Origin: a virus
Direction: 5' to 3' (one strand)
IMG/VR virus record: IMGVR_UViG_3300005617_000005
Coordinates: 13,875-77,874 of that record
DNA: 64,000 nt
Shown: positions 1 through 64,000 of the stretch, piece by piece
How the letters are laid out: each line of letters opens with the position of its first letter
How positions within the stretch are numbered: the stretch's first letter is position 1
Made by a program: the position numbers and the translations under genes
The notes under the pieces: generated by a model
Told to the model about the DNA's origin: nothing
Databases searched by the model: none
Seen by the model: the letters and a program-made list of their open reading frames with translations, nothing else

Positions 1-2
1 CG

Positions 3-686
3 CAGCGCGCGCCGCGCGGGTTCGGCGCCGGCGGCGCATCGGCGTTCACGATGACGGCCGCGCAAGCGCTCAACGATCATCTCGATACGAACAACTGCGC
101 CGGCTGCAACGACATGACGTCGCAGCTTCGACAGCTCACGTTCGCGTTCAAGGCCGCGTACCTCACGGACACGGGGATCGCGCCGCAGGTGAACCTCAAC
201 ATGAGCAGCGCGCTCGCGATGACGGCCTACGGGCCGGGCACCGATCAAGCGCTCGCGCTCGTTCTCGGCGCTGCGAAGTCGTACACGAACGGTCCGTGCA
301 CCGACGACAGCGGCAACTGCCTCGGAAAAACCCCGACGCCGATCATCCCGCCGGCGGTCTCGGCGCTCGAGCAGCAAATCGTCAAAGCGATCATGAGCGC
401 GATCCAGCAAGCGCAATTCCTTCCGCAGCCCGAGCTCGTGAACGGGCTCGTGCAGGGCTTCGCCGCGCTGGTCAACCAGATCGGATTCGAGCTCGCGAAG
501 CTCAATCAGCCGAAGGACGGCCCGACGTTGATCGTCGACAAAACCGATCCGACCAAGACCGTCGTCGTGACAACGCCCCCGAAAGAGGGCTGGACTACGG
601 GCGAGAAGATCGCCGCCGGCGTCGGCGCCGGCGTCGCGCTCACGGCAGTGGCGCTTCTCGTGTACAATGTCGCCAAAAGGAGCTGA
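3..686 (+). CDS. Tail-anchored membrane protein, 5'-truncated by window edge
   Basis: Frame is open from base 3 (QRAPRGFGAGG...) upstream of the ATG at 51; ends in W-GA-rich TM helix-KRS. Confidence 0.7.
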   Translation, partial: QRAPRGFGAGGASAFTMTAAQALNDHLDTNNCAGCNDMTSQLRQLTFAFKAAYLTDTGIAPQVNLNMSSALAMTAYGPGTDQALALVLGAAKSYTNGPCTDDSGNCLGKTPTPIIPPAVSALEQQIVKAIMSAIQQAQFLPQPELVNGLVQGFAALVNQIGFELAKLNQPKDGPTLIVDKTDPTKTVVVTTPPKEGWTTGEKIAAGVGAGVALTAVALLVYNVAKRS

Positions 687-690
687 GACT

Positions 691-1335
691 ATGAACCGTG
701 TAGCGGCACTTCACCAATTGGCTCGAGCGCATCACGGGCTCGGGCGTGCGCGCGGAGAAGGTCTCGGCATTCCTGGTCCGTGGGGCAACGTTCCGGGGCA
801 AGCGATCGCCGCTGGCACGTACGAGATCAGCGGCACGCAGGTCTACCTGCGCGAGCAGCCGTCGACGTCGTCGGCCGACAAGGGCGCGTTCAACGCCACG
901 TACGGCGACAACGGCGGGAAGGTCGTCGGCGAGCCGGATCAGGTCGACTTCGATGGTCAGACCGGCGATCAGGGCGGTCTGCGCTTCGCTTCCGTCACCG
1001 TGAAGACCGGCGCGCTCGCCGGCAAGAGCGGTTTCGTCGCGATGAAGTACATGGCGCCGGTCGGTTGGACCGCGTCGCACGGCGGAACGGGCTCTGCACC
1101 CGCGGCACCGCCGCCGGTCGATCAGGGCGGTGGGGGTGGAGGCTCGACGCCGCCGCTCGCAATGACGGGCGACGCGTCCGAGAAGTGGAAGCCGTGGCTC
1201 ATCGGCGGGATCGCGGCGCTCGGCGCCGGCGGTCTCCTCTATCTGCTCTTCGGCACGAAGACAGGCAAGAAAGCTCGCCGGCGCGGCAAAGCACGCAGGC
1301 GTTTGCGCCGCATCCGTCGCGGCCGGAAGCGCTAG
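691..1335 (+). CDS. SH3b-like domain protein with Pro/Gly linker, C-terminal TM and Arg-rich tail
   Basis: VYLREQPSTSS...KSGFVAMKYMAP resembles bacterial SH3; WKPWLIGGIAALGAGGLLYLLF followed by a K/R tail; AAGGAG upstream of ATG 691. Confidence 0.65.
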   Translation: MNRVAALHQLARAHHGLGRARGEGLGIPGPWGNVPGQAIAAGTYEISGTQVYLREQPSTSSADKGAFNATYGDNGGKVVGEPDQVDFDGQTGDQGGLRFASVTVKTGALAGKSGFVAMKYMAPVGWTASHGGTGSAPAAPPPVDQGGGGGGSTPPLAMTGDASEKWKPWLIGGIAALGAGGLLYLLFGTKTGKKARRRGKARRRLRRIRRGRKR

Positions 1336-2446
1336 TTCAGTTTCTTCCTGAACGGCGACGTGCCCGTCTTGTCGTAGTACGCCGTCTCCCACGCGTGCAT
1401 CGCGTCGCGAAGCGTCGTTTCGAGCGGAAGCGCGTCGACCGCCTCGTCAGCCGCGCGCCGGCCGCGAGGATCAGGAAAAATCTGCTCGATCGTTTGGCCC
1501 TTGCGACTCAACCGAGCCGACTCCTGCCAGGGCCGGGCTTTTGGAGCGGTGGCGGTGCGGACGGTGCGGGCGGAGGCGTTCGATAAGGGCCAGTGAACAA
1601 TCCGGGATCGCACAACGGACACGGCACCGGTATTTTCCCGTGCGTCTCGCACTGAATGCTCCCCGCTTCGCGGCTCGCTTCTAGGTTGAGCTTTTTGGTC
1701 ATGCGAAGCGTTGCGCGAAGACTCCACACCTCGATCGTTTGCATGACGGCGTACACCGCGATGGCGGCGAGCGAGTAGACGAGCCACTGATCGGTCATGC
1801 CGGTTTCGCTTCGAGCGCAGCGTCGCGGATGCGCAGCCACGCTTCGATGTTGGCTGTTCGACCCGTTTCCTTCGCGTACTTTTCGGCTGCGTCGACGAAA
1901 CGTCGCGCCGAGTCGATGATGAACTTCGCGTCTTCTGCATCGAGCTCGATCTTCACTTTCATTCTTCCCACCGTTCCGGATGCTCTGGAATCCAGTCTTG
2001 AATTGGTACGCGCTCGGGGTCGCTCTCGAACGTGTTGATGCAGCGTCCGTCCGGCAATGTGATCTCTTTGATGTAGTCCCACTCACCGACGTCCCAGAAA
2101 ATCTCGACGACCCACCCGTTGCCGAGCTTGTAGTGTTCGTACCTCAGCTTCGTGATCGAAATCTCGCCGCGATCGACAGCGTTGAGCACGGCGAGAATCT
2201 CAGCGTCCGTGATCCCTTCGCGTTCGTCTCGCGCGAGAATCTTTTTGTCGAACCAGTCGGTCATTTCGCATCTCCGACGCGTGTGGCGCCGTTCGCTGAC
2301 GCCATGAACATGTGGCCATCACAATAGTTCGCATGGTCGTACGCATCGTTTCGACCGTCAGCGGCAGCGCGATGCCATTTCGCGTGATGCTTCGCCGGCT
2401 CGGTGCATCGTTCCCACTCGCACTGCGGTTTTTTCTCGTCTGTCAC
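1332..2446 (-). CDS. Coupled run of about 5 small hypothetical genes (2261-2446, 1959-2264, 1795-1962, 1508-1798, 1332-1511)
   Basis: 4-nt start/stop overlaps; phage-like small proteins. Confidence 0.6.
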
Positions 2447-2508
2447 GGGATGCGCTAGAGCATAGAACTACTTGCGCTTGAGCACAACTCTGGCGTATCG
2501 TTGGGCCC

Positions 2509-2871
2509 ATGAAAAAGAAGAGGCTCAAGCCCCTCGGTGATCGCATCATCGTCAAGCGGGCGGAAGCAGAGAAGACGTCGCGAGGCACGCACGGCTCGCC
2601 CATCATCATCCCGGACAGCGCTCTCGAAAAGATGTCCGAGGGTGTCATCATCCGAATCGGCCAGGGCAAAACCCAAGAGGACGGCTACGTGCGTCCGTTG
2701 GATGTGGCGGTTGGCCAAACCGTGCTCTTCAGCAAGCACGCTGGCACCGACGTCAAGGTCAACGGCGAGGAGCTGCTCATTCTTCACGAGGAAGACCTCT
2801 TCGGCGTGCTCGAGGAGTTCGACGACGAGGAAAAAGAAGCACCGACCGCGGACGCTACTGCTCCCTCATGA
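2509..2871 (+). CDS. groES: Co-chaperonin GroES
   Basis: LKPLGDRIIVKR...IIIPDSA.EK..EG.II.IG.GK...PLDV.VGQ.VLFSKHAGTDVKVNGEELLILHEEDLFGVLE. Confidence 0.95.
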   Translation: MKKKRLKPLGDRIIVKRAEAEKTSRGTHGSPIIIPDSALEKMSEGVIIRIGQGKTQEDGYVRPLDVAVGQTVLFSKHAGTDVKVNGEELLILHEEDLFGVLEEFDDEEKEAPTADATAPS

Positions 2872-3269
2872 GCGTCGCGTACGCATCCGTCACGCACGTT
2901 GAAGCGGCAGGGCTGCACGCGCTGCACGATCGTTTTTTGATCCTGCCCGACCCCGAAGAGAAGCGGTTGATCTGGCTTCCCGAGGACAAGTTCGCGAAGA
3001 ACCGCACCGGCCACATCGTTTCGATGGGCAAGGGCATGAAGGTCAACGGCAAGGGCACGATCTCTTGGGGCCATCGCGTCTTCAAGTGGAAGGGCGCGCT
3101 CGACGAGCTCGGCTTCAACCGCTGGAAGATGCCGCCCGTGAACATCGGCGACCACGTTGTTTATCTGACGTGGAGCTTGCACGTCATCTATATCAGCGGG
3201 GTCGAACACCATCTCGTTCGCGATACGTCGATCGAGGCTACGATCGAAGAGGAAGAAGAGAGCACATGA
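2868..3269 (+). CDS. Divergent GroES-like co-chaperonin
   Basis: ALHDRFLI...TGHIVSMGKG...VNIGDHVVY...ISGVEHHLVRDTSIEATIE follows the Cpn10 pattern with an insertion. Confidence 0.7.
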   Translation: MSVAYASVTHVEAAGLHALHDRFLILPDPEEKRLIWLPEDKFAKNRTGHIVSMGKGMKVNGKGTISWGHRVFKWKGALDELGFNRWKMPPVNIGDHVVYLTWSLHVIYISGVEHHLVRDTSIEATIEEEEEST

Positions 3270-3429
3270 GCGGATCACGTCCTGCATACCGAAAACCGAT
3301 TCGTCGCAAACCGGCGGTGTGCAAAACCAAAGGTTGCGGCAAACTCTGCACGAAGGGCGAGCGTCTCTGCAACGGGTGCAAGCTCGACATCGAGCACGGT
3401 CGCTACGGCAAGAAGAAACCTACGAAGGC

Positions 3430-3699
3430 ATGAGCAAAGCTACGTGCGCTTTCAAGGGATGCTCTTGTCCGGGAAAATACACCGAGCAGAGCAAGACCTG
3501 GTGCGGCTACCACCGCCCCTCGAAGCCGAAACGCGGCTTTGCGCTGGTCTCTCCCGCGAAGCGCTCGTCGTACGGCCGCAAGGGCGCGAAGAAAGCACAC
3601 GCGACGGGCCGCGCGCATCGATGGACGCAACGTGAAGCGTCGAAAGCGGCGCGAACGGGTTGGGACAAGACACCGAGACGAAGAAGGAGAAAATCATGA
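3430..3699 (+). CDS. KGG/GsiB-like general stress protein with N-terminal Cys motif
   Basis: KRGFALVSPAKRSSYGRKGAKKAHATGRAHRWTQREASKAARTG matches the RGFASM..KGG..AH..G.AH.F..EA pattern, degenerate. Confidence 0.6.
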   Translation: MSKATCAFKGCSCPGKYTEQSKTWCGYHRPSKPKRGFALVSPAKRSSYGRKGAKKAHATGRAHRWTQREASKAARTGWDKTPRRRRRKS

Positions 3700-3867
3700 C
3701 GCTACAAATTCTACCGGTCGTTGCTGTCATCCTTGGCCTGATCCTCTACTACCCGGACAAGCTCGGCGGAAAAACGAACGCGGTCGGTCTGAAACTTTTC
3801 TTCGCCGGGGTCCTTGCATTCTTGTTCTCGGGTGCGCATAGCATCTCGATTCACTGAGGAGACCGCG

Positions 3868-4173
3868 ATGGATTTCGGGGATGCAATTCGCGCATTGAAA
3901 AGTGGAAAGCGCGTTTCGCGCACTGGCTGGAACGGCAAAGGCATGTACCTGTTCTGGGGGCGTGCAATCGCGCTTGAACATCTGCCGCACGGCGTGAAAA
4001 TCAATACAGGGGCGTACGGCCATCCACCTCCCGAAGAAGTCGTGAAGATCATGGACAACGAGGGCCCCACGCCATCGATCTGCATGAAGACAGCGCAGAA
4101 CACGATCACCGTCGGCTGGCTTGCGTCGCAGACCGACATGCTCGCTGAGGATTGGGAGGTCGTCGATGGCTAG
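3868..4173 (+). CDS. DUF2829 family protein (Tad2-like anti-defence sponge family)
   Basis: MDFGDAIRALKSGKRVSRTGWNGKGMYL...GWLASQTDMLAEDWEVV; GAGGAG RBS. Confidence 0.85.
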   Translation: MDFGDAIRALKSGKRVSRTGWNGKGMYLFWGRAIALEHLPHGVKINTGAYGHPPPEEVVKIMDNEGPTPSICMKTAQNTITVGWLASQTDMLAEDWEVVDG

Positions 4174-4639
4174 CGGAAGAATGCATCCAGTCGCCGAGCG
4201 TGCGCTTCACGCACTCGGCAAAGCCGGCCGGAAGGCGCTCGAGCGCGCCGGCGTCGAAGCAGCAACCACGCTCGCCGACAGTCTGCTCGAAGACGTCGAG
4301 CAGAGCAGCGGCGGGCTTTCGGAGAGAGCACGCGACGCACGCGCGAAGATCAACGACAGAAAAGAGGAGCACATGGGGAAACGATCGAAGAAGCGAGCAG
4401 CCGACGAAGAAGATGACGACGACGTCGAAGAGGAAGAGGTCGAAGAGGACGAAGACGAGGACGAAGACGACGACGAGGAGCTCGACGCTACCGAGTTGAT
4501 CGACGACGCCGAGGTCATGGTCCGCAACGCGCTCTACATCCTCGAAGCCGGCATCAAGACCGGCAAGGTGTCCAAGAAGCTCGTGGCCAAGCTCGGCGAC
4601 GTGCACGAAGAAATCATCGAGTTGCTCGAAGACGAATGA
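4166..4639 (+). CDS. Hypothetical protein with acidic tract (possible internal start at 4373)
   Basis: GGAGG RBS; D/E tract; second RBS AGAGGAG before ATG 4373. Confidence 0.6.
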   Translation: MASGRMHPVAERALHALGKAGRKALERAGVEAATTLADSLLEDVEQSSGGLSERARDARAKINDRKEEHMGKRSKKRAADEEDDDDVEEEEVEEDEDEDEDDDEELDATELIDDAEVMVRNALYILEAGIKTGKVSKKLVAKLGDVHEEIIELLEDE

Positions 4640-5965
4640 TCGACGTACCCGACGAGAAGACCATCACGGGGCTCACGCGAAGCGAGCTGATCGCGATGGT
4701 CTACTCGTTGAAGAACGAACGTGACGAGAAAGAGCGCACGATCGTCAACTTTGGAAGCTGGATTGACCGTACAGGGTTTCGCACCGTGTATTCGCCCGGC
4801 GAGGTCGTTGGCGCTTGGGACGACGCGCGCGAGAAAGCAAAAACGCCGTGAGCTTCGCCCGCAAAGTCGCACGCCGCGCGCTTCGCAAAGAGTTGAAGAA
4901 GCCCGGCATCGGCAACCAGCGCGTCATCTGCAAAGAACACGGCAAGAAGCCGTGGCGCGGTGATCTCGTTTGTGGGAAGTGCGGCAAGATTCACTTCATC
5001 GTCGAGGAAACCGGCGAGCATCCGTCGATGCCCGACGATGTCTGCCCGTGCGGCGCGATCATGTTTCCGGTGCGCAACGAAGCGGGCGAGTTGTTGAAGG
5101 ACATTCCATTCTTCGGCCGCGTCGCTTGTCGACAATGCGCGTTGGCAGAAGCAGAGAAACAGAAAAATGCCGAAGCCGACGCCAAAAAACTCATCGAGCT
5201 CAAACTCGAACCGCCCTAGCCAGTGGCAGCGCTGGCGGAAGAGCACGCCGAAGAGTCGCATCGCAGCGGACAAGGCGATGATCGATGCCATCCGCGAGCT
5301 TTTCAAGATGGTGCCCCTCTACGACAGCGATCCGCTTTGCAGCGATCGAAAAGTGGGCGAGCGCTTCGAGCGACCGATCTACACCGAGATTCGCGGTCGT
5401 GGCATGCGCACGCGCTATGAGCTGTCTTGACGCGTCAGGTGCGCATCGCTAGATGAGTCGTTGGGGCATGATCGATTCCGACGTTCCGACGAAGCCGAGC
5501 GAGCACGGTCCGTGCGACCATCGCGACATGGCCGGTGATTCCCTCGTCGAGTCGAGAGGCAACAGGCACCGCTGTACGTCGTGCTCGGCGGAGTGGACCG
5601 TTGGACCGCACGAGGTCGTCATCGTGAACGACGAAACGATCGATACGAGGGCTGCATGACGGACAAGAAAATTATCGGCGGTGAAGATCTACGAGCACTT
5701 CTCGTCTTCAAGCCCAAAGCCATTCACGGAGCCTTCGGCTCGTTGTACGCGTGTGGCGGCACGCGTGAGATTTGGAGCGAAGACGAGCAGAAGAATGTGG
5801 TGTGCAGCGGTTGCTGCGATTGCCGTGAGGAGCCACTCGACGTCGACGAGAAGATCTCGTAAAGTGCTTCTCTAGGCCCGTCCGACCAGCGCGAACAAGC
5901 AAGAGGCGCAAGCCTCACCAACGCCATTGGGTACTCCTGCGTTGGTCACTCGGGCCGCATTCTTC

Positions 5966-6415
5966 ATGCCCACGCAAATCGTTCCGCACCTCTGGCAAGG
6001 ATCGCAGCCCATCGAGGGCACGGCGGTATCGAAAGCTGGTTACCGCGTGCTCGTGCTCTGCGCAGACGAGTACCAACCGCCGATGGATCGCTTCGTCGGG
6101 CTCGAGGACGTCATCTACGCGCCGAACGACGACGGTTTCAGACCGTTCTCGCCGCTCCAAAAGGTCACCGCGCAGATGGCCGCAGGTCGCGTCGCCGACT
6201 ACATCCGTCAGGGCAAGAATGTTCTCGTGACGTGCATGCAGGGGCGCAACCGCAGCGGGCTCGTCACCGCGCTCGCGCTCCACAATCTCTACGGGTGGGG
6301 CGGGACGCGGTGCGTCGACCACGTGCAATCGCGTCGTGCAAACGCGCTCACGAACGATGAATTCACGCGCTACCTGCGCTCGATCCCGGCAAAACAGTTC
6401 GCTCGGACCGGCTGA
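5966..6415 (+). CDS. Dual-specificity / protein-tyrosine phosphatase
   Basis: CX5R loop VLVTCMQGRNRSG; PTQIVPHLWQG N-terminus. Confidence 0.9.
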   Translation: MPTQIVPHLWQGSQPIEGTAVSKAGYRVLVLCADEYQPPMDRFVGLEDVIYAPNDDGFRPFSPLQKVTAQMAAGRVADYIRQGKNVLVTCMQGRNRSGLVTALALHNLYGWGGTRCVDHVQSRRANALTNDEFTRYLRSIPAKQFARTG

Positions 6416-6630
6416 TCCGGGTAGCATGCACCCATGAAGCTTGTGGCCCTGAAAACGCCCGCGATCGTGCTCGTCGACGGGCACCACGGGCGGCAGTGGA
6501 CCGCTCAAGACGTCGAGACCGGTGCCGTCGTGCGCGTTACGCTCGTCGATCGCGGGCAAGCCTCTGAAAACGAGCCCGAAACGATCGAGATCGACGTCGA
6601 GGAGCTTGCGCTTCCCGGAAAGGCGAAGCC

Positions 6631-7209
6631 GTGAAATTCAGCCGACTGCGTGAAATCGTCCGCTCCTTCTTCGGCGCCGGCGCGGAGCTCGCGAAGGATG
6701 CCGACACCAAGCACTCCGTCTCGATCGAGCACCACTACCACGTCGAATGTCTCGATCGAGACGGCAACCTGAAGTGGGAGGCGGACTTCGACAATCTCGT
6801 CGTCACCGCCGGCTTGAACAAATACCTCGACGCGACGTTGAAGACCGGTCTCGCGTCGCCGTCCTGGTTCGTTTTCCTCGTCACGGGCCCCGGCGGCAGC
6901 AACACATACGCGCCCGCGGACACGATGGCGTCGCACGCGGGTTGGGCGGAGAACACAACGTACTCGCAAGGCACGCGCCCCGCGTTCACTCCCGGCTCGA
7001 TCGCCGCTGGCTCCGTCGACAACAGCGCCGCGAAGGCCAGCTTCAGCATCACCGGCACTGTCACGATCGCTGGCGCGGGCATGGTCGACAACTCGACGAA
7101 GGGCGGCTCGACGGGCACGCTCCTCGGCGTCGGAAACTTCACCGGTGGTGACCGCGCCGCCGCGAACGGTGACACGATCAACGTCACCGTCACGGCCTCG
7201 ATCGCGTAA
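6631..7209 (+). CDS. Putative virion structural protein
   Basis: G/T/A-rich beta protein (NLVVTAGLN...ADTMASHAGWAE...GDTINVTVT) of a type seen in phage structural clusters. Confidence 0.6.
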   Translation: MKFSRLREIVRSFFGAGAELAKDADTKHSVSIEHHYHVECLDRDGNLKWEADFDNLVVTAGLNKYLDATLKTGLASPSWFVFLVTGPGGSNTYAPADTMASHAGWAENTTYSQGTRPAFTPGSIAAGSVDNSAAKASFSITGTVTIAGAGMVDNSTKGGSTGTLLGVGNFTGGDRAAANGDTINVTVTASIA

Positions 7210-7214
7210 GCGCC

Positions 7215-8036
7215 GTGGGCTTCCAGAACCAAAACGATCTCATCGCGGGCCTCATCAACGGTCAGCGCTTCAACATCTTCAAGGCATCGCAGACGTCCGA
7301 GGGCGCAGGCACATGGCACTCGCTCTGGAAAGCGATTGGCTCGCCCGCGGCCGGTGCGAACCCGCCGGCGTTCACTGCGGGCTCGGGCTACACGCCGACG
7401 CGCACGACGACGGGCGCCGTTCCGTTTACGAACCCCGCGAATCCAAAGATTTCAGCGCTCGGACGGCTTGGGCTCGCCGGCGCGACGGTTGGAGCGCTCA
7501 CAATCTACGATCGTCTTTGGGCGTGCAGCGGTTTCGACACGACGGTGACGACCGCGCAAAACGTCACGACGCCGGGCAATCTCCCGAGCGGTCGCGATCC
7601 GAACACGGGCGGCGACGTCGAGCCGTGGCTTGAGGTCTACACGGCACCGGGCGCTACCGGCGCGACGTGGACGCTCACGGGCGTCGACGGCGCTGGCAAT
7701 ACCGGCCGCACGTGGACGTACACGCACCCAGCGAACGCGGAGAGCGTTGGGCAAATGGCTCCGTTCGTTCCCGGAACCGCGGCAGTGCTCGGGTGCCGCC
7801 AAGTGACATCGCTCACGTGCAGCGTTTCGAGCGGCACGGCCGGAAGCGTCGGCATCACGCTCTTGCGTCGCCTCGCGGACATTCCACTCACCGCCGCGAA
7901 CATCGAGCAGGTTCTCGACGCGTACGGGCTTGGGCTTCCGCAAGTCTTCGATGATTCGTGCCTCGCGTTCCTCGTTCTCTGCTCGGCGACCAACACCGGC
8001 ATCATCCAAGGGCTTCTTTCGCTCCCGCAGAACTAA
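7215..8036 (+). CDS. Putative virion structural protein
   Basis: G/T/A-rich beta composition; lies between two structural-type genes. Confidence 0.55.
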   Translation: MGFQNQNDLIAGLINGQRFNIFKASQTSEGAGTWHSLWKAIGSPAAGANPPAFTAGSGYTPTRTTTGAVPFTNPANPKISALGRLGLAGATVGALTIYDRLWACSGFDTTVTTAQNVTTPGNLPSGRDPNTGGDVEPWLEVYTAPGATGATWTLTGVDGAGNTGRTWTYTHPANAESVGQMAPFVPGTAAVLGCRQVTSLTCSVSSGTAGSVGITLLRRLADIPLTAANIEQVLDAYGLGLPQVFDDSCLAFLVLCSATNTGIIQGLLSLPQN

Positions 8037-9146
8037 ATGGGCACGCCGGCGCTTTCTCGACGCTATCCAATGAACGGCGGCGCGAGCGCCATGTACATCG
8101 GCGTCGACAAATTCACGCGGTGGCAATTCTCGCAGAGCCCAGAAGCGCAGCCCGAGTTCTTCGGCAACATCTACGAGGACTCCGAAACGCTGTCCGCAAC
8201 CGCGACGATGACCGAAACGTCAGAGCGTGTGGTGGAAACTGCACTGCCGCTCGTGTCAACGGCCGCGATCACAGAGAGCTCGATTGCCACAAGAGAGGCG
8301 ACGCAGCCGCTCGCCGCCACGAGCGGCTTTGCTCCGGCCGCGATCGAGACCATCGAGGTCGCCGAAACGCTTGCGGCGACCTCGAGCTTCTCGCCGGCGG
8401 CCACGCGCACCCAAGATGCCGCCGTTCCGCTCGCTGCGACAGCCGCGATCGCGGAGTCCGCAACGCGAACGCAGGACGTCGGCGTCCCGTTGGCGGGCAC
8501 ATCGACGTTTTCACCGTCGGCGGTCAAGACGATCGAGGCGTCGCAGGTGCTTTCGGCCACGTCCGTGCTCGCCGTCGCCGCCGTGATGGTCAAAGAGCCC
8601 ACTCAAACGCTCGCAGCAACAGCCGCGATCGCGCTCGGTGCGAGCACCACACGCGACGCCGGCGTTGCACTCGCGGCCACGAGCGGTCTCTCACTGCTCG
8701 CGCAACGCGTGATCGATGCACTGCAACCGCTTTCGGCCGTCGCCGGCGTCGCTTTCGACGGCGCGAAGGTCACCGAGGCGATTCAGGCACTCGCCGCGAC
8801 CGCCGGATACAGCGCGCACGGCTACGCCGGCGCCGATCAAGACGTGGAGCTCGACGCGATCGCGGACATCGACGTCGAGCAACAGCTCGTTCTCGACGCG
8901 ATCGCCGCGCTGGTCTGTACCGCGACGTTCTCCCCAGAAGATCCGCCCGCGCCGCCGGCGGGACCACCGGTCGAACTCGTCGCGCAGGTGTACGCACTCG
9001 CTGCGTCGTGGCGAAAAATGTCGACGCCGGCGGTGCTCGCCGACCTAGAACAGCTCGAGCAGCTCGCGCGCCAGGCCGGCTACGCCGCGATCCCCGTTCT
9101 TCCCATCCTGATCGAACTCCGCGCACGAATTCGCCGCCGGAAGTAG
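8037..9146 (+). CDS. Repeat-containing structural protein (about 21-aa LAAT repeats)
   Basis: Recurrent [P/T/A]LAAT[S/A].. units, about 10 copies. Confidence 0.6.
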   Translation: MGTPALSRRYPMNGGASAMYIGVDKFTRWQFSQSPEAQPEFFGNIYEDSETLSATATMTETSERVVETALPLVSTAAITESSIATREATQPLAATSGFAPAAIETIEVAETLAATSSFSPAATRTQDAAVPLAATAAIAESATRTQDVGVPLAGTSTFSPSAVKTIEASQVLSATSVLAVAAVMVKEPTQTLAATAAIALGASTTRDAGVALAATSGLSLLAQRVIDALQPLSAVAGVAFDGAKVTEAIQALAATAGYSAHGYAGADQDVELDAIADIDVEQQLVLDAIAALVCTATFSPEDPPAPPAGPPVELVAQVYALAASWRKMSTPAVLADLEQLEQLARQAGYAAIPVLPILIELRARIRRRK

Positions 9147-9156
9147 AATCACGGGC

Positions 9157-9780
9157 ATGCCTACCGCGCTCATCATCGGTGACAGCCACGTCGATCACAG
9201 TCCGATGGCGGCCGAATTGAAGCGGCTTCTTGAAGCGGACGGCTTCACGGTCACTGTCGGCGGCGTCGGAGGCTCGACGGCGAAGCAGTGGCTCACGACG
9301 AATCCTGTCTGCCGGCCGAAAAACGACTGGTGCGTCGACGCAAACACGCTTCCGCAACGTCCCGATCTGCTTCTCGTGTCGCTCGGCAGCAACGACATCG
9401 CGAACATGGCCTTGAACAAACAGCGCCCCGAGCCGATCGTCGCCGACGTCGTCAAGCTCATCGCTCGCTTCGCGCCGAAAACGTCGATGTGGATCGGTCC
9501 GCCGTGGTTCCGCGACTACGGTTGGTACAAAAATCAGTACAGCAAGCAGCTCTACGACGCCGCGCGCGCCGCCGACGTTCCGATTTTCGACTCGTGGTCG
9601 CCGACGCGCGCCGCTGTCGACGCAGGATCAGGCGACGGCGTGCACCTCGGCGCTGAAGGATCGAAGGTCTGGGCCGCGGCTGTTGTGAAAGCGGCCAAGA
9701 AATCATTCCCGTGGCTCGCGCTCGTCGCGATCGCGGGTGCTGCGGCCGTGGCTGCGGTGGTCATTTCGCGTCGTCGCTGA
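9157..9780 (+). CDS. SGNH/GDSL hydrolase with C-terminal TM anchor
   Basis: IIGDSH, GSND and DGVHL blocks; PWLALVAIAGAAAVAAVVISRRR. Confidence 0.85.
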   Translation: MPTALIIGDSHVDHSPMAAELKRLLEADGFTVTVGGVGGSTAKQWLTTNPVCRPKNDWCVDANTLPQRPDLLLVSLGSNDIANMALNKQRPEPIVADVVKLIARFAPKTSMWIGPPWFRDYGWYKNQYSKQLYDAARAADVPIFDSWSPTRAAVDAGSGDGVHLGAEGSKVWAAAVVKAAKKSFPWLALVAIAGAAAVAAVVISRRR

Positions 9781-10083
9781 CGGGCAACTAGCGCTTGAAG
9801 CCGCGCGTTGCGCGTTTGTGCCGCACTTTTTTCTCGTCCGGCAGCGTGTCAGTGTCTACATCGTCAGCATCGTCGACCACGCCGTACGATGTCTTCACCG
9901 GCGAGAAGTATTTGTTCAAGACCCACTCGACGAAATCGATCGCGACGTTCTCGTTCTTTGCGGGAACGAGCAGCACCGTGCGAACGTGGATGTAGTGACC
10001 CTCGACCCCCCACTTCTCTTTCGAGTTGTTCCCTGCCCGCGCGACAACCTTTCCACGTTTCTTCGTCTTCTTCTTCGACATGC

Positions 10084-11250
10084 TCATCTCCATTCAATTC
10101 GACGTGCTGGATCACTTCGTTCGCCGCCCTTGCACTCGCCACGGCAACAGAAAAGGCCGACCTCTTTGCTCGTGTAGACGTGCCCGCGCGCGCACGCCGG
10201 CGGCGCCGCAGGCTCGCCGTCTGGAAGCGCGACCAGGCCCGCCAGACGACCACCTTCGTCGCGGCGGTTGTCGTCGTAGAGCGTGACCGTTTGGATGCTT
10301 CGATGCCGACTGAAGCGCTGTACGGCGCGTACGTCGCCGCCGGTTTTGTCGAGAGCGGCCGTGATCGCAGAGTGCCGAAGGCCGTGCGGGCGCGCTTTCA
10401 CACCCACATCCAGACCGAGCGCCACGATCACCGAGTAAAGGCCCTCGCCCGACAGCCGATGACCGCGGTGATTGTCGTCGAGCGCAGTGAAAAGGGGCCC
10501 TGGCGACGCTCCACGGACCGCCAGCCACGCTTCGAGGGCCTGTTTGGTCGCCGGCGGCAGCGTGATCCACTGGCGCTCGTGGCGGCCTTTTCCGAGGATC
10601 GCCAGACCGCGCATGGCGTTGTAGTGCTTTCGATCGAGCTCGAGCACCTCTGACCGCCGTAGCGCGCAGTCGAAGAGCAGACGAACGAGCGCCGCGTCGC
10701 GCAAACCCTTGGGATCACCCCGCTCGGTAACACGTTGTAACATCGCCGAAATAGCCGCGGCACCTGGACCACGTGTGTCGCGGTACTGATCGGAGCGGAT
10801 CCGGTCTACTTCGATCGACCACGCGCAGAGGCCCAGCATGCGCCCCAACTTGAGCAAAGCCTTCAGCGCAGACAAACGGCGGTTGATCGTGGCCGGTGTG
10901 AGCCGATCTTCGACCATGACGCTGCGATAACGGAGCACGAGCGCGTTTCCGTCGCCGCTGTCGCACGCGAGCAGTCTGCGCGCCGCTTCCTCGGCGGTTG
11001 GTAACTTGAGGAATGCAGTGAAATTTTCGATGTCGCGCGTGTACGCCCGCAGTGTGTTCGGGTTTCGGCCGCGAAAGAACGCCTCCAGGAGCTCGCGCGC
11101 GCCGTTTCGCGGCGGTGCAACGCTCGGCGCTGCTATTTCCACCGCCGTCGGCACTGTTATCGCGTGATCGGACCGCGGTGAACCGCCGTCGACGGTTGCT
11201 CGAGCGAGCTCGCCGCCAGTGTTTTCGCGCAAATCCCCATCGCGCATCAC
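10084..11250 (-). CDS. Tyrosine recombinase/integrase (start uncertain)
   Basis: RDAAL..LLFDCALRRSE, ILGKG, HGLRH, SRH.SIQTVTLYD; N-terminal SAM-like region (NTLRAYTRDI). Confidence 0.93.
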   Translation of the reverse strand: MMRDGDLRENTGGELARATVDGGSPRSDHAITVPTAVEIAAPSVAPPRNGARELLEAFFRGRNPNTLRAYTRDIENFTAFLKLPTAEEAARRLLACDSGDGNALVLRYRSVMVEDRLTPATINRRLSALKALLKLGRMLGLCAWSIEVDRIRSDQYRDTRGPGAAAISAMLQRVTERGDPKGLRDAALVRLLFDCALRRSEVLELDRKHYNAMRGLAILGKGRHERQWITLPPATKQALEAWLAVRGASPGPLFTALDDNHRGHRLSGEGLYSVIVALGLDVGVKARPHGLRHSAITAALDKTGGDVRAVQRFSRHRSIQTVTLYDDNRRDEGGRLAGLVALPDGEPAAPPACARGHVYTSKEVGLFCCRGECKGGERSDPARRIEWR

Positions 11251-11534
11251 GGATCACGGTACCGATAACAGTTATTTCTGCAAGCGCAGCAGTGTTTGAA
11301 GTTGACGTAACTACTTGAAATCATTGATGAATTCGACGAAAACGACGTGATCTCTCACGGATCGCGACGATCGCGCGATCGTCGTTTGCGCCAGCACAAA
11401 TGCTGCGCGCCCAGTGCGCGCGGCGTGCGAAACGCCAGCACGGAGCAACGCGCGGATCGGGTCACGGATGGATCGGCCAGTCCGCGCGCAATGTGGGGGC
11501 CTGTTTTCAGGGTCGAAAAAAGAGCGCGGCAACG

Positions 11535-11563
11535 TTGACAGATACGCTAGAGTGCATTAGTAT
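11535..11563 (+). promoter_or_regulatory. Sigma70 promoter of the early operon with overlapping palindrome
   Basis: TTGACA-17 nt-TAGTAT; GAGTGCAT-tagt-ATGCACTC inverted repeat at 11550-11569; ATG 7 nt downstream. Confidence 0.85.
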
Positions 11564-11570
11564 GCACTCA

Positions 11571-11768
11571 ATGAGCCAGCATCCCCCACACCGGAAAGCT
11601 ACGCACGTAGCCACGGACCTTGGACGGGATGAAAGCGGATCGTTTCGTGCCGTCACTTTGGAGTGTGGGCACGTCCTAAAACTGAACGCGATCTACGCCT
11701 ACCGGACGGGAGACCAGCACGTGTGCTGGGAATGCCTCAAAAAAGAATCTTCAAAAAAGAGTGCATAA
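11571..11768 (+). CDS. Small Cys/His (Zn-binding) protein, first early gene
   Basis: LECGH...CWEC; directly after the promoter. Confidence 0.65.
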   Translation: MSQHPPHRKATHVATDLGRDESGSFRAVTLECGHVLKLNAIYAYRTGDQHVCWECLKKESSKKSA

Positions 11769-11816
11769 CAACGCACGGTGCTACGTCTGACTTTGAAACC
11801 AGGGAGAATCGAGACG

Positions 11817-12488
11817 ATGAAACGGAAAATCACGCGAGAAAAGGACGGGCGCTTCTGTACCGTCGAAATCGAGATCACGGACGGTCGCCTGTCCGTGTGC
11901 GGCGAGGAGGGGCGGATCGTGTCCTCGCGCGTGGCAAAGAAGCAAGCGTTGGAATACTGGCGCTCATTCTTCGAGGACAGCCCCGAAGAAATGATCGCGA
12001 TGAACAAGCGTTGCGGTACGCGGTTCACTTCGCCCACGAGTGCAGCGCGCTACGTGCTGAACACGGACGGAGAATTCCACGGCTTGGACGCACGCGAAGC
12101 GCCCGACGGTAGGATTCGGCTGCTCGAATCGTGCGGACAGATCCGCGAAACGATCGTCGAGTGGTTTCCGGAAGTAGCGCCGCTGCTTCCGTGGCACCTG
12201 AACGACATGAAAGCCGCGTGCGAGCATCAGGAAGCGGAGGGTTGGGACAAGCGCCCGATCGATTCGTCCAAGCCGCTGAACGCATACGGACGTTTTTTCG
12301 ACGGACAGAAACAAGACTCTTGGAACATGCTCGCGTGGATCCGTCGCGACGAGCATCCCGAAGGTTTGCTTAGCGAGCCGTGCCCTACGTGCGGGTACCG
12401 CTACGGGACGGCATGGCTAAAGCGCGATCTTCCATCCGAGATCATCGCGCTCGCTGGATCGGTTTGCAAAGACGATCGCGCGGCTTAG
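11817..12488 (+). CDS. Phage early hypothetical protein
   Basis: SCGQI...FPE..PLLPWHLND...CPTCGYRYG.AW; AGGGAG RBS. Confidence 0.7.
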   Translation: MKRKITREKDGRFCTVEIEITDGRLSVCGEEGRIVSSRVAKKQALEYWRSFFEDSPEEMIAMNKRCGTRFTSPTSAARYVLNTDGEFHGLDAREAPDGRIRLLESCGQIRETIVEWFPEVAPLLPWHLNDMKAACEHQEAEGWDKRPIDSSKPLNAYGRFFDGQKQDSWNMLAWIRRDEHPEGLLSEPCPTCGYRYGTAWLKRDLPSEIIALAGSVCKDDRAA

Positions 12489-12576
12489 TTCGCGGCTCGA
12501 CACACGGCGCGCGATCCATCGATCGCGCTCCGTAGTCGGTTCACGAAGTGTGAAACGAAACCAGGGAGACACGGGG

Positions 12577-15259
12577 ATGCGTTGGTCAATCTACAATCCA
12601 AAGGGGCGTTGCATTGCGAAAGTCATGCACGCCGAAGACGCGGCGATGTTCGTCGGGTCTCTTGGCGCGAACTACACCGTCCGGAACGGGCGCACGATCG
12701 TGTGGCATGAAGGCCACGAGACGATTAGCGCGTGCGAAAGTTTCGACGCGTGCGCGGACGTCATGATCCAGCGCGCGGGTAACCCCTACCTCCGTCACGT
12801 GGTGACGTCATGAATTGCCAGATCCAATGGATCGATTGTGACGGGCGCAGCACTGCGCACGACGCGCAAGCCGTGGCCTACGCGGTTCACAAGGGGAAGC
12901 GCTATCCGATCTGCGCGGCTCACCTGGAGACCTTGAAGGGTCGCCGATCGCATCACTCGCCCGATTGCCCACACCTTGGCGGTTTCTACTTCGCCGGTCT
13001 CTGGGACGTTGAGCCGTTGGTCGATCCCGACCTTGCGAAGCGCTACCGCTTCTTCGTCGAGCACGCGGGCTACTGCTCGCCTCCCGGTCGCGTTGCATGC
13101 GCGCTGGCGCTCGCGAAAGCAGAGCAGGCGGCAGAGCGCCGCGGCTTGAAGGTGCAATGGGAGGAAGAGTGCATGCCGTGGGATGGCGATTGCCCACCCC
13201 CGAAGGTGCACCTGATGGCCAGCATCTACCACCCCGATCGCTCGCCGACTGCTCGCCTAGGTGACGCGCACTATTTCGTGCTGGCGCACCTTGGATCCAT
13301 CGGGCTCGATTCGTGGCGCGATCCGTATATGCGCGTTGTAGCCGCTGAATTGTTCAGCGAAGCGCTTGGCGTGCTCGACGACGAGGACAGCGAAAAAGCC
13401 GAAACGCTGGCGCAACGCGCGACCTACGCGGGGGTTTTCTGATGGGCCTCGAAGTGATTCGCGATCTTTGGTTCTGCGTCGACTGCACGATCGCCGAAGT
13501 GAATGGCGATTGGTCGGGGGTCGAAGGTGAGGAGCGCGTTGCACAAATGGACGCTGGGTTCAAAAGGCTTGGCGAGCAATACGGCCACGTGTCCGCGAAT
13601 TTCGACAGTGAGACCGAGGAAGGGATCCGCGAATTCTCCTCGTGCGGCTGCGATTGTTGCGGCTCGCGTCTCGCTGGAACGTTCCACCGCTTCGCTGTCC
13701 TGGGGGAAAAGTCATGAGCCGCGAAACGATCCTGGACGGCATGGCGACGATCCTTTGGGGATCGGCGTGGGCCGATCACGCCGACGAGTGCAAATGCACG
13801 AACCTCTCCGGCTGCGAAATCACGGAGATCATGCCGGCGATCCCCAAGGAAGCGCGCGAGCATGCCGAGCGCATCGCGAGCACGTACGAAAAAATGAATG
13901 AGTGCAGTCTCGAAGCGCTCTACCAGCGCGCGCTCGACGCGGATGCGAAGGAAGGCATCGAAGCGTGCGACGAAAATGCGAGCCTGGAACGGTTCGGGGA
14001 ATGTCTCGCGTGGGAAGCGATGGGCGCTGGCGTCTCGTGGGAAGACGATCACGCGGAGTATGAACACGACTACCCGCACGACGCTGGCGTCGCCGCGTGC
14101 GAATTGATGTACCTCGCCGAAACCACGTGCGACGAGTGCAAGGCGAAGCGCCGGAAATACACCGTGCTCTCCCTGGATATGTGGGGCCACGTCCCGGCCG
14201 ACTGCCATAAGCACGGCTGCCCGTGCATGCTCACCACGGACGAACGGGGCCCGTTCCACGACGACGATGCGTGCGAGTGCCACGAGGATTGCAACAATCA
14301 GCACAAGGTCGGCACGATCGAGACGCGTAACGACGAGGACAAGACGATCTTGGAAGCGCTACTCGACGCGGAATTTCTGTCTGCCGAGGGGCGCGAGAAA
14401 TGTGAAATCGACGACTACACGGACGGCACGATGCTGGACGTGCTCGACGACGACGGGCGGCGAGTGTTCGCTCTGCACTTGGTCGAGGAAGATGAGGAAG
14501 ATTCGACGACGGTCCCGTCCGATTTTGTCGTGCGTCCCCTCGCGACGGACCAAGAGAAAAAGAACGCCAAGGATCTGGTTACGTGCGGGACGTGCGGTCG
14601 ATCATGGGACGATGCCGTCCCGACTGCCTACACGCCAGCACCAAGCGCGCGCTGTCCATTCGAGGCGTGGCACGCAGAAAGCAAGGAGCCGTGAGCAAGC
14701 CCAAACGCAAAAAAGCCGGACCGCACACGTGGGCGATCCCGTTCACGATTACCGTGACTGGCCACGTCTACATCACAGGCTCGCGCAAGGCTGCCGAAGC
14801 AAAGGCGCGCGAAATGGACGAACACGGTTTCGACCTACGCGCCGAAGGACAGAACGTCGAAATCGACGAGTGGACGGAAGTGCACCAAGACCGCATCGAA
14901 GACATGGGAGAATACTGATGAGCAACGGCACGCAATTGGTTCAGGTGATTGGAGTCGACGGGCGCGCGTTCAGCGTAGTGCTCGTGCAAAAGGGCGAGCG
15001 CTACGGGCTCAACGATTGTCTCGTCCACGATCGGAACGATCCGCTCGTGGAATTCTGGGACGATTCGGCAGACCGCAAGAAATTCCCCGCGCGTGGACAG
15101 TTCGTCTCGCGCTACTACCTCAACACGCTTCTGCAAAGCCCCAAGACCGCGGGGCTCGATCTGGTCGGCTACGTCGCCGCGTGGAAGATCGACGCGCCGG
15201 AAATGGCGAAGGTTCGCGCCGCGCTCGAAACGTGGTGCCTCGCGAAAGGAGCAGCATAG
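12577..15259 (+). CDS. Coupled early-type hypothetical genes (12577-12813, 12810-13442, 13442-13717, 13714-14694, 14691-14918, 14918-15259)
   Basis: ATGA/TGATG overlaps; acidic Cys-rich proteins typical of phage early regions. Confidence 0.7.
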
Positions 15260-15844
15260 AAAAATTACTGGCCCATTCGTGGGCCGGACTAGTCGCGCGA
15301 TTGGTGGACGGAGGTTCCCTCCCTGGTTCCCCGGTCAATCGCGCGCCTAGTCCGGCGCATGACGCGACGGACAACAAGGAAACGGGGATGCAAGAGACGA
15401 GCGTGACAATGACGTGGACGTGCGACGTGTGCGGCGGTACCGCCACGACGCCGCGCGGTCTGCCGGACGGGTGGCGCGAAGTGCGCATCGCTCAGTGGAA
15501 CAACGCGGGTCACGAAGGTGACAAGCATCACGTCTGCGGCAGCGACGAGCCGTCGTGCTTTCGACGGTTGCTGATCAAGCTCGCGAACGAGGACAAGCGG
15601 AAATGACCGCGCTCGCCGACGCCATGTGGGCCGGAGACGTTGACTTGCTCAACGAATTGGCTCCGTGCCAGTGCTGTTGCGACGAGCACACGTACGGCGA
15701 GGGTTGCCCCGCCTATCAGTGGGGCGGCTGCCGTGGCCAAGGGGCCATGACGCGCGCAGAAGAAGCTTCGTGGAAACGGCACTACATGCAGCACCACGGA
15801 ATGACTGAGAACGAATTCTACGGTTACGAACAAGGAGAACGGGG

Positions 15845-16006
15845 ATGAACACTGCACGATTGCGTGAGCACGTTCGCATGATCGCAGATCACGCGAAGGA
15901 AACCGAAGAAGCCGGCACGCCGGACGTTGGAGCGGCGCTCGCTGACATCGCCGATCTTCTCGAAGATCTGGAACGGCGCGTCGAGCGCTTGGAGAAACGA
16001 TCGTGA
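15845..16006 (+). CDS. 53-aa coiled-coil protein not in ORF track
   Basis: AAGGAGAACGGGG-ATG; MNTARLREHV...LERRVERLEKRS; stop overlaps the methyltransferase start. Confidence 0.65.
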   Translation: MNTARLREHVRMIADHAKETEEAGTPDVGAALADIADLLEDLERRVERLEKRS

Positions 16007-17586
16007 AAACACGAGCGACCAAGATCACTCTCAGCCGCGAATTGATCGTCGACAACTTCGCCGGTGGTGGTGGCGCATCCGAAGGCATCGAAATGGCGCT
16101 CGGCTACTCGCCGGACGTCGCGATCAATCACGACGCGGAAGCCATCGCGATGCACGAGACGAACCATCCCGAGACCGCGCACTACACGGCAGACGTGTGG
16201 GACGTCGATCCGTCCGAAGTGTGCGACGGTCGTTTCGGCTCGCGCAAGGTCGGGCTCGCGTGGTTCTCGCCCGACTGCAAACACCACTCGAAGGCCAAAG
16301 GCGGCAAGCCCTTGGACAGCAAGCTTCGCGGGCTCGCGTGGGTCGTCGTCAAATGGGCGCAGAAGGTTCGCCCGCGCGTCATCATTCTCGAAAACGTCGA
16401 GGAGTTTCAGGACTGGGGCCCGCTCAACAACGCGGGACGTCCGATCGAGGAGCGCAAGGGCGAGACGTTCAAGAAATGGTGGAACGATCTCAAGGCGTGC
16501 GGCTACGAAATCGAGGCGCGCGAGCTTCGCGCATGCGACTACGGCGCGCCGACGACGCGAAAGCGTCTCTTCATCATCGCGCGCTGCGACGGACAGCCGA
16601 TCGTGTGGCCCGAACCGTCGCACGGTCCTGGACGCAAGCCGTACCGCACTGCCGCAGAGATTGTGGACTGGGACCAACCGATCCTGTCGATCTTCGCGAC
16701 GCGCGACGAGGCAAAGGCTTTCGCGAAGAAGCATGATCTCGACGGCACGCCGCAACGGCCCCTCGCCGAGAAAACGCTCGCGCGCGTTGCTCGCGGCGTC
16801 GATCGCTACGTCCTGAACGCGGCGAAGCCGTGGATCGCGCCGACGCGCGGGTTCATCGCGCCGACCGCGCACGGTGGCGTCGGCCGGAAAGATCACCGCG
16901 TGCATTCTCTCGACGAGCCGCTTCGCACCGTGACAGGTGGAAGCCGTGGCGATCACGCTCTCGTGATCCCGTCGCTCATCCAAACGGGCTACGGCGAGCG
17001 CAAGAGCACGAAGCGCGCGCCGAAGGCTCAAGAGCCGCGCATCCTCGACATCCACGCGCCGCTCGGGACCGTCGTCGCCGGTGGACAGAAGCACGGGCTC
17101 GTCGCGGCCTTCCTCTCGAAGCACAACGGAGGCCACGAGCCGACCGGCACGCAGCTACACAACCCGATGGACACCGTGACGGCTCGCGACTCGCACGCGC
17201 TCACGACGGCCTTCCTGTCAAAGTATTACGGCACGTCGACGGGCTCGTCGATGAACGAACCGGTCGCGACGATCACGGCAGAGGGCAATCACCTCGCGCT
17301 TGTGCGCGCCTTCCTCAAGAAGTTTCGAGGCAGCGCGAAGAACACGATCAAGATCGGGGGCGACGTCTACGCCATCGTCGACATCGGGATGCGCATGCTC
17401 CAACCGCGCGAGCTTTTCCGCGCGCAGTCGTTCGGCGACCACTACCGCATCGAGCACGATGCGTACGGCACGCCACTGACCAAAGGCGCGCAGATCAAGA
17501 TGGCTGGCAACAGCGTGCCGCCCGAAATGGCGTGCGCACTCGTTCGTGCCAACTACAGCTCGCGCTCCGAGCGGAGGGCAGCATGA
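16003..17586 (+). CDS. DNA (cytosine-5)-methyltransferase
   Basis: FAGGGG, SPDC, ENV, RKR and GNSV motifs. Confidence 0.95.
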   Translation: MKTRATKITLSRELIVDNFAGGGGASEGIEMALGYSPDVAINHDAEAIAMHETNHPETAHYTADVWDVDPSEVCDGRFGSRKVGLAWFSPDCKHHSKAKGGKPLDSKLRGLAWVVVKWAQKVRPRVIILENVEEFQDWGPLNNAGRPIEERKGETFKKWWNDLKACGYEIEARELRACDYGAPTTRKRLFIIARCDGQPIVWPEPSHGPGRKPYRTAAEIVDWDQPILSIFATRDEAKAFAKKHDLDGTPQRPLAEKTLARVARGVDRYVLNAAKPWIAPTRGFIAPTAHGGVGRKDHRVHSLDEPLRTVTGGSRGDHALVIPSLIQTGYGERKSTKRAPKAQEPRILDIHAPLGTVVAGGQKHGLVAAFLSKHNGGHEPTGTQLHNPMDTVTARDSHALTTAFLSKYYGTSTGSSMNEPVATITAEGNHLALVRAFLKKFRGSAKNTIKIGGDVYAIVDIGMRMLQPRELFRAQSFGDHYRIEHDAYGTPLTKGAQIKMAGNSVPPEMACALVRANYSSRSERRAA

Positions 17587-20160
17587 AGCAGTGGCTTGTA
17601 CTGGAGCGTCGCCCATTGGAAGTGCGCGCGCGGAAGGTCTCAATCTTTCGCTACACCGTGATCGCGGAGACGCCCGAGGAGGCGGTGCAGATCGTGAAAG
17701 ACGATCACGGATCAACGCGTGCCTCGAAGTGGAGCGCGCGACCTATTGACGGATCGTTGTGCTGGGGGTGCGAGCTGCACGAGCCGACGCCCGAAGAGAA
17801 AAAAGAGCAGCGCGCGAAAGGTTGGACGCCATGAAACGACAAAAGCACGACGAAGTGATCACGGTCCGCAACGCTGATGGGGAGTTGATCGCGCTCGTCG
17901 AGCCCGAATCGAGCGAGCCGCTTCTCACGCGAACGCGCTTGAAGAAGTTTCTCCCGCGCGGGTGGATCGTCGAAGTCAAAAACGTTGTCGAAGTGACGCG
18001 CTTCGAGGAGTGGGCGCTCGAAAAAGGCTTGGCGGTTCACGGCCAACGGCTCATCGAAGAGCAAGAGAAGCGATGAGCCTCACCAAGATCCGAGCGCTCA
18101 CGCCCGAGCAGCAAGAGACCCTTCGCACGGCGCGGGAGATCATCCGCGCCGCGTACTACGGAGAATTCGCGCCGCACGCGAGCAACGCGCATTCGGTCTG
18201 CGACAAACTTTCCGCGCTCATCGGCGAGCGCTACAGCTTTCGTTCTGGCGAAGTGCTCGAACCCCCGAGGCCAAGACGATGACGCACATCCCGAAGCCCG
18301 ACGGGCGAACCTACTGCGGACGTCTCGTGGCCAAGGTCACATGCGTCAACCTCGCGAAGGACGCGATCGACGACGCCACGTGTCGAAGCTGCCAACGTAG
18401 CGACGACCGGCGCACGCGCGAGGAGTACAAGAAGACCGACGAGTACAAGAAACAGCGCGAGCTCCTTGCGACCGATACGGGTTGGGAGCCGACATGACCC
18501 GCAAAGAAATCTACGCGGCCGTACTCGAGGCGATGCAACCCGCCGAAGAACTCAACGGACCCGAGGGCGACGAGTACCTCAGGCTGATGGCCGACATCGC
18601 TTGTGAGGCGACCAAACGCATCACGACGCAACTCGAACGCGGCTACGCGCCCAAGGTCACGATCTTCTTTCACGACCCGCTCTGCGGCATGAGCACGTGC
18701 TTCGGGCCGCCGGCGTGCAACTGCGCGTGCCACGAGGCAAAGCCGTGAGCCGCCATCGCGTTTGGGTTCACGATAGCGCCGGCGTTCACACGCCAAGCCA
18801 CCCGCTCGGCTCGCGCCGCGCCGCGGAAGTCTTCGCCGCGAACCGTTCGCGCTTCCGGCGTGACTGCTTCGTGGTCGTCATCGTCGACGGCCAACAGCAA
18901 AAGCTCGTCGCCTACCGCAACGGGCGTCTCAGCGGATCGGTGTTCGACAATTCGTTCGATCCCGAACCGGTCATCGTGCAGGTTTCAGCCGATGGCCTCG
19001 TCTATGCTCTAGCGCAAAAGGTTTCCGCATGAAAAAGCAGATCGCACAAGCACGGGCCACGCCCGAACAACTCGCCGCGCTTCAACGTGCTCGCGACAAG
19101 AAGCACGGCATCGTCAAAGCCCGCGTCGAAGAAAACGTCTGGTGCCCGGTTCACGGGCTACTGAGAGACGAAACGAAGAAGTGCGACTGCAACGTCGTCG
19201 TGTCGAGTGACATCATCAAACGCTGCCCGAAGTGCGACAAGGAATTCACGAAGCTCACGTGGAAGCTTCTCGACTTCGCCTACTACATGGACGACGACGC
19301 GCCGGCGGACCCGGAGCATCCGGAGTGGGGCGAGCCGCAAGGCAGGCTCGAATTCCGCAACTGCGAGTGCGGCTCGACGATCGCCATTCCGACGAAACAA
19401 CTGGAGGAGCCGTGAACCCCGAAGATTGGAAGAGCATTCACGACGAAGTCGACAAGGCGATCGACGCGTGCACGAACTTCAAAAAGACCCCGCCGCCGCC
19501 CGGCGCTGTCTTGTACGACGGCACGTCGAACGGCTGGCGCATCCTCGTGATCTCGTTCCCAATGCCCGGCCGCAACGGTAATGGGTACGACGGCTCAGCG
19601 AGCGGCATCCGGCAATGTGAGCTCGCGCTCGCTGCCCCGAAGCTGACCATCTACCGTCTCCCGCGCGAGATGGCAGAGAAAGCGTTCAAGCTCGCGGAAA
19701 GGCTGACGCACTCATGATCAGCGTCGGCGAAGCCATCGCAGCCATGACGTTCGTCACGTCGACTTCCTTGTGGCAGTGGTACAAGGCGCGACGCGCGCTC
19801 GCGAAAGCAAACAAGCGCATCGAGTGCTTGGAAGAACAACAGGGAGAGCCCAAGAGCGAGTCGTTGCCGGGCAGTGGTCCGTTCCGCACGAACGTGTTCG
19901 CACCGCACGAGTTCCCGCCGCGGCTTGAAAGCTCGAAACGGCTGTACCCGTACGCACCGGGCAGCAACAAGACCATCCACGTTTGCTGTCCGATGTGCGG
20001 CGGCATGGGCTTGCCGAAGGCGTGCCAGTGCAGCGATCACGCCGAGCCGCACCTTCACCAGAAGTGTGACAACGGCGGCTGCGGTTTTCGCTACGCGATG
20101 CAGAGCAGAATCGCATCCGAACGAGAAAAAGCCGAACGAGAGAAAGCGCAGAAAAAATGA
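17583..20160 (+). CDS. Chain of about 9 small coupled hypothetical genes, many with CxxC motifs
   Basis: Continuous 4-nt overlaps. Confidence 0.6.
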
Positions 20161-20390
20161 GAGGCAACCCGAACGCAGAACGACTCTCCGCGAGGCTCCG
20201 CCTCACCGACAGGGAGGGCGCTCTCAAAGAGATCACCGACGCGATCAACAAGGCCGGCGGCAACGTTCAGGGCGCGGCCGACGAGCTTGGCATCGCGCGA
20301 CGAACGCTCTTCATGTGGGCGAGCGAGTACAGCGAGATTTCCAACGCGCTGAAGAAGGCACGACGCAAGAAGGCGAAGGAGGCAACGTGA
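20157..20390 (+). CDS. Fis-type HTH protein
   Basis: AINKAGGNVQGAADELGIARRTLF. Confidence 0.8.
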   Translation: MRGNPNAERLSARLRLTDREGALKEITDAINKAGGNVQGAADELGIARRTLFMWASEYSEISNALKKARRKKAKEAT

Positions 20391-21255
20391 AAACTTTCTC
20401 AAAAATACTCGACGACCTCACCTCGTACATCGGCGTCGAGATTGTGGTCAATCACGTGCCGCCGGACGACATGATCAAGGCCGTGCTCTTTCAAGCGGTC
20501 GCGGGTTGCTACACCCGCGGCGAAAGCAAAGAGCAGTTTCTCGAACACTGCGCGACTTCTTGGGATCACGCGGTGTCGCTGGAAGAGAGAAAGAAGCTTT
20601 CATGATCGCCAAGCTCATTCTCTGGCTGTACTCGGTGATTTTTCCGCAGTGCATGGTCCACGTCTACACCGGCCCGATGCACGACTACACTGACGAATAC
20701 TTCAGCGAGCAGCTCAACGCGGATTCATTCGCGCGGCGCGACATCGTTTTCAAACGCGACTTCAAGCGCGAGATGCGCATGCTCAGCATGCCGTTCGTAT
20801 ACGGCGTCGCGTGCCGGGAGACGCCATGAACCTGCAACTAGGCGAGCGAGAAATCACCGTCACCGTCGCCCGAACCGACCGAATCGCCGGAGGTGTCTCC
20901 ATAGAATTTCGTGAGGTAACAAGCCCGAACTCGGCCATCGTGCAGTGCGTTCACCTCTCGAAAGATGAAGCCGAAAAATTGCTCCTCGATCTCAAGGAGA
21001 TCCTCACATGAGCCGCGAAGCATTCCAGATCGCGCTGCTCCGAGCGCGCTACGAAGCGTGGGAGCGCATCGGCGAGGCCGTGCGCGAGCTCGCCGACACC
21101 GGCACGTGCGAAGAAGCGAAAGTCGTCGCCGCAGAGAACGCCGTCGCGATCCACAACGAAATCGCCAGCGCAGGAGCCGCGGAGTACGTGGGGTACAACA
21201 TGTCGGTCGAGAAAAAAGTCATCGAGGCTTTTCAGCGCTTCCCGGAGCGGTCGTG

Positions 21256-21498
21256 ATGCCGGCGTGGGGATGGATCGTGCTCTGCATCGGAGCGTTCTGC
21301 TTCGGCTGGACGCTCGGCGCCGACTGGCTTCGGAATCGCGGGCCGTTTCTCAAGTTTCGTCTGGCTGGCGAACGCATCAAGCCGTACCGAGACGACTATT
21401 TCGTTTGTGCCGAGCGCGGCGATGACGAAACCGGCGACGGCTCGAAAGAGAAACCGTTCAAGACACTGGCGCGACTCAAAAAGGAATTCGAGAAATGA
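21256..21498 (+). CDS. Small membrane protein with isolated G-D-x-T-G-D-G-S-x-E-K-P-F-K-T motif
   Basis: N-terminal TM, then YFVCAERGDDETGDGSKEKPFKTL. Confidence 0.6.
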   Translation: MPAWGWIVLCIGAFCFGWTLGADWLRNRGPFLKFRLAGERIKPYRDDYFVCAERGDDETGDGSKEKPFKTLARLKKEFEK

Positions 21499-21872
21499 AC
21501 CGAGTTGAAGCAGCGGTCGCACTCATCACGCGATCCGACACCAAGATCCTCGTCGTGTGGAACAAGCGCTACGGGCGATGGGCGATGCCCGGCGGACGGG
21601 TCGAAGACGGCGAGACCCCGGTCGATGCCGTTTGCCGCGAGGTCACCGAAGAGACCGGCCTCGAAGTCAGAAATCTGATCCACATCTATGAAGGACCTCA
21701 CAATGAAAGCGTCGCGTCGACGCGCGGTTCGTACGTGCACGTTTTTGCGGTGACGCCGATCGGCGAGCCACGCGAGCGCGAAGAGGGGTGTCCGATCACG
21801 TGGTTCTCGCGCGAAGAATTCCTGAAGTGGGGCCTCGCGCCGGACTTCTACCGAAAGATGTTCGACCGATGA
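21495..21872 (+). CDS. NUDIX hydrolase
   Basis: GGRVEDGETPVDAVCREVTEETGL. Confidence 0.95.
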   Translation: MNRVEAAVALITRSDTKILVVWNKRYGRWAMPGGRVEDGETPVDAVCREVTEETGLEVRNLIHIYEGPHNESVASTRGSYVHVFAVTPIGEPREREEGCPITWFSREEFLKWGLAPDFYRKMFDR

Positions 21873-22080
21873 GCGTGGTCAACCAAGCGCCCCCGCCCCC
21901 GTGGCTCAAGCCGGTCTACCTCGGACCTGAGGAGCCGCCGATACCGCTAATCACTTCGATGGTGGGACACTTCCCGCGTGAAGCTCGATACGACGCGACG
22001 ATCACGCCCGAGGTGATCGTGTACGTGCAATGTGGGGGCGAACGCCGAACGTTCCTCTCGACGGGCTGGAAGAGGATTCG

Positions 22081-23412
22081 ATGACCGACAAGAACCTCAA
22101 GCGCACCGACCTCTCACGCGATCAAGCGGAGGTCTACGACGCGATTCTCGAATGGACGCGCGGTCGGCTCAAGACCAAGCCCGCGCCGAAGAAGAAGCAG
22201 CTCTCGTTCGACTTCGATCAACCGCAGCGCTTGCTCACCGTCGGCGGCTACGCCGGCACCGGCAAGACGAGCCTGCTCGGCGTGTTCGCGAGCGACACGA
22301 AGATGCTCGTCGCGTACGTGACGTACACGGGCCGCGCGTCGAGCATTCTCCACCGCAAGCTCAAGGCGTCGGGCGCGAAGACGACGGGCCTCCAGCGTCC
22401 GAGCGAAAGCAACGACGACTACGACGATCGCTACTACGACGCGTCGCTTCCTCGCCGCGGCGGTCCGTCGTTCGTCGGAACGATCCATCGACTGCTCTAC
22501 TCGCCGATCATCAACAAGCACGAAGAGCTGATCGGCTGGCGAAAGCGCGAAGAACTCGACCGCGAGTACGATCTCATCGTCGTCGACGAGGCGTCGATGG
22601 TCGGCGACGAGCTTCTCGAAGACCTCCAGAAGCATCGCGTGCCGATCCTCGCGGTCGGCGACCACGGTCAGCTTCCGCCGGTGATGGCGTCCGGTGAGCT
22701 GATGAAAGACCCCGAGCTCCGGCTGGAAAAGATCCATCGACAGGCCGAGAAGAACCCGATCATCGCGCTCTCGAAGGTCATCCGCGAAGACGGATTCCTC
22801 GACGACACGTTCGCGGACGGCAAACACATTCGCTTCCGGCCGAAGAAGAAGATCAAGGGCGTGCTCCGCAAGGCGTACAACAACCACCCGCCGATCCACG
22901 TTGGCATCATCTGCCACACGAACCGCCGGCGCATCCAACTCAACATGGCGGCTCGAGCCGCGCTCGGCTACAGCGGCGTGCCCTCCGGCGGCGAGATCGT
23001 GCTCTGCCTCAAGAACAACCCGCCTGTCTTCAACGGCATGCGCGGCATCGTCACGAAAGACGGCGCGGAGGACGAGGAGAGCCCGTGGTTGCTCCGCACG
23101 GCGGTGCAATTTCTAGATGAGAAGATCAACACCGGCGACATCGACATGTGCTGCGCGACGTTCAACCGCGAGCGGACCTTCTCTTCTATCGAGGAGATCC
23201 AAGCGCTCGGTATTCCGGTCAAGAAGTTCGGTGAAGCCGGTCTTCCGTACGACTTCGGCTACGCGATGACCTGCCACAAGGCGCAGGGCTCGCAGTTCAA
23301 ACACGCGATCCTCTACCTCGATCGTCGTCCCGATCCGAACAGCGAAGACTGGCGCCGCTTCGCGTACACGGCCGTAACCCGCGCGTCAGAGAAGCTCACG
23401 GTGCTCGAATGA
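22081..23412 (+). CDS. SF1B RecD/Dda-like helicase
   Basis: GYAGTGKT, DEASM, GDHGQLPP, IHRQ, TCHKAQGSQF, YTAVTRA. Confidence 0.93.
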   Translation: MTDKNLKRTDLSRDQAEVYDAILEWTRGRLKTKPAPKKKQLSFDFDQPQRLLTVGGYAGTGKTSLLGVFASDTKMLVAYVTYTGRASSILHRKLKASGAKTTGLQRPSESNDDYDDRYYDASLPRRGGPSFVGTIHRLLYSPIINKHEELIGWRKREELDREYDLIVVDEASMVGDELLEDLQKHRVPILAVGDHGQLPPVMASGELMKDPELRLEKIHRQAEKNPIIALSKVIREDGFLDDTFADGKHIRFRPKKKIKGVLRKAYNNHPPIHVGIICHTNRRRIQLNMAARAALGYSGVPSGGEIVLCLKNNPPVFNGMRGIVTKDGAEDEESPWLLRTAVQFLDEKINTGDIDMCCATFNRERTFSSIEEIQALGIPVKKFGEAGLPYDFGYAMTCHKAQGSQFKHAILYLDRRPDPNSEDWRRFAYTAVTRASEKLTVLE

Positions 23413-23994
23413 AGAACGTCGCAAAACCCGTATGGGGCTCACGCTCCGGTTGGCGTTCACGTCTCTACGCGATCTGGAACATTATTTTGGGCCGCAGTGT
23501 AATGTTCAATTGTTGGATCGAGTTCGACGCTCGTGGCGCGATCGGCTTCGACAAAAAAGTGTACATCGTCGCCGGCGGCTTTCGTCCGCGCCCGATCCCC
23601 GTGTACGCATCACCCGGCAACGACTGGTTCAAGCCATGAGCGACGACATCGACAAGGCGACACGAGCGTTTCTGCTCGACATCGCAGAGTTCGACGGTAC
23701 GCCGGACGAAGCGAAGAAGTTCGACGAGCTCGTCGAGATGACGGCCAAGTTCGTGAGGGAACAAATCAAGATCGCTTCGACACCGGCAGTCCCGGACGTG
23801 GTCTTCACCGTTCTATTTCACAAAGACCTCTTTCAAGAGGACGCGATCGACATTGACAGCGCGATCAAGACGCTCGCGGTCATCGCGGCGCGTCGTGGTG
23901 GCGGCATCATCATCAAGTCGAGCAAAGCAGACGGCACACAAGCCAGTGTGCCCGTGTTGGTCCCGATGCTCGCACCCGACAAGAGCGTCAACTG

Positions 23995-24156
23995 ATGGTC
24001 ATGTACATTCGAGAGATCAAAGTTCGCGTCTACATCGACACGAACAAGGACACGCACGACGAGGAGCATCGACCGCAAGAGGACGAATCCCTTCCCGACA
24101 TGCTTCGTCGCCTCGCCGACGAATACGAAGAACACTGGATGGTCCGGAGAGATTGA
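23995..24156 (+). CDS. 53-aa hypothetical protein not in ORF track
   Basis: TGATG overlaps at both ends; MVMYIREIKVRVYID... Confidence 0.55.
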   Translation: MVMYIREIKVRVYIDTNKDTHDEEHRPQEDESLPDMLRRLADEYEEHWMVRRD

Positions 24157-25838
24157 TGGAGATCATCCGCTACGACCGCTATTCGTACGGCATCCACGCC
24201 GACTACTCGAACGCCCTTCGCGAGATCGCGCGCGGGACGCCGGGCATGCAGTGGGATGGCACAAAGCGTGCGTGGGTCGGATGGCCCGATGCCGTGCGCG
24301 CGTGTGCTCGTCGACTTCAAAAAGAGACGACACTCGAAGTTGAGGGCAAGCTTCCGAGTAGAAAATACACCGCGCGCGTTATCGACCCGGCGCTCACCTC
24401 CGATCTGCGGGGGTACCAGAAGGTTGGCGTCGACTTCCTCGTGCGCCACGCTTCGGGCGGCGCGCTGCTCGCCGACGACCTCGGACTCGGCAAGACGGTG
24501 CAGACGTGTCGTTCGTTGATGGCGTTTCGTAAAGACGCGGTCGTCGTCTGTCCGATGTTCGTGCGCGACACGTGGCTTCGCGAGATCAAGAAGTGGATGG
24601 GCGACGACGTTCGCGTCATCGAGCTCGATGGCACGAAGCCGAAGCGGCCCGTGTGCCCTGTACCTTGCGAGATCTATCGCGGTAAAAAGGAATGCCCCGC
24701 GCACGGCAGCGAGCCGTGTCCGTACTGCTCCTGCGCTGGTCGCCAGACGATCTACCTCGTGCACTACGACATCGTCTACGCGTGGACCGATGTTCTTCGA
24801 GAGTCGACGGTGAAAGCGCTCGTGCTCGACGAGATCCAGATGCTTCAGTCGGCAGACAGCCGGCGGAGTCAGTCGTGTCGCAGCATCGCGATGGGCTGCA
24901 AGTACCGCATCGGGCTCTCGGGCACGCCGATGACGAATCGCCCGGCCGATCTCTGGAATCCGATCGACGTGCTCAGCCCCGGTCGCTTCGGGCGCGATTG
25001 GGACTTCTACCGTCGCTACTGCGATGCGAAGCAAATCACGATCGAGACGCGCTCGCAGGGTCAGATCACGGTGTGGAACAAGGACGGTGCGTCGCACCTC
25101 AAGGAGCTTCGCAGCCGGCTGAAGTTCTTCATGCTCCACCGAACGAAGAGCGACGTGCGCATGGAGCTTCCGCCGCGCACGAGGCAGATGGTCGGCGTGA
25201 CCGTCGCCAAGAACTACCAAGCGCTGCCGTCGAAGGCGATCAAGGGCTCGAAGAAGTGGCTGCGCCGAGCGTTCGCGATCGCGGCTGACGGGAAGATTCC
25301 GCAAGCGGTCGATCTCATCGAGAGCCACGTCAGGAACGGCAGCAAGGTCGTCGTCTACTCGCACCGCAAGGTCGTCGCCGAACTAGTGACGGCGATGCTG
25401 ATGAAGAAGAAGATCGACGCGCGCACGATCACGGGCAAGCTCAATCGCCGGCAGCGCACGAAGTTCATCGACGAGCGGCACGACGTGCTCTCGTGCACGA
25501 TGGACTCGGTGCAGGTCGGTATCGATCTGAGTTACGCCGACGTCGCCGTGTTCGTCGAGCTCGACTACGTGCCGAGCAAGCTCTTGCAGTGCGAAGGCCG
25601 CGTCTACCGCTTCGGACAGAAGAAGCGGACGCTCGTCCAGTACGTGATCGCGAAGGACACCGCCGACGAGACGGTGCGCGACGCCGTGCTTCTCAAGCTG
25701 GAGAACTTCGAGAAGGTCATCGGCGAGACCGACGACGAGCTCGAGGAGGATCTCGCGGCGACGAAGCTCTCGACACCGAAGCAGCTTCGGTCGCTGGCGA
25801 TGAAGGTGAAGGAACAATCAAGAAAGTGGGCAGCATGA
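24156..25838 (+). CDS. SNF2-family helicase with HARP-like N-terminus
   Basis: LLADDLGLGKT, DEIQ, SGTP, QCEGRVYRFGQ; GMQWDG..RAW at the N-terminus. Confidence 0.92.
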   Translation: MEIIRYDRYSYGIHADYSNALREIARGTPGMQWDGTKRAWVGWPDAVRACARRLQKETTLEVEGKLPSRKYTARVIDPALTSDLRGYQKVGVDFLVRHASGGALLADDLGLGKTVQTCRSLMAFRKDAVVVCPMFVRDTWLREIKKWMGDDVRVIELDGTKPKRPVCPVPCEIYRGKKECPAHGSEPCPYCSCAGRQTIYLVHYDIVYAWTDVLRESTVKALVLDEIQMLQSADSRRSQSCRSIAMGCKYRIGLSGTPMTNRPADLWNPIDVLSPGRFGRDWDFYRRYCDAKQITIETRSQGQITVWNKDGASHLKELRSRLKFFMLHRTKSDVRMELPPRTRQMVGVTVAKNYQALPSKAIKGSKKWLRRAFAIAADGKIPQAVDLIESHVRNGSKVVVYSHRKVVAELVTAMLMKKKIDARTITGKLNRRQRTKFIDERHDVLSCTMDSVQVGIDLSYADVAVFVELDYVPSKLLQCEGRVYRFGQKKRTLVQYVIAKDTADETVRDAVLLKLENFEKVIGETDDELEEDLAATKLSTPKQLRSLAMKVKEQSRKWAA

Positions 25839-26674
25839 AAGCGTTTTTCTTCGGGTATCGAAAAGGCTCGGGTCACGTTTTGATCGTGCCGGGTGGCCAG
25901 TCGGCGTTTCACGCGGGCTTTCAAGAAGAAGATCGCACCATCGTTCACGTGTTCAAGGGGCACGTCGATGGCGGCCTCGCGCCGAAGTGGTCCGGCACGA
26001 AAGAGACGATCACGTTCACGGCGAACTGGGATCACGCCAGCGACGAGTATCGCCGCGTCGAGTACCGCCTCACGGAGATGCCTCAAGGGCACTACTTGAT
26101 CCATCACGCGAACGGCTACACGTACATGTCGTGGTGGGATCGTACGCAGGGCGACACGCGCGGAGCGTGCAACAGCAACTTCATTCTCGAAGGCACGCAC
26201 GACGCGGTGAAGATGTTCGACGAGCTCGTCGTTCACTTTCCACACGTTGTGGAGAACCTGCGGAAAGCCGAAGTCTCGCTTCGTCAGGTGGTGCTGCCGT
26301 GAGCGAGAAAATCGCCGTGCGCGTGCTGCGTTGTCTTTGCGGCAAGCGCGGGAAATACATCAATGGGTGGTGCGGCGCGTGCCACTACGGCTACATGATG
26401 ACGCTCACGTATGCCGAACGGACGCGCGGCATCCGATGGGGATTCGGCGAGCCGCCGAAGGAGAACGACCGATGATCGCTACGATCATCATCGCGGCGGT
26501 GTTTTTCGTGTCGGGCTTTGGCTTCGGCTGGTGCCTTCGTGGCGATCGTCGCTACGTGGTGCGCGAGCGCGACATCACGCGAAGGGTTTGGCCCGAGATC
26601 GAGCGGGAGATTTTCGAGGGGCTTGCACGTGAACGTGCAGCGCTGCAACAGAAGAAGGACAAGGAGAGAAGTCG

Positions 26675-27160
26675 ATGGAATTGAAGGGGATGTTTCTGCT
26701 CTTGCTCACCGCGTGCGGCCCGGACGCATTCTTCACCATTGGGCCGCTCGTGCCCAACGACGCCGGCGATGCCGAAACGAGCGCGCCTGATCTCGACGCC
26801 GGCGACGCGCGCGTCGATGTGCAAGGCGACTCGAGTGCCGAGGCCGCGGTCGACGCCGGCGACGGCTCGTGTCTCGATGGTACCGAGGCGTGCACCGACG
26901 CGTGGATGTCGTACTGCGCGCGCGTGAAGACGTGCTGCAACGGAGGATGCGCGAATTCGTGGCAGAACAACGGCGGCGCCGAGTGCTACCAGAACTTTTT
27001 CGGTGGAAGTGGCATCGCGTGGTGCTCGAACAATCGGAGCTCGGACATGCGGTGCGCCGAGAAGTGCATCAGCGACATTCAGAACGTGAGCTGCACGACG
27101 ATCAAGTCGACCAACGGGCTCTGGATGGTCTCATCGACCTGCAATACGTACTGGCAGTGA
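26675..27160 (+). CDS. Cys-rich lipoprotein with DAG-rich linker (myxobacterial type)
   Basis: Lipobox LLTAC; DAGD repeats; Cys-rich C-terminus. Confidence 0.7.
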   Translation: MELKGMFLLLLTACGPDAFFTIGPLVPNDAGDAETSAPDLDAGDARVDVQGDSSAEAAVDAGDGSCLDGTEACTDAWMSYCARVKTCCNGGCANSWQNNGGAECYQNFFGGSGIAWCSNNRSSDMRCAEKCISDIQNVSCTTIKSTNGLWMVSSTCNTYWQ

Positions 27161-27344
27161 TGCCAAAGCCGATTCCGCTTCACTTCGAGTGCGTCGCTTG
27201 TCAGGCGGAGATCAACGAAGCCGAAGGGGCTCAAGGCGCGCTCGCCGTGTTGATTTTGGTCACCGAGTTCGATGCGGAAACTATCGTGAAGCAGCTTTGC
27301 TTTTCACATCGCCGGCAGTTCGAGCGCGCGAAAGCCGAAAAGGG

Positions 27345-27881
27345 CTAGTCGTCGCAGCGATACGGCCACTCGACTTTTTCGTAGAGCTTGATCGCGAGGT
27401 TGTACCGCTTTCGTGCGGGGCCAGCGGTACCGGCGTAGCTGAAAAGAGGCTCGTCTTTGTTGGCCTTCAACGAGTCCCGCATGATCTCGCGACCCGCGCG
27501 AGCGCACGCGAGCGGATCCTTCATCAGCTCCTCGGGGGTGTACCCCTTTACCCGGTCGATGCCGTCCGCGAAGTGCACCTGGAGAAAGCAGAAAGAGGTC
27601 GGTTTGCTCCCTTCTTCCTTGCCGCACCCCGGCCAACCCGGCGGCTTGTCCTTACAATCGCCCGCGATTTGCTTGTAGCCGCTCTCGAAGACGCCAATCG
27701 CCGTCATCAGAGCCGCCGTTCGGCGCTCGTTGTTGCCGCCCTTGAATTCCAGCGGTTTTTCATTGCTGGCAGTCGCGATCGCGACGGCGATGTCCTTCGG
27801 CGTCACACCGACAATCGTCCCAACCGACAGCCATGCGACGACCATCGCCTTCAAAGTCCAGGTGGTGAGCTGTTCGATCAT
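27345..27881 (-). CDS. Lysozyme/SLT-like transglycosylase with hydrophobic N-terminus
   Basis: AIGVFESGY catalytic-Glu-like motif, SFCFLQV, DP..C.R.G. Confidence 0.55.
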   Translation of the reverse strand: MIEQLTTWTLKAMVVAWLSVGTIVGVTPKDIAVAIATASNEKPLEFKGGNNERRTAALMTAIGVFESGYKQIAGDCKDKPPGWPGCGKEEGSKPTSFCFLQVHFADGIDRVKGYTPEELMKDPLACARAGREIMRDSLKANKDEPLFSYAGTAGPARKRYNLAIKLYEKVEWPYRCDD

Positions 27882-27937
27882 GCCCGGACCCTAATCCAGC
27901 CTTGCGTGCGGCGCAAAAGTGCGCGTATTCTCTCGCC

Positions 27938-28705
27938 ATGGGTAGCCCGTCCGAAAAAGAAGCCGATCTCCAAGCACGTGTCGAACGCCTCGAGCAACTG
28001 CTCGCGATCTTGCAAGGCCAGAGCGGTGCTCTCGGATTGCAAACGCCCGGCGCGGCGCGCAACGTCATCAACTCCGCACTGCCCGCGTACACGTACTCGA
28101 ACGGTGTGATCACCGGCAACGCAGTCGGCGCGATGGGCGCGAAGGACGGCGTGCTCAACGTCGCGAACGACGTCGTCTTCCTCCCTGGAGGAATCGCGGT
28201 CGTCGCATCGCAGCAAGGTGCGTACGTCGTCACCAACCCCGGAAGCGCGACCGAAGCGTTCGTGCTCACGCGCGTTTCGTGGATGCCCGAGGGCGCCACC
28301 ATCAAAACCGGCTACCTCGTCCGCATGGGCGGTGAGGGCACCGTCTTCCAGAACACCGTTTGGGAGTCGATGGCCGTTGCAGAAGAGTTCGTGGTCGGCG
28401 CGATCGACTCGCAGTTCTTCCCGCAGAAGGTCGAGATTCGAGCGCAGCTCGTGGGTGGACAAATCGCCGGTCTCGCGACCGTGCCGATTCTCTCGACGAG
28501 CAGCTACATCGGCCTCACGCGCGCGGTGTTCGACACCGGCGCGGCGACGGTCATGTACGCCGCAACTGTCGGTGGCGTCGAAGGCATCACGCCCGGCTAT
28601 CTCGGAACCGCAGCGCTCACCGTCCAAGCGGTCATCGCGGCAGGCACGATCAACGCGGCCGACGTTTCGACGCTGCACATCCTGATCACCAACGGCCAGC
28701 GCTAA
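27938..28705 (+). CDS. Putative spike/fibre protein 1
   Basis: N-terminal MGSPSEKEADLQARVERLEQLL shared with the next gene; beta-rich body. Confidence 0.65.
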   Translation: MGSPSEKEADLQARVERLEQLLAILQGQSGALGLQTPGAARNVINSALPAYTYSNGVITGNAVGAMGAKDGVLNVANDVVFLPGGIAVVASQQGAYVVTNPGSATEAFVLTRVSWMPEGATIKTGYLVRMGGEGTVFQNTVWESMAVAEEFVVGAIDSQFFPQKVEIRAQLVGGQIAGLATVPILSTSSYIGLTRAVFDTGAATVMYAATVGGVEGITPGYLGTAALTVQAVIAAGTINAADVSTLHILITNGQR

Positions 28706-28743
28706 CGTTGCTCTTACCGTGGGTCAGCGTGTAAGCTGACGCC

Positions 28744-30486
28744 ATGGGCGCACCGAACGAGAAAGAATCCGACCTCCGAGCTCGTGTCGAACGGCTCGAG
28801 CACCTCCTCGCCATGTTGCAGGGAGGCAGTGCACCGGGTCAGACCTTTGCCGGTCCCATCGTCGCGAACGAAGCGGCAATGGTCGCGCTCACCGGCATTC
28901 AAGACGGTGAGCAGGTCTTCGTTCTGAGCCACCGCTCGATCTGGACGAAGCGAAACGGCGTCGCCGGCACACAAGGTGTCCCGCCGCTCTTTCCACACGA
29001 GGTCGATCAAGCCACCGACCTCACCGGCGTCTTTGCCCGAACGCCATATTCCGATCCCGCGCTCCGTACCGGCATCAACGACGTCTTCATCGATCCGGCG
29101 AATCCAGCGGCAGACGATGAGAATGATGGCCTCACTGCGCTGACACCGCTCGCGACAGGCTACGAGCTTTTCCGCCGCTGGGGTTGGGGCGCATCGAAAC
29201 CGATCGTTGGACCAAACCTCGCGACGTCGCCCGACGGTTTCACAAACGTCCACATTCAAAGCGCCATCCTTTCGCCCGACACGCTTCCGGTGCGCATCAC
29301 GATCGCGACCAACGGCAGCATGCGCTTCATTGGCGGCGCGCCGACGACGATTCGCGCGGGAACACTCACCGCTGCGAGCGTCGCAATGAATGCGGCAGTA
29401 CCGCTCGGGGGAACGCGCCTTCGACTCACCGACGCCGCTGTCGTTTCGTGGGTCCCGGACATGGCCCCGAATCGTCGCGGTCGAATCACAACGGGGGCGC
29501 AAGCCGGCGCGACCTTCCAACCACAAAGCAATGTCGGAGCTGGCGGCGCTGTCGATTGCAGCGCAGCGCAAACAACCAACGAGCCGGGCTTCAGCCAAGT
29601 GCCGACGACCGTCACGCCGGCTGCGGGCAGTGCCTACGTGATCGAAGCGCTCGTGCAGTGCAACTTCGGTCAAGTGGAGATCACGCAAGAGCAAAATCCT
29701 GATTTCGGTGGGTTCAACAGCTTCATCAACTTCATCGATCTGAATTTCCCCGTCATCGGAACAAACGCTGTCGGGTGGGAACCCGTCACGGCAGCGGGCA
29801 CATTCAGCCAACCGTTCTTCAATTTCTACCAGTGCACGTTCGAGCGAAACCTCGATGTCACCTCGTGCTCCTCCGTGCAGCTCATCGCTTGCTACTTCTT
29901 CAACATGCTCGTGCTCAACTACTGCACGGGCGGCATTCAAGCGGTCAACGGCGGTGGGATGAATTCCATCGCGCCTGGCGTCTCGGGCGTCAAATGGGCG
30001 GCGGTCAGTGATCAGAGCTTGCTCGATTTCAACTTCGTCGCGAACCACTCCCTGATCAACCTGATGGGGAATTCGGTCGGAGGCGGGTTCGCGTCGTGGA
30101 ACGCTGACACTCTTGCCGGGTACAACACCGCAGGGCACGGCGTGATCGTCGGCGTTCGAGGCTTCGCAGGAATGCGCGCGCAAGTCACCTTCGCCAGACT
30201 CGTTTGGGGAAACGGCAACGCTGGCGCCGGTCTTCTCATCGGTGCGAATTGCAATGGAACCGGCGCGCCACAAAACATCACCGGGGTACAGAGCGACTTC
30301 AAGCTCGGCAACAAGCTCGTCGGTTGGTGGTTCAACGATGCGACGGCGGCGTACAATCCGATCGGCGGTAGCGTCGCGACGACATGGGCAGCTCTCGCAG
30401 CGGCCGAAGGTGCAGCGGGCTTCGGCGGAAACGCCCACGAGCTCGACTCGAACAGCCACTTTGCCGCAGCCGAGACGACAGCGTAA
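28744..30486 (+). CDS. Putative spike/fibre protein 2 (beta-helix-like)
   Basis: Shared N-terminal module; FIDP...DDENDG....PL.T motif; G/N-rich C-terminus. Confidence 0.7.
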   Translation: MGAPNEKESDLRARVERLEHLLAMLQGGSAPGQTFAGPIVANEAAMVALTGIQDGEQVFVLSHRSIWTKRNGVAGTQGVPPLFPHEVDQATDLTGVFARTPYSDPALRTGINDVFIDPANPAADDENDGLTALTPLATGYELFRRWGWGASKPIVGPNLATSPDGFTNVHIQSAILSPDTLPVRITIATNGSMRFIGGAPTTIRAGTLTAASVAMNAAVPLGGTRLRLTDAAVVSWVPDMAPNRRGRITTGAQAGATFQPQSNVGAGGAVDCSAAQTTNEPGFSQVPTTVTPAAGSAYVIEALVQCNFGQVEITQEQNPDFGGFNSFINFIDLNFPVIGTNAVGWEPVTAAGTFSQPFFNFYQCTFERNLDVTSCSSVQLIACYFFNMLVLNYCTGGIQAVNGGGMNSIAPGVSGVKWAAVSDQSLLDFNFVANHSLINLMGNSVGGGFASWNADTLAGYNTAGHGVIVGVRGFAGMRAQVTFARLVWGNGNAGAGLLIGANCNGTGAPQNITGVQSDFKLGNKLVGWWFNDATAAYNPIGGSVATTWAALAAAEGAAGFGGNAHELDSNSHFAAAETTA

Positions 30487-30494
30487 GGAGAGTC

Positions 30495-31952
30495 ATGGGT
30501 ACCTATCGAGAAGCAATTCAGCATGCGCGCGTAGGCGGTACGGCGCGCTGCGGCGGCAAAGAGATTCGGTTTCTCACCTTCGAGGAAGCGGAGCCGATCA
30601 TCTTGGATGCAATCCCATCGCGTCGAACGGTTATCGGCGCAAATGGAAAACCGCTTATCGAGGACACCAAGATCGTGGTCGAGACGTTCGCTGACCCGAA
30701 CTTCGACACGAAGAAGTTCGGTCTCTACGACGTTGGCGTACACCCTGCCGCTCCGTTCACTCCAAGCGACGAGGACATCTACCTTCCCCTCGAGCACGAT
30801 GACGAGGGCAATCCGAAGCCGCGCGCGCTTCGAGCCGACTGGGAGCTTCTCAGCGACGAAAAACCTGAAGTCGTCGAGCCCGAAGTCGTCGCACCCGAAG
30901 TCGTCGACGAGGCGCTCAGCGAAACGATCCCCGAAACACTCGGCGCGATCGACACGGAGCCACCGCAATGATTCAGGTCGGCGACATACTTCTCCTCACG
31001 GACACGGCCACACTCGTCCAAGTCATCGACGGCAACGATGACGACGGATGGGATTGTCTCAACGAGCAGCACGGCGTGCTCTTCAAGATCGGCGACACCG
31101 CTGCACTGCAAGCGCAAGCCACTTTCGGTGCAACGCCCGAGGCCGATCGCCCGGCGCCCGGCACGCTCGTTTGCACGTTTGCGTCGAAGCCTACCGCGAA
31201 GTGGAACCTCGACGGCTACGCGACAACCCCCGCATTCGGCCCCGGTCAGATTTGGGCCGTTCTCACCAACATCGACGACCCCACGATCTCGTGCTTCGTC
31301 GATCAAAACAGCATTTTCCTTCCATCCGGTGCGCCATGAACGACAAACAGAAAAAGTGCTCTGGCTTCCCCGGCAAGCCGGGCGAATGCAAAGCGGCAGC
31401 GACCGCCGTGGTGATCCGCGCGCGCCAGCACGTGTGTGAGGAGCACGCGAAGCAGGCCGAAGCCAAAAAGTTCCAAGCGCAGCGCGCGGAGAAAAAGTCA
31501 TGACCACGCTTGGACAGTTCGTAGGCTTCGCGGGACGAAGCGTCGGTTCCGTGATCGACGGATCGGGCACGGACGCTGATCCGTGGAAGTTCGAGTTTCA
31601 GAGCAAGGACGGCGGCTCCACCTCCGTGGAGGTCCGCGACGAGACGGGCTTCTACTTCGAGTACATTCCGCTGCTCGACACGCCAGCCGGCTATCACGCC
31701 GCAGGTGATCTCGTCGACTTCAGGCCCGTCGAAGCAGTCTTTCAAGGCTTCGTCGGCGGTCCCTACCCCAAGGGCGTCGTCTCGCGAACGCTTCAGGTCT
31801 TCGGCTGGGTGAACTACACCTTCCACTACAACGGCGAGGCGTATCCGAACACGACCGATCCGTACGCTGTCCTCGCAGATCCCGACAACGCGGGCTGCTA
31901 CATTCTCGCCAATCTCCTCGAGCTCGAAAATCTCACGCCCGTCGCCGCATGA
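30495..31952 (+). CDS. Four coupled hypothetical genes (30495-30971, 30968-31339, 31336-31503, 31500-31952)
   Basis: AAGGAG RBS at the first gene; ATGA overlaps. Confidence 0.65.
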
Positions 31953-33340
31953 TGACCCCCAACGAGCTCGCCAGGCTCGAGCGGCTCGAGTTGCTCGTTG
32001 GCCTTCTCCAGAATTCATCTGGAATCGAGCCGCTCATCGGCGACGTCAACGGCCCGAGCAACGCGAACGCGCTCACGCAGATTGCCGCTCTCGCCGGCGG
32101 CGGCAACCAGCTCGTCGGCGTGGACAACGCCGGCTTCATCACTGTCGGTGTCGTCCCGCCGCCCGGCCCACAAGCAATGGGTGGCGACGTCACGGGCACC
32201 ACGGCTGCCAGCGTCATCTCGAAAATCCAAGCGCTCGCGGGCGGTGGTGTTCGCTTCGTAGCGGTCGACAACGCCGGCAACGTCGGCACGGCGGTTCCGC
32301 CCGCGCCGCCGGCGAACTACCCGATGGGTGGCGACGTCACGGGCACCACCAGCGCCTCCACCGTCGTGAAGATCAACGGCGCTTCCGTACCTGTTTCCGG
32401 CGCGCTCACGACAGGCAATCTTCTGCAAGTCACGGGAGCAGCGGCACTCGGCTACGCGGCGCTCAACCTTGCAGGCGGAGCCAACTTCGTCACCGGCGTT
32501 TTGCCGGAAGCGAATCAAGCCGATCAGACCATGGGCGGCGACGTCACTGGCTCGACGAGCGCTGCGACCGTCGTCAAGGTCAACGGTGCGACCGTCCCGG
32601 CAGCCGGCGCACTGACTCCTGGCAACTCGCTGCTCGTCACGGGTGCAGGCGCGCTCGGCTACGGCGCAGTGAATCTCGCTGGCGGTGCAGCGTCCGTCAC
32701 CGGCGTCCTTCCCGAGGCGAACCAGGCCGACCAAACGATGGCCGGCGACGTCACGGGTTCAACAGGCGCGAGCGTTCTCTCGAAGATTGCGGCACTCGGT
32801 GGAAGCGGCACGGTTGCCGTCAACGTAGACAACGCAGGCAATGTCATCTCGGGCGGCGCGCCGGCGACGGCCGATCCGTTTGCTTTTCTCTCGACAACCA
32901 CGGACAACCTCGTCGCATCGTCGGCGGTGAAGAACTACGACTTCGATCTCTCGGGCGCTGCGTTCACGAACAAGCTGATCCGCATGCGTGCGCGTGGCTA
33001 CGCGACGACGAAAGACACGGGCGGCGTTGCGGGTGCGAACCTTACGGGCAGCGCGCACGTGCAGACCGATGCGGTCTACGAGAACAAGAACGGCACGGTG
33101 ACGTTCGTGTCGGCTGCCGCCGGCGGCGCCGCGAACCCGATGCCGGCAGTCAACAACGAGATGACCCTTCAACCGCAAGCATGCGATGCGGCGCTTCAGT
33201 CGGGCGGCGGCGCGCCTCCCAACCTCGCGTGGACGGTAACGGGCGGAACGACCGCGCGCTTACAGCTCACGGCTACGAACAACGTGAACCGCGGAAGCTG
33301 GGAGATCGACGTATACCAACGCGTGAAGGCGGCTCCATGA
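31949..33340 (+). CDS. Putative fibre protein 3 with GDVTG repeats
   Basis: Five GDV[T/N]G-initiated repeats; N-terminal PNELARLERLELL. Confidence 0.7.
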   Translation: MMTPNELARLERLELLVGLLQNSSGIEPLIGDVNGPSNANALTQIAALAGGGNQLVGVDNAGFITVGVVPPPGPQAMGGDVTGTTAASVISKIQALAGGGVRFVAVDNAGNVGTAVPPAPPANYPMGGDVTGTTSASTVVKINGASVPVSGALTTGNLLQVTGAAALGYAALNLAGGANFVTGVLPEANQADQTMGGDVTGSTSAATVVKVNGATVPAAGALTPGNSLLVTGAGALGYGAVNLAGGAASVTGVLPEANQADQTMAGDVTGSTGASVLSKIAALGGSGTVAVNVDNAGNVISGGAPATADPFAFLSTTTDNLVASSAVKNYDFDLSGAAFTNKLIRMRARGYATTKDTGGVAGANLTGSAHVQTDAVYENKNGTVTFVSAAAGGAANPMPAVNNEMTLQPQACDAALQSGGGAPPNLAWTVTGGTTARLQLTATNNVNRGSWEIDVYQRVKAAP

Positions 33341-33635
33341 AGTGCGATTGGTGCGGAAAAAGCGTCGACAGCCTCGCGGCAACCCTTCTGGATGCGCTCG
33401 ATGGCGGCCCGTGGCGCTGCGACGAATGCCGCATGCGTGGTCACTGCAACGATTGCGGGGGCCCGTGCAAAGGCCACACGCGCGATTTCTGCGACGCCCG
33501 CTGGCCAGAAGTGAAGTGCACGCATCCACCGGGCTCGCGGCGATGCGACCACACGACGCTTCACGATGACGACGAGACGTCGGAGCAAGCGCGCGAAGCC
33601 AAGAGGCTGAAAACGCGCCGATACTCGAAAGACGC

Positions 33636-33872
33636 CTAGTCGTCGGGATCGTCGATCGCTTCCATCACGATTGTGTCGAGGTCTTCGAGTCTCGGACCCG
33701 CCGCGGGCTCCGTGATGACGTTCGCATCCTGAACCGTCTTCTCGATGTCGGCCGAGATTTTCAAAAGTTCATCGCCAGACATCTTGAGGAGTTTTTCGAG
33801 TGTCAGTCCTGACACCGTACCGCGCACTTCCAACAGAGCGCGGATGACGCAACGACGTCGATGCGGACTCAT
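33636..33872 (-). CDS. 78-aa hypothetical protein (likely real portion of ORF 33636-34850)
   Basis: TATGAT-7 nt-ATG on the minus strand. Confidence 0.6.
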   Translation of the reverse strand: MSPHRRRCVIRALLEVRGTVSGLTLEKLLKMSGDELLKISADIEKTVQDANVITEPAAGPRLEDLDTIVMEAIDDPDD

Positions 33873-33908
33873 GGGTCGGATCATACCTGCCGCATGGTAG
33901 ATTGAACC

Positions 33909-34265
33909 ATGCCGCCGACGTCGCCCTGGGACAAACTTCTCGAACACGGCGTTCTGGGAATTGTCCTCCTGATTGCGCTCTACGTGATCTCGTACCTTTG
34001 GCGACGACTCAATCAAGAGCGCGATGCGAAAGACGAGATGCAAAAAGCGCACGCCGCTGCAATGTTGGCGCAGCAAAAAGAGCACACTGCGACGATCGCG
34101 GCGCTTCAAGAGCAACGGCTTCAGAGCACGGAAAAAATAACCGGGGCGCTCATCAATGCGACCGCTGCCGTGAACAAATCGGCTGAAACCGGTAGCGAGA
34201 CCAACGATCTCTTGCGTTCGATCGCGAACGACTATCAGAATAGGCATCGGGGGCCACCACGATGA
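33909..34265 (+). CDS. Holin-like protein (one TM plus coiled coil)
   Basis: HGVLGIVLLIALYVISYLW, then coiled coil; near a lipoprotein and the GH25 lysin. Confidence 0.5.
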   Translation: MPPTSPWDKLLEHGVLGIVLLIALYVISYLWRRLNQERDAKDEMQKAHAAAMLAQQKEHTATIAALQEQRLQSTEKITGALINATAAVNKSAETGSETNDLLRSIANDYQNRHRGPPR

Positions 34266-34506
34266 CGCAACAACAGCCACCAAAAACACCGAGTCTTCCA
34301 CCGAAGTCAAAGGAAGAAGAAGACGCGGAAGCGAAGCTCGACGCCGCGTGCGCCGACCTGGACAAGGGTGCGCAAAAACTCGATGCATCCGCGACGAAAA
34401 TTCGTCGAACGATCTCCGACTCGAAGATGCGCGCCGTTCGGCTGCCAACACCGAGCCAGATCGAGCTCGATCCCAAGCCTCTGCCGAAGTGATGTAACCT
34501 AGGTGC

Positions 34507-34731
34507 ATGCGCACCTTGTTCATCCCGCTCCTCGCCTTCTCCACGGCGTGCCACGACGAATCGAAACCTGTCGTTACGCCAAACGGCCCCTCGGCAGATT
34601 GCAGCGCTGAGCGTATCCAGCAAGAGCTGGAGTGCGTGAAAACGAACTCGACGCGCGCCGGCGCCGACAAGTGCATCGCCGATCTACCGAAGAAGGACTG
34701 CACGAAGCTCGCGCCTGACGGAGGTGCGTGA
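34507..34731 (+). CDS. Small lipoprotein
   Basis: MRTLFIPLLAFSTAC lipobox. Confidence 0.65.
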   Translation: MRTLFIPLLAFSTACHDESKPVVTPNGPSADCSAERIQQELECVKTNSTRAGADKCIADLPKKDCTKLAPDGGA

Positions 34732-35356
34732 TGGGACTCCTTGATCCGAAAGACATCATCGAGATGATCCCGGTGGCGATCGGCACGGCGCAAAAACTCG
34801 TCGGTTTGATCTCGCCCAAGGCGGCTTCGGCAGTCGGCTTCGGCGGCCAAGTCGCGCTCTACGTCATCGACGCGGAGCAGAAGGGCATGACGCCCGAGGC
34901 GATCGTCGCCGGCGTGGGCGAGTTGTACGTCGGGCTCGTCGAGGATTTGAAGTACGGAGTCCCGTGAGCGAGAAGCGCCCGTGGTCGACGAAGAGTGCGG
35001 CGCATCGCTTCGGGTTCGTGGCGTGCCCGAACTGCAACCCGAAGGGCTTGCCGTCCGGCGAGATTTTCATCATGTGCGCGGTCTGCTGGGAGCCGGAAGA
35101 GAACACCCATCGACGCTTCATCCTGCGCGAGAAAGCCGAAGAGTGGGCGCGCGATCGCGGGCTTTCGGAGGACGACATCACGACGTCGCCCGAAGCGCGA
35201 AGCGCCATGTCGAATCCGCCGGCGCTTCCCGGCTCCGGCGATCGCATCCCCGACACGGAGCCAGCACCGTTCAAGCCGCCAATTCCGCGTGAGGACGACG
35301 AATACCACGAGCTCATCGACTCCGATCCCGTCCCGAAGAAGTGGTAGTCTTCGGCC

Positions 35357-35944
35357 ATGGCCAAGTTCGACTCGAAGGACTTCTGGATCGCCGCCGGCGG
35401 TGCGCTGGCATTTCTACTTGGCTGGCGTCGCCTCTCCGGCGTGATCTGGGGCATCGGCGGCATCTACGAGTACAGCAAAGGCCACAAGGTCGCCGGCAGT
35501 CTCGGCATGGCGGGCGGTGCCTCCTTCGTGCTCTTCCCGGATTGGCCGGGATCGCTCGCGGACTTCGCGCGCGCGAAGTTGAGCAGTTCGGGCTCGAGCT
35601 CGTCGGCGCCCAAGCAATTGCCCGCGCCCCAAGAGCTTCAGATCCAACCGTTCCAGCGCACGAGCTACCCCACCCTCGATCGTGATCTCGACGGCGACTG
35701 GCGCATGCTCGACGTGCGCGACATCCGCGACAAGTCCGTCAAGGAACGCGCGAACGGTCTCAAGCCCGGCGACGTCGCGAGCCTGGTGCTCCAAAACAAG
35801 AACGGTCCATACATGGTCTTCAACGCGCGCGTGATCAGCGGCGGCAACGGCATCATGTACGCTGGACAGTGGGCCTCCGGACCGCCCAAGAGCGGACCGC
35901 AAATGGCAGAGTTCGGACCCGAGCACATCTTCACTATTCACTGA
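35357..35944 (+). CDS. Membrane protein (N-terminal Gly-rich hydrophobic segments)
   Basis: Hydrophobic N-terminus, Ser linker, beta domain. Confidence 0.6.
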   Translation: MAKFDSKDFWIAAGGALAFLLGWRRLSGVIWGIGGIYEYSKGHKVAGSLGMAGGASFVLFPDWPGSLADFARAKLSSSGSSSSAPKQLPAPQELQIQPFQRTSYPTLDRDLDGDWRMLDVRDIRDKSVKERANGLKPGDVASLVLQNKNGPYMVFNARVISGGNGIMYAGQWASGPPKSGPQMAEFGPEHIFTIH

Positions 35945-36870
35945 TGCGATCCGCGCAGTCACCGCAAAAGAGCGTGTTGGCACCGAGAGTCATCGAGAAC
36001 TTCGAGGACATCGAGACCGAGGCCGATGCACTCGTGTGGCTGAATGACAACGAAGACATCGCGTACGGCGAAGCGGACGATCTCATCAAGTCGTTCCCGG
36101 AAATGTTTCGGCTCGTGCCGTACATGGTAGAAAACGAGTACGAAACGGATCTCGCGCTCACGTCGAATCGACGTAGCTGGATCCGCGAGTACGAAAAGAC
36201 CAAGGGCGTCAACTGGTGGGAAGACGACGACGGCCGCTTCTTCGTGCGCATTCTCGATGACGACGGCGCAACAACGTCCGAAGCCGACGACGCCGAGAAG
36301 CTCGATGACTACCCCCTTTTCGATGAGGAGGATCACTCCAATCTGGAGATGGAGACGCAGGCCGAGAATTGGAACGACTACGGACGACAAGAGCTACGCG
36401 ACAAAATCGAAGAGGAAGCGAACGAAGTCGACGCCGAAGCGATCGAGCGGTTGATGCTCACCATCGACGACGAAACGCTCGACAAGTACGTCCACGCGAT
36501 TTGGGAAGACAAGGGTCAATACCCCGAGCAAGAGCAGGGCGGCGGCACTATCTTCCCGAAGATCCTCGCGAACTGGGATGGCTCCGTCCTCGAGCTCGGC
36601 GATCTGTTCAGCCTTGCGGATCACGGCTACACCGTCGCGATACAACTGACGCCAGCCGCGTTCGACCGCAACGGCCGGCTCTTGTTGCGTCCGCAAGACG
36701 TTCCGCGCTCGATGCGCGCGCTCATCGACAATCCGAAGTCCACGCTGGAGATACCCTACGAGGGCGCGATCTGCGACTCGCCGTACTTCGCGTGCACGTG
36801 GACGGGCGGGAAGGAAGAACCGCAGCTAAAATTACCGGGCGTGGCCGAACGACGAAAGAGGCGGGCATGA
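35944..36870 (+). CDS. Highly acidic hypothetical protein with basic C-terminal tag
   Basis: D/E-rich body; ends VAERRKRRA. Confidence 0.65.
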   Translation: MRSAQSPQKSVLAPRVIENFEDIETEADALVWLNDNEDIAYGEADDLIKSFPEMFRLVPYMVENEYETDLALTSNRRSWIREYEKTKGVNWWEDDDGRFFVRILDDDGATTSEADDAEKLDDYPLFDEEDHSNLEMETQAENWNDYGRQELRDKIEEEANEVDAEAIERLMLTIDDETLDKYVHAIWEDKGQYPEQEQGGGTIFPKILANWDGSVLELGDLFSLADHGYTVAIQLTPAAFDRNGRLLLRPQDVPRSMRALIDNPKSTLEIPYEGAICDSPYFACTWTGGKEEPQLKLPGVAERRKRRA

Positions 36871-37625
36871 TTCGCGGACCAGACGTTTCAGCGTACCAAC
36901 CGAACGTTCTCTGGAAGAAAGTTCGCGACGCCGGCGCCGAGTTCTCGATCATCAAAGTCACCGACGGCAACAACTACACGAACCCGCTCGCGAAGGCGCA
37001 AGTGCTCGGCGCGTTCGCGGTCGGCTTGCTGGTGATGCTTTATCACTTCGCGCAGCCCAACGGAAAACCGGGCGACCTCGAATCGTGGAAAGCGGACGCG
37101 CGCGCGGAAGCGAAGCGGCTCGATGATCTCGCCGACGAGTTCGAGGGCGCACTCGGTACATATCCTGTCGGTCATCCGCGTCAGGGCGAAGCGATCAAGC
37201 TCTTCTGCTTTCTCGACGTCGAGCGCAACACACCGCTCACTGCGGAAGAGAGACCGTACTGGCGAGCGTGGTGCAACGAGTTCCGCCGGTGGTGCCGCGA
37301 AGAGGGCAAGCGCGTGATCGGCTTCTACAGCGGGAAGTTCTTCACGATGGATCTCGGCTTCGACTCGAGCTGGTCGCAGACGATTCTCTGGGTCGCGCAA
37401 TACCCACGCCCGTACAGAGAGGACGCGAACTACGGCTACTGGCCAAAAACGATTGTGCCGTGGTGGCGCGGGGACATCTGGCAGGACGGTGGGGGCATGT
37501 CGAACGCCGCCGGCGGCAACGAATCGAAGTGGCCCGGCGTCGGCGACGGCAGCACGTTTTCCGACGTCAATGTGTTCGCCGGTTCACGCTCGGAGCTCGA
37601 AGAATTGCTTCAAGCCGCCGCGTGA
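36867..37625 (+). CDS. GH25 muramidase (endolysin)
   Basis: DVSAYQ, IKVTDG, YHF, LDVE, LWVAQY, WQ, DVNVF. Confidence 0.9.
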   Translation: MIRGPDVSAYQPNVLWKKVRDAGAEFSIIKVTDGNNYTNPLAKAQVLGAFAVGLLVMLYHFAQPNGKPGDLESWKADARAEAKRLDDLADEFEGALGTYPVGHPRQGEAIKLFCFLDVERNTPLTAEERPYWRAWCNEFRRWCREEGKRVIGFYSGKFFTMDLGFDSSWSQTILWVAQYPRPYREDANYGYWPKTIVPWWRGDIWQDGGGMSNAAGGNESKWPGVGDGSTFSDVNVFAGSRSELEELLQAAA

Positions 37626-37720
37626 CGCTGGTATAGTTGGGCTGGTGCTCGACGACTGAGCCCGTGACCAAAAGGGGATGCAATGAACAAGGAACCGCTT
37701 GCGCGCGGCGTGGTGCACTG

Positions 37721-38092
37721 ATGCCGCTCATCGAATCCGTTTTCACCACCGGACAAGACCCTGAGCAGCTTGTTGCGCGCGTACGTGTAGACCGCACTGA
37801 AGTCATCCGAAACGGTGACGTCTTTCCGCACTTCGCCGGCCACCAATACTACGCGCTCAGCACGATGCGACTGATCGACGGACCGGAGGGCGAGTGGCGC
37901 GGCTCTCCAACGGAGCACGAGCTCCCGTGGCCATCGGACACGAGGTTGGTCGAAGTCGTCGTGCGCCCCATCAACGGATCCGCACGAGTGTTCACCTCGC
38001 GTGCACCGGGACACGGAAAACGTGGGCCAAAGCCAAAATCCAACGGCGTGATCCCCCACGAGCCCTTTTCCAGCGACAAAGCAGCGGAGTAG
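37721..38092 (+). CDS. Hypothetical protein preceded by a 12-codon uORF
   Basis: TGATG coupling with uORF 37683-37721. Confidence 0.55.
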   Translation: MPLIESVFTTGQDPEQLVARVRVDRTEVIRNGDVFPHFAGHQYYALSTMRLIDGPEGEWRGSPTEHELPWPSDTRLVEVVVRPINGSARVFTSRAPGHGKRGPKPKSNGVIPHEPFSSDKAAE

Positions 38093-38124
38093 CGACCTCG
38101 AGCGTGTTCGGCTAGTCTCGGCAC

Positions 38125-38652
38125 GTGGCCACCCCGCTCGCCTTCGCCGCGGCCGTTCTCGACCGGCTGGGGCTGTCCAGGACCGAAAACCGGCTCGTAG
38201 GGCTGGTTGCCTTCGTCGCCATCGAGGGCGGGCATTGGCACGACAGCGCGCGGTTCAACCCGCTCAACACCATGAAGAGCGCTCCGGGCGCGACCCAGGC
38301 GCCGGGGCTCCTCACGGGCATCAAGTCGTACCCGGATTGGCAGACGGGCATCAATGCGACCGCCGCAACGATCGTGCAAAGCAACATGCACTCGATCGCC
38401 CAAGCGTTGAAAGATGACGTCGACCCGCGATCGTTTCTCCGTGCCGTGACGCAGTCCGCGTGGTGTCCTGGGTGCGACTACACGCCGTTCGACCCGTACG
38501 CGCTCTACAAAGCGAAGGCGAACGAGAACGACTCCAGCGCTCTCGCGTACAGCGCGAGCGGCACGAACTGGAAAACCGTAGCGGTCGTCGGCGGCATCTT
38601 CGCCGGCGCCGGCGCGGCGGTGTGGTGGGTCAAGAAACGCTTTCTGAGGTGA
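38125..38652 (+). CDS. Lysozyme-like domain protein with C-terminal TM anchor
   Basis: AIEGG...FNPLNT...IKSYPDWQTGINATAATI; WKTVAVVGGIFAGAGAAVWWVKKR. Confidence 0.65.
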   Translation: MATPLAFAAAVLDRLGLSRTENRLVGLVAFVAIEGGHWHDSARFNPLNTMKSAPGATQAPGLLTGIKSYPDWQTGINATAATIVQSNMHSIAQALKDDVDPRSFLRAVTQSAWCPGCDYTPFDPYALYKAKANENDSSALAYSASGTNWKTVAVVGGIFAGAGAAVWWVKKRFLR

Positions 38653-39062
38653 TGACAATGCAAGGTCTTCAAAAAACAGTTCACGCCGACACGGAGTTCT
38701 GGTCCCTGCCGCCGAACTACCCGAACGCGATCATGGCCTACAAGCTCCCGGCGGGAGTGAAGATTCGGCCCGACGCCCAAGGCACCGAGCGTGACGGCTA
38801 CGCGCACGTGTACGATCCGGCGAACAAAGAAGGTTGGATCGCGGTCGGCGACCTCACACCGTTCGAGGACTCTGTTCGTACGCCGATTCCGACGCCGGCG
38901 CCCGCGCCGAAGCCGTCGACGCCACCGCCCGCGTCCAACAGCTCGATGATCGGCTCCGGCATCGACTGGAAGACCGTCGGTTACGCCGCTGGTGCGGTGG
39001 GCGGTGCGTTGCTGCTCTTCGGCGGCGCCGCGTACTACCTCAAGAAGCGCCGCCGGCGCTGA
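38652..39062 (+). CDS. SH3b-like protein, Pro linker, C-terminal TM anchor
   Basis: LPAGVKI...DGYAHVYDPANKEGWI; WKTVGYAAGAVGGALLLFGGAAYYLKKRRRR. Confidence 0.65.
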   Translation: MTMQGLQKTVHADTEFWSLPPNYPNAIMAYKLPAGVKIRPDAQGTERDGYAHVYDPANKEGWIAVGDLTPFEDSVRTPIPTPAPAPKPSTPPPASNSSMIGSGIDWKTVGYAAGAVGGALLLFGGAAYYLKKRRRR

Positions 39063-40461
39063 GCCTTCTTTTTTCGTCGACGCCGCGGCTTCAACGCGTA
39101 CATCGCATTGAGCAACTCTTCGAGCACGAGCGACGGGGGCATCCTCGCGGGAAACGGGTGGATGCGCTTGAAGTCCTTGTCGAACTGATCGCGCTCCTTT
39201 TTCGTGAGCTTTACTCGTCGGTTCACGACGCTTCGCCGCGACGAATCAATGCCATGATTTGACTGTCGGGCCGTACCTTCGGTTTCATCCACTCGACGGT
39301 TTGCTGCCATGCGCTCGCGAGTGCGCTGTCAAAGTCGGCACCACCCGCTCTCACGATGACATCGAAGGTGACTTCCATGCGCGGACCAACACTTTTGTGC
39401 GCGCGGCGCAGCCACTTGTCCGTGAATACTTCTCGGTGTGAAATCTCTTCGAGCACTACAACGTCGTAACCGATGATGGACGTACCGGCGCCACCAGGAC
39501 GACGCCCGCTCGCGATGACGGAGTAGCGGTGCTTCTCGTCAGAAGCGTTGGTCCAAATCTCGACGAGCAATCCTACCGTTTTCATTCGTCCGTCCAGCGC
39601 TCGACCTCGCCGCTGGGCTTCGCGCACTCGTGGTGCCCGTCGTGAAGCTTCCAGAGCGTACAGCGGACGTATTGCATGGGCTGAACCATAAGGGCCGGCA
39701 TCATCTGCGCCACGCCCGCTCGATAGCGCGGCGTGTGACACGGCAAGCGAGCGAACGCATAGGCGACTTGCAAAATCGGACGTCCGAAGCGCTTCAGCAC
39801 TCCGACGAAAATGCCGAGCAGCACGAACATCAACACCCACTCGATCCAGCTCATGATTTCTTCTCGCCTTCCGTGATTGTCATGACAGCGCACTCGCGAC
39901 ACATCGGCCGCATCGTGAAGTCCGAGCCGCCGAAGAGACGCTTGCCGCATTTGCACAAGCCCCTCGGGGGTGCCTGCGGGTAGAGGCGCTTGCGTTTGCC
40001 GGCCTCATCGACGGTGATGCCTTCGCAAAGGTAGATCTGTTTGCACTCCTTGCACACGACGTCGCCGCGCCACTCGACCACACCGTGAACGCCGCACGTC
40101 ACGGTGAGAACGACGTAGAGCCGACCACCGCATCCGCCGTGCTCTCCGGGCGTCGTGAGCATCAGATCGTCGTCAGCGACCTCGATGTCTTCGTCGCACT
40201 TCTCGCAGCGGAGCGTCTTCATCGATCCTTCGACACGGTGTACGTGCCGTCCACGAACCACTTCTCGATCTTGACGCCGTCCGTTGAAATCGTGATGACC
40301 AGCGCCATCAGATCGTCGGTGAGGGTCTCCGCGTTGCCCGTTTCGAGAAGGGCTTTGTCGCTCGCCGCTTTCGCGCGCGCAGCGTTCTCCGCGACGTCGT
40401 TCCACGAGTCGCCGCTCACATCGAGATTGATCGCAAATCGTTTCACGAGACCTCCAAGAGC

Positions 40462-40556
40462 GGGGATGCGGGAAGCCAACCCGCTGCTCGCCTTCCACCC
40501 GGCGAGCCCGTGCACCCCGGCACGAGAGGGACTCGAACCCTCGGACGCCTCATGCC
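40462..40556 (-). ncRNA. Tandem tRNA-like mini-structures
   Basis: GGCATGA/TCGTGCC 7-bp stem plus GAGGG-TTCGAGT-CCCTC T-arm; second branched unit directly after. Confidence 0.45.
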
Positions 40557-40719
40557 CGCCCCGTGAGCTTCGTGTAGTACCCGCCGAGTCGATCGAGCAA
40601 CGCGACGTACCAGGGATAGCCGACGCGATCGAGCCGCGCGGCCCAGCGCAGGAAGATGTTCATGTTCGTCTCGTGCTGCTCGAGCGCGCGCATCGTGAAG
40701 ATACGCTAGAGCATCCGGC

Positions 40720-40950
40720 TTACGCCGTCAACGACTTACGCTTGAGTAGAAACTCTGCCATCGAGATGACATTCGGGAACAACGGCTTCCGCAGCGGAGG
40801 AGCCCCGATGCCGGTCTTCGCGCGGTCCTTGTCGCTCATGTTCTTGTAGGCCCAGATGGCGACGCCACCGACGACGATCGCGCTCAACACGATCCAGTAC
40901 GTCACGGCCGGGTCACTCGGGTTGTGCCTTCGCTTGCGCCGATGCCTCAT
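40720..40950 (-). CDS. Small membrane protein with Arg-rich N-terminus
   Basis: MRHRRKRRHNP, then TM; leaderless-type promoter. Confidence 0.6.
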   Translation of the reverse strand: MRHRRKRRHNPSDPAVTYWIVLSAIVVGGVAIWAYKNMSDKDRAKTGIGAPPLRKPLFPNVISMAEFLLKRKSLTA

Positions 40951-41375
40951 GAAGGGAGGCTAGCATGCTTCAGCCGCTCTTTGAGCGTGTCGATCGCTTG
41001 TTGCGTTTGCTTCGCGAGCGAATCGAGCTGAGGAGCGACGGGATCGGCTGGGCGCTCGCGGAGAAGCTCGTTCGCGGCTTCGTACAAACAACCCTTGGCG
41101 TCTTCGAGCTCGCGGATGGCCCACTCAATGGTTTGTTTTTTCATTGTTACCCCACTCGTGGAGTGCTTCACGAAGAACGTTGAGCTTGGCCGGCACACCG
41201 CTCACGTTGCCGACAAGCGACGAGCCCGTGTGGTTGATGAGCACGATCACGATATCGGAGTGGCCCGACGCGTGCGGATCGACGCTAGTACGAACGATTT
41301 CAGCAATTCGCTCGGCAGCGCTCTCGCGATTGGCTTGGCAGTCGCACCGCTCGGCGAGTGAGTGACTCTTCTTTT

Positions 41376-41639
41376 TCATCTGAACAACTTCCCCTGAAAA
41401 TTGTGCGGTGGATGCTCGAATTCTTCTTCGTGTGTGACTGCTTCCGGGTTGTCGTACATGAACGCGGCAGCGCTGAGGACCTTCGCGGGCCCGAGTCCCG
41501 GATAGCGCTTGAAGAGCGTCTCGAACGTCGTTCCGCGTCGATGCCACGTGTAGATCCGAAATACCGGCACCTTCGTGCCCTTCACGTACCAACGACCGTC
41601 GACGAACTCGACGTGCGGGTGCTCGATGACGTTGCTCAC
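41376..41639 (-). CDS. DUF433-like wHTH protein
   Basis: GRWYVKGTKVPV..I.....G.T.E.L..RYP.L....V.SA. Confidence 0.75.
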   Translation of the reverse strand: MSNVIEHPHVEFVDGRWYVKGTKVPVFRIYTWHRRGTTFETLFKRYPGLGPAKVLSAAAFMYDNPEAVTHEEEFEHPPHNFQGKLFR

Positions 41640-42591
41640 CGCATCCTCGCGCGTTGCAGCTTTCGCTTGAGCACCCGGACGCGCTCGTTCAAGCGCTCGT
41701 TCTCTTCCTTCAACCGAATCACTTCGTAGCCGGCGGCGGCGAAGCCGGCGGTGTTGATTCCTTGCACGACGCGCTCAATCGGCGCCGCCTTCCAGAACGA
41801 GACGACCTTTTCCTTCAGGCTGACCTCGGGCGCGTCGAGCAGCTTGTGCTGATGAATGAACAGGATCGCCTTGTGCGCGAACGAGCGCGCTTCCTCTTTC
41901 GTCACGCCGGGATCGACAGCTTGTGCGACAAGTTTGATTGCGGTCTCGCGAGGATCACTCATGTGCCACCGTAGAATTTGAGAAGACGGCCGCAGCGATG
42001 ACACACGCTCCACGCCCGGATGGGCTCGTTGCGCGAGATCATGCCACGGAAAAACTGCCCGAAGTGGAGATAGCTCTTGTGGCCGATGAGGAAGCAAACG
42101 AAACGGCGAAGTCTCATTGGGCCATCACCAATAGTTGGCGCTCGAGCTGATCGATCACGCCGTCACGAATGTCGAGACAGATCACGCACGCGCACGCCCC
42201 GAAGCAATGTGGGCACTTCACGGCTGGTCTCGCGGCGTGATTGCGCCGGATGTTCTTCAGATTCCGGATCCGTTGGATCGTTTCCATCAGAGTCATCGAA
42301 GCGTCTCCCAAAGTTTGCCCACTCGCGAAGTGACGTGCACCTCTTCGTGCTCGTCGAAGTCGACGAGAACCCCGAAAACGGGATCGAAGTGATTGTCGAC
42401 GATCTCGCGCGCGGCGTCGATAACCGCCGGCCCTTTCGACATGAACTCGATGAACTCGTCGACGAGCGCGTTCGGCACGTAGAGACATTGCTGCGCGCCG
42501 GGATCATCTTCCGTATCGAAGATGATGCGGACCTGCGTCCACGTGTGCGTGCGGCCCTTGCGCTCGCCGAGCTTCTCGATCGCCCTGAACT

Positions 42592-42768
42592 TCAAGGCTT
42601 CACCAGGTGCGGCGCGCCGTAACGACGCACGATGTCGTGGTCGTGATCCAACTTCACCAACATGCGAATCGCGTTCGCCACGCTGAGGCCATGTTTCTCG
42701 GCAACGGCCTCGAAGCGCGCGAGTTCCTCCTCGTTGACGCGAATGTTGATCTGTTTCACTCGACTCAT
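42592..42768 (-). CDS. CopG/ribbon-helix-helix regulator
   Basis: KQINIRVNEEELARFEAVAEKHGLSVANAIRMLV. Confidence 0.75.
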   Translation of the reverse strand: MSRVKQINIRVNEEELARFEAVAEKHGLSVANAIRMLVKLDHDHDIVRRYGAPHLVKP

Positions 42769-44027
42769 CTGTCTCTCACCGCGATGAGCTCGTCGTAGGT
42801 GACGGTGTCGATCACGCCCTCTTTCTCTAGCTCCGCGATGCGCTTCGCGCCCTTCACGGGCCCGTACTTTCGCGTGACGCTCGCCATCGAGAGGTTGCGG
42901 CGGGTCTTCGGGCGCAAAATGACCAACTCGCCGTCCGGTCGCTGCGCCGGCCCATGCGCGCGCACCCACGGTCGGATGATGGTCTCCTTGTACTGTCTCG
43001 CCCACGCCTCGAATCGAACGAGGGTCTCGTGCGCCGCGCCGATGCGCTTGCCGGTCATCGCCGAGCCCTTCATGTCGAACTTCTCGATCGCCGATGTGTA
43101 GATTGGGCACACGGCGAACGCCGGACACGCGGCGCCGGCCTTGTAGCACCACGGACCCGGCCGAAGAGCACCCGTCCCGATGCCACGCCACGCGCGCCGG
43201 ATGGCATTCGCGTGATCCGACAGCTCACCGCGCTCGAACTCCTCGGTGTAGAGATGCGGCGCGCCCTCGCGCGGCGCGTGAAAGATGCCGCCGACGACAC
43301 GCTTCGCACCCGTGCGCTTGGCGGCGACCATCATGAGCGACCGAAGCTGCGCCGAGTGCTTCGGCAAGTCGCAGTTCTCACCAGTCTTGTTGTCGATCAC
43401 GATGAGATCGGGCGCGTCCTTCTTCGTGTTGATGTCGTCGATCGCGATGTCCGACGTGCCGGGAAATTCGTCGGGGCTCTTCAGACCCTTGTAGACGTGG
43501 CGGTTCCCGTCGAGGAGCACCGGGCGTTTCGACGGCCTCGCCTTCTTGCTCGTGACGTTCCAGATGTACGACTGCTCAACGTGAAGCTTGCTGCGCTTCG
43601 TGAAGTCGACCTTCCACACGTTGTCGCCACGCAGCCACTCGCGAAGGTATTCATCCGCGAGCCGCGAGTGACGTTTCAGCTCCCTCGAGTCGAGCTGAAA
43701 ATCCTTCGTGCTCCAATTCTTGGCGGTCCTTCGAGCCGAGAACGGACGACCCGCGAGTCGCGCCGCGATCAACTCGTGGAACGCCGAGCCGTACGCTGCG
43801 GGCTCCTCTTGCGTTTCGACCGGGAGACGCCGGCGGGCCCACCACTGACAGTTCAAGACGAGCTCGCTCTTGCTCATCGACGGATCGACCTCGACGAGTT
43901 CGATCTCTCCCGGCTGCTCGTCGTCACCCTTTGATACGGCTCGATACGTATCGAGTCGGGGCTTCTTTTTCTTCTCCTCTTTGACGAGCTTGCCTGTCGC
44001 CGGATCGCGCTTCCAAAGCGTGCTCAC
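42765..44027 (-). CDS. PD-(D/E)XK (Cas4/RecB-like) exonuclease
   Basis: YGSAFHE, VEQ, GTSD, IDNKTG, QL, C..CP.F.VCP; GTG start with GGGAG RBS. Confidence 0.8.
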   Translation of the reverse strand: MSTLWKRDPATGKLVKEEKKKKPRLDTYRAVSKGDDEQPGEIELVEVDPSMSKSELVLNCQWWARRRLPVETQEEPAAYGSAFHELIAARLAGRPFSARRTAKNWSTKDFQLDSRELKRHSRLADEYLREWLRGDNVWKVDFTKRSKLHVEQSYIWNVTSKKARPSKRPVLLDGNRHVYKGLKSPDEFPGTSDIAIDDINTKKDAPDLIVIDNKTGENCDLPKHSAQLRSLMMVAAKRTGAKRVVGGIFHAPREGAPHLYTEEFERGELSDHANAIRRAWRGIGTGALRPGPWCYKAGAACPAFAVCPIYTSAIEKFDMKGSAMTGKRIGAAHETLVRFEAWARQYKETIIRPWVRAHGPAQRPDGELVILRPKTRRNLSMASVTRKYGPVKGAKRIAELEKEGVIDTVTYDELIAVRDR

Positions 44028-44373
44028 AAGAAGTTCTCCCATCCGCATCCGGCGAGAGCGATCGTCAAGCGCTGCCCCTCCGCGTCCATGTGCTTGAACC
44101 TGTCGGTGTCGTGAGCGAGCTCCGCCTTCGCTTTCGCGATCGCGGTTCGGTTCGACGGATCATCGACCACGCCGGCGAGCACCGTCCGAAGCGTCAAGAT
44201 GCGCTTCTCCTGGTTTGCGGCCCTTCCCCACGTCGTCGCGACGTAATCGACAGCACGATCTATCTCGTGGCCACGGCCATCGCCGAAGTCTTTTTCGAGA
44301 AGCTCGTCGACAGCTTTTCGCAATCGCAGAAGCGACTCTCGTTGTTCCTTGTCCATGTCATCCCCTACTTTCG

Positions 44374-44556
44374 TCACGTCTTGTCGTGCATTCGCCCACA
44401 CTCTTTGCAGATCTTGCGGTCGAGAACTTCGCGCGCTTCCTTGACTGCGGCCTCCTCGACGAACGCAGAGAACGTCACGTCCTTCTTGTTCGCCGCAGTC
44501 GTCACGATGCGCGCGCTCTCTTTCGAGAATTTGATCGAGTGCGATCGTTTCGGCAT
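44374..44556 (-). CDS. RHH-type (DUF1778-like) regulator with CxxC tail
   Basis: SIKFSKE...IV.TAA......S.FV.EAAV.EAREVL; divergent from the D5 helicase gene. Confidence 0.55.
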   Translation of the reverse strand: MPKRSHSIKFSKESARIVTTAANKKDVTFSAFVEEAAVKEAREVLDRKICKECGRMHDKT

Positions 44557-44611
44557 TGACGTACCGACCACAGTAATGACAGGGTAATGCCTTCGTCAAC
44601 TGAAAACGGGG

Positions 44612-46306
44612 ATGAAGAAAAAGAAACGCAGGGAACGATCCCGTCGCGAACGCGCTGACACGGCTGACGCGACAGATCGCGTGACGTTCAACCTCACGGA
44701 GATGAGGAACGCCGAACGTCTGCTCGAATTCCGTGGCGATGATCTCCGCTACGTCGGCCCGTGGAAGATGTGGCTCACGTGGGACGGGCGACGCTGGAAA
44801 CTCGACGAGGATGGGGGCGCGCTCCGCTACGCAAAGGAAAACGCGCAGGTCATGGCAGCCGAAGCCGACGTCGCGGTGAAGAACGCGCAATCGACCGTCG
44901 ACGAGGAGATCGAAGAGGACGCCGAATCGATCGCGAGCGAAGAGAAGAAGCGCGGTCGACCGCGAAAGCCGAAGGCGTCGACCGAAGCGCTCGGAATGCT
45001 CAAGGGCGCGTCCGCCTACAAGAAGTGGTGCGAGCAGAGCCAGAACTTCCGGAACCTCCAGAGCACGCTCTCCGTTGCGGCGTGCGACAAATCGGTCGCG
45101 CTCGTTCACGACCAACTCGACACGCACCACTTTCTCTTCAACGTCGAGAACTGGACGATCAACCTGAAGACCGGCAAGAAGCAGCCGCAGTCGCGCGACG
45201 ATCTCATCACGAAGGTCGCTGCCGTCGAGTTCCACTCGAAAGCGAAGTGCCCGCTCTGGGACAGGTTCGTGCGCGAGGCAATGGGCGGCGACATGGAGCT
45301 CGTCGGGTACCTGAAACGCTTCGTGGGCTACTCACTGACGGGCTCGACGGAGGAGCAAGCGCTCGTCTTCTTCTGGGGCTCGGGCAACAACGGCAAGAGC
45401 ACGTTCCTCACGACGCTCTACAAAATCTTCGGCGACTACGCCCTACGCGCCGCGCGCGGCATGCTCTTTCGCTCGAAGCACGGCGGCGAGCGCCATCCGA
45501 CGACGCTCGTCAGCCTCCACGGCAAGCGCTTCGTGACGTGCAGTGAGATCGACGAGAACCAGGAGCTCGACGAGGGCCTCACGAAAGATCTCACCGGCAG
45601 CGATCCCATCAACGCGCGCCGCATGCGCGAAGACGAGTGGGTGTTCTTGCCGACGCACAAACTCTTTCTCGCCGGCAACCACAAGCCGCGCATCACGGGC
45701 ACCGACAAAGGGATCTGGCGCCGAAACAATCTCGTCCCGTGGACCGTCGCGGTCGCGAAGGACAAGGTGAACAAGAAGCTCGGCGACGAGCTGCTCGAAG
45801 AGGCCAGCGGCATCCTCAACTGGTGCATCGAGGGCTGCATGGAATGGCAAGAGCGCGGACTTGATCCGCCCGAGGCCGTCATCGAAGCGACGAAGGAGTA
45901 CCGCAAAGAGCAGGACGTCCTCGGTCAGTTCTTCGACGAGCGACTCGTGTTCGAGGAGAACGCACTGGCGGCTCGAGCCGACCTGCGAAAGATCTACGAG
46001 GACTGGTGCGAGGAGTTTGGCTACTTGCCCGTCGGCGCGCGGAAGTTCGCGCAGGCGCTCCGCGAGCTGAGCGTCGTTGATGGCTACGTGTGGGATCCGA
46101 ACAAGGCCCAATCCGTCGACGGCTGGCGCGGCGTGCGCATCGCGACGAAGGCCGATCGCGCCAAGAAGGAGCTCGAGCGGCGCGGAAAACAGATGTCGAA
46201 GAAGGAACGGCGCGCGTTCAAGACGATGGTGAAGAAGGCGAATAAAGGAGCAGTGAAGCTTCGGATCGTCCGGAACGACGAAACGAAGTCCCGAGGAGAT
46301 CGCTAA
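44612..46306 (+). CDS. P4/D5-family primase-associated SF3 helicase
   Basis: D5-N (W..WDG.RW), GSGNNGKST, KDLTGSD.I.AR, NHKP, GIWRR. Confidence 0.93.
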   Translation: MKKKKRRERSRRERADTADATDRVTFNLTEMRNAERLLEFRGDDLRYVGPWKMWLTWDGRRWKLDEDGGALRYAKENAQVMAAEADVAVKNAQSTVDEEIEEDAESIASEEKKRGRPRKPKASTEALGMLKGASAYKKWCEQSQNFRNLQSTLSVAACDKSVALVHDQLDTHHFLFNVENWTINLKTGKKQPQSRDDLITKVAAVEFHSKAKCPLWDRFVREAMGGDMELVGYLKRFVGYSLTGSTEEQALVFFWGSGNNGKSTFLTTLYKIFGDYALRAARGMLFRSKHGGERHPTTLVSLHGKRFVTCSEIDENQELDEGLTKDLTGSDPINARRMREDEWVFLPTHKLFLAGNHKPRITGTDKGIWRRNNLVPWTVAVAKDKVNKKLGDELLEEASGILNWCIEGCMEWQERGLDPPEAVIEATKEYRKEQDVLGQFFDERLVFEENALAARADLRKIYEDWCEEFGYLPVGARKFAQALRELSVVDGYVWDPNKAQSVDGWRGVRIATKADRAKKELERRGKQMSKKERRAFKTMVKKANKGAVKLRIVRNDETKSRGDR

Positions 46307-46503
46307 ATTACCGATGTTTTTGGGGTGCCTCGGGACTTCAGAGGGTTTTCTGGGTTAGCACGCACACGAAACCAAAATAAATACCGATGCAGAATGCACA
46401 CATGAATATTTCTCGTTTCTACAGAGCTGATATGCGGATCAAGTCCCGATGTCCCGAGACCCCTCAAAAACACCGAGAATTTGACGATCTCCTCGGGACT
46501 TCG
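46284..46503. repeat. Putative replication origin: about 56-bp imperfect inverted repeats around an AT-rich spacer
   Basis: Arms 46284-46339 and 46448-46503, outer 19 bp identical; five GTCCCGA copies. Confidence 0.7.
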
Positions 46504-46998
46504 ACATGAGCCGAACGCCTCGAAAGGTGCTCGCGCGTTGTAAAAGCCTCGTCGGCGCCCGCGTTCGACTCACGCGCGTCGTGACCACGAAGGGCGGAGA
46601 GTCGTACGAGATCGGCTCGCTTTGGCGCGTTTCTTCGACGTGGCGCGGGCGATTCACACTGATCGGCATCACCGCCAACGGCAGCGATCAAATGAAGAAC
46701 GGCTGCATCGCGCGGTACGTTCGCTGCGTCGGCGAATACTCCTTCGAGCTCGTTTCATGAAGACGCACGTCTTGGCTCCGCACGGCCGGCACTCGGTGTG
46801 CGGCCTTCAGTGGATGCGAATGGGCGATCTCTCGAAGGGGCGCTTTGTTGGAGAGAACGCTGCAACCTGCAACCTCTGTCGTCGCGGTCGACAGGGTCAA
46901 CGCCGAAAAGAGGCGTGTGCTCTTTGCAACGAACCGAGCAGCGCGCATCCGGTCGGCGAGGGCGTGTTCCAGCATGACTTCAAAGCTAAGGAACCCGA

Positions 46999-48114
46999 AT
47001 GAAGCGCGACGCTCTCCGCTACGCCCGCGAACTCGAGTGGCCGATCTTTCCGATCTACGCCCCGCTCGAAGACGGATCCTGCTCCTGCGGCAAGCGTCAC
47101 AAATCCGCCGGCAAGCATCCGCGAACGTGGCGTGGTGTGAAAGCGGCGACGACGAACGTGAAACAGATCAAGAAGTGGTGGCGCTTGTGGCCTGACGCGA
47201 ACATCGGTCTGTCGACGGACAACGGTCTTGTGCTCGACATCGACGGCCCGAAAGGCGAACGCGATCTGCGGCGACTCGAAAAGAAGTACGGCAAGCTCCC
47301 AAAGACCGTCGAGGCTGTCACGCGCAAGGGTCGACATCTGTTCTTCGGCGTTCGCAAACGTGTTCCGTGCGGCACGCACGTGCTCGGCTCTCTACAGATC
47401 GACGCGCGCGGCAAGGGCGGCTACGTGCTCCTCGCGCCGTCGCGGCATGCGAGTGGCTTCTGCTACCGCTGGAAGCGTTCGCCGTTCGATTGCGCTCTGG
47501 CGGATGCTCCACGATGGCTGGAGAAGCGGCTGCGGTGCAATTTCAACAAGCAGACATCGAAGAAGAAGCTCAAGGATCGAAAGGCACTGCGTCTGGGCGC
47601 GTCCGGGGCCAGAGATCAATCACGGTCCGGTGTAGACGCCCGCAACGTGCTCGCGCTGATGCGACAGGGCGCGAGCGACGACGAGGCGCGCGACATGCTG
47701 CTCAAGTCGTCGAGCAAAGCGCGTGAGGAGGGCGATCGCTACATCGATCTCACCATCGAATGGGCTCGCAGCTTCCATCAAGAGGGCTTGGCGCGCGTGC
47801 GTGTGCTCTCTGCGCGGATCGAACGCCTGGGGGCCACTGCGGCGCAGGGCCGACTTGTGCGGATCGTGCTCATCACGACGACGCGCTTCTGGAAGCGCAT
47901 CAAGTTGCAGGTCGTCGTACCGTCGAAATCCTACTGCTCGAAGAAGATCAAAGACACGTTTCGCGCGGTCGTCGGCAAGCGCGCAAAGCCCCGTGAATTG
48001 CGGCGCTTTGCGCACGGCCGCGACGTTCTATTTTTGTTCCCTACAGAGCTGCGTTTCGACGTTGCGCGCGATCGTTTCGGCAATGTGCGCTTTGTGCGCG
48101 CTCTGGCGCAGTGA
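46999..48114 (+). CDS. Bifunctional DNA primase/polymerase (Prim-Pol) domain protein
   Basis: WPIFP...CSCG...GKHP...G...AT...W...P.ANIG...VLDID...GRHLFF...IDARG.GGYV..APS.H. Confidence 0.9.
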   Translation: MKRDALRYARELEWPIFPIYAPLEDGSCSCGKRHKSAGKHPRTWRGVKAATTNVKQIKKWWRLWPDANIGLSTDNGLVLDIDGPKGERDLRRLEKKYGKLPKTVEAVTRKGRHLFFGVRKRVPCGTHVLGSLQIDARGKGGYVLLAPSRHASGFCYRWKRSPFDCALADAPRWLEKRLRCNFNKQTSKKKLKDRKALRLGASGARDQSRSGVDARNVLALMRQGASDDEARDMLLKSSSKAREEGDRYIDLTIEWARSFHQEGLARVRVLSARIERLGATAAQGRLVRIVLITTTRFWKRIKLQVVVPSKSYCSKKIKDTFRAVVGKRAKPRELRRFAHGRDVLFLFPTELRFDVARDRFGNVRFVRALAQ

Positions 48115-48154
48115 TTGCGCCAATCATTGGCGCAGAGACCGAAAACAGAAGCAC

Positions 48155-48184
48155 TTGCACACAGTCAAGATCTTGTTGTACATT
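48155..48184 (+). promoter_or_regulatory. Promoter of putative sRNA
   Basis: TTGCAC-18 nt-TACATT. Confidence 0.6.
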
Positions 48185-48189
48185 TCATC

Positions 48190-48273
48190 CTGTCACGGCG
48201 ACGCCAGTTCTCCTTGGATGGCGAAACCTCGAAACGGCCTGCTCACATCCCCGAGCGGGCCGTTTCCCTTTTT
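48190..48273 (+). ncRNA. Putative small RNA with anti-RBS loops
   Basis: Own promoter; hairpin 1 loop GTTCTCCTTGGA; 14-bp terminator stem with loop ACATCCCC and T-run. Confidence 0.6.
48231..48273 (+). terminator. Intrinsic terminator
   Basis: GAAACGGCCTGCTC/GAGCGGGCCGTTTC, then CCTTTTT. Confidence 0.8.
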
Positions 48274-48275
48274 GG

Positions 48276-48304
48276 TTGCCGACAAGTTCACGCCTGAGTA
48301 TAAC
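48276..48304 (+). promoter_or_regulatory. Promoter of the recombination/replication operon
   Basis: TTGCCG-17 nt-TATAAC. Confidence 0.6.
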
Positions 48305-48368
48305 GGTGGGGCTCGATCGATTTCATTCGTCGATCTAGCGGGGATGACAATGAACAAGGAAAAGGCAC

Positions 48369-49091
48369 ATGGCGCGCGCCGCCAGTGAGCTGAAGCGATC
48401 ACGTTTCATCAAGGTCTTGCTGATGGGACCGCCCAAAATCGGCAAGACGACAATGGCCGTCGCCACGGCCCCGAAGCCCGTTCGGTGCTTTCTCTGCGAA
48501 AGCGACAGCGCGCTCCATAGCGCGCGCCGGTACGTCGGCGACAATTTCACGTTCGAGCGCACGCGCACGCACAAACGGATGCTTAGCGCTCTGCACGAAG
48601 CGCGCACCGACGTGAAAAAGGGGCGGCTCAGGACGATTGTGGTCGATCCGCTGTCGCTTCTCGCGGCGAACATCGAGGAGCACTGCCTGAAAGCTCACAA
48701 CCAGAACACGTACAAGGCGTACCCGATGTACGGCCGGCTGATCCGCCAAGTGATCGAGCAACTTCTTGATCTGAAGTGCCACGTCATCGTCGTGACGCAC
48801 TACATCGAGACTGGCGGCGAGATGCCTGAGGGCACCGCGCACACGGGTGAAGGCATCGTTCCCATGCTCGCCGGCAAGGCGCGCGCGACGGTCTCTGCGC
48901 TCTTCCCGGACGTCGTGTGGATGGACTACTACAAGGGCAAGCGCATCTTGGTCACCGGACCGCAAGGAGCCTGGGGACCCGGCTGCCGAAGCACGAACGG
49001 CACGCGGGTCATCCCCGCGGACATAGAGCTCGATGAGGGCCGCATTGGTGTGCGCGCTCTCATTCGCGAGTTCCGCTCGACGAAAAATTAG
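48369..49091 (+). CDS. AAA_24 / Sak4-like single-strand annealing ATPase
   Basis: GPPKIGKT, TIVVDPLS, HVIVVTH, P.LAGK; adjacent to an SSB-like gene. Confidence 0.8.
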   Translation: MARAASELKRSRFIKVLLMGPPKIGKTTMAVATAPKPVRCFLCESDSALHSARRYVGDNFTFERTRTHKRMLSALHEARTDVKKGRLRTIVVDPLSLLAANIEEHCLKAHNQNTYKAYPMYGRLIRQVIEQLLDLKCHVIVVTHYIETGGEMPEGTAHTGEGIVPMLAGKARATVSALFPDVVWMDYYKGKRILVTGPQGAWGPGCRSTNGTRVIPADIELDEGRIGVRALIREFRSTKN

Positions 49092-49177
49092 CTCGCCTCG
49101 TCAACGAGCAGAAAGACACCGCGGCTGCCTGAAGGGCCGTTGTGATTGCAATCACGTCACGCAAGGAGAATCGAACA

Positions 49178-49888
<711 letters not shown>

Positions 49889-50025
49889 TCGTCACGGGCT
49901 CGAGTGCCGCTTCGGCGGCGCTCGCAGCTCGAACGATGCGCACGTCAACCTGGAGGGCAACGGCCCCTCGAAAGAGGATGTGAATCCTCCGGGTCAATGC
50001 GTGCGCATCGTTCGAGGTGCGAGGG

Positions 50026-50832
50026 ATGAAGAAAGAATCGTGTTTGCCGGCCGTGAAGTGGGCAGGAGGAAAGCGTCGGCTTCTGCCGGAGCTACTCAAG
50101 TACGTGCCGAAGAAAATCGACATGTACGCCGAGCCGTTCGCCGGCGGCGCCGCGCTCTTCTTTCACATCTGGCCTCGATGCAAGCAGGCGATTCTGATCG
50201 ATCAGAACAAAGACCTCGTCGTGTTCTATCGCGTGCTCCGCGACAATCCGAAGGAGCTGATGACGCTGGCGAAGTGCTGGCCAATCAACGACGAGAAGGT
50301 TTTTTACTTCGTTCGAGCGCTCGACGTGAAACGAATGTCGGACGAGCAGCGCGCCGCGCGCTTCCTCTTCCTCAACAAGACTTGCTACAACGGGCTCTGG
50401 CGCGTGAACGGGAAGGGCAAATTCAACGTGCCGTTCGGGCGCTACAAGGATCCGCTCGTCGTCGACGAGGAAGCGCTGATGAAGGCGTCGCGCGCGCTAC
50501 AGATCGCGCGCATCATCCATTCGGACTTCACGTCGTGCGAGCGCTACGACCCGGATTTCATCTATTGCGATCCGCCGTACGATCCGGTGAGCACGTCGAG
50601 CGACTTCACGCGCTACGCAAAGGGCGACTTCACATGGAAGGACCAGAAGCGACTCGCCGAGTGGGCATCGATTCGCATGGCATTGAAGAATCGCGTCATG
50701 CTCTCGAACGCCAGCACGCCGCGTGTGCGCAAGCTGTATCGGGATTGGAGCATCGATACAATCAAGGCTGCGCGCTCGATCAACGCGAAGGGCGACGGGC
50801 GAGGCAAAGTGAAGGAGCTGATCATCACATGA
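50026..50832 (+). CDS. dam: Dam-family (D12) DNA adenine methyltransferase
   Basis: KWAGGK, EPFAGG, NKTCYNGL.RVN..G.FNVPFG, DPPY. Confidence 0.93.
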   Translation: MKKESCLPAVKWAGGKRRLLPELLKYVPKKIDMYAEPFAGGAALFFHIWPRCKQAILIDQNKDLVVFYRVLRDNPKELMTLAKCWPINDEKVFYFVRALDVKRMSDEQRAARFLFLNKTCYNGLWRVNGKGKFNVPFGRYKDPLVVDEEALMKASRALQIARIIHSDFTSCERYDPDFIYCDPPYDPVSTSSDFTRYAKGDFTWKDQKRLAEWASIRMALKNRVMLSNASTPRVRKLYRDWSIDTIKAARSINAKGDGRGKVKELIIT

Positions 50833-51016
50833 AGCTGGTCTGTCACTACTGCGCGCAGAAAGGCGTCGAGCGCGGGGCGTACATCACGTTTCACGATTCG
50901 CGTGGTTGCCTGCACGTATGCGGCGAGCACGCGAGTTGGCGGCTCACGACGTCAACGACAGGAATCGACGGCGCACACCACTCGCGCGACTGTCCGTTTC
51001 ATGGTGAGAAAAAGGA

Positions 51017-53527
51017 ATGACCGCTGCGCGTCGCCTCGCGGTGTTCGATCCGCGCGAGATTGGCGCGAAGTGTGACGCGTGCCCGCTGAAGCACAAGATC
51101 CCGGTGGCGCCAGCGCCGGCGGGCAAGACGCGCTTCGTGATCGTCGGCGAAGCGCCGGGTCTCACGGAAGAGAAGTACGGTGTGCCCTTCATCGGCAAGT
51201 CGGGCGAGATGCTCAACCAGCTTCTCACAACCAACAGCCTCGACCGCAGCGAAGCGCACGTCACGAACACGCTGCTCTGTCGTCCTGACCACGAGGACCA
51301 GTTCGAGAAGGCGCGCGCGTGCTGCGCGCCGCGCCTCTTCAAGGAGCTCGGTGATCTCCCTGCCGGCGCGCCCATCATTGCGATGGGCAAAGAGGCCGCG
51401 AAGTCGACGCTTGGGATCGGTGGCATCTTGCGGAGCCGCGGCTTCGTGTGGAAAGCGCCCGCGCTCGAGCCGAAGGCAAAGGAGGCGCTGAAGAAGAAAG
51501 CCGGCGCGAAGGCGAAGAAGGAGAAGGACAAGAAGGCGCGGCGCTCGGCGAAGACGAGGCTTCTTCGCGATCGCATCGCGGGTCGCACGGTGCTCCCGAC
51601 GATTCATCCGGCGTTCGTGCTCCGAAGCCAGATCTGGCAGGCGGTGCTCGAAGTCGACATGGAGCGAATCGCTCACTACGTCCGCAACGACAACTTCATC
51701 AAGCTCGAAGACCATCGACCATTCGTCGTCGTCTCGACCGCGCGCGAGCTCCGGAAGCTAGCTAGCAAGCTGAAGGACGTCGTCACGTGCGACATCGAGA
51801 CCGTCGGGCTTCACTTCGACGAGGCCGAGATCAAGTGCGTCGGGATCGGCGACACGAAGCTCACGATCATCGCCTACCCCTGGAAGCGGAAGATGATCCG
51901 TGTCCTCTCGGACATCTTCCGCGAGCGGAAGGTCGTCGGGCACAACTTCATCTGCTTCGACGCGCTCGTCCTTCGATACAACGGCGTCGAGATCGACCCG
52001 AAGTCGATCGAGGACACGATGGTCGCGACGCACGCCTTCGCGAGCCACTTGCCGAAGTCGCTTCTGCACGTCGGGTCGATCTTTTGCAACCTCACGCCGT
52101 GGAAGCACGAGGCCAAGGGCGAAGGTCGCGGTGAGAAGGGACAGCCGACGCAAATCGACAAGCTACCACCGGACAAACTCGTTCGCTACAACGCGAGCGA
52201 CGTCCAGGTCACGGCGCTCTCGTGGAAGCGCATGCAGGTCGATCTCGCGTCCGAGCGTCACACGTACGAGATGGATCTTCGTGTCGCGACGCTCTGCTCG
52301 CGAATGACCGTTGCCGGATTCCGGTTCGATCACGAGCGGGCGCGCGAGCTCGATCGTTCGTTGAAGAAACGCGCGAAGGAGCTGCTCCGCGAAATGCGCG
52401 GGCTCGCCAATATGAGCGGGTTCAATCCAGCGAGCGCGTACGACGTTCGGCACGTTCTCTATCGAAGATTCGGCGCGCCCATCCTACAAATCACACCGGG
52501 CGGCTTGCCGGCGACGGGCAAGGGCGTGCTCGAACAGCTCAAGACGGACGACTCGAAGATCGGAAAGCTCGCGTCATTGATCTTGAAGTGGCGCGGCGCG
52601 ACGAAAACGCGCGGTACCTTTCTCTCCGTGTACGTCTCGCGCGACGGGCGCGTGCACGCCGGCTGGCGAATCGGCCCGGTGACGGGGCGTCTCTCGTGCC
52701 GCGGCCCGAACCTGATGAACATCCCGCGCTACACGCCGGACAAGGAAACGAAGATCGTTGATCTCTGCGATCGCGTGCGCGAGTGCTACATCCCGAAGCC
52801 AGGCTACGTCATCGTCTACTTCGATCTCGCGCAGGCCGAGGCGCGCTTCGCTGCGAATCTCTCGCGCGACAAGAAGTTCATCGCGGCGTGCGCCGGCGAC
52901 GTGCATGCCGGCAATGCGAAAGTGATTTTTCCTGACGAGGCCGCGAAGGGCTGGCTCGACGGCGACGCCGCGAAGGATCCGAAGAAGGGCAGGCCCTACC
53001 GCGACGTCGCGAAGAACTCTGGCTTCGCGATCTACTACCTCGCCGGATGGGAGACCGTGTTCGATCGGCTCCGCGCGGACGGCTTCGACGTTTCGCCATC
53101 CGACTGCCGCGCGATCCTCGACGCGATCCACGCGACGTACACCGGCTACTACGACTTCGTCACGAAGAACGTCGAGTTCGTGAAGAAGAATGGCTACCTC
53201 CGCACGTTCGGGCAGAAGCGCATCCGTTGGTTCGGGCCCGTGCCGGTACCGAGCGAGGTCGCGAACTTCCCGATTCAGGGCGGTATCGCCGATCACATGA
53301 ACGAGCGGTTGTTGAAACTCGAGCGGAAATTGCACCGCAGCCGTCTCGATGCCACGATCATCGCTCAGGTGCACGACGCGGGGCTCATCGAGACGCGAAT
53401 CGATCAGGTCGACGATGTGAACGGCCTCGTGCGCGAGGTGTACGAGCCCGACGTCATGATCGAGGGTTGCGCGCCGTTCAAGATTCCGATTGATTTGAAA
53501 GCAGGTGATCGATGGTCGCAGTTCTGA
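51017..53527 (+). CDS. Family A DNA polymerase with N-terminal family-4 uracil-DNA glycosylase domain
   Basis: UDG: C..CP, GEAPG..E...G.PF.G.SG, CRP, HPA; Exo: DIET, HN..FD, YN..D; Pol: TGRLS, D.AQ.E.R, R...K...F...Y, QVHD. Confidence 0.93.
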   Translation: MTAARRLAVFDPREIGAKCDACPLKHKIPVAPAPAGKTRFVIVGEAPGLTEEKYGVPFIGKSGEMLNQLLTTNSLDRSEAHVTNTLLCRPDHEDQFEKARACCAPRLFKELGDLPAGAPIIAMGKEAAKSTLGIGGILRSRGFVWKAPALEPKAKEALKKKAGAKAKKEKDKKARRSAKTRLLRDRIAGRTVLPTIHPAFVLRSQIWQAVLEVDMERIAHYVRNDNFIKLEDHRPFVVVSTARELRKLASKLKDVVTCDIETVGLHFDEAEIKCVGIGDTKLTIIAYPWKRKMIRVLSDIFRERKVVGHNFICFDALVLRYNGVEIDPKSIEDTMVATHAFASHLPKSLLHVGSIFCNLTPWKHEAKGEGRGEKGQPTQIDKLPPDKLVRYNASDVQVTALSWKRMQVDLASERHTYEMDLRVATLCSRMTVAGFRFDHERARELDRSLKKRAKELLREMRGLANMSGFNPASAYDVRHVLYRRFGAPILQITPGGLPATGKGVLEQLKTDDSKIGKLASLILKWRGATKTRGTFLSVYVSRDGRVHAGWRIGPVTGRLSCRGPNLMNIPRYTPDKETKIVDLCDRVRECYIPKPGYVIVYFDLAQAEARFAANLSRDKKFIAACAGDVHAGNAKVIFPDEAAKGWLDGDAAKDPKKGRPYRDVAKNSGFAIYYLAGWETVFDRLRADGFDVSPSDCRAILDAIHATYTGYYDFVTKNVEFVKKNGYLRTFGQKRIRWFGPVPVPSEVANFPIQGGIADHMNERLLKLERKLHRSRLDATIIAQVHDAGLIETRIDQVDDVNGLVREVYEPDVMIEGCAPFKIPIDLKAGDRWSQF

Positions 53528-54352
53528 AAAATCGGTGAGGACGACAATGGACGAAAAGTACAAGTGGATCTCGATCGCCAACCTCTCGCTGACCGTCGAG
53601 GGAGAGAAGCACGTGCTTCAGATCGTCGTGAGCCCGGACATCTGGACGGTGCTGGCGCTCGAACGTACGCGAGAGGTCTTTGATAAGGCGGAGCTCCCGC
53701 CTGATGGCATCGGCGCGCACAAGCACGCGATGCTCGGCAAGTTCGTGGGGCCGCTCGAGGCGCTTCAAGCCGCGGAACGTTTCGCCGATGAGTGGAAGAA
53801 GACGGAGACGTTGGATGCCGCGGTGTGCGCATGCTCGGCGTGAACAAAGAGAAGCGCGCCAAAGCGAAGGCACTTCGTGAGTTTCACGCGGCGTTGGCTG
53901 CGAGGCCATACGACTACGTGCGGGTGCTGAATGCGCGCACGGCGCTCACGAGGGCACACTGGCCAAAATACGGAGAGCCGTGGACCGACGGCGAGGTTCT
54001 CGCGCTCAAGCGCGCGGTGCGCTCCAAAATCGGTCACGCAAAACTGCCGAAGCGTCTCAGCTCGAAGATGCTCAGAGAGTTGAGCAAGCGGTTCGGCCGG
54101 ACCGACAACGCGATCTCATGCAGATGGCAATGGATCACTTTCGCGGAGCGCACACGATGACGACTCTTTTCTGCCACGAGTGCCTGAAGAAAGACGGTCG
54201 TCGATCGATCGCGTTCGTGACGGTTCACGACAAGAACGGGTGCACGCACCTCTGTTGGTCGCACGCGAAGAAGCGAGAGAACGATCCCGCAGCGGTCATC
54301 GGGCATTCGGTGGATTGCGCTGAGGCTCGATACAGGGGATGGTGATTCACGC

Positions 54353-54381
54353 TTGAGTATTGCTCTAGCATGAAGTAGGGT
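54353..54381 (+). promoter_or_regulatory. Promoter with palindromic operator upstream of the HerA-like gene
   Basis: TTGAGT-17 nt-TAGGGT; GCTTGAGTA-T-TGCTCTAGC at 54351-54369. Confidence 0.6.
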
Positions 54382-54402
54382 GGGTCTGGTACAGGGGATG
54401 AC

Positions 54403-56298
54403 ATGAAACGAATGAAGCTCGCGCCGGGCTTCGCCGTGCCTGATCTCACGACGGAGACCCTCGGCATCATCGGAAAGCGTGGCTCGGGAAAGAGCCACAC
54501 CGGGACGTTGATTGTCGAAGAGCTGCTCGAGCTCGACTCGCAGGTCATCGTGATCGATCCGATTGGAGGAGCGTGGGGGCTCCGCGCCGGCGCGAACGGA
54601 AAGAAGGACGGTGGGTATGCGATTCCGATTTTTGGCGGACTGCACGGTGATATGCCTCTCGAAGAGAAGGCGGGCGCTCTCCTCGCGGACTACCTGGTCG
54701 AAAACCGGTTGTCCGGGGTGCTCGACCTTTCGGGCTTTTCAAAGAGCGCGATGCGGCGCTTCGTGCGCGACTTCGCGGAGCGCTTCTACTTCCTGAAGAA
54801 CAAGCGGCGTGATCCGGTTCACGTCGTCATCGACGAGTGCGATCTCTTCGTCCCTCAACGCGTCGACTCGCAGGACATGATGCCGCTCGTCGGCGCGATC
54901 AACGACTTCGTTTTGCGCGGCAGGCAGCGCGGCATCGGCGTCACGTTGATCTCGCAGCGACCCGCGCGCATCGCGAAGGACGTGCTCACGCAGGTCGAGA
55001 TTCTGATCGCGTTCCGGCTCACGGGTCCGCAGGACATCAAGGCGTTCGGCGAATGGATCGAGCACAACGGAACGAAGGACGAGCAGAAGGAAGTGCTCGC
55101 GTCGCTCTCGTCGCTCGAGCGCGGCACCGGATGGTTCTGGGCGCCGGGGGTCATGAACGGTTTGCTCCGGCAGATCGAGTTCCGCGAGCGCCGCACGTTC
55201 GATTCGTCACGCACACCCGACGGCCGACGCGTGAAGCCGCCGAAGACGCTCAAGGATGTCGACCTCGGCGAGCTCGACGACGCGATGAAGGCGCAGGTCG
55301 AGCGCGCGAAGGCGGAGGACCCGAAGGCGTTGAGGAGCGAAGTGATGCGCTTGAAAAAAGAGCTGGAGAAGAAGCAAGCGTTGCCGCCGAAGATCCAAGC
55401 GGCGCCGAAACCTCCGCGGTTGCCGAAGCGCGTCGAGGTGCCGATGCTCACGAAGCGCCAAGAGGCGCGGCTCGAAAAGCAGGTGAACGCACTCGTAAGG
55501 GCGTTGACGAGTGTGAACGAGGAGGCACTTCACGCGACAGGCATCGCCAACACGGCGCTCGATGAACTCAAGCGCCTTCGCCAACAGATGCATCAGCTCG
55601 CGGTCGGCAAGATCGCGGTGCCAAAAACTTCGGTCGGCGCGGTGGCCGGTTCACCCTCTCCCGTTCCCGCTCCGCGCCGATCGGAGGTTGATGACGCGCT
55701 TCGTGCGGGGATGCCGCGACTCAAGGCCGCGCTCAAAGCCGGCACGAAGTTGAAGGAGCATACGATCAAGATTGAGGCGACGTTCGATGCTGACTCCGAG
55801 GAGGTCAAGCGGCTCGGCAAGGGCGAACGAAAGGTCATGATCGCGGTGGCGCAGTACGAAGCTGAGGGTGTGACGAAGAAGCAGATCACGCAAATGACCA
55901 ACTACAAGCGGTCGACGCGCGACGCGTATTTGCTACGTCTGCGCAACGCAGGGTTCACTGAAGAGGGCGGCTCGGGTCGAATCCGAGCAACGGGCGAAGG
56001 TATCGCGTGGCTCGGTGACGATTACGAGACGCTTCCGACCGGTGATGCTCTCTACAAGCACTGGCTCCCGCGGTTGCCGGAAGGTGAGCGCCGAATTCTT
56101 GTGCTCGCGCACGAGACGTACCCCGACGATCTCGAAAAGAGCGATCTCGACGTACAGCTTCGCGAGAGCGGAGACGCCTACGCGCGGTCGTCGCGTGACG
56201 CATACATCTTGCGGCTCAAGAACCGTCGTTTGATCGAAGAGCCGAGTCGCGGCTCGATTCGGATGGCGGACGCGCTCGCGGACGAAGGAGAGTTCTAG
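54403..56298 (+). CDS. HerA/DUF87-family ATPase with coiled coil and C-terminal wHTH-like repeats
   Basis: GKRGSGKS, IDPIG, VIDECD, ISQRPA; two RS[T/S]RDAY[L/I]LRL repeats. Confidence 0.85.
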   Translation: MKRMKLAPGFAVPDLTTETLGIIGKRGSGKSHTGTLIVEELLELDSQVIVIDPIGGAWGLRAGANGKKDGGYAIPIFGGLHGDMPLEEKAGALLADYLVENRLSGVLDLSGFSKSAMRRFVRDFAERFYFLKNKRRDPVHVVIDECDLFVPQRVDSQDMMPLVGAINDFVLRGRQRGIGVTLISQRPARIAKDVLTQVEILIAFRLTGPQDIKAFGEWIEHNGTKDEQKEVLASLSSLERGTGWFWAPGVMNGLLRQIEFRERRTFDSSRTPDGRRVKPPKTLKDVDLGELDDAMKAQVERAKAEDPKALRSEVMRLKKELEKKQALPPKIQAAPKPPRLPKRVEVPMLTKRQEARLEKQVNALVRALTSVNEEALHATGIANTALDELKRLRQQMHQLAVGKIAVPKTSVGAVAGSPSPVPAPRRSEVDDALRAGMPRLKAALKAGTKLKEHTIKIEATFDADSEEVKRLGKGERKVMIAVAQYEAEGVTKKQITQMTNYKRSTRDAYLLRLRNAGFTEEGGSGRIRATGEGIAWLGDDYETLPTGDALYKHWLPRLPEGERRILVLAHETYPDDLEKSDLDVQLRESGDAYARSSRDAYILRLKNRRLIEEPSRGSIRMADALADEGEF

Positions 56299-56300
56299 TC

Positions 56301-56765
56301 ATGGGCAAACTGAATGAACACGTGACGGACTTTCACAAGAAGTTCGGGCAGCCGATCGGTACTCGACCGAAGGTGCCCGAAGAGAAGGTATTGCGCTTTC
56401 GAGCAAAGCTGCATCTCGAAGAATTTCGAGAGCTGATCGAAGCGATGTTCGGCGGCACGTACGACAATCGCTGGCGCGAGATTGAAGAAGTAATCGAAAA
56501 GTATCCGCTTGCGGTCAACTTCCCCGAGATGATCGATGCGCTAGGCGACATGGACTACATCAGCGAGGGCACTCGCATCGTATGTGGTGTCGATGGCGAC
56601 CCGATCGCTGACGAGATTCAACGCGCCAACATGTCGAAGGATCCAGCGTACGTCGAGGCGAAGGACTCGTATCACTCAAGCGCAACGATCAAGCCGACAA
56701 AACCCGAAGGCTGGACGCCGCCCGACATCGAGGGCGAGTTGAAAAAGCAGGGGTGGATGCCGTGA
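56301..56765 (+). CDS. MazG-like / PRA-PH family NTP pyrophosphohydrolase
   Basis: V.DFH.KF...EEFREL...DALGDM.Y...EIQRANMSK...KP.GW.PPD. Confidence 0.88.
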   Translation: MGKLNEHVTDFHKKFGQPIGTRPKVPEEKVLRFRAKLHLEEFRELIEAMFGGTYDNRWREIEEVIEKYPLAVNFPEMIDALGDMDYISEGTRIVCGVDGDPIADEIQRANMSKDPAYVEAKDSYHSSATIKPTKPEGWTPPDIEGELKKQGWMP

Positions 56766-57152
56766 CGTGCTCGCGTTGCAAAGAAGCCTATGCCGATGGC
56801 AAACCCGACAGCTTCGGTAGCGAGCCGGAGTGTGCCTTCAAGACGGACGTTTTCGACTCGAACAACTGGCAGTGCCAGACGATGTGCGCGCTGCGCGAGC
56901 TCGTTGACGGAGATGCCGATCGTGAGCGCACCTCTATCTGGAACGACGACCAGTGGGCTGCGATCGTTCCGATGCCGTCGCCGAAGAACGACGAAGAGCT
57001 TCGCGAGAAGGTCGCGCTTGGCGGTTGGGACTTCATCATTCTCGGTTGGTACAAGCACCGCGGCCGGACGGAGGCCGCGTACATGTTGCGCGAAAGCGAA
57101 ATGGCGCCGCTGACGTTGGCGGTCGCCGAAAAGGTACTCGGAGAAAAGTGAC

Positions 57153-58037
57153 ATGGCCTACGAAGCAAAAATCATCGCGGATTCGATTTCGCCGGACGAC
57201 ATCCGGCTCACGACGATGCAGGTGACATTTCCGCGCATCGTGCTCGCGGAGTTCAACACGCATCGAATGCTCTCGCGGAACAGCGCCAGTTCGCGCGCGA
57301 TTCCCGTCGAGAAGATGATCGAGCGCGTTCGCAAAGACCCGTTCGTTCCGATCTACTGGGGGAAGAACCAGAAGGGCATGCAGGCCGACGTCGAACTCAC
57401 CGCCAGCGAGATCGCCAACGCCGAGCACATCTGGCTCGACAAGCGAAACCACGCGGTCAACGCCGCGCTCGGGATGATCGAGATCGGCGTCCACAAACAG
57501 ATCGCGAACCGCCTACTCGAGCCGTGGCTCTGGCACACGGTCGTAGTCACGGCCACGGAGTGGGAGAACTTCTTCAATCTCCGCTGCCACAAGGACGCGC
57601 AGCCCGAGATTCGACGCGTCGCGGAGATGATGCGCGGAATCTATCAGGCGGGCTCGCCGCAGCGCCTCGATTACGGTCAGTGGCATCTCCCGTATGTCGG
57701 GCAGCACGACGCGATGGACGCGATCTCTTCGGCCGTGGGAACGATGGGGCGCCCCGAGCTCGTAGCAAAAGAAGGGCTGAAGTGGGCACGGATCTCATCC
57801 GCGCGTTGCGCGCGCGTGAGCTATCTCACGCAAGAAGGAAGGCGCGACATCGAGGAGGACATCAAGCTCGCCGATCGCCTTCACACTTCGGGCCACATGA
57901 GCCCGTTCGAGCACGCGGCGAAACCGCGCGCGGACGATTGGAAAGAGCATCGCATGGGCTTTCTCGGCAACTTCCGCGGCTGGACGCAATACCGGAAGCT
58001 GCTCCCGAGCGAAGCCGTGTTCGGTGGAGAGATTTGA
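57153..58037 (+). CDS. thyX: ThyX-like FAD-dependent thymidylate synthase (phage type)
   Basis: PRIVLAEFNTHRMLSRNSASSRAIP, HKQ.ANRLLEP, FF.LR, ARVSY, H.SPFEH. Confidence 0.8.
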   Translation: MAYEAKIIADSISPDDIRLTTMQVTFPRIVLAEFNTHRMLSRNSASSRAIPVEKMIERVRKDPFVPIYWGKNQKGMQADVELTASEIANAEHIWLDKRNHAVNAALGMIEIGVHKQIANRLLEPWLWHTVVVTATEWENFFNLRCHKDAQPEIRRVAEMMRGIYQAGSPQRLDYGQWHLPYVGQHDAMDAISSAVGTMGRPELVAKEGLKWARISSARCARVSYLTQEGRRDIEEDIKLADRLHTSGHMSPFEHAAKPRADDWKEHRMGFLGNFRGWTQYRKLLPSEAVFGGEI

Positions 58038-58373
58038 AGTGGCGTACCGCGAATCAGCGAGAGGGATCATGTCAGACAAAATCGAAATGCCGTCGGGGTT
58101 TATCCGCACGTGGAAAGCGTTCGTGCTTTGTTTGCTCAACGGCATTCTCGGCAGTGTCGTCACGGGCTACATCGGTCATTCGTACGCGCGTGTCGAGACG
58201 AAAGAGGTGCGCATCGAAGTGCCTCCGAAAGCATGTCGTGATGGCGTCATCTTCATGAGCGAAGTGACCGCCGCCGCTTGTGACTACCCCGAGCAGGTGG
58301 GCGCGCTCATCGAGCGGAACAACCACACGTGGTACGAGTGCACGTGCCCGCGCGCGAACGCCTCGGTGCCAAA

Positions 58374-58685
58374 ATGAAAAAGCCCAAGATCGTCGCCGTC
58401 ATCGGCTCGAGTCGCTTCAAGCAATTCCACCTCGGGCACGCGCAGCGCCTCACGCTCCAGGGGAAGATCGTGCTCGTCACGGGCTTCTGGCATCACGTCG
58501 ACAACTTCCCGATCTCCTTCTCGCAGAAGGAAGACCTCGACGACCTCACGCGCGCGAAAGTGTCGCTCGCTGACGAGGTTTTTGTCGTCAACATGAACGG
58601 CTACATCGGCGAGTCGACGAAGCGCGCGATCGCCGAGGCCGAAACGCTTGGCAAGGCCATCACCTACGCGGAGCCGATCGAATGA
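58374..58685 (+). CDS. Nucleoside 2-deoxyribosyltransferase-like fold protein
   Basis: GS.RF...L.L.G.IVL...K..LD.L...K..LADEVFVVN..GYIGEST..I..A...GK.I.Y. Confidence 0.75.
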   Translation: MKKPKIVAVIGSSRFKQFHLGHAQRLTLQGKIVLVTGFWHHVDNFPISFSQKEDLDDLTRAKVSLADEVFVVNMNGYIGESTKRAIAEAETLGKAITYAEPIE

Positions 58686-60241
58686 GCGAGATCATTTGTG
58701 TGACTTGTCGACGCCCGATCACTTCGGGCGATGCGCTGCGCCACGGCTACGGTGGCGTTTCGCACGAGCGCGATCGGTGCATATCGATTCTTCTCGCAGA
58801 GAGCGATGGTGCGGGCGCGTGGCAGCGAAAAGCCAGAGACCTGTTGAAGCTGTTCGAGCACGCCGTCTCGACGTTCATCGACAATCCGCCTCCCGTGATT
58901 CGCGTAGGCGAGCCGGCAGCGCGTTTCGGTGATTGGATCAATGACGCGCGAGTGGTGTGTGCCGATACGCGTGAGTTTCTTCGGCTCGGCGTCGTGACGA
59001 GCGACTGCAAGTGCACTGAGATCATGCAAGCCGACGAGACGCGGCACTTTCGCGGCTGTCCGATGCGCGAGAAGTACCCGACGCACGAGGCCGAGCGCGC
59101 CGAGCTCAAGGCGCAGCCGGATGATGCGCTGCTCGCAGAGGCGGTCGTATTTCTCACCGGTATCGACTCCGGCTTCACCGTGGAATCCGCTGAAACCAAG
59201 ATTCTTGCCGACAAATTCAAACGCATCCGCGATCAAGCGAAAGAGAACGAGCGCGTCCTCTTGGACATGAGCAACGCTTGGTCGTCGCGCGAGGCGGCAC
59301 CGCCCGGCGCCGTCGAGCTGAAGCACGAGCCGCCGACCGTGTACGAGCACGAACTGAATCTTCATCGAAGAGCCATGGCGTCGATGGACGATCCGGTCTC
59401 TCGGGCCGTTTTCTTTCTGCTCGCAGTGGCACACCAACCGGTACCTGCCGACTACGTTCCGGCTGGCGCAATTCAAGACCGCTTCGAGGAGATCGAAGGG
59501 CGAGCCGCTGATCTCCACAAGCACATTCTGCGTGTGGAGTCCGACATCGCGCACGGGGCGGGACCGGTATCCGAGATGCTCGGTATTTTCATCAACGCAC
59601 GTGGCCCACTTGAGCAGCACCAAGCACTCCAGTCTCTTCAGCGCCGGTTGTTGGTGGCACCCATCGCGCCGCGATTCGTTCCGGTTGAGTGGCCTGATCG
59701 CCCGAAGGTCGTTGTGCTCTGCGGCTCGACGCGATTCAGCAAAGCATTCGCCGATGCGAACCTCGCGGAGACGCTCAAGGGCAACATCATTCTCACGGTC
59801 GGTAACTTGATGCATTCCTCGGATGCAGACACCGAGGCGTGCGTGCGTTGTCGTGCGACAGATCGGGCGGCGCCGTGCGTGAAGGGCTACTCGGCGCATC
59901 AGTTCGAGCGGCTCACGAGTGCGTGGCACAAGGACACGAAGAAAGCGCTCGACGCGCTGCACTTCAAGAAGATCGAAATGGCCGACGAGGTCTTCGTGCT
60001 CAACGTTGAAGCCTGCGCGTTGTGCAAGAAGGTGCGCGGTGTGTCGAACTTGTGTGTTCACGAGCACCAACAGCACGGCTTTTTGCCGTACGTCGGTGAG
60101 TCGACGCGCAACGAGATTCGTCACGCTTTGACGTTGAAGAAGCGCATCCGTTTTCTCAACAGGCAGGGCGATATTTGGAGTCTCTTGCCGGGAGACGTTC
60201 CATCCGTCGATGAGATCATGAAGCAGATGGGGCTCGCGTGA
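58682..60241 (+). CDS. Multidomain protein with C-terminal NDT-like domain carrying Cys insertions
   Basis: CGSTRF...KKALDALHFKKIEMADEVFVLN...YVGESTRNEI. Confidence 0.7.
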   Translation: MSEIICVTCRRPITSGDALRHGYGGVSHERDRCISILLAESDGAGAWQRKARDLLKLFEHAVSTFIDNPPPVIRVGEPAARFGDWINDARVVCADTREFLRLGVVTSDCKCTEIMQADETRHFRGCPMREKYPTHEAERAELKAQPDDALLAEAVVFLTGIDSGFTVESAETKILADKFKRIRDQAKENERVLLDMSNAWSSREAAPPGAVELKHEPPTVYEHELNLHRRAMASMDDPVSRAVFFLLAVAHQPVPADYVPAGAIQDRFEEIEGRAADLHKHILRVESDIAHGAGPVSEMLGIFINARGPLEQHQALQSLQRRLLVAPIAPRFVPVEWPDRPKVVVLCGSTRFSKAFADANLAETLKGNIILTVGNLMHSSDADTEACVRCRATDRAAPCVKGYSAHQFERLTSAWHKDTKKALDALHFKKIEMADEVFVLNVEACALCKKVRGVSNLCVHEHQQHGFLPYVGESTRNEIRHALTLKKRIRFLNRQGDIWSLLPGDVPSVDEIMKQMGLA

Positions 60242-60452
60242 GCCACGCCTGCCACGCGATCGGATGCAAGGTCGAAGTCCCGCCGCGGATGCTGATGTGT
60301 CTTCGGCACTGGCGAATGGTTCCGCCGAGCATCCAGCGTCGTGTGTGGGACGCGTACGTGCCCGGACAAGAAATCCGCAAAGACCCAACGAAGAAGTACC
60401 TGCGAGTGCAGAAGATGGCTGTCGACGCGGTGGCCAAAAAGGAAGGACGACG

Positions 60453-60983
60453 ATGAGCAAGCGGCGCGTGACGGATCCACTCACGAAGAAGCTCATGAGT
60501 GACATCAAGACAAAGGGTGTGCTCGGTGCGATCGTGCACTCCGCGCCAAAGCTGACGCGCGTGCCCGTCGACTACCGCTACGACGCGCTCAACCCCGAGT
60601 TCGAGAAGATGCTCGCGCAGATCGCGTCGTACGCCGACGGGAAGTACGGCGACTGCCATCTCTACGCGAAGCTCCCCGATCGTCTGCGCGGTGAAAAGTC
60701 ACCGGTGAATCATATGCGCGAGCACCTTCGGCAGTACATGGCCGGGGAGCTCTACGATCACTTCAACGGCGATCGCGCCTGGCACCTCGCCGCTATCGCG
60801 TACAATGCGATGATGGAGCTGTTCTTCTTGAGGAAGTTCGGCTTCGAGCTCCACACGTTGACCCAACCCGCTAACGACCTCGACAGACGAAAGAAGAAGC
60901 GATGGCCAAGTACGAAGCGACGATCAAGCTCCCCGTCTCATGCGCGAGCGACAGCGTCGCCGCCAAAGCGGTCGAGACGTTGA
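60453..60983 (+). CDS. DUF5664-like (dATP/dGTP diphosphohydrolase-associated) protein
   Basis: RYDAL...YADGKYG...HL..Y.AGE.YD......HLA.IA.N.M. Confidence 0.7.
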   Translation: MSKRRVTDPLTKKLMSDIKTKGVLGAIVHSAPKLTRVPVDYRYDALNPEFEKMLAQIASYADGKYGDCHLYAKLPDRLRGEKSPVNHMREHLRQYMAGELYDHFNGDRAWHLAAIAYNAMMELFFLRKFGFELHTLTQPANDLDRRKKKRWPSTKRRSSSPSHARATASPPKRSRR

Positions 60984-61279
60984 AAAAGTTCCTCGACAGC
61001 ACGATCGTGAAGGCGACGCTCATCGGGTACGGCATCTCCGTGCTCGCGCCGCCAGAGATCACGATCGCCCGAAAGAAGACTTGAAGAAGGGGTGCATCGC
61101 GTGCGAGGCCGATGCGCAAGAGAAGTCACCGAGCAAAGCGACGCTCGTCCTCTTGTTCGTGCTCATCGGGTTCGAGATGCCTCTCGAACGAATCGCGGCT
61201 GGCTTGTGCAAAAAGCACGGCAAGAAGCTCAAGTCGATGCTCGCGCGAATCGGCGCAAAACCGGTGGTAGACTCGGCCC

Positions 61280-62758
61280 ATGACGCGGCGACGCGCCCAC
61301 GACTACATTGATTCAGAGGGAAAGTGGCGCGAGGAGTACGCGATCGCGCCGCGTTTCACCCCGGAATGGCTTCGCTGGGACGGCTCGAGCGCCGAGTGGC
61401 CGCTCGGCGGCATGAGCCGTCAGCCGGTCGTTGAAGAAGGCAAGGAGCCCGACGTCGTAGAGATCGCGTTCCCTCCGCTCGATACAGATCAATTCAGCGG
61501 GCTCACGGGAAGTCACGACACAACCAAGCTTGAGGAGCAGTGGCGTCTCAAGCTGCTCGTGCCGACTACCGTGCTCAAGGGCTACAAGAAACGTGGCACG
61601 TACGAGAGCGAGCAGTGGACAACGCTTCTTCGCGCCATCGGGATCACGTACGAAGGATCGCCGGTCGGTTGGTACGATCTCGACGACGGCTGGGTGCGCA
61701 ACGCGACGCTCTGGGACCTCGCACATTTGAAGCAGGGCGTGCCGCAAGAGCTGGGTCGCGCCGGATGGGAACAGTACGTCGAACAAGAGGACTACGACGA
61801 GTACCAGCACCTCGCGCCGTTCATCGGCAAGCCGCTTTGGCTGCTCAGCGAGAAGCAGTGGGACGAAGCTGAGTTCCCGCCACCGATCAAAGGCGGCCCG
61901 CCGTTCGTCAAGGGCATCACCGAAGTGGCCGAGGCTGGTAGGATGCGAACCATGGCGCGCGAGCACAAATCCAACGACTACCCCGATCTCGAAGCAGCTC
62001 TTCTCGGGGCGCAGTCGAAGTTCGACGCGACGCACGCAATTGTCGTTCGCGGCAACAACGTCGCCATCTTCTCTCCGTCGTCGCGCGGCTACACGAAGCG
62101 TGTGGGCTTTCGAGAGAAGGGGTTCTTTCACTGGCCCGAGAGGGGCGAGCTCGTCGCCGATCTCCCGTCGGGCGCCGAGATGATCCACAAGATGATCGAC
62201 GCGGGCTGGGACCCGGAGGTCGCTCCCGCGGTCTCGCATCGACGCGCAGCGGAGAATCCGATCGACACCGGCGACGGCGTTCCGTGGGTGAAGATCGCGC
62301 GCGATCCCGAGCAGTACAAGGCGGCAATGAAAGAAGCCGACGAGATTGGGCCGATCGACGATCCGAAGAAAATCTACGAGCTTCTCGGGCCCGCGCTCTT
62401 GAAGGAAGACCAGGAGGTCTTCGTCGTCGTGCTGCTCGACGTTCGCCAACAGTGCCGCGGCGTGGCCGAGGTGCATCGAGGATCGCGATCGCGCGTCGCG
62501 ACGAGCATGGTCGACATTCTTCGCGTCGTGCTCAAGTCCGGCGCCGAGGGCTTCGTCGTCGTCCACAACCACCCGACCGGGAAAGCGTCGCCGTCACCGG
62601 CGGACAAAGACCTCACGAAGGCGATCGACAAAGCCGCGAAGCTTTTCGACGGCGATCTCTCGTTCGTCGATCACGTCATTTGTGGCAACGGCCAATACTA
62701 TTCGTTCGCTGACAAGAAGCTGTACAAGCTCAAGAAGTCCGGGCGCAAAGCGGCCTAG
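61280..62758 (+). CDS. Multidomain protein with C-terminal RadC (JAB) domain
   Basis: QEVFVV.LLD, HNHPTG...PS.AD..LT, DHVI. Confidence 0.88.
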   Translation: MTRRRAHDYIDSEGKWREEYAIAPRFTPEWLRWDGSSAEWPLGGMSRQPVVEEGKEPDVVEIAFPPLDTDQFSGLTGSHDTTKLEEQWRLKLLVPTTVLKGYKKRGTYESEQWTTLLRAIGITYEGSPVGWYDLDDGWVRNATLWDLAHLKQGVPQELGRAGWEQYVEQEDYDEYQHLAPFIGKPLWLLSEKQWDEAEFPPPIKGGPPFVKGITEVAEAGRMRTMAREHKSNDYPDLEAALLGAQSKFDATHAIVVRGNNVAIFSPSSRGYTKRVGFREKGFFHWPERGELVADLPSGAEMIHKMIDAGWDPEVAPAVSHRRAAENPIDTGDGVPWVKIARDPEQYKAAMKEADEIGPIDDPKKIYELLGPALLKEDQEVFVVVLLDVRQQCRGVAEVHRGSRSRVATSMVDILRVVLKSGAEGFVVVHNHPTGKASPSPADKDLTKAIDKAAKLFDGDLSFVDHVICGNGQYYSFADKKLYKLKKSGRKAA

Positions 62759-62807
62759 GGGCTAGACAGATTCATGCTTGAGTATTAGAGTCGTCTCCAC
62801 AAAGGGG

Positions 62808-63383
62808 ATGACCATGACGCAACAAGGACCCGAGCCGCAAGAAGCACCGAACCCGAACGACATCATGAAGGACATCCTCGACCGCGCAGGGCTCGAGGAT
62901 GTAAACGATGTTCCGATTGGGCTGGAGTTCAACCAAGCCAGCATGGGTGTGTGGCGCGCGGAGAGCTCGCCGCCAGTTCCAGGTTTCGAGTTCCTGCGAA
63001 TCTTCGGGCTGTTTCAAACCGGAGACGAGGTGCGTGTCTACGCCGTTCCCGTCGCGGAGCCGGCGAAGAACAAGGCGGGCGAGTACATCCGCGCGCCGAT
63101 CCCGTACCGCTTCTCGCTCAGCAAGACCGGCAAGCCGTACTTCATCGAGGGCATCGAGAACATCGATGTGTTCAAAGACGAAATCGCTGCGGACTTGCGT
63201 CGGCTCGCGGACGAGACGATGGAAACGCTCTACGGCGAAGACGCCTCGGACCTGCTCGACAAATTGCGCGAGCTCGTGGCCAACGGACGCACCCAAGAGG
63301 CACTCGATCGCCTGATGAAAGAGGACGACGAGGACGACGAGGACGACGACGCGCCGGACAGCAGCAAACCCGCACCGTCGTGA
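62808..63383 (+). CDS. Acidic hypothetical protein
   Basis: AGGGGATG motif at the start; start 62808 or 62814. Confidence 0.65.
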   Translation: MTMTQQGPEPQEAPNPNDIMKDILDRAGLEDVNDVPIGLEFNQASMGVWRAESSPPVPGFEFLRIFGLFQTGDEVRVYAVPVAEPAKNKAGEYIRAPIPYRFSLSKTGKPYFIEGIENIDVFKDEIAADLRRLADETMETLYGEDASDLLDKLRELVANGRTQEALDRLMKEDDEDDEDDDAPDSSKPAPS

Positions 63384-63395
63384 TAGACTCGGCAC

Positions 63396-64000
63396 ATGTC
63401 GGACTTCGTCACCATCGCGTACGTCACCACCGCACGAGGTATCTCAGCGGCGAGAATGCGAACCCTCATGCAGGCCGTCGTGCCACCGAAGTCGGTCTAC
63501 CAAGACTTCTTCGGTCTGCGCGTCGTCACGGACACGACCACGAACGTCAACCCGATCACGCGCTCTATCCAGTACGCGTTCGGGCCGAGCGTCAGCGCGG
63601 ACGCGACCGCTTCGCTCCAAAATGACGGATCGGTGATCAGCATCAATCCGGGCGTTCGCGGCAACGACTACGTGAAGCCGCCGCTCGTGGCGATGAGCCC
63701 GCAAGTGATGAACCCGGCGCAGCTTCGCGCGTTCCTGCGCGTGAGCGGCTTCGTGCTCGATGCCGGCGGTGCGGGGTACGCGACTGCACCGACGGTGACC
63801 CTCATCGGCGGCTTGCCCCCGGCCGACAAAAACTTCGTCGGATGCGTTCGCCGGATCTACGTCAAAGAACCGGGACTCGGCTACGACCCCGCCAACACGG
63901 TGGTCAGCATTCAAGGCGGTGGACCCGCCGGTCCGGGCGCACCGACGACGAGACAAGCGACGGCGACGCCGGTGTTCGACGCGTTCGGTCGCATCACCGC
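63396..64000 (+). CDS. Structural/fibre-like protein, 3'-truncated, absent from ORF track
   Basis: TG-A-TAGACT-6 nt-ATG; open to the window end (MSDFVTIAYV...); G.[G/D]Y..[A/P]P.V repeats. Confidence 0.75.
   Translation, partial: MSDFVTIAYVTTARGISAARMRTLMQAVVPPKSVYQDFFGLRVVTDTTTNVNPITRSIQYAFGPSVSADATASLQNDGSVISINPGVRGNDYVKPPLVAMSPQVMNPAQLRAFLRVSGFVLDAGGAGYATAPTVTLIGGLPPADKNFVGCVRRIYVKEPGLGYDPANTVVSIQGGGPAGPGAPTTRQATATPVFDAFGRIT

What the first reader, a model, noticed from the sequence alone, without database searches (positions are those of the whole stretch)
3..39062. Dispersed family of signal-peptide-less, C-terminally anchored cell-wall proteins (W-GA-rich TM-poly K/R)
Seen: five unrelated proteins (3-686, 691-1335 SH3-like, 9157-9780 SGNH, 38125-38652 lysozyme-like, 38652-39062 SH3-like) end with Trp, a Gly/Ala-rich TM helix and a basic tail (GWTT, KWKPW, FPW, NWKT, DWKT). 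The four with visible N-termini lack a Sec signal. Known: this resembles LPXTG, GlyGly-CTERM and MYXO-CTERM architecture, but those normally need a signal peptide. Inference: a sorting tag that loads cargo into an internal virion membrane, implying an unusually large lipid-containing, possibly non-tailed, virus.
Basis: partly seen in the sequence, partly recalled or inferred. Interest (0 to 1): 0.72.

Follow-up and report, generated by a model that had tools for sequence, protein, structure and literature searches.

The report
Tail-anchored enzymes of a tailless virus
An uncultured 78-kb soil bacterial virus hangs several unrelated proteins, some of them cell-wall enzymes, on a membrane by a helix at their far end without any export signal, and the virus itself has jelly-roll shell proteins and no tailed-phage genes, so it probably carries its own lipid membrane.

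Summary
All five ORFs end in Trp, a Gly/Ala-rich hydrophobic helix and a Lys/Arg tail. None has an N-terminal hydrophobic signal. Two further members lie upstream of the window.

These are tail-anchored membrane proteins, not members of any known CTERM or LPXTG sorting family. No curated model reaches its cut-off. An HMM built from the five tails finds nothing beyond its own seeds. The anchor is modular: a close relative carries a near-identical tail on an SLT transglycosylase that is 48% identical to PRD1 P7.

The window is 64 kb of a complete, circularly assembled 77.8-kb virus. This virus and four relatives show 0 of 5 matches to two terminase families, to the Phage_capsid (HK97-type) model, to one portal family, to Pox_A32 and to FtsK_SpoIIIE. 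Two adjacent conserved proteins fold as jelly rolls with weak Z (5.9 and 7.5). They sit in a block full of membrane proteins, including a 44% Lys+Arg membrane protein.

A double jelly roll and a conserved packaging ATPase are not. Two members beside the GH25 endolysin may instead be lysis proteins of the published C-terminal-TMD endolysin type (M4Lys, Enc34).

The scan noted the same kind of virus before on other DNA (e1-5987314, e1-5949946, e1-6083043).

The parts
3..686 (+). 3' part of a 330-aa tail-anchored protein (full gene L001:13568-14560). Trp motif to last codon 588-683; TM 609-665; tail NVAKRS. First gene after the conserved jelly-roll block.
   Evidence: No Pfam, PHROG or NCBIfam family.
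691..1335 (+). 214-aa tail-anchored protein of unknown N-domain. Trp motif to last codon 1183-1332; TM 1198-1254 (6 Gly in 19 residues); 26-residue tail with 17 Lys/Arg.
   Evidence: No family. PDB sequence search gave nothing.
9157..9780 (+). 207-aa SGNH/GDSL hydrolase that starts directly with the catalytic block (IIGDSH). Trp motif to last codon 9706-9777; TM 9715-9765; tail SRRR.
   Evidence: Pfam Lipase_GDSL_2 E 6e-12 and Lipase_GDSL E 8.5e-8.
38125..38652 (+). 175-aa tail-anchored protein whose N-domain belongs to an uncharacterised family (invariant Glu34 in AIEGGHW). Trp motif to last codon 38566-38649; TM 38578-38631; tail KKRFLR. Lies 500 bases downstream of the GH25 endolysin.
   Evidence: All 13 family homologues keep an aromatic residue (Trp in 11) followed by a Gly-rich helix. 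P0135 carries a tail 93% identical (as listed) on an SLT domain.
38652..39062 (+). 136-aa tail-anchored protein; its start overlaps the stop of the previous gene. Trp motif to last codon 38964-39059; TM 38976-39041 (6 Gly and 6 Ala in 22 residues); tail KKRRRR.
   Evidence: Only sub-threshold hits (LPXTG_anchor 15.0 bits against cut-off 15.9, on TM and basic part only; TIGR04211 SH3_and_anchor E 0.06).
36873..37625 (+). GH25 muramidase (endolysin), soluble; context for the two anchored proteins downstream.
   Evidence: Pfam Glyco_hydro_25 E 7.8e-23; PHROG endolysin families.
33909..34265 (+). 118-aa protein with an N-terminal TM followed by a polar, helix-like sequence: i-spanin-like. Points to a diderm host.
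   Evidence: TM 8-32. Inference from architecture only.
34507..34731 (+). 74-aa lipoprotein with a lipobox (LAFSTAC): o-spanin-like. Shows that the virus uses ordinary signal peptides where it needs export.
   Evidence: sequence. Inference from the lipobox.
40720..40950 (-). 76-aa protein with the mirror build: N-terminal polybasic run (MRHRRKRRHNPSD), Trp, then TM. Resembles L001:4150-4386 in that build.
54403..56298 (+). 631-aa HerA/FtsK-like ATPase. Not part of the conserved virion kit.
   Evidence: DUF87 E 2e-6; phrog_2666 E 7.3e-19; PDB HerA chains; 0 of 5 relatives have it.
63396..63998 (+). Start of an Ig-like virion protein that runs across the circular junction into L001:1-510; first gene of the conserved structural block.
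   Evidence: PHROG virion-structural and fibre families; 50-base terminal repeat.

Best explanation
The proteins are tail-anchored membrane proteins: a soluble N-terminal domain, no export signal, and one Gly/Ala-rich (mostly glycine-zipper-like) helix near the C-terminus. An interfacial Trp sits on one side of the helix and a Lys/Arg cluster on the other.

The anchor is a portable module rather than a conserved motif; the virus and its relatives have put it on many unrelated cargoes.

The virus is a complete 77.8-kb member of a large uncultured clade. It has no recognisable tailed-phage head, portal, terminase or tail genes. Its conserved structural block holds two jelly-roll proteins, a protamine-like membrane protein and several other membrane proteins.

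Most likely (inferred) the anchors fasten cargo to a virus-specific lipid membrane that ends up inside the particle. That cargo includes an SGNH esterase, a transglutaminase-like cysteine peptidase and the 175-aa protein, which a close relative replaces with an SLT transglycosylase. There the enzymes would be carried to the next cell wall, as PRD1 carries P7. The polybasic tails and the protamine-like protein would face the DNA.

The two anchored proteins next to the GH25 endolysin may also, or instead, act at lysis.

Shown: the architecture, the absence of a signal, the modularity, the gene content and the jelly-roll models. Inferred: membrane insertion, topology, presence in virions, and any lipid at all.
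For: Architecture and absence of a signal.

Enrichment: 10 of 79 proteins flagged here (7 convincing), against 0 of 50 in Mx8 and 1 of 34 in B3.

Modularity:
- P0135 is an SLT domain (PF01464) with a tail listed as 93% identical to that of 38125-38652.
- Its SLT domain is 48% identical over 82 residues to PRD1 P7 (E 2e-22).
- PRD1 P7 itself has no N-terminal TM and one TM at residues 213-243 of 265.

Same design in relatives, with different cargo:
- 6-11 C-anchored proteins flagged per complete relative.
- Cargo of this genome's five window members and of the 107-aa upstream member has no blastp match in three relatives.
- The transglutaminase-like anchored protein is conserved in 3 of 3 relatives. 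Invariant Cys, His and Asp positions occur in 6 of 6 aligned sequences.

Genome: 77,874 bases with a 50-base terminal repeat.

No tailed-phage hallmarks:
- Pfam on 85 and 12 proteins and PHROGs on 55 and 12 proteins of this genome.
- Pfam on 110 proteins of two complete relatives.
- Six-frame searches gave 0 of 5 for Terminase_6N, TerL_ATPase, Phage_capsid and Phage_portal, with the control genomes matching.

Jelly rolls:

Membrane-rich conserved block, including a protein with 44% Lys+Arg over 275 residues followed by hydrophobic segments.

Precedent for missing motors: membrane-containing jelly-roll viruses without a packaging ATPase exist (SPV1, FLiP; passages read in PMC8812541).
Against: - No lipid, virion proteome or particle image exists.
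An HK97 fold there is therefore not excluded.
- Only some terminase, portal and capsid families were searched in six frames.
- The five window members are not conserved in relatives, so they are accessory rather than core.
- Two sit beside the endolysin, and relatives also have anchored polybasic proteins within about 2 kb of their endolysins. This fits a lysis role.
- Topology is a problem. By the positive-inside rule the Lys/Arg tail should stay in the cytoplasm, which would put a 100-500-residue N-domain outside without a signal. The classical tail-anchor topology would instead push up to 17 positive charges across the membrane.
- Only one of five cargo domains is a recognisable hydrolase.
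Confidence: 0.5

Rival explanations
1. They are lysis proteins of the 'endolysin with C-terminal TMD' type. A muralytic or wall-binding domain is tethered to the inner membrane by a holin-like helix with a charged end, and reaches or is released onto the wall at lysis without a holin or Sec. On this reading the virus could still be a tailed phage with unrecognisable structural genes.
For: Published cases:
- M4Lys of Salmonella phage BSPM4. Passages read in PMC7143992 report that there is no signal sequence, the TMD is indispensable, lysis is unaffected by a Sec inhibitor, three positive charges follow the TMD, and the N-terminus is predicted to be periplasmic.
- Enc34 ORF39. Passages read in PMC8943055 describe an N-terminal enzymatic domain and a C-terminal TM domain, located between a holin and spanins.
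- LysAP of phage AP1 (search listing only).

Here, 38125-38652 and 38652-39062 follow the GH25 endolysin. A relative swaps the cargo for an SLT domain. Relatives have anchored polybasic proteins near their endolysins.
Against: - It explains two of seven members well. Three others (539 aa, 330 aa, 214 aa) lie in or directly after the conserved structural block, far from the lysis genes.
- A soluble GH25 enzyme is already present.
- The count per genome (6-11 flagged) exceeds any known lysis cassette.
- No homology to PHA02564-type domains was seen in any scan, though that family was not searched by name.
- The tailed-phage part is contradicted.
Confidence: 0.25
2. The tails are a processed sorting signal of the LPXTG, GlyGly-CTERM, MYXO-CTERM or PEP-CTERM kind. 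A host sortase-like enzyme would cut them after Sec export.
For: The three-part look: a short motif with Trp, a helix, and a basic tail. There are sub-threshold hits to LPXTG_anchor (15.0 bits against 15.9), GVDTG_CTERM (19.4 against 29) and Loki-CTERM (15.7 against 19.9). One of two genome hits for the capsid-like protein is a 2.3-kb contig binned to a Polyangiaceae MAG.
Against: - The sub-threshold hits cover only the helix and basic part, not the signature motif. Pfam gives nothing.
- No N-terminal signal peptide is present. The SGNH catalytic block starts at residue 8.
- No shared motif exists: the five-tail HMM finds only its seeds.
- No sortase, rhombosortase or exosortase family appears in the Pfam scans of this genome.
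Confidence: 0.03
3. Nothing special: ordinary single-pass membrane proteins and gene-calling artefacts that happen to have their helix at the end.
For: Trp at the interface and Lys/Arg flanks are generic features of TM helices. The tail HMM does not generalise. At least one ORF flagged by my script looks spurious (window 60940-61311).
Against: - Enrichment over two control phages.
- High third-position GC of these ORFs (0.77-0.86).
- The 175-aa protein's 13 family homologues (E<=0.001) all keep the anchor.
- A near-identical tail occurs on a different enzyme.
Confidence: 0.07

Closest known systems
PRD1 P7 (Tectiviridae), virion internal-membrane transglycosylase
   Same: The enzyme domain starts at residue 1 with no signal, and there is one TM near the C-terminus (213-243 of 265). 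A close relative of this virus has an SLT domain 48% identical to P7 over 82 residues, carrying the same tail as window 38125-38652.
   Different: - PRD1 is 15 kb, with a double-jelly-roll P3 and the packaging ATPase P9 (annotation). Here the genome is 78 kb, the models are single-jelly-roll-like, and no ATPase is conserved.
- The P7 tail has few positive charges; these tails carry 2-17 Lys/Arg.
- PRD1 has one such enzyme; this genome has about seven anchored proteins.
Endolysins with a C-terminal TMD: M4Lys (phage BSPM4), Enc34 ORF39, LysAP (phage AP1)
   Same: N-terminal enzyme, no signal, and a C-terminal TM with a positively charged end. They lie in the lysis cassette (passages read).
   Different: Those are single genes of tailed phages with PHA02564-type domains, and Enc34 has a two-helix TM. 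Here the architecture is spread over unrelated cargo, most of it outside the lysis region, and no PHA02564 similarity was seen.
Sulfolobus polyhedral virus 1 (Portogloboviridae) and the Helvetiavirae (P23-77, HHIV-2, HCIV-1)
   Same: - Jelly-roll capsid proteins encoded side by side and an internal membrane.
- SPV1 has no packaging ATPase (PMC8812541 passages).
- SPV1, HHIV-2, HCIV-1 and P23-77 chains are among the structural matches of both models.
   Different: - Those genomes are about 17-30 kb by my recollection.
- SPV1 infects archaea, whereas this virus has a GH25 muramidase, lipobox lipoproteins and GroES-like genes.
- No sequence homology was found.
Bacterial tail-anchored inner-membrane proteins (ElaB/YqjD/YgaM, DjlC, Flk; recalled, no call)
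   Same: No signal, a single C-terminal helix, and a short basic end. By my recollection the ElaB family ends in Pro-Trp, a Gly-rich helix and Arg-Arg.
   Different: No Pfam or NCBIfam match of the tails to any such family. The cargoes are viral and partly enzymatic, and the tails are far more basic.

Membership tests
LPXTG / sortase substrates | LPXTG-type motif before the helix, matched by the curated model | tested here: not met
   TIGR01167 gives 15.0, 12.8 and 13.4 bits against a cut-off of 15.9, aligned to model positions after the motif only. Pfam Gram_pos_anchor gives 13.6 against 20.
LPXTG / sortase substrates | N-terminal Sec signal peptide | tested here: not met
   No hydrophobic window of 1.5 or more outside the C-terminal helix in the five proteins. 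This is my own hydropathy script, not SignalP.
GlyGly-CTERM, MYXO-CTERM, PEP-CTERM and other CTERM sorting domains | Match to the NCBIfam sorting-domain model over its cut-off | tested here: not met
   NCBIfam scan of 7 proteins and 5 isolated tails at E<=1. Only GVDTG_CTERM (19.4 against 29) and Loki-CTERM (15.7 against 19.9) appear, on one tail.
GlyGly-CTERM, MYXO-CTERM, PEP-CTERM and other CTERM sorting domains | Cognate sorting enzyme (rhombosortase, exosortase, archaeosortase) | tested here: not met
   No such Pfam family among the 97 proteins of this genome scanned. A host-encoded enzyme cannot be tested because the host is unknown.
Tail-anchored membrane proteins (general class) | A single TM near the C-terminus, no N-terminal signal or other TM, and a sizeable N-domain | tested here: met
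   Met for the five window proteins. The 539-aa upstream member has further hydrophobic segments.
Tail-anchored membrane proteins (general class) | Post-translational insertion with the N-domain in the cytoplasm | not testable with these tools
   Needs fractionation and topology reporters.
C-terminal-TMD endolysins (M4Lys / Enc34 type) | Muralytic N-domain of the PHA02564 family | tested here: inconclusive
   No family at all for 38125-38652 or 38652-39062 in Pfam, PHROGs, NCBIfam or PDB sequences. PHA02564 itself was not searched by name.
C-terminal-TMD endolysins (M4Lys / Enc34 type) | C-terminal TMD with a charged end, gene in the lysis cassette | tested here: met
   Met for 38125-38652 and 38652-39062, downstream of GH25. 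Not met for the other members.
Caudoviricetes (tailed phages) | Large terminase, portal, HK97-fold capsid protein | tested here: not met
   0 of 5 genomes for PF03237, PF03354, PF05065 and PF04860, with controls matching. None in the Pfam or PHROG scans. Caveat: other terminase and portal families were not searched in six frames, and one conserved 339-aa protein was not folded.
Varidnaviria with DJR capsid (Tectiviridae-like) | [quoted passage not shown] | tested here: inconclusive
   [not shown]
Varidnaviria with DJR capsid (Tectiviridae-like) | Conserved FtsK/HerA (A32-type) packaging ATPase | tested here: not met
   The HerA-like gene of this genome is in 0 of 5 relatives. PF04665 and PF01580 give 0 of 5.
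Portogloboviridae-like build (SPV1) | Single jelly-roll capsid proteins, an internal membrane, and no packaging ATPase | tested here: inconclusive
   [not shown]

The most novel reading that the evidence does not exclude
The Trp, glycine-zipper and polybasic anchors are the loading device of a new lineage of large (60-80 kb and more) bacterial viruses that have a jelly-roll shell, an inner lipid membrane and no packaging motor. Any soluble domain given this tail is inserted into the virus membrane without Sec. Wall-digesting enzymes end up on one face. The polybasic tails, together with a membrane-bound protamine-like protein, hold and condense the DNA on the other face. The conserved, itself anchored, transglutaminase-like cysteine peptidase could be the maturation enzyme of this system.
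Probability: 0.3. Interest if true: 0.85.

Novelty: new variant of a known kind. Interest (0 to 1): 0.66.

Why it matters
Membrane-containing, tailless bacterial viruses known from culture are small: PRD1 is 15 kb, and by my recollection the largest is about 44 kb.

If this 78-kb clade really builds a jelly-roll shell around a lipid membrane without a packaging motor, three consequences follow:
- It enlarges that class several-fold.
- It offers a bacterial system in which virion-membrane proteins can be recognised from sequence by their tail anchors.
- It makes testable how proteins without signals are sorted to a viral membrane, and how a long genome is condensed without a motor.

The portable anchor is also a practical handle. 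The same tail on different wall enzymes suggests a natural way of tethering lysins to membranes.

Tried and rejected
Only the seeds scored, plus one ORF of relative G003 (E 1.8e-4) with the six-seed model. There is no sequence family.
- Pfam on nine isolated tails at E<=10: nothing meaningful, and no DUF883-type glycine-zipper family.
- HerA-like ATPase as the packaging enzyme: rejected, 0 of 5 relatives.
- A Walker-A-like motif in the protein upstream of the capsid-like gene: a chance product of its Lys/Arg run.
- The conserved ~500-aa acidic and proline-rich protein as portal or terminase: low-complexity, with no such features.
- ESM Atlas on the 339-aa and 248-aa proteins: no usable lead. 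The PM2 P2_N/P2_C hit at 0.76 is at chance level.
- Foldseek of the 488-aa model against PDB and BFVD: 0 matches at E<=0.001.
- The 175-aa protein's family against PDB sequences and against the SLT domain of P0135 by hhalign (probability 0.1): no relation, so 'lysozyme-like' stays unproven.
- The two 'SH3-like' proteins compared with each other: no similarity.
- Cultured relatives: neither the 488-aa nor the 248-aa protein matches any of 50,697 GenBank phage records. DNA polymerase hits are 22-25% identical.
- Host: two hits on 2.3-kb and 4.4-kb MAG contigs (Polyangiaceae, Chloroflexota), too short to trust.
- Literature: two full-text searches found no description of such a clade. That is not proof that none exists.

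Full report
**What is in the window.** Translation of the five stated ORFs shows the described ends.

| Window ORF | Length | Before the helix | Helix length | After the helix |
|---|---|---|---|---|
| 3-686 | part of 330 aa | GWTTGEK | 19 residues | NVAKRS |
| 691-1335 | 214 aa | KWKPW | 19 residues | 26 residues, 17 K/R |
| 9157-9780 | 207 aa | FPW | 17 residues | SRRR |
| 38125-38652 | 175 aa | NWKT | 18 residues | KKRFLR |
| 38652-39062 | 136 aa | DWKT | 22 residues | KKRRRR |

The helices are rich in Gly and Ala, for example 6 Gly and 6 Ala in 22 residues. The ORFs have the high third-position GC of real genes in this 62% GC sequence (0.77-0.86).

**The whole genome.** The window is bases 13,875-77,874 of a single 77,874-base contig. 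Its first and last 50 bases are identical, so this is a circularly assembled complete genome. ORF 3-686 is the end of a 330-aa gene (L001:13568-14560).

The 13.9 kb upstream holds two more proteins of the same build. One is a 539-aa protein with a weak Transglut_core match (E 1.4e-4, 22.6 bits against cut-off 23) and the end PAWVW-IGGGVVVVGGVLAIVY-RDEIKRW...RRRRRAA. The other is a 107-aa protein on the minus strand.

**No signal peptides, and more than chance.**
- Outside the C-terminal helix, none of the five has a 15-residue hydropathy window of 1.5 or more.
- The SGNH enzyme begins with its catalytic block at residue 8, leaving no room for a leader.
- The virus does use ordinary signals elsewhere. 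Two proteins have lipoboxes (window 26675-27160 and 34507-34731) and several have N-terminal anchors.
- My script flags 10 of 79 proteins of 100 aa or more here. Seven are convincing on inspection and one is probably a spurious ORF. It flags 0 of 50 in phage Mx8 and 1 of 34 in phage B3 (Fisher p 0.004).
- The controls are only two phages and the gene calls are my own.

**Not a known sorting family, and not a sequence motif.**
- NCBIfam on seven proteins and five isolated tails gave only sub-threshold hits: LPXTG_anchor 15.0 against 15.9, GVDTG_CTERM 19.4 against 29, Loki-CTERM 15.7 against 19.9. All lie on the helix-plus-basic part.
- Pfam on nine tails gave nothing.
It did not find even the upstream members (six-seed version).
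- The 'family' is therefore an architecture and a composition, not a conserved tag.

**The anchor is a portable module.**
- The 175-aa protein has 14 other matches at E<=0.001 among 768 candidates. Thirteen are family homologues over the whole domain.
- All thirteen keep an aromatic residue (Trp in 11) followed by a Gly-rich helix. Some carry longer ends.
- The fourteenth match, P0135 (160 aa), has a different N-domain: an SLT transglycosylase (PF01464) that starts at residue 1. Its tail is listed as 93% identical to that of the 175-aa protein.
- That SLT domain is 48% identical over 82 residues to PRD1 P7 (E 2e-22).
- PRD1 P7, read from the record, has no N-terminal hydrophobic segment and one TM at 213-243 of 265.
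- The cargo labels 'lysozyme-like' and 'SH3-like' could not be confirmed.

**What kind of virus this is.**
- Pfam on 85 window and 12 upstream proteins, and PHROGs on 55 and 12, found replication, recombination and nucleotide genes, an integrase, a GH25 endolysin, two Cpn10 genes and a Tad2-like gene. They found no terminase, portal, HK97 capsid or tail family.
- The only 'terminase' label is phrog_2666 on a 631-aa HerA/FtsK-like ATPase. That gene is absent from 0 of 5 related virus records, four of them at least 90% complete.
- The most conserved structural protein (488 aa, L001:10207-11673) has 187 relatives at E<=0.001 among the 8,000 candidates scored. None has a Pfam domain, and many lie on contigs of 60-80 kb. 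Seven related loci exist in IMG/VR. No match exists in 50,697 GenBank phage records.
- Three complete relatives were fetched. They share with this genome the 539-aa anchored protein, a 158-aa protein, the basic membrane protein (2 of 3 by blastp), the 488-, 248- and 339-aa proteins, and replication genes.
- Pfam on 110 of their proteins shows no tailed-phage hallmark. Only proteins of 110 aa or more were scanned, and six that crossed my cut points were left out.
- Six-frame family searches over five genomes gave 0 of 5 for Terminase_6N, TerL_ATPase, Phage_capsid, Phage_portal, Pox_A32 and FtsK_SpoIIIE. The control genomes matched each time.

**Folds.**
- The 488-aa protein (40-sequence alignment; pLDDT 77.8, pTM 0.71) has no Foldseek match at E<=0.001.
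- The adjacent 248-aa protein has 91 relatives at E<=0.001. Folded on a 68-sequence alignment (pLDDT 86.6), it shows an eight-stranded sandwich at residues 72-221.
- Its matches are EhV-201 capsid 7.5, PBCV-1 6.8, ASFV p72 6.4, D13-like 6.3, HHIV-2 6.3, STIV 6.2, Faustovirus 6.2, phiCjT23 6.0, SPV1 5.6 and FLiP 5.5. Non-viral PHM scores 7.3 and dopamine beta-hydroxylase 6.8.
- Foldseek gives three hits at E<=0.001 (IBDV VP2, BMV, CCMV). SPV1 appears at probability 0.99.
- Both proteins are therefore jelly-roll-like, most simply single jelly rolls. The evidence is middling.

**A membrane-rich structural block.** Across relatives the same order recurs:
1. an Ig-like protein;
2. an acidic, proline-rich ~500-aa protein;
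3. a multi-TM 350-490-aa protein;
4. small proteins with an N-terminal polybasic run, 'NP', Trp and a TM;
5. the transglutaminase-like anchored protein;
6. the 158-aa protein;
7. a 500-640-aa protein with 44% Lys+Arg over 275 residues, followed by hydrophobic segments and a proline-rich end;
8. the two jelly-roll proteins;
9. the 270-340-aa protein;
10. in two of the relatives (loci L004 and L007/L008), as in this genome, a C-anchored protein.

The transglutaminase-like protein keeps Cys, His and Asp positions in 6 of 6 sequences. Fibre-like proteins lack TM helices. This would fit spikes mounted on a protein shell with the membrane inside.

**How it most likely works.**
- Shown: the architecture, its modularity, the gene content and the jelly-roll models.
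- Inferred: the anchors insert cargo post-translationally into a virus-specific membrane that is taken into the particle. On that membrane, wall-active enzymes travel to the next host, as PRD1 P7 does. The polybasic tails and the protamine-like protein face the DNA.
- The lack of a packaging ATPase is not fatal. SPV1 and FLiP, both membrane-containing jelly-roll viruses, also lack one (passages of PMC8812541).
- The weak point is topology. The positive-inside rule argues for the tail in the cytoplasm and the N-domain outside. The absence of a signal argues the opposite.

**The main rival.**
- Endolysins with an N-terminal enzyme, no signal and a C-terminal TMD with a charged end are published for tailed phages. 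For M4Lys the TMD is indispensable and lysis is unaffected by a Sec inhibitor (passages of PMC7143992). Enc34 ORF39 is a second case (passages of PMC8943055). LysAP is a third (search listing only).
- Window 38125-38652 and 38652-39062 lie just after the GH25 endolysin. Relatives have anchored polybasic proteins near their endolysins.
- I therefore rate a lysis role for these two as about as likely as a virion role.
- That role does not account for the members in the structural block, nor for the number per genome.

**Earlier notes of this scan.** These were consulted after my own analysis.
- e1-5987314 and e1-5949946 describe large tailless soil viruses with jelly-roll capsid genes.
- e1-6083043 describes a membrane-anchored protamine-like core protein.
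- e1-5531652 and e1-809285 describe shared C-terminal anchors on wall-active proteins.

All are on other DNA. They agree with this reading but are not independent evidence.

**Verdict.** The thing itself is a new variant of known tail-anchored viral enzymes, set in a virus lineage that looks new and is described only in unchecked notes of this scan. Two literature searches found no paper on it.

Noticed in passing
L004:4960-7263 (relative G003): The transglutaminase-like anchored protein of this relative carries an insertion of about 330 residues directly before the invariant catalytic Cys-Asp-Asp. It begins with Cys and ends ...Ser-Asn before the Cys, so it looks like an intein.
   Followed up: no
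L001:4150-4386; window 40720-40950 (-); relatives, e.g. L003:4140-4595: Small proteins begin with a polybasic run, then Asn-Pro, Trp and a TM helix (e.g. RRRRRKRNPSD...W...). An 'ENP' also sits just before the TM of the basic membrane protein, and after the TM in long homologues of the 175-aa protein. This may be a recognition or cleavage motif.
   Followed up: partly
L001:8161-10083: The protein directly upstream of the capsid-like gene has 44% Lys+Arg over residues 101-375, then two or three hydrophobic segments and a proline-rich end (...NWG). It is conserved in position in relatives. Its Walker-A-like motif is a chance product of its composition.
   Followed up: partly
window 54403-56298: A HerA/FtsK-like ATPase of 631 aa lies among the replication genes. 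It is present in this genome only (0 of 5 relatives). One GenBank 'Caudoviricetes sp.' record has a 41% identical 'hera helicase'.
   Followed up: partly
window 27902-28705, 28744-30486, 31949-33340; L001:12552-13571: Three fibre-like proteins and the conserved 339-aa structural protein share a similar N-terminal heptad-like motif (E..L..R.E.LE). This may be a common adaptor for attachment to the particle.
   Followed up: no
window 2509-2871, 2868-3269, 3814-4173, 5927-6415, 51017-53527: Two adjacent Cpn10 (GroES) genes, a Tad2-like anti-Thoeris gene, a dual-specificity phosphatase, and a DNA polymerase A fused to an N-terminal uracil-DNA glycosylase domain. The fusion is kept in the two relatives scanned.
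   Followed up: no
window 8037-9146: A 369-aa protein with internal Ala/Thr-rich repeats, just upstream of the SGNH gene. It ends in a short hydrophobic stretch plus RARIRRRK; this is not a clear TM.
   Followed up: no
L022, L023: The only hits of the capsid-like protein in 185,579 species genomes are 2.3-kb and 4.4-kb contigs binned to a Polyangiaceae MAG and a Chloroflexota MAG. This is a weak lead to the host.
   Followed up: no

Follow-up and report, generated by a model that had tools for sequence, protein, structure and literature searches.

A phage unit with the features of a two-loop small RNA is statistically linked to a genome-wide start-site tag

The immunity RNAs c4 of phages P1 and P7 and CI of satellite P4 are released from a longer transcript by RNase P, and each of them controls a single operon, namely icd/ant for c4 and the P4 alpha operon for CI. 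To our knowledge, this holds for the known phage antisense RNAs (c4, CI, sar and OOP) in general, each controlling one operon. The simultaneous shut-off of many early genes is known for proteins such as RegA and RegB of phage T4, whose targets are the initiation regions of numerous early messages. Among bacterial small RNAs, loop A and the terminator loop of LhrC each carry UCCC and bind a G-rich sequence before the lapB start, and RNAs of this UCCC class pair through such loops with G-rich stretches at or beside the start codons of several messages, where they block initiation (PMC4132741). The C-rich loops of the 6C RNA need no chaperone to bind single-stranded, G-rich ribosome-binding sites (RBSs), and dnaB is one of the many messages they target (PMC6486639).

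The unit described here, at positions 48155-48273, belongs to an uncultured phage from rhizosphere soil. Its virus record is complete, with 77,874 bp, 50-bp direct terminal repeats and a G+C content of 61.7%. The stretch of 64,000 nucleotides that was analysed, hereafter the window, corresponds to record bases 13875-77874, and positions are those of the window unless given as genome positions. For the assignment of start codons, a home-made gene caller was combined with inspection, and 17.6% of the genome is intergenic. BLASTN gave no match to phage records, and in no phage isolate record does the DNA polymerase reach 28% identity to the one encoded here. The nearest named cellular proteins to the phage GroES are, as a weak pointer to the host, those of Pseudomonadota (50-58% identity). 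A low-GC Gram-positive host is unlikely.

The unit sits in a 254-nt gap between a Prim-Pol gene (46999-48114, plus strand; Pfam E = 8e-39) and an AAA_24 ATPase gene (48369-49091, plus strand). The neighbourhood also includes a D5-like helicase on the upstream side and, on the downstream side, a family A polymerase carrying a UDG domain. Directly 3' of the Prim-Pol stop codon (48114), an 8-bp hairpin, TGCGCCAA-TCA-TTGGCGCA, can be read from the plus strand at 48116-48135. There is no T-run after its stem, and the hairpin may form the 3' terminus of the upstream message or stabilise it. An A-rich stretch, the hexamers TTGCAC and TACATT, a first hairpin and a terminator follow in this order. The gap then continues with a 15-nt box, TTCAYGCYTGAGTAT (48287-48301, plus strand), and a GGGGATG at 48340, up to the AAA_24 start at 48369. 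Exact copies of the box are also found at 54346 and 62771; all three lie on the plus strand, each 20-45 nt before a start tagged with GGGGATG. The box is probably a promoter or operator of the next operon, marking a class for replication operons.

In the preliminary description, the unit was seen as a self-contained succession of promoter, hairpin and terminator. This is confirmed, and the predicted promoter lies at 48155-48184 on the plus strand, with the -35 box TTGCAC at 48155-48160, an 18-nt spacer and the -10 box TACATT at 48179-48184. Both strands of the 77.9-kb genome contain six sites of the form TTGCNN-17/18-TANNNT, with 3.9 expected from simulation. All six are intergenic, where about 0.7 would be expected. 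Five of these are followed, after 6-7 nt, by a leaderless ATG or GTG (window -5434, 2509, 27938 and 28744, and 27881 on the minus strand), and they form a subset, with TTGC at -35, of the 19 starts counted in the phage genome that have TANNNT 6-7 nt upstream. The promoter at 48155 is the sixth of the class; no start codon is found at its leaderless position, and a terminator begins 47 nt past its -10 box. Since the distance from -10 box to start is 6-7 nt at the five sister promoters, transcription is predicted to begin at 48191/48192, giving a non-coding RNA of about 82 nt (48191-48273, plus strand). Four open reading frames (ORFs) overlap the unit, and none of their translations (39-75 aa) is among the called proteins in the protein collection. 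Based on the promoter class with its five leaderless sister sites, which is the strongest argument, the unit is read as a gene rather than merely the 3' end of the Prim-Pol message. It could also be both, as for 3'-UTR small RNAs with their own promoter.

Both structures named in the preliminary description, the first hairpin and a 14-bp terminator, are borne out by sequence and predicted fold. Hairpin 1 (48202-48223, plus strand) is weak (5 + 3 pairs), with a CGCCA/UGGCG stem and three weak inner pairs. Its loop region GUUCUCCUUGGA (48207-48218) resembles an anti-Shine-Dalgarno sequence and has an open core UCCUU, with a predicted unpaired probability of at least 0.9 at 48211-48215. The intrinsic terminator (48231-48273, plus strand) has a 14-bp stem with nine G-C pairs (48231-48244 with 48253-48266). 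Its 8-nt loop ACAUCCCC (48245-48252) is likewise predicted to be unpaired with a probability of at least 0.9, and the stem is followed by CC and TTTTT (48269-48273), so that the plus strand carries the G+C-rich hairpin and U-run of an intrinsic terminator. In a scan of both strands of the whole 77.9-kb genome, it is the only perfect stem of at least 13 bp followed by a T-run. The region 48190-48275 folds with -37.7 kcal/mol (z = -4.3 vs shuffles). No Rfam family reaches its gathering score in the window, and at E values up to 10 only chance microRNA-type matches appear over 47900-48500. Covariance-model matches to 6C, C4 (RF01695), RsaE and LhrC were not found.

This anatomy bears on two other explanations. 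The first is that the structure is a plain operon terminator ending the D5/Prim-Pol transcript, with a non-working promoter and a chance match of its loop; GGGGATG would then be recognised by something else or be inherited in duplicated leader cassettes. The terminator does lie on the same strand as Prim-Pol, 117 nt past the stop codon, but the promoter is one of a class of six, all of them intergenic. According to the second, an RNA from the minus strand would display GGGGAUGU and CAAGGAGAAC in its hairpin loops and act as a protein decoy in the manner of RsmY/RsmZ. Mirror-image hairpins do fold on that strand, and a -10-like hexamer TATACT is found there at 48302-48297. However, the T-run after the hairpin is absent on the minus strand, TATACT fits neither promoter class of the leaderless genes of this phage, and it is the plus strand that has the class-matched promoter and the canonical terminator. 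A minus-strand decoy is therefore highly improbable.

A homologue of the candidate RNA was not found in the contig collections searched. Relatives of the Prim-Pol protein exist (P0002-P0006, 59-89% identity) and occur on contigs of up to 116 kb. Among the relatives, P0154 and P0155 (about 89% identity) are on contigs of 75.2 and 75.4 kb, P0156 and P0157 (71% identity) on JGI contigs of 4.2 and 6.7 kb, and P0005 and P0006 on contigs of 85 and 116 kb; P0035-P0037 are relatives of GroES. In the viral contigs, searches with the Prim-Pol protein and with the DNA polymerase returned nothing, and a search with the Prim-Pol alignment returned only relatives of at most 41% identity. The sole close match among metagenome contigs (L009, 1.1 kb) ends inside Prim-Pol, upstream of the RNA, while the best match among genome contigs has 47% identity. 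A search of the viral contigs for the pattern of loop 1, gap and loop 2 gave 11 matches, none of which has the hairpin-terminator anatomy. The candidate RNA is a single instance, and no relative found in these searches supports a separate RNA, which is in favour of a plain terminator. Closely related strains are present in three other soil or rhizosphere runs and differ by about 2% in the coding flanks, mostly at third codon positions. The strain contigs (four soil runs) are fragmentary and leave 48164-48204 uncovered, a stretch that contains the -10 box, the predicted start and some of hairpin 1; where they do cover 48115-48308, no change is seen, the first being G>T at 48309. For run X3, about five changes would be expected in the covered intergenic stretch and one is seen (P ~0.04 by our own estimate), which is a weak sign of constraint.

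The word GGGGATG, to which the preliminary description had linked the terminator loop, occurs 20 times in the window against 4.7 expected, and 20 or more copies were obtained in none of 100 shuffles. On the plus strand of the whole genome, 16 copies are found vs 1.7 expected under an order-3 Markov model (z = 10.9), which makes it the most over-represented of all 16,384 7-mers; the next one has a z of 6.7. Enrichment of more than 3-fold is seen for none of the 21 one-mismatch neighbours, and the flanks are nearly information-free apart from a preference for A or C at -1 and for A on the upstream side. With unenriched neighbours and uninformative flanks, the motif matches the loop in length. 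Of its 16 copies on the plus strand, twelve are intergenic (P = 8e-7), compared with two of the nine reverse-oriented copies. By inspection, 14-15 of the 17 copies oriented with local genes sit between -12 and +19 of a start codon. Counted against background, the word is thus enriched and concentrated on initiation regions in the message sense. The reverse complement CATCCCC is mildly over-represented on the plus strand (9 vs 3.4 expected), and the wobble variant GGGGGTG shows no placement at starts. Two other roles for GGGGATG were considered. As a transcription-start sequence it was rejected, as TANNNT lies 12 nt upstream at two sites and near none of the others; a stoperator-like DNA operator was considered unlikely for a word of 7 nt with uninformative flanks.

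All GGGGATG coordinates listed in the preliminary description are correct, to which copies at 40462, 54335 and 55707 and two outside the window can be added. Its claim that the motif lies at or near start codons applies to most of the listed copies, three of them being located +9 to +13 inside an ORF. Three classes of offset can be distinguished. In the first, the motif is placed as an RBS 5-6 nt before the ATG (genome 521; window 37674, 48340, 54394 and, on the minus strand, 44365), perhaps also at 62804. In the second, the ATG of the motif is itself the start codon (12573, 15384, 15841 and 44608), and the copy at genome 9012 perhaps provides an in-frame internal start with its own ATG. In the third, the motif lies 9-13 nt inside the ORF (3877, 21266 and 26686). 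Since the offset varies within the ribosome footprint while all seven letters are strict, GGGGATG looks like a recognition tag and not like a generic RBS.

In the first class, the copy at 48340-48346 (plus strand) serves as RBS of a 12-codon upstream ORF (ATG 48350 to TGA 48388) that overlaps the AAA_24 start, with CAAGGA at +15. The motif is therefore at an initiation region, as described earlier, but it is that of the upstream ORF, the true AAA_24 start being 48369. A similar arrangement is seen on the plus strand in the region 37674-37723, where GGGGATG precedes a 12-codon upstream ORF (ATG 37683) whose TGA overlaps ATG 37721 of a 123-aa ORF, with CAAGGA at +14. On the minus strand, the motif at 44359-44365 lies 9 nt before ATG 44356 of a 110-aa ORF, again with CAAGGA at +14. 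The plus-strand copy at 54394-54400 is followed after 9 nt by the start (ATG 54403) of a P-loop ATPase of 631 aa, for which a weak DUF87/HerA match was obtained; the earlier name HerA rests on a 42-residue P-loop match. The motif at 62804-62810 (plus strand) is either located at the start of an ORF of 189-191 aa or precedes it by 6 nt, and has CAAGGA at +19.

In the second class, all on the plus strand, CAAGGAGAAC adjoins GGGGATG at 15831-15847, where ATG 15845 starts a 53-aa ORF, and CAAGGAAAC is followed by GGGGATG at 15375-15390, where ATG 15388 starts a 72-aa ORF. The motif at 12573-12579 provides the ATG of a 78-aa ORF with the RBS AGGGAG upstream. At 44608-44614 the motif is found at the first ATG (44612) of the D5-like helicase ORF, as previously noted, although the start is uncertain because GTG 44681 scores equally. 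In the third class, also on the plus strand, the motif lies at +9 inside a 101-aa ORF starting at 3868 (3877-3883), at +13 inside an 81-aa ORF starting at 21253 (21266-21272) and at +11 inside a lipoprotein-like ORF starting at 26675 (26686-26692), whose own RBS, CAAGGAGA, is 26 nt upstream of the motif. The targets had been summarised as early and replication genes. Some are indeed of replication type, but most are small ORFs of unknown function.

Four tagged leaders have a longer element in common, GGGGATGmmATGrACAAGGAA, which at 37674 and 48340 opens the 12-codon upstream ORF (MNKE...) ending on or overlapping the main start. Part of the motif count may thus reflect duplication of a leader cassette and not selection for pairing, as would be expected if the unit only terminated the D5/Prim-Pol transcript. 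At least 11 tagged sites, however, are without the longer cassette.

The terminator loop ties the unit to this word, with CAUCCCC complementing GGGGATG and filling seven of the eight loop bases. When all 7-mers of 48185-48275 are ranked by the over-representation of their complements, CATCCCC (rank 1) and ATCCCCG (rank 8) are the sole outliers, and both lie within the terminator loop. Among 6-mers, the loop complements ranks 1 and 2 of 4,096. The prior chance of finding the top word's complement in a given loop of 8 nt is about 2/16,384 (~1e-4), and that of finding it at any position of the 83-nt RNA about 5e-3. The statistical link between the unit and a genome-wide start-site tag is therefore strong. 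It also weighs against a plain operon terminator, for which three features would have to be coincidental: the membership in the promoter class, a loop complementary to the rank-1 word and a second loop complementary to an element that co-occurs with the tag. Such a terminator is a possible, though rather unlikely, explanation.

This second loop, that of hairpin 1, is exactly complementary to CAAGGAGAAC over 10 nt at 15831-15840. Complements of 9 nt are found at 49162 and 26458, each 5-7 nt before an ATG. These three matches agree with the preliminary description, as does the adjacency of both targets at 15831-15847, which is fully complementary to the two loops (10 + 7 nt). The gene at 49178, however, had been labelled SSB, and an SSB signature is absent. 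Strong RBSs at 26458, 49162, 3684, 20993 and 26660 are complementary over 8-9 nt, so that six RBSs are matched in total (8-10 nt). On a genome-wide scale the complementarity of loop 1 is not significant by itself and corresponds to generic anti-Shine-Dalgarno behaviour. More specific is the co-occurrence of its core complement, CAAGGA, with the tag. CAAGGA lies at most 36 nt from seven tagged sites, with P ~3e-8 vs the genome, or P ~0.01 if roughly one fifth of start regions are assumed, as a rough guess, to carry it. In four targets (37674, 48340, 62804 and 44365 minus) CAAGGA is 14-19 nt downstream of the tag, an order that fits antiparallel pairing of loop 2 (3') and loop 1 (5') with one message; in three others (15384, 15841 and 26686) the order is reversed.

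The predicted duplex between loop 2 and the tag has an energy of -14 to -16 kcal/mol. Opening of the tag is predicted to cost 1.3-3 kcal/mol at most start-region sites, 8.6 kcal/mol at 62804, and 3-7.5 kcal/mol at reverse-oriented or in-gene copies. Pairing of seven out of eight loop bases is sterically demanding.

In line with a CsrA-like site for GGGGATG, named as an alternative in the preliminary description, the pair of elements could also be read as a bipartite site for a protein, either a host dimer of the CsrA/RsmA type or a phage protein like RegA/RegB, with the small RNA being irrelevant or a modulator of access. A CsrA-type dimer binds two GGA motifs, and its SELEX consensus is RUACARGGAUGU; messages of the CsrA/Rsm regulon carry A(N)GGA sites, usually in pairs, that overlap the RBS. 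Both GGGGAUG and CAAGGA contain GGA, they are 9-26 nt apart over an RBS or start codon, and two sites read ACAGGGGAUG, which is near this consensus with one extra G. On the other hand, the phage genome encodes no CsrA, CsrA sites tolerate variation outside GGA, unlike the tag with its seven strict positions, and the complementarity of the loops would be left as a coincidence. We consider a protein site distinctly unlikely.

Because a tagged site lies 88 nt past the loop, and about 100 nt separate the unit from the downstream AAA_24 gene, which has the same orientation, a role in cis has to be considered as well. Transcription from the promoter at 48155 would then yield a leader, with the terminator governing read-through into the AAA_24 operon, and in the read-through RNA its loop would pair with the GGGGAUG at 48340, hiding the RBS of the upstream ORF. 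However, an alternative antiterminator pairing is not seen. The box TTCAYGCYTGAGTAT, also present at the heads of two other operons, is located between terminator and gene and suggests a separate promoter. A cis leader or attenuator would also leave the other ~13 tagged sites unexplained, which makes it quite improbable.

Taken against these explanations, a small RNA that acts in trans by masking initiation regions is the reading we put forward, giving it about an even chance from the sequence. A host-type promoter, TTGCAC-18-TACATT, of the class that would also drive several leaderless phage genes, would drive the RNA of ~82 nt, and transcription would stop at the strongest intrinsic terminator of the genome. 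The RNA would display two pyrimidine-rich loops. The terminator loop, CAUCCCC, would be the main seed and pair with GGGGAUG, the 7-nt tag, which in about 14 phage messages with a Shine-Dalgarno site is located where the ribosome covers the message (-12 to +19). The loop of hairpin 1, with UCCUUG as its core, would bind CAAGGA or AAGGAG close by. Such pairing would cover the RBS or the start codon and lower translation of the tagged set, comprising the D5-like helicase, the AAA_24 operon (via its upstream ORF), the HerA-like ATPase and several small ORFs, while leaderless messages without a tag site would escape. Of the trans-acting repressor with a genome-wide regulon proposed in the preliminary description, the unit, the promoter class, the tag statistics and the loop complementarity are thus found; from these we infer that the RNA is produced and pairs with the tag, that it represses rather than activates, and its timing. 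A further-reaching, and doubtful, version is an RNA-based temporal switch, in which the two-loop RNA would shut off all Shine-Dalgarno-led early and replication messages together via GGGGAUG and CAAGGA, the leaderless late messages being immune. GGGGAUG would in that case label messages throughout the genome for shut-off by the RNA.

If the small RNA works as proposed, a single phage RNA addresses about 14 dispersed messages via an exact 7-nt tag, and the phage genes are split into repressible, leader-bearing messages and non-repressible, leaderless ones, which would be a compact way of timing the phage programme post-transcriptionally. For other phages, a search rule follows, namely to check the complements of hairpin loops against the word that is most over-represented at the start sites of the genome in question. 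A description of this principle was not found in the literature searched.

Compared to known systems, the candidate resembles LhrC1-5 of Listeria, RsaE/RoxS, RNAIII, SprD and FsrA in being a predicted short RNA with a putative promoter and terminator of its own, and in having loops predicted to be exposed, ACAUCCCC and UCCUU, that complement G-rich initiation regions of several messages. It differs from these UCCC-motif RNAs in being phage-encoded and seemingly aimed at the phage's own genes, and in having as target an exact 7-mer including AUG, not merely a G-rich RBS. The likeness is functional, a sequence or Rfam relationship being absent. With the 6C RNA of Actinobacteria, it has in common two hairpins, loops complementary to G-rich RBSs and a replication helicase among the targets, which are putative here. 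However, 6C is chromosomal, only one loop is C-rich here, and the Rfam 6C model is unmatched at E values up to 10. T4 RegA and RegB provide the parallel of one phage factor acting on many early or replication initiation regions through a short common sequence, but those are proteins, whereas the candidate here is an RNA. Among phage RNAs, the candidate resembles c4 of P1/P7 and CI of P4, which are trans-acting antisense RNAs directing two loops against two nearby sites over an RBS region. Two adjoining sites are likewise found here at 15831-15847, and six more targets have both elements within 36 nt. Unlike c4 and CI, the candidate has its own predicted promoter and terminator, gives no match to the Rfam C4 family and would address some 14 targets dispersed over 77 kb.

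The heptamer GGGGATG (the tag), over-represented at the start regions of this phage, has a conserved box in front of some of its copies. Box TTCAYGCYTGAGTAT occurs in three exact copies at window positions 48287-48301, 54346-54360 and 62771-62785 (+), in all three cases 20-45 nt upstream of the tagged start of a replication-type operon, and is probably a separate promoter or operator class. In addition, two upstream ORFs of 12 codons, both beginning MNKE, are found at 37683-37723 and 48350-48388 (+). One terminates as TGATG on the main-gene start and the other overlaps the start of its main gene; from this arrangement, they look like leader peptides mediating translational coupling.

Tag copies are also present inside long ORFs, at genome position 9012 (window -4862), within a 547-aa gene (genome 8440-10083), and at window position 55707 (+), within the ORF of the HerA-like ATPase. 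Both fall on in-frame internal ATG codons, which could be internal starts; if the one at genome 9012 is used, the resulting protein has an Arg/Lys-rich leader at its beginning.

Two further elements carry complements to leader sequences. A long inverted repeat at 15283-15356 (+) encloses a loop containing CTCCCTGGTT, which is perfectly complementary to AACCAGGGAG, a sequence carried by both the 11797 and the 12559 leader (sequences verified); the chance of such a 10-mer match is ~0.15 genome-wide. In the 12559 leader, AACCAGGGAG lies immediately 5' of the tag at 12573. The second is a tRNA-like minihelix region at 40440-40556 (-), with a 7-bp acceptor-like stem (GGCAUGA/UCGUGCC) and a canonical T-arm (GAGGG-UUCGAGU-CCCUC). 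Two hairpins come next, and then CAUCCCC, the complement of the tag also present in the terminator loop of the candidate sRNA; this copy lies ~20 nt upstream of where the following gene on the minus strand starts (GGAGG-GTG). This element could combine a processing signal with a second anti-tag element.

A small ORF from 26472 (+) begins MIATIIIAAVFFVSGFGFGW and is preceded by the ribosome-binding site GAAGGAGAAC. Its product resembles holin- or spanin-type membrane proteins. Downstream, at 26675, comes a lipoprotein-like ORF with a signal ending LLLTAC.

Across the whole genome, 19 starts have TANNNT (mostly TAGNCT) 5-8 nt before them, e.g., those at 9157, 35357, 38125, 61280 and 63396, and mostly lack a ribosome-binding site, which points to widespread leaderless translation. 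They display two promoter flavours, TTGCNN-17/18-TANNNT versus a -35-less form (G/T-G-N-TAGNCT). The phage-encoded GroES/Cpn10 co-chaperonin gene at 2509-2871 (+; Pfam E = 3e-26) is a predicted case, its putative promoter TTGCGC-18-TATCGT giving a leaderless message. Relatives of this GroES with 65-79% identity are encoded on other contigs in the size range of phages (59-75 kb), and its closest named cellular counterparts, at 50-58% identity, belong to Pseudomonadota.
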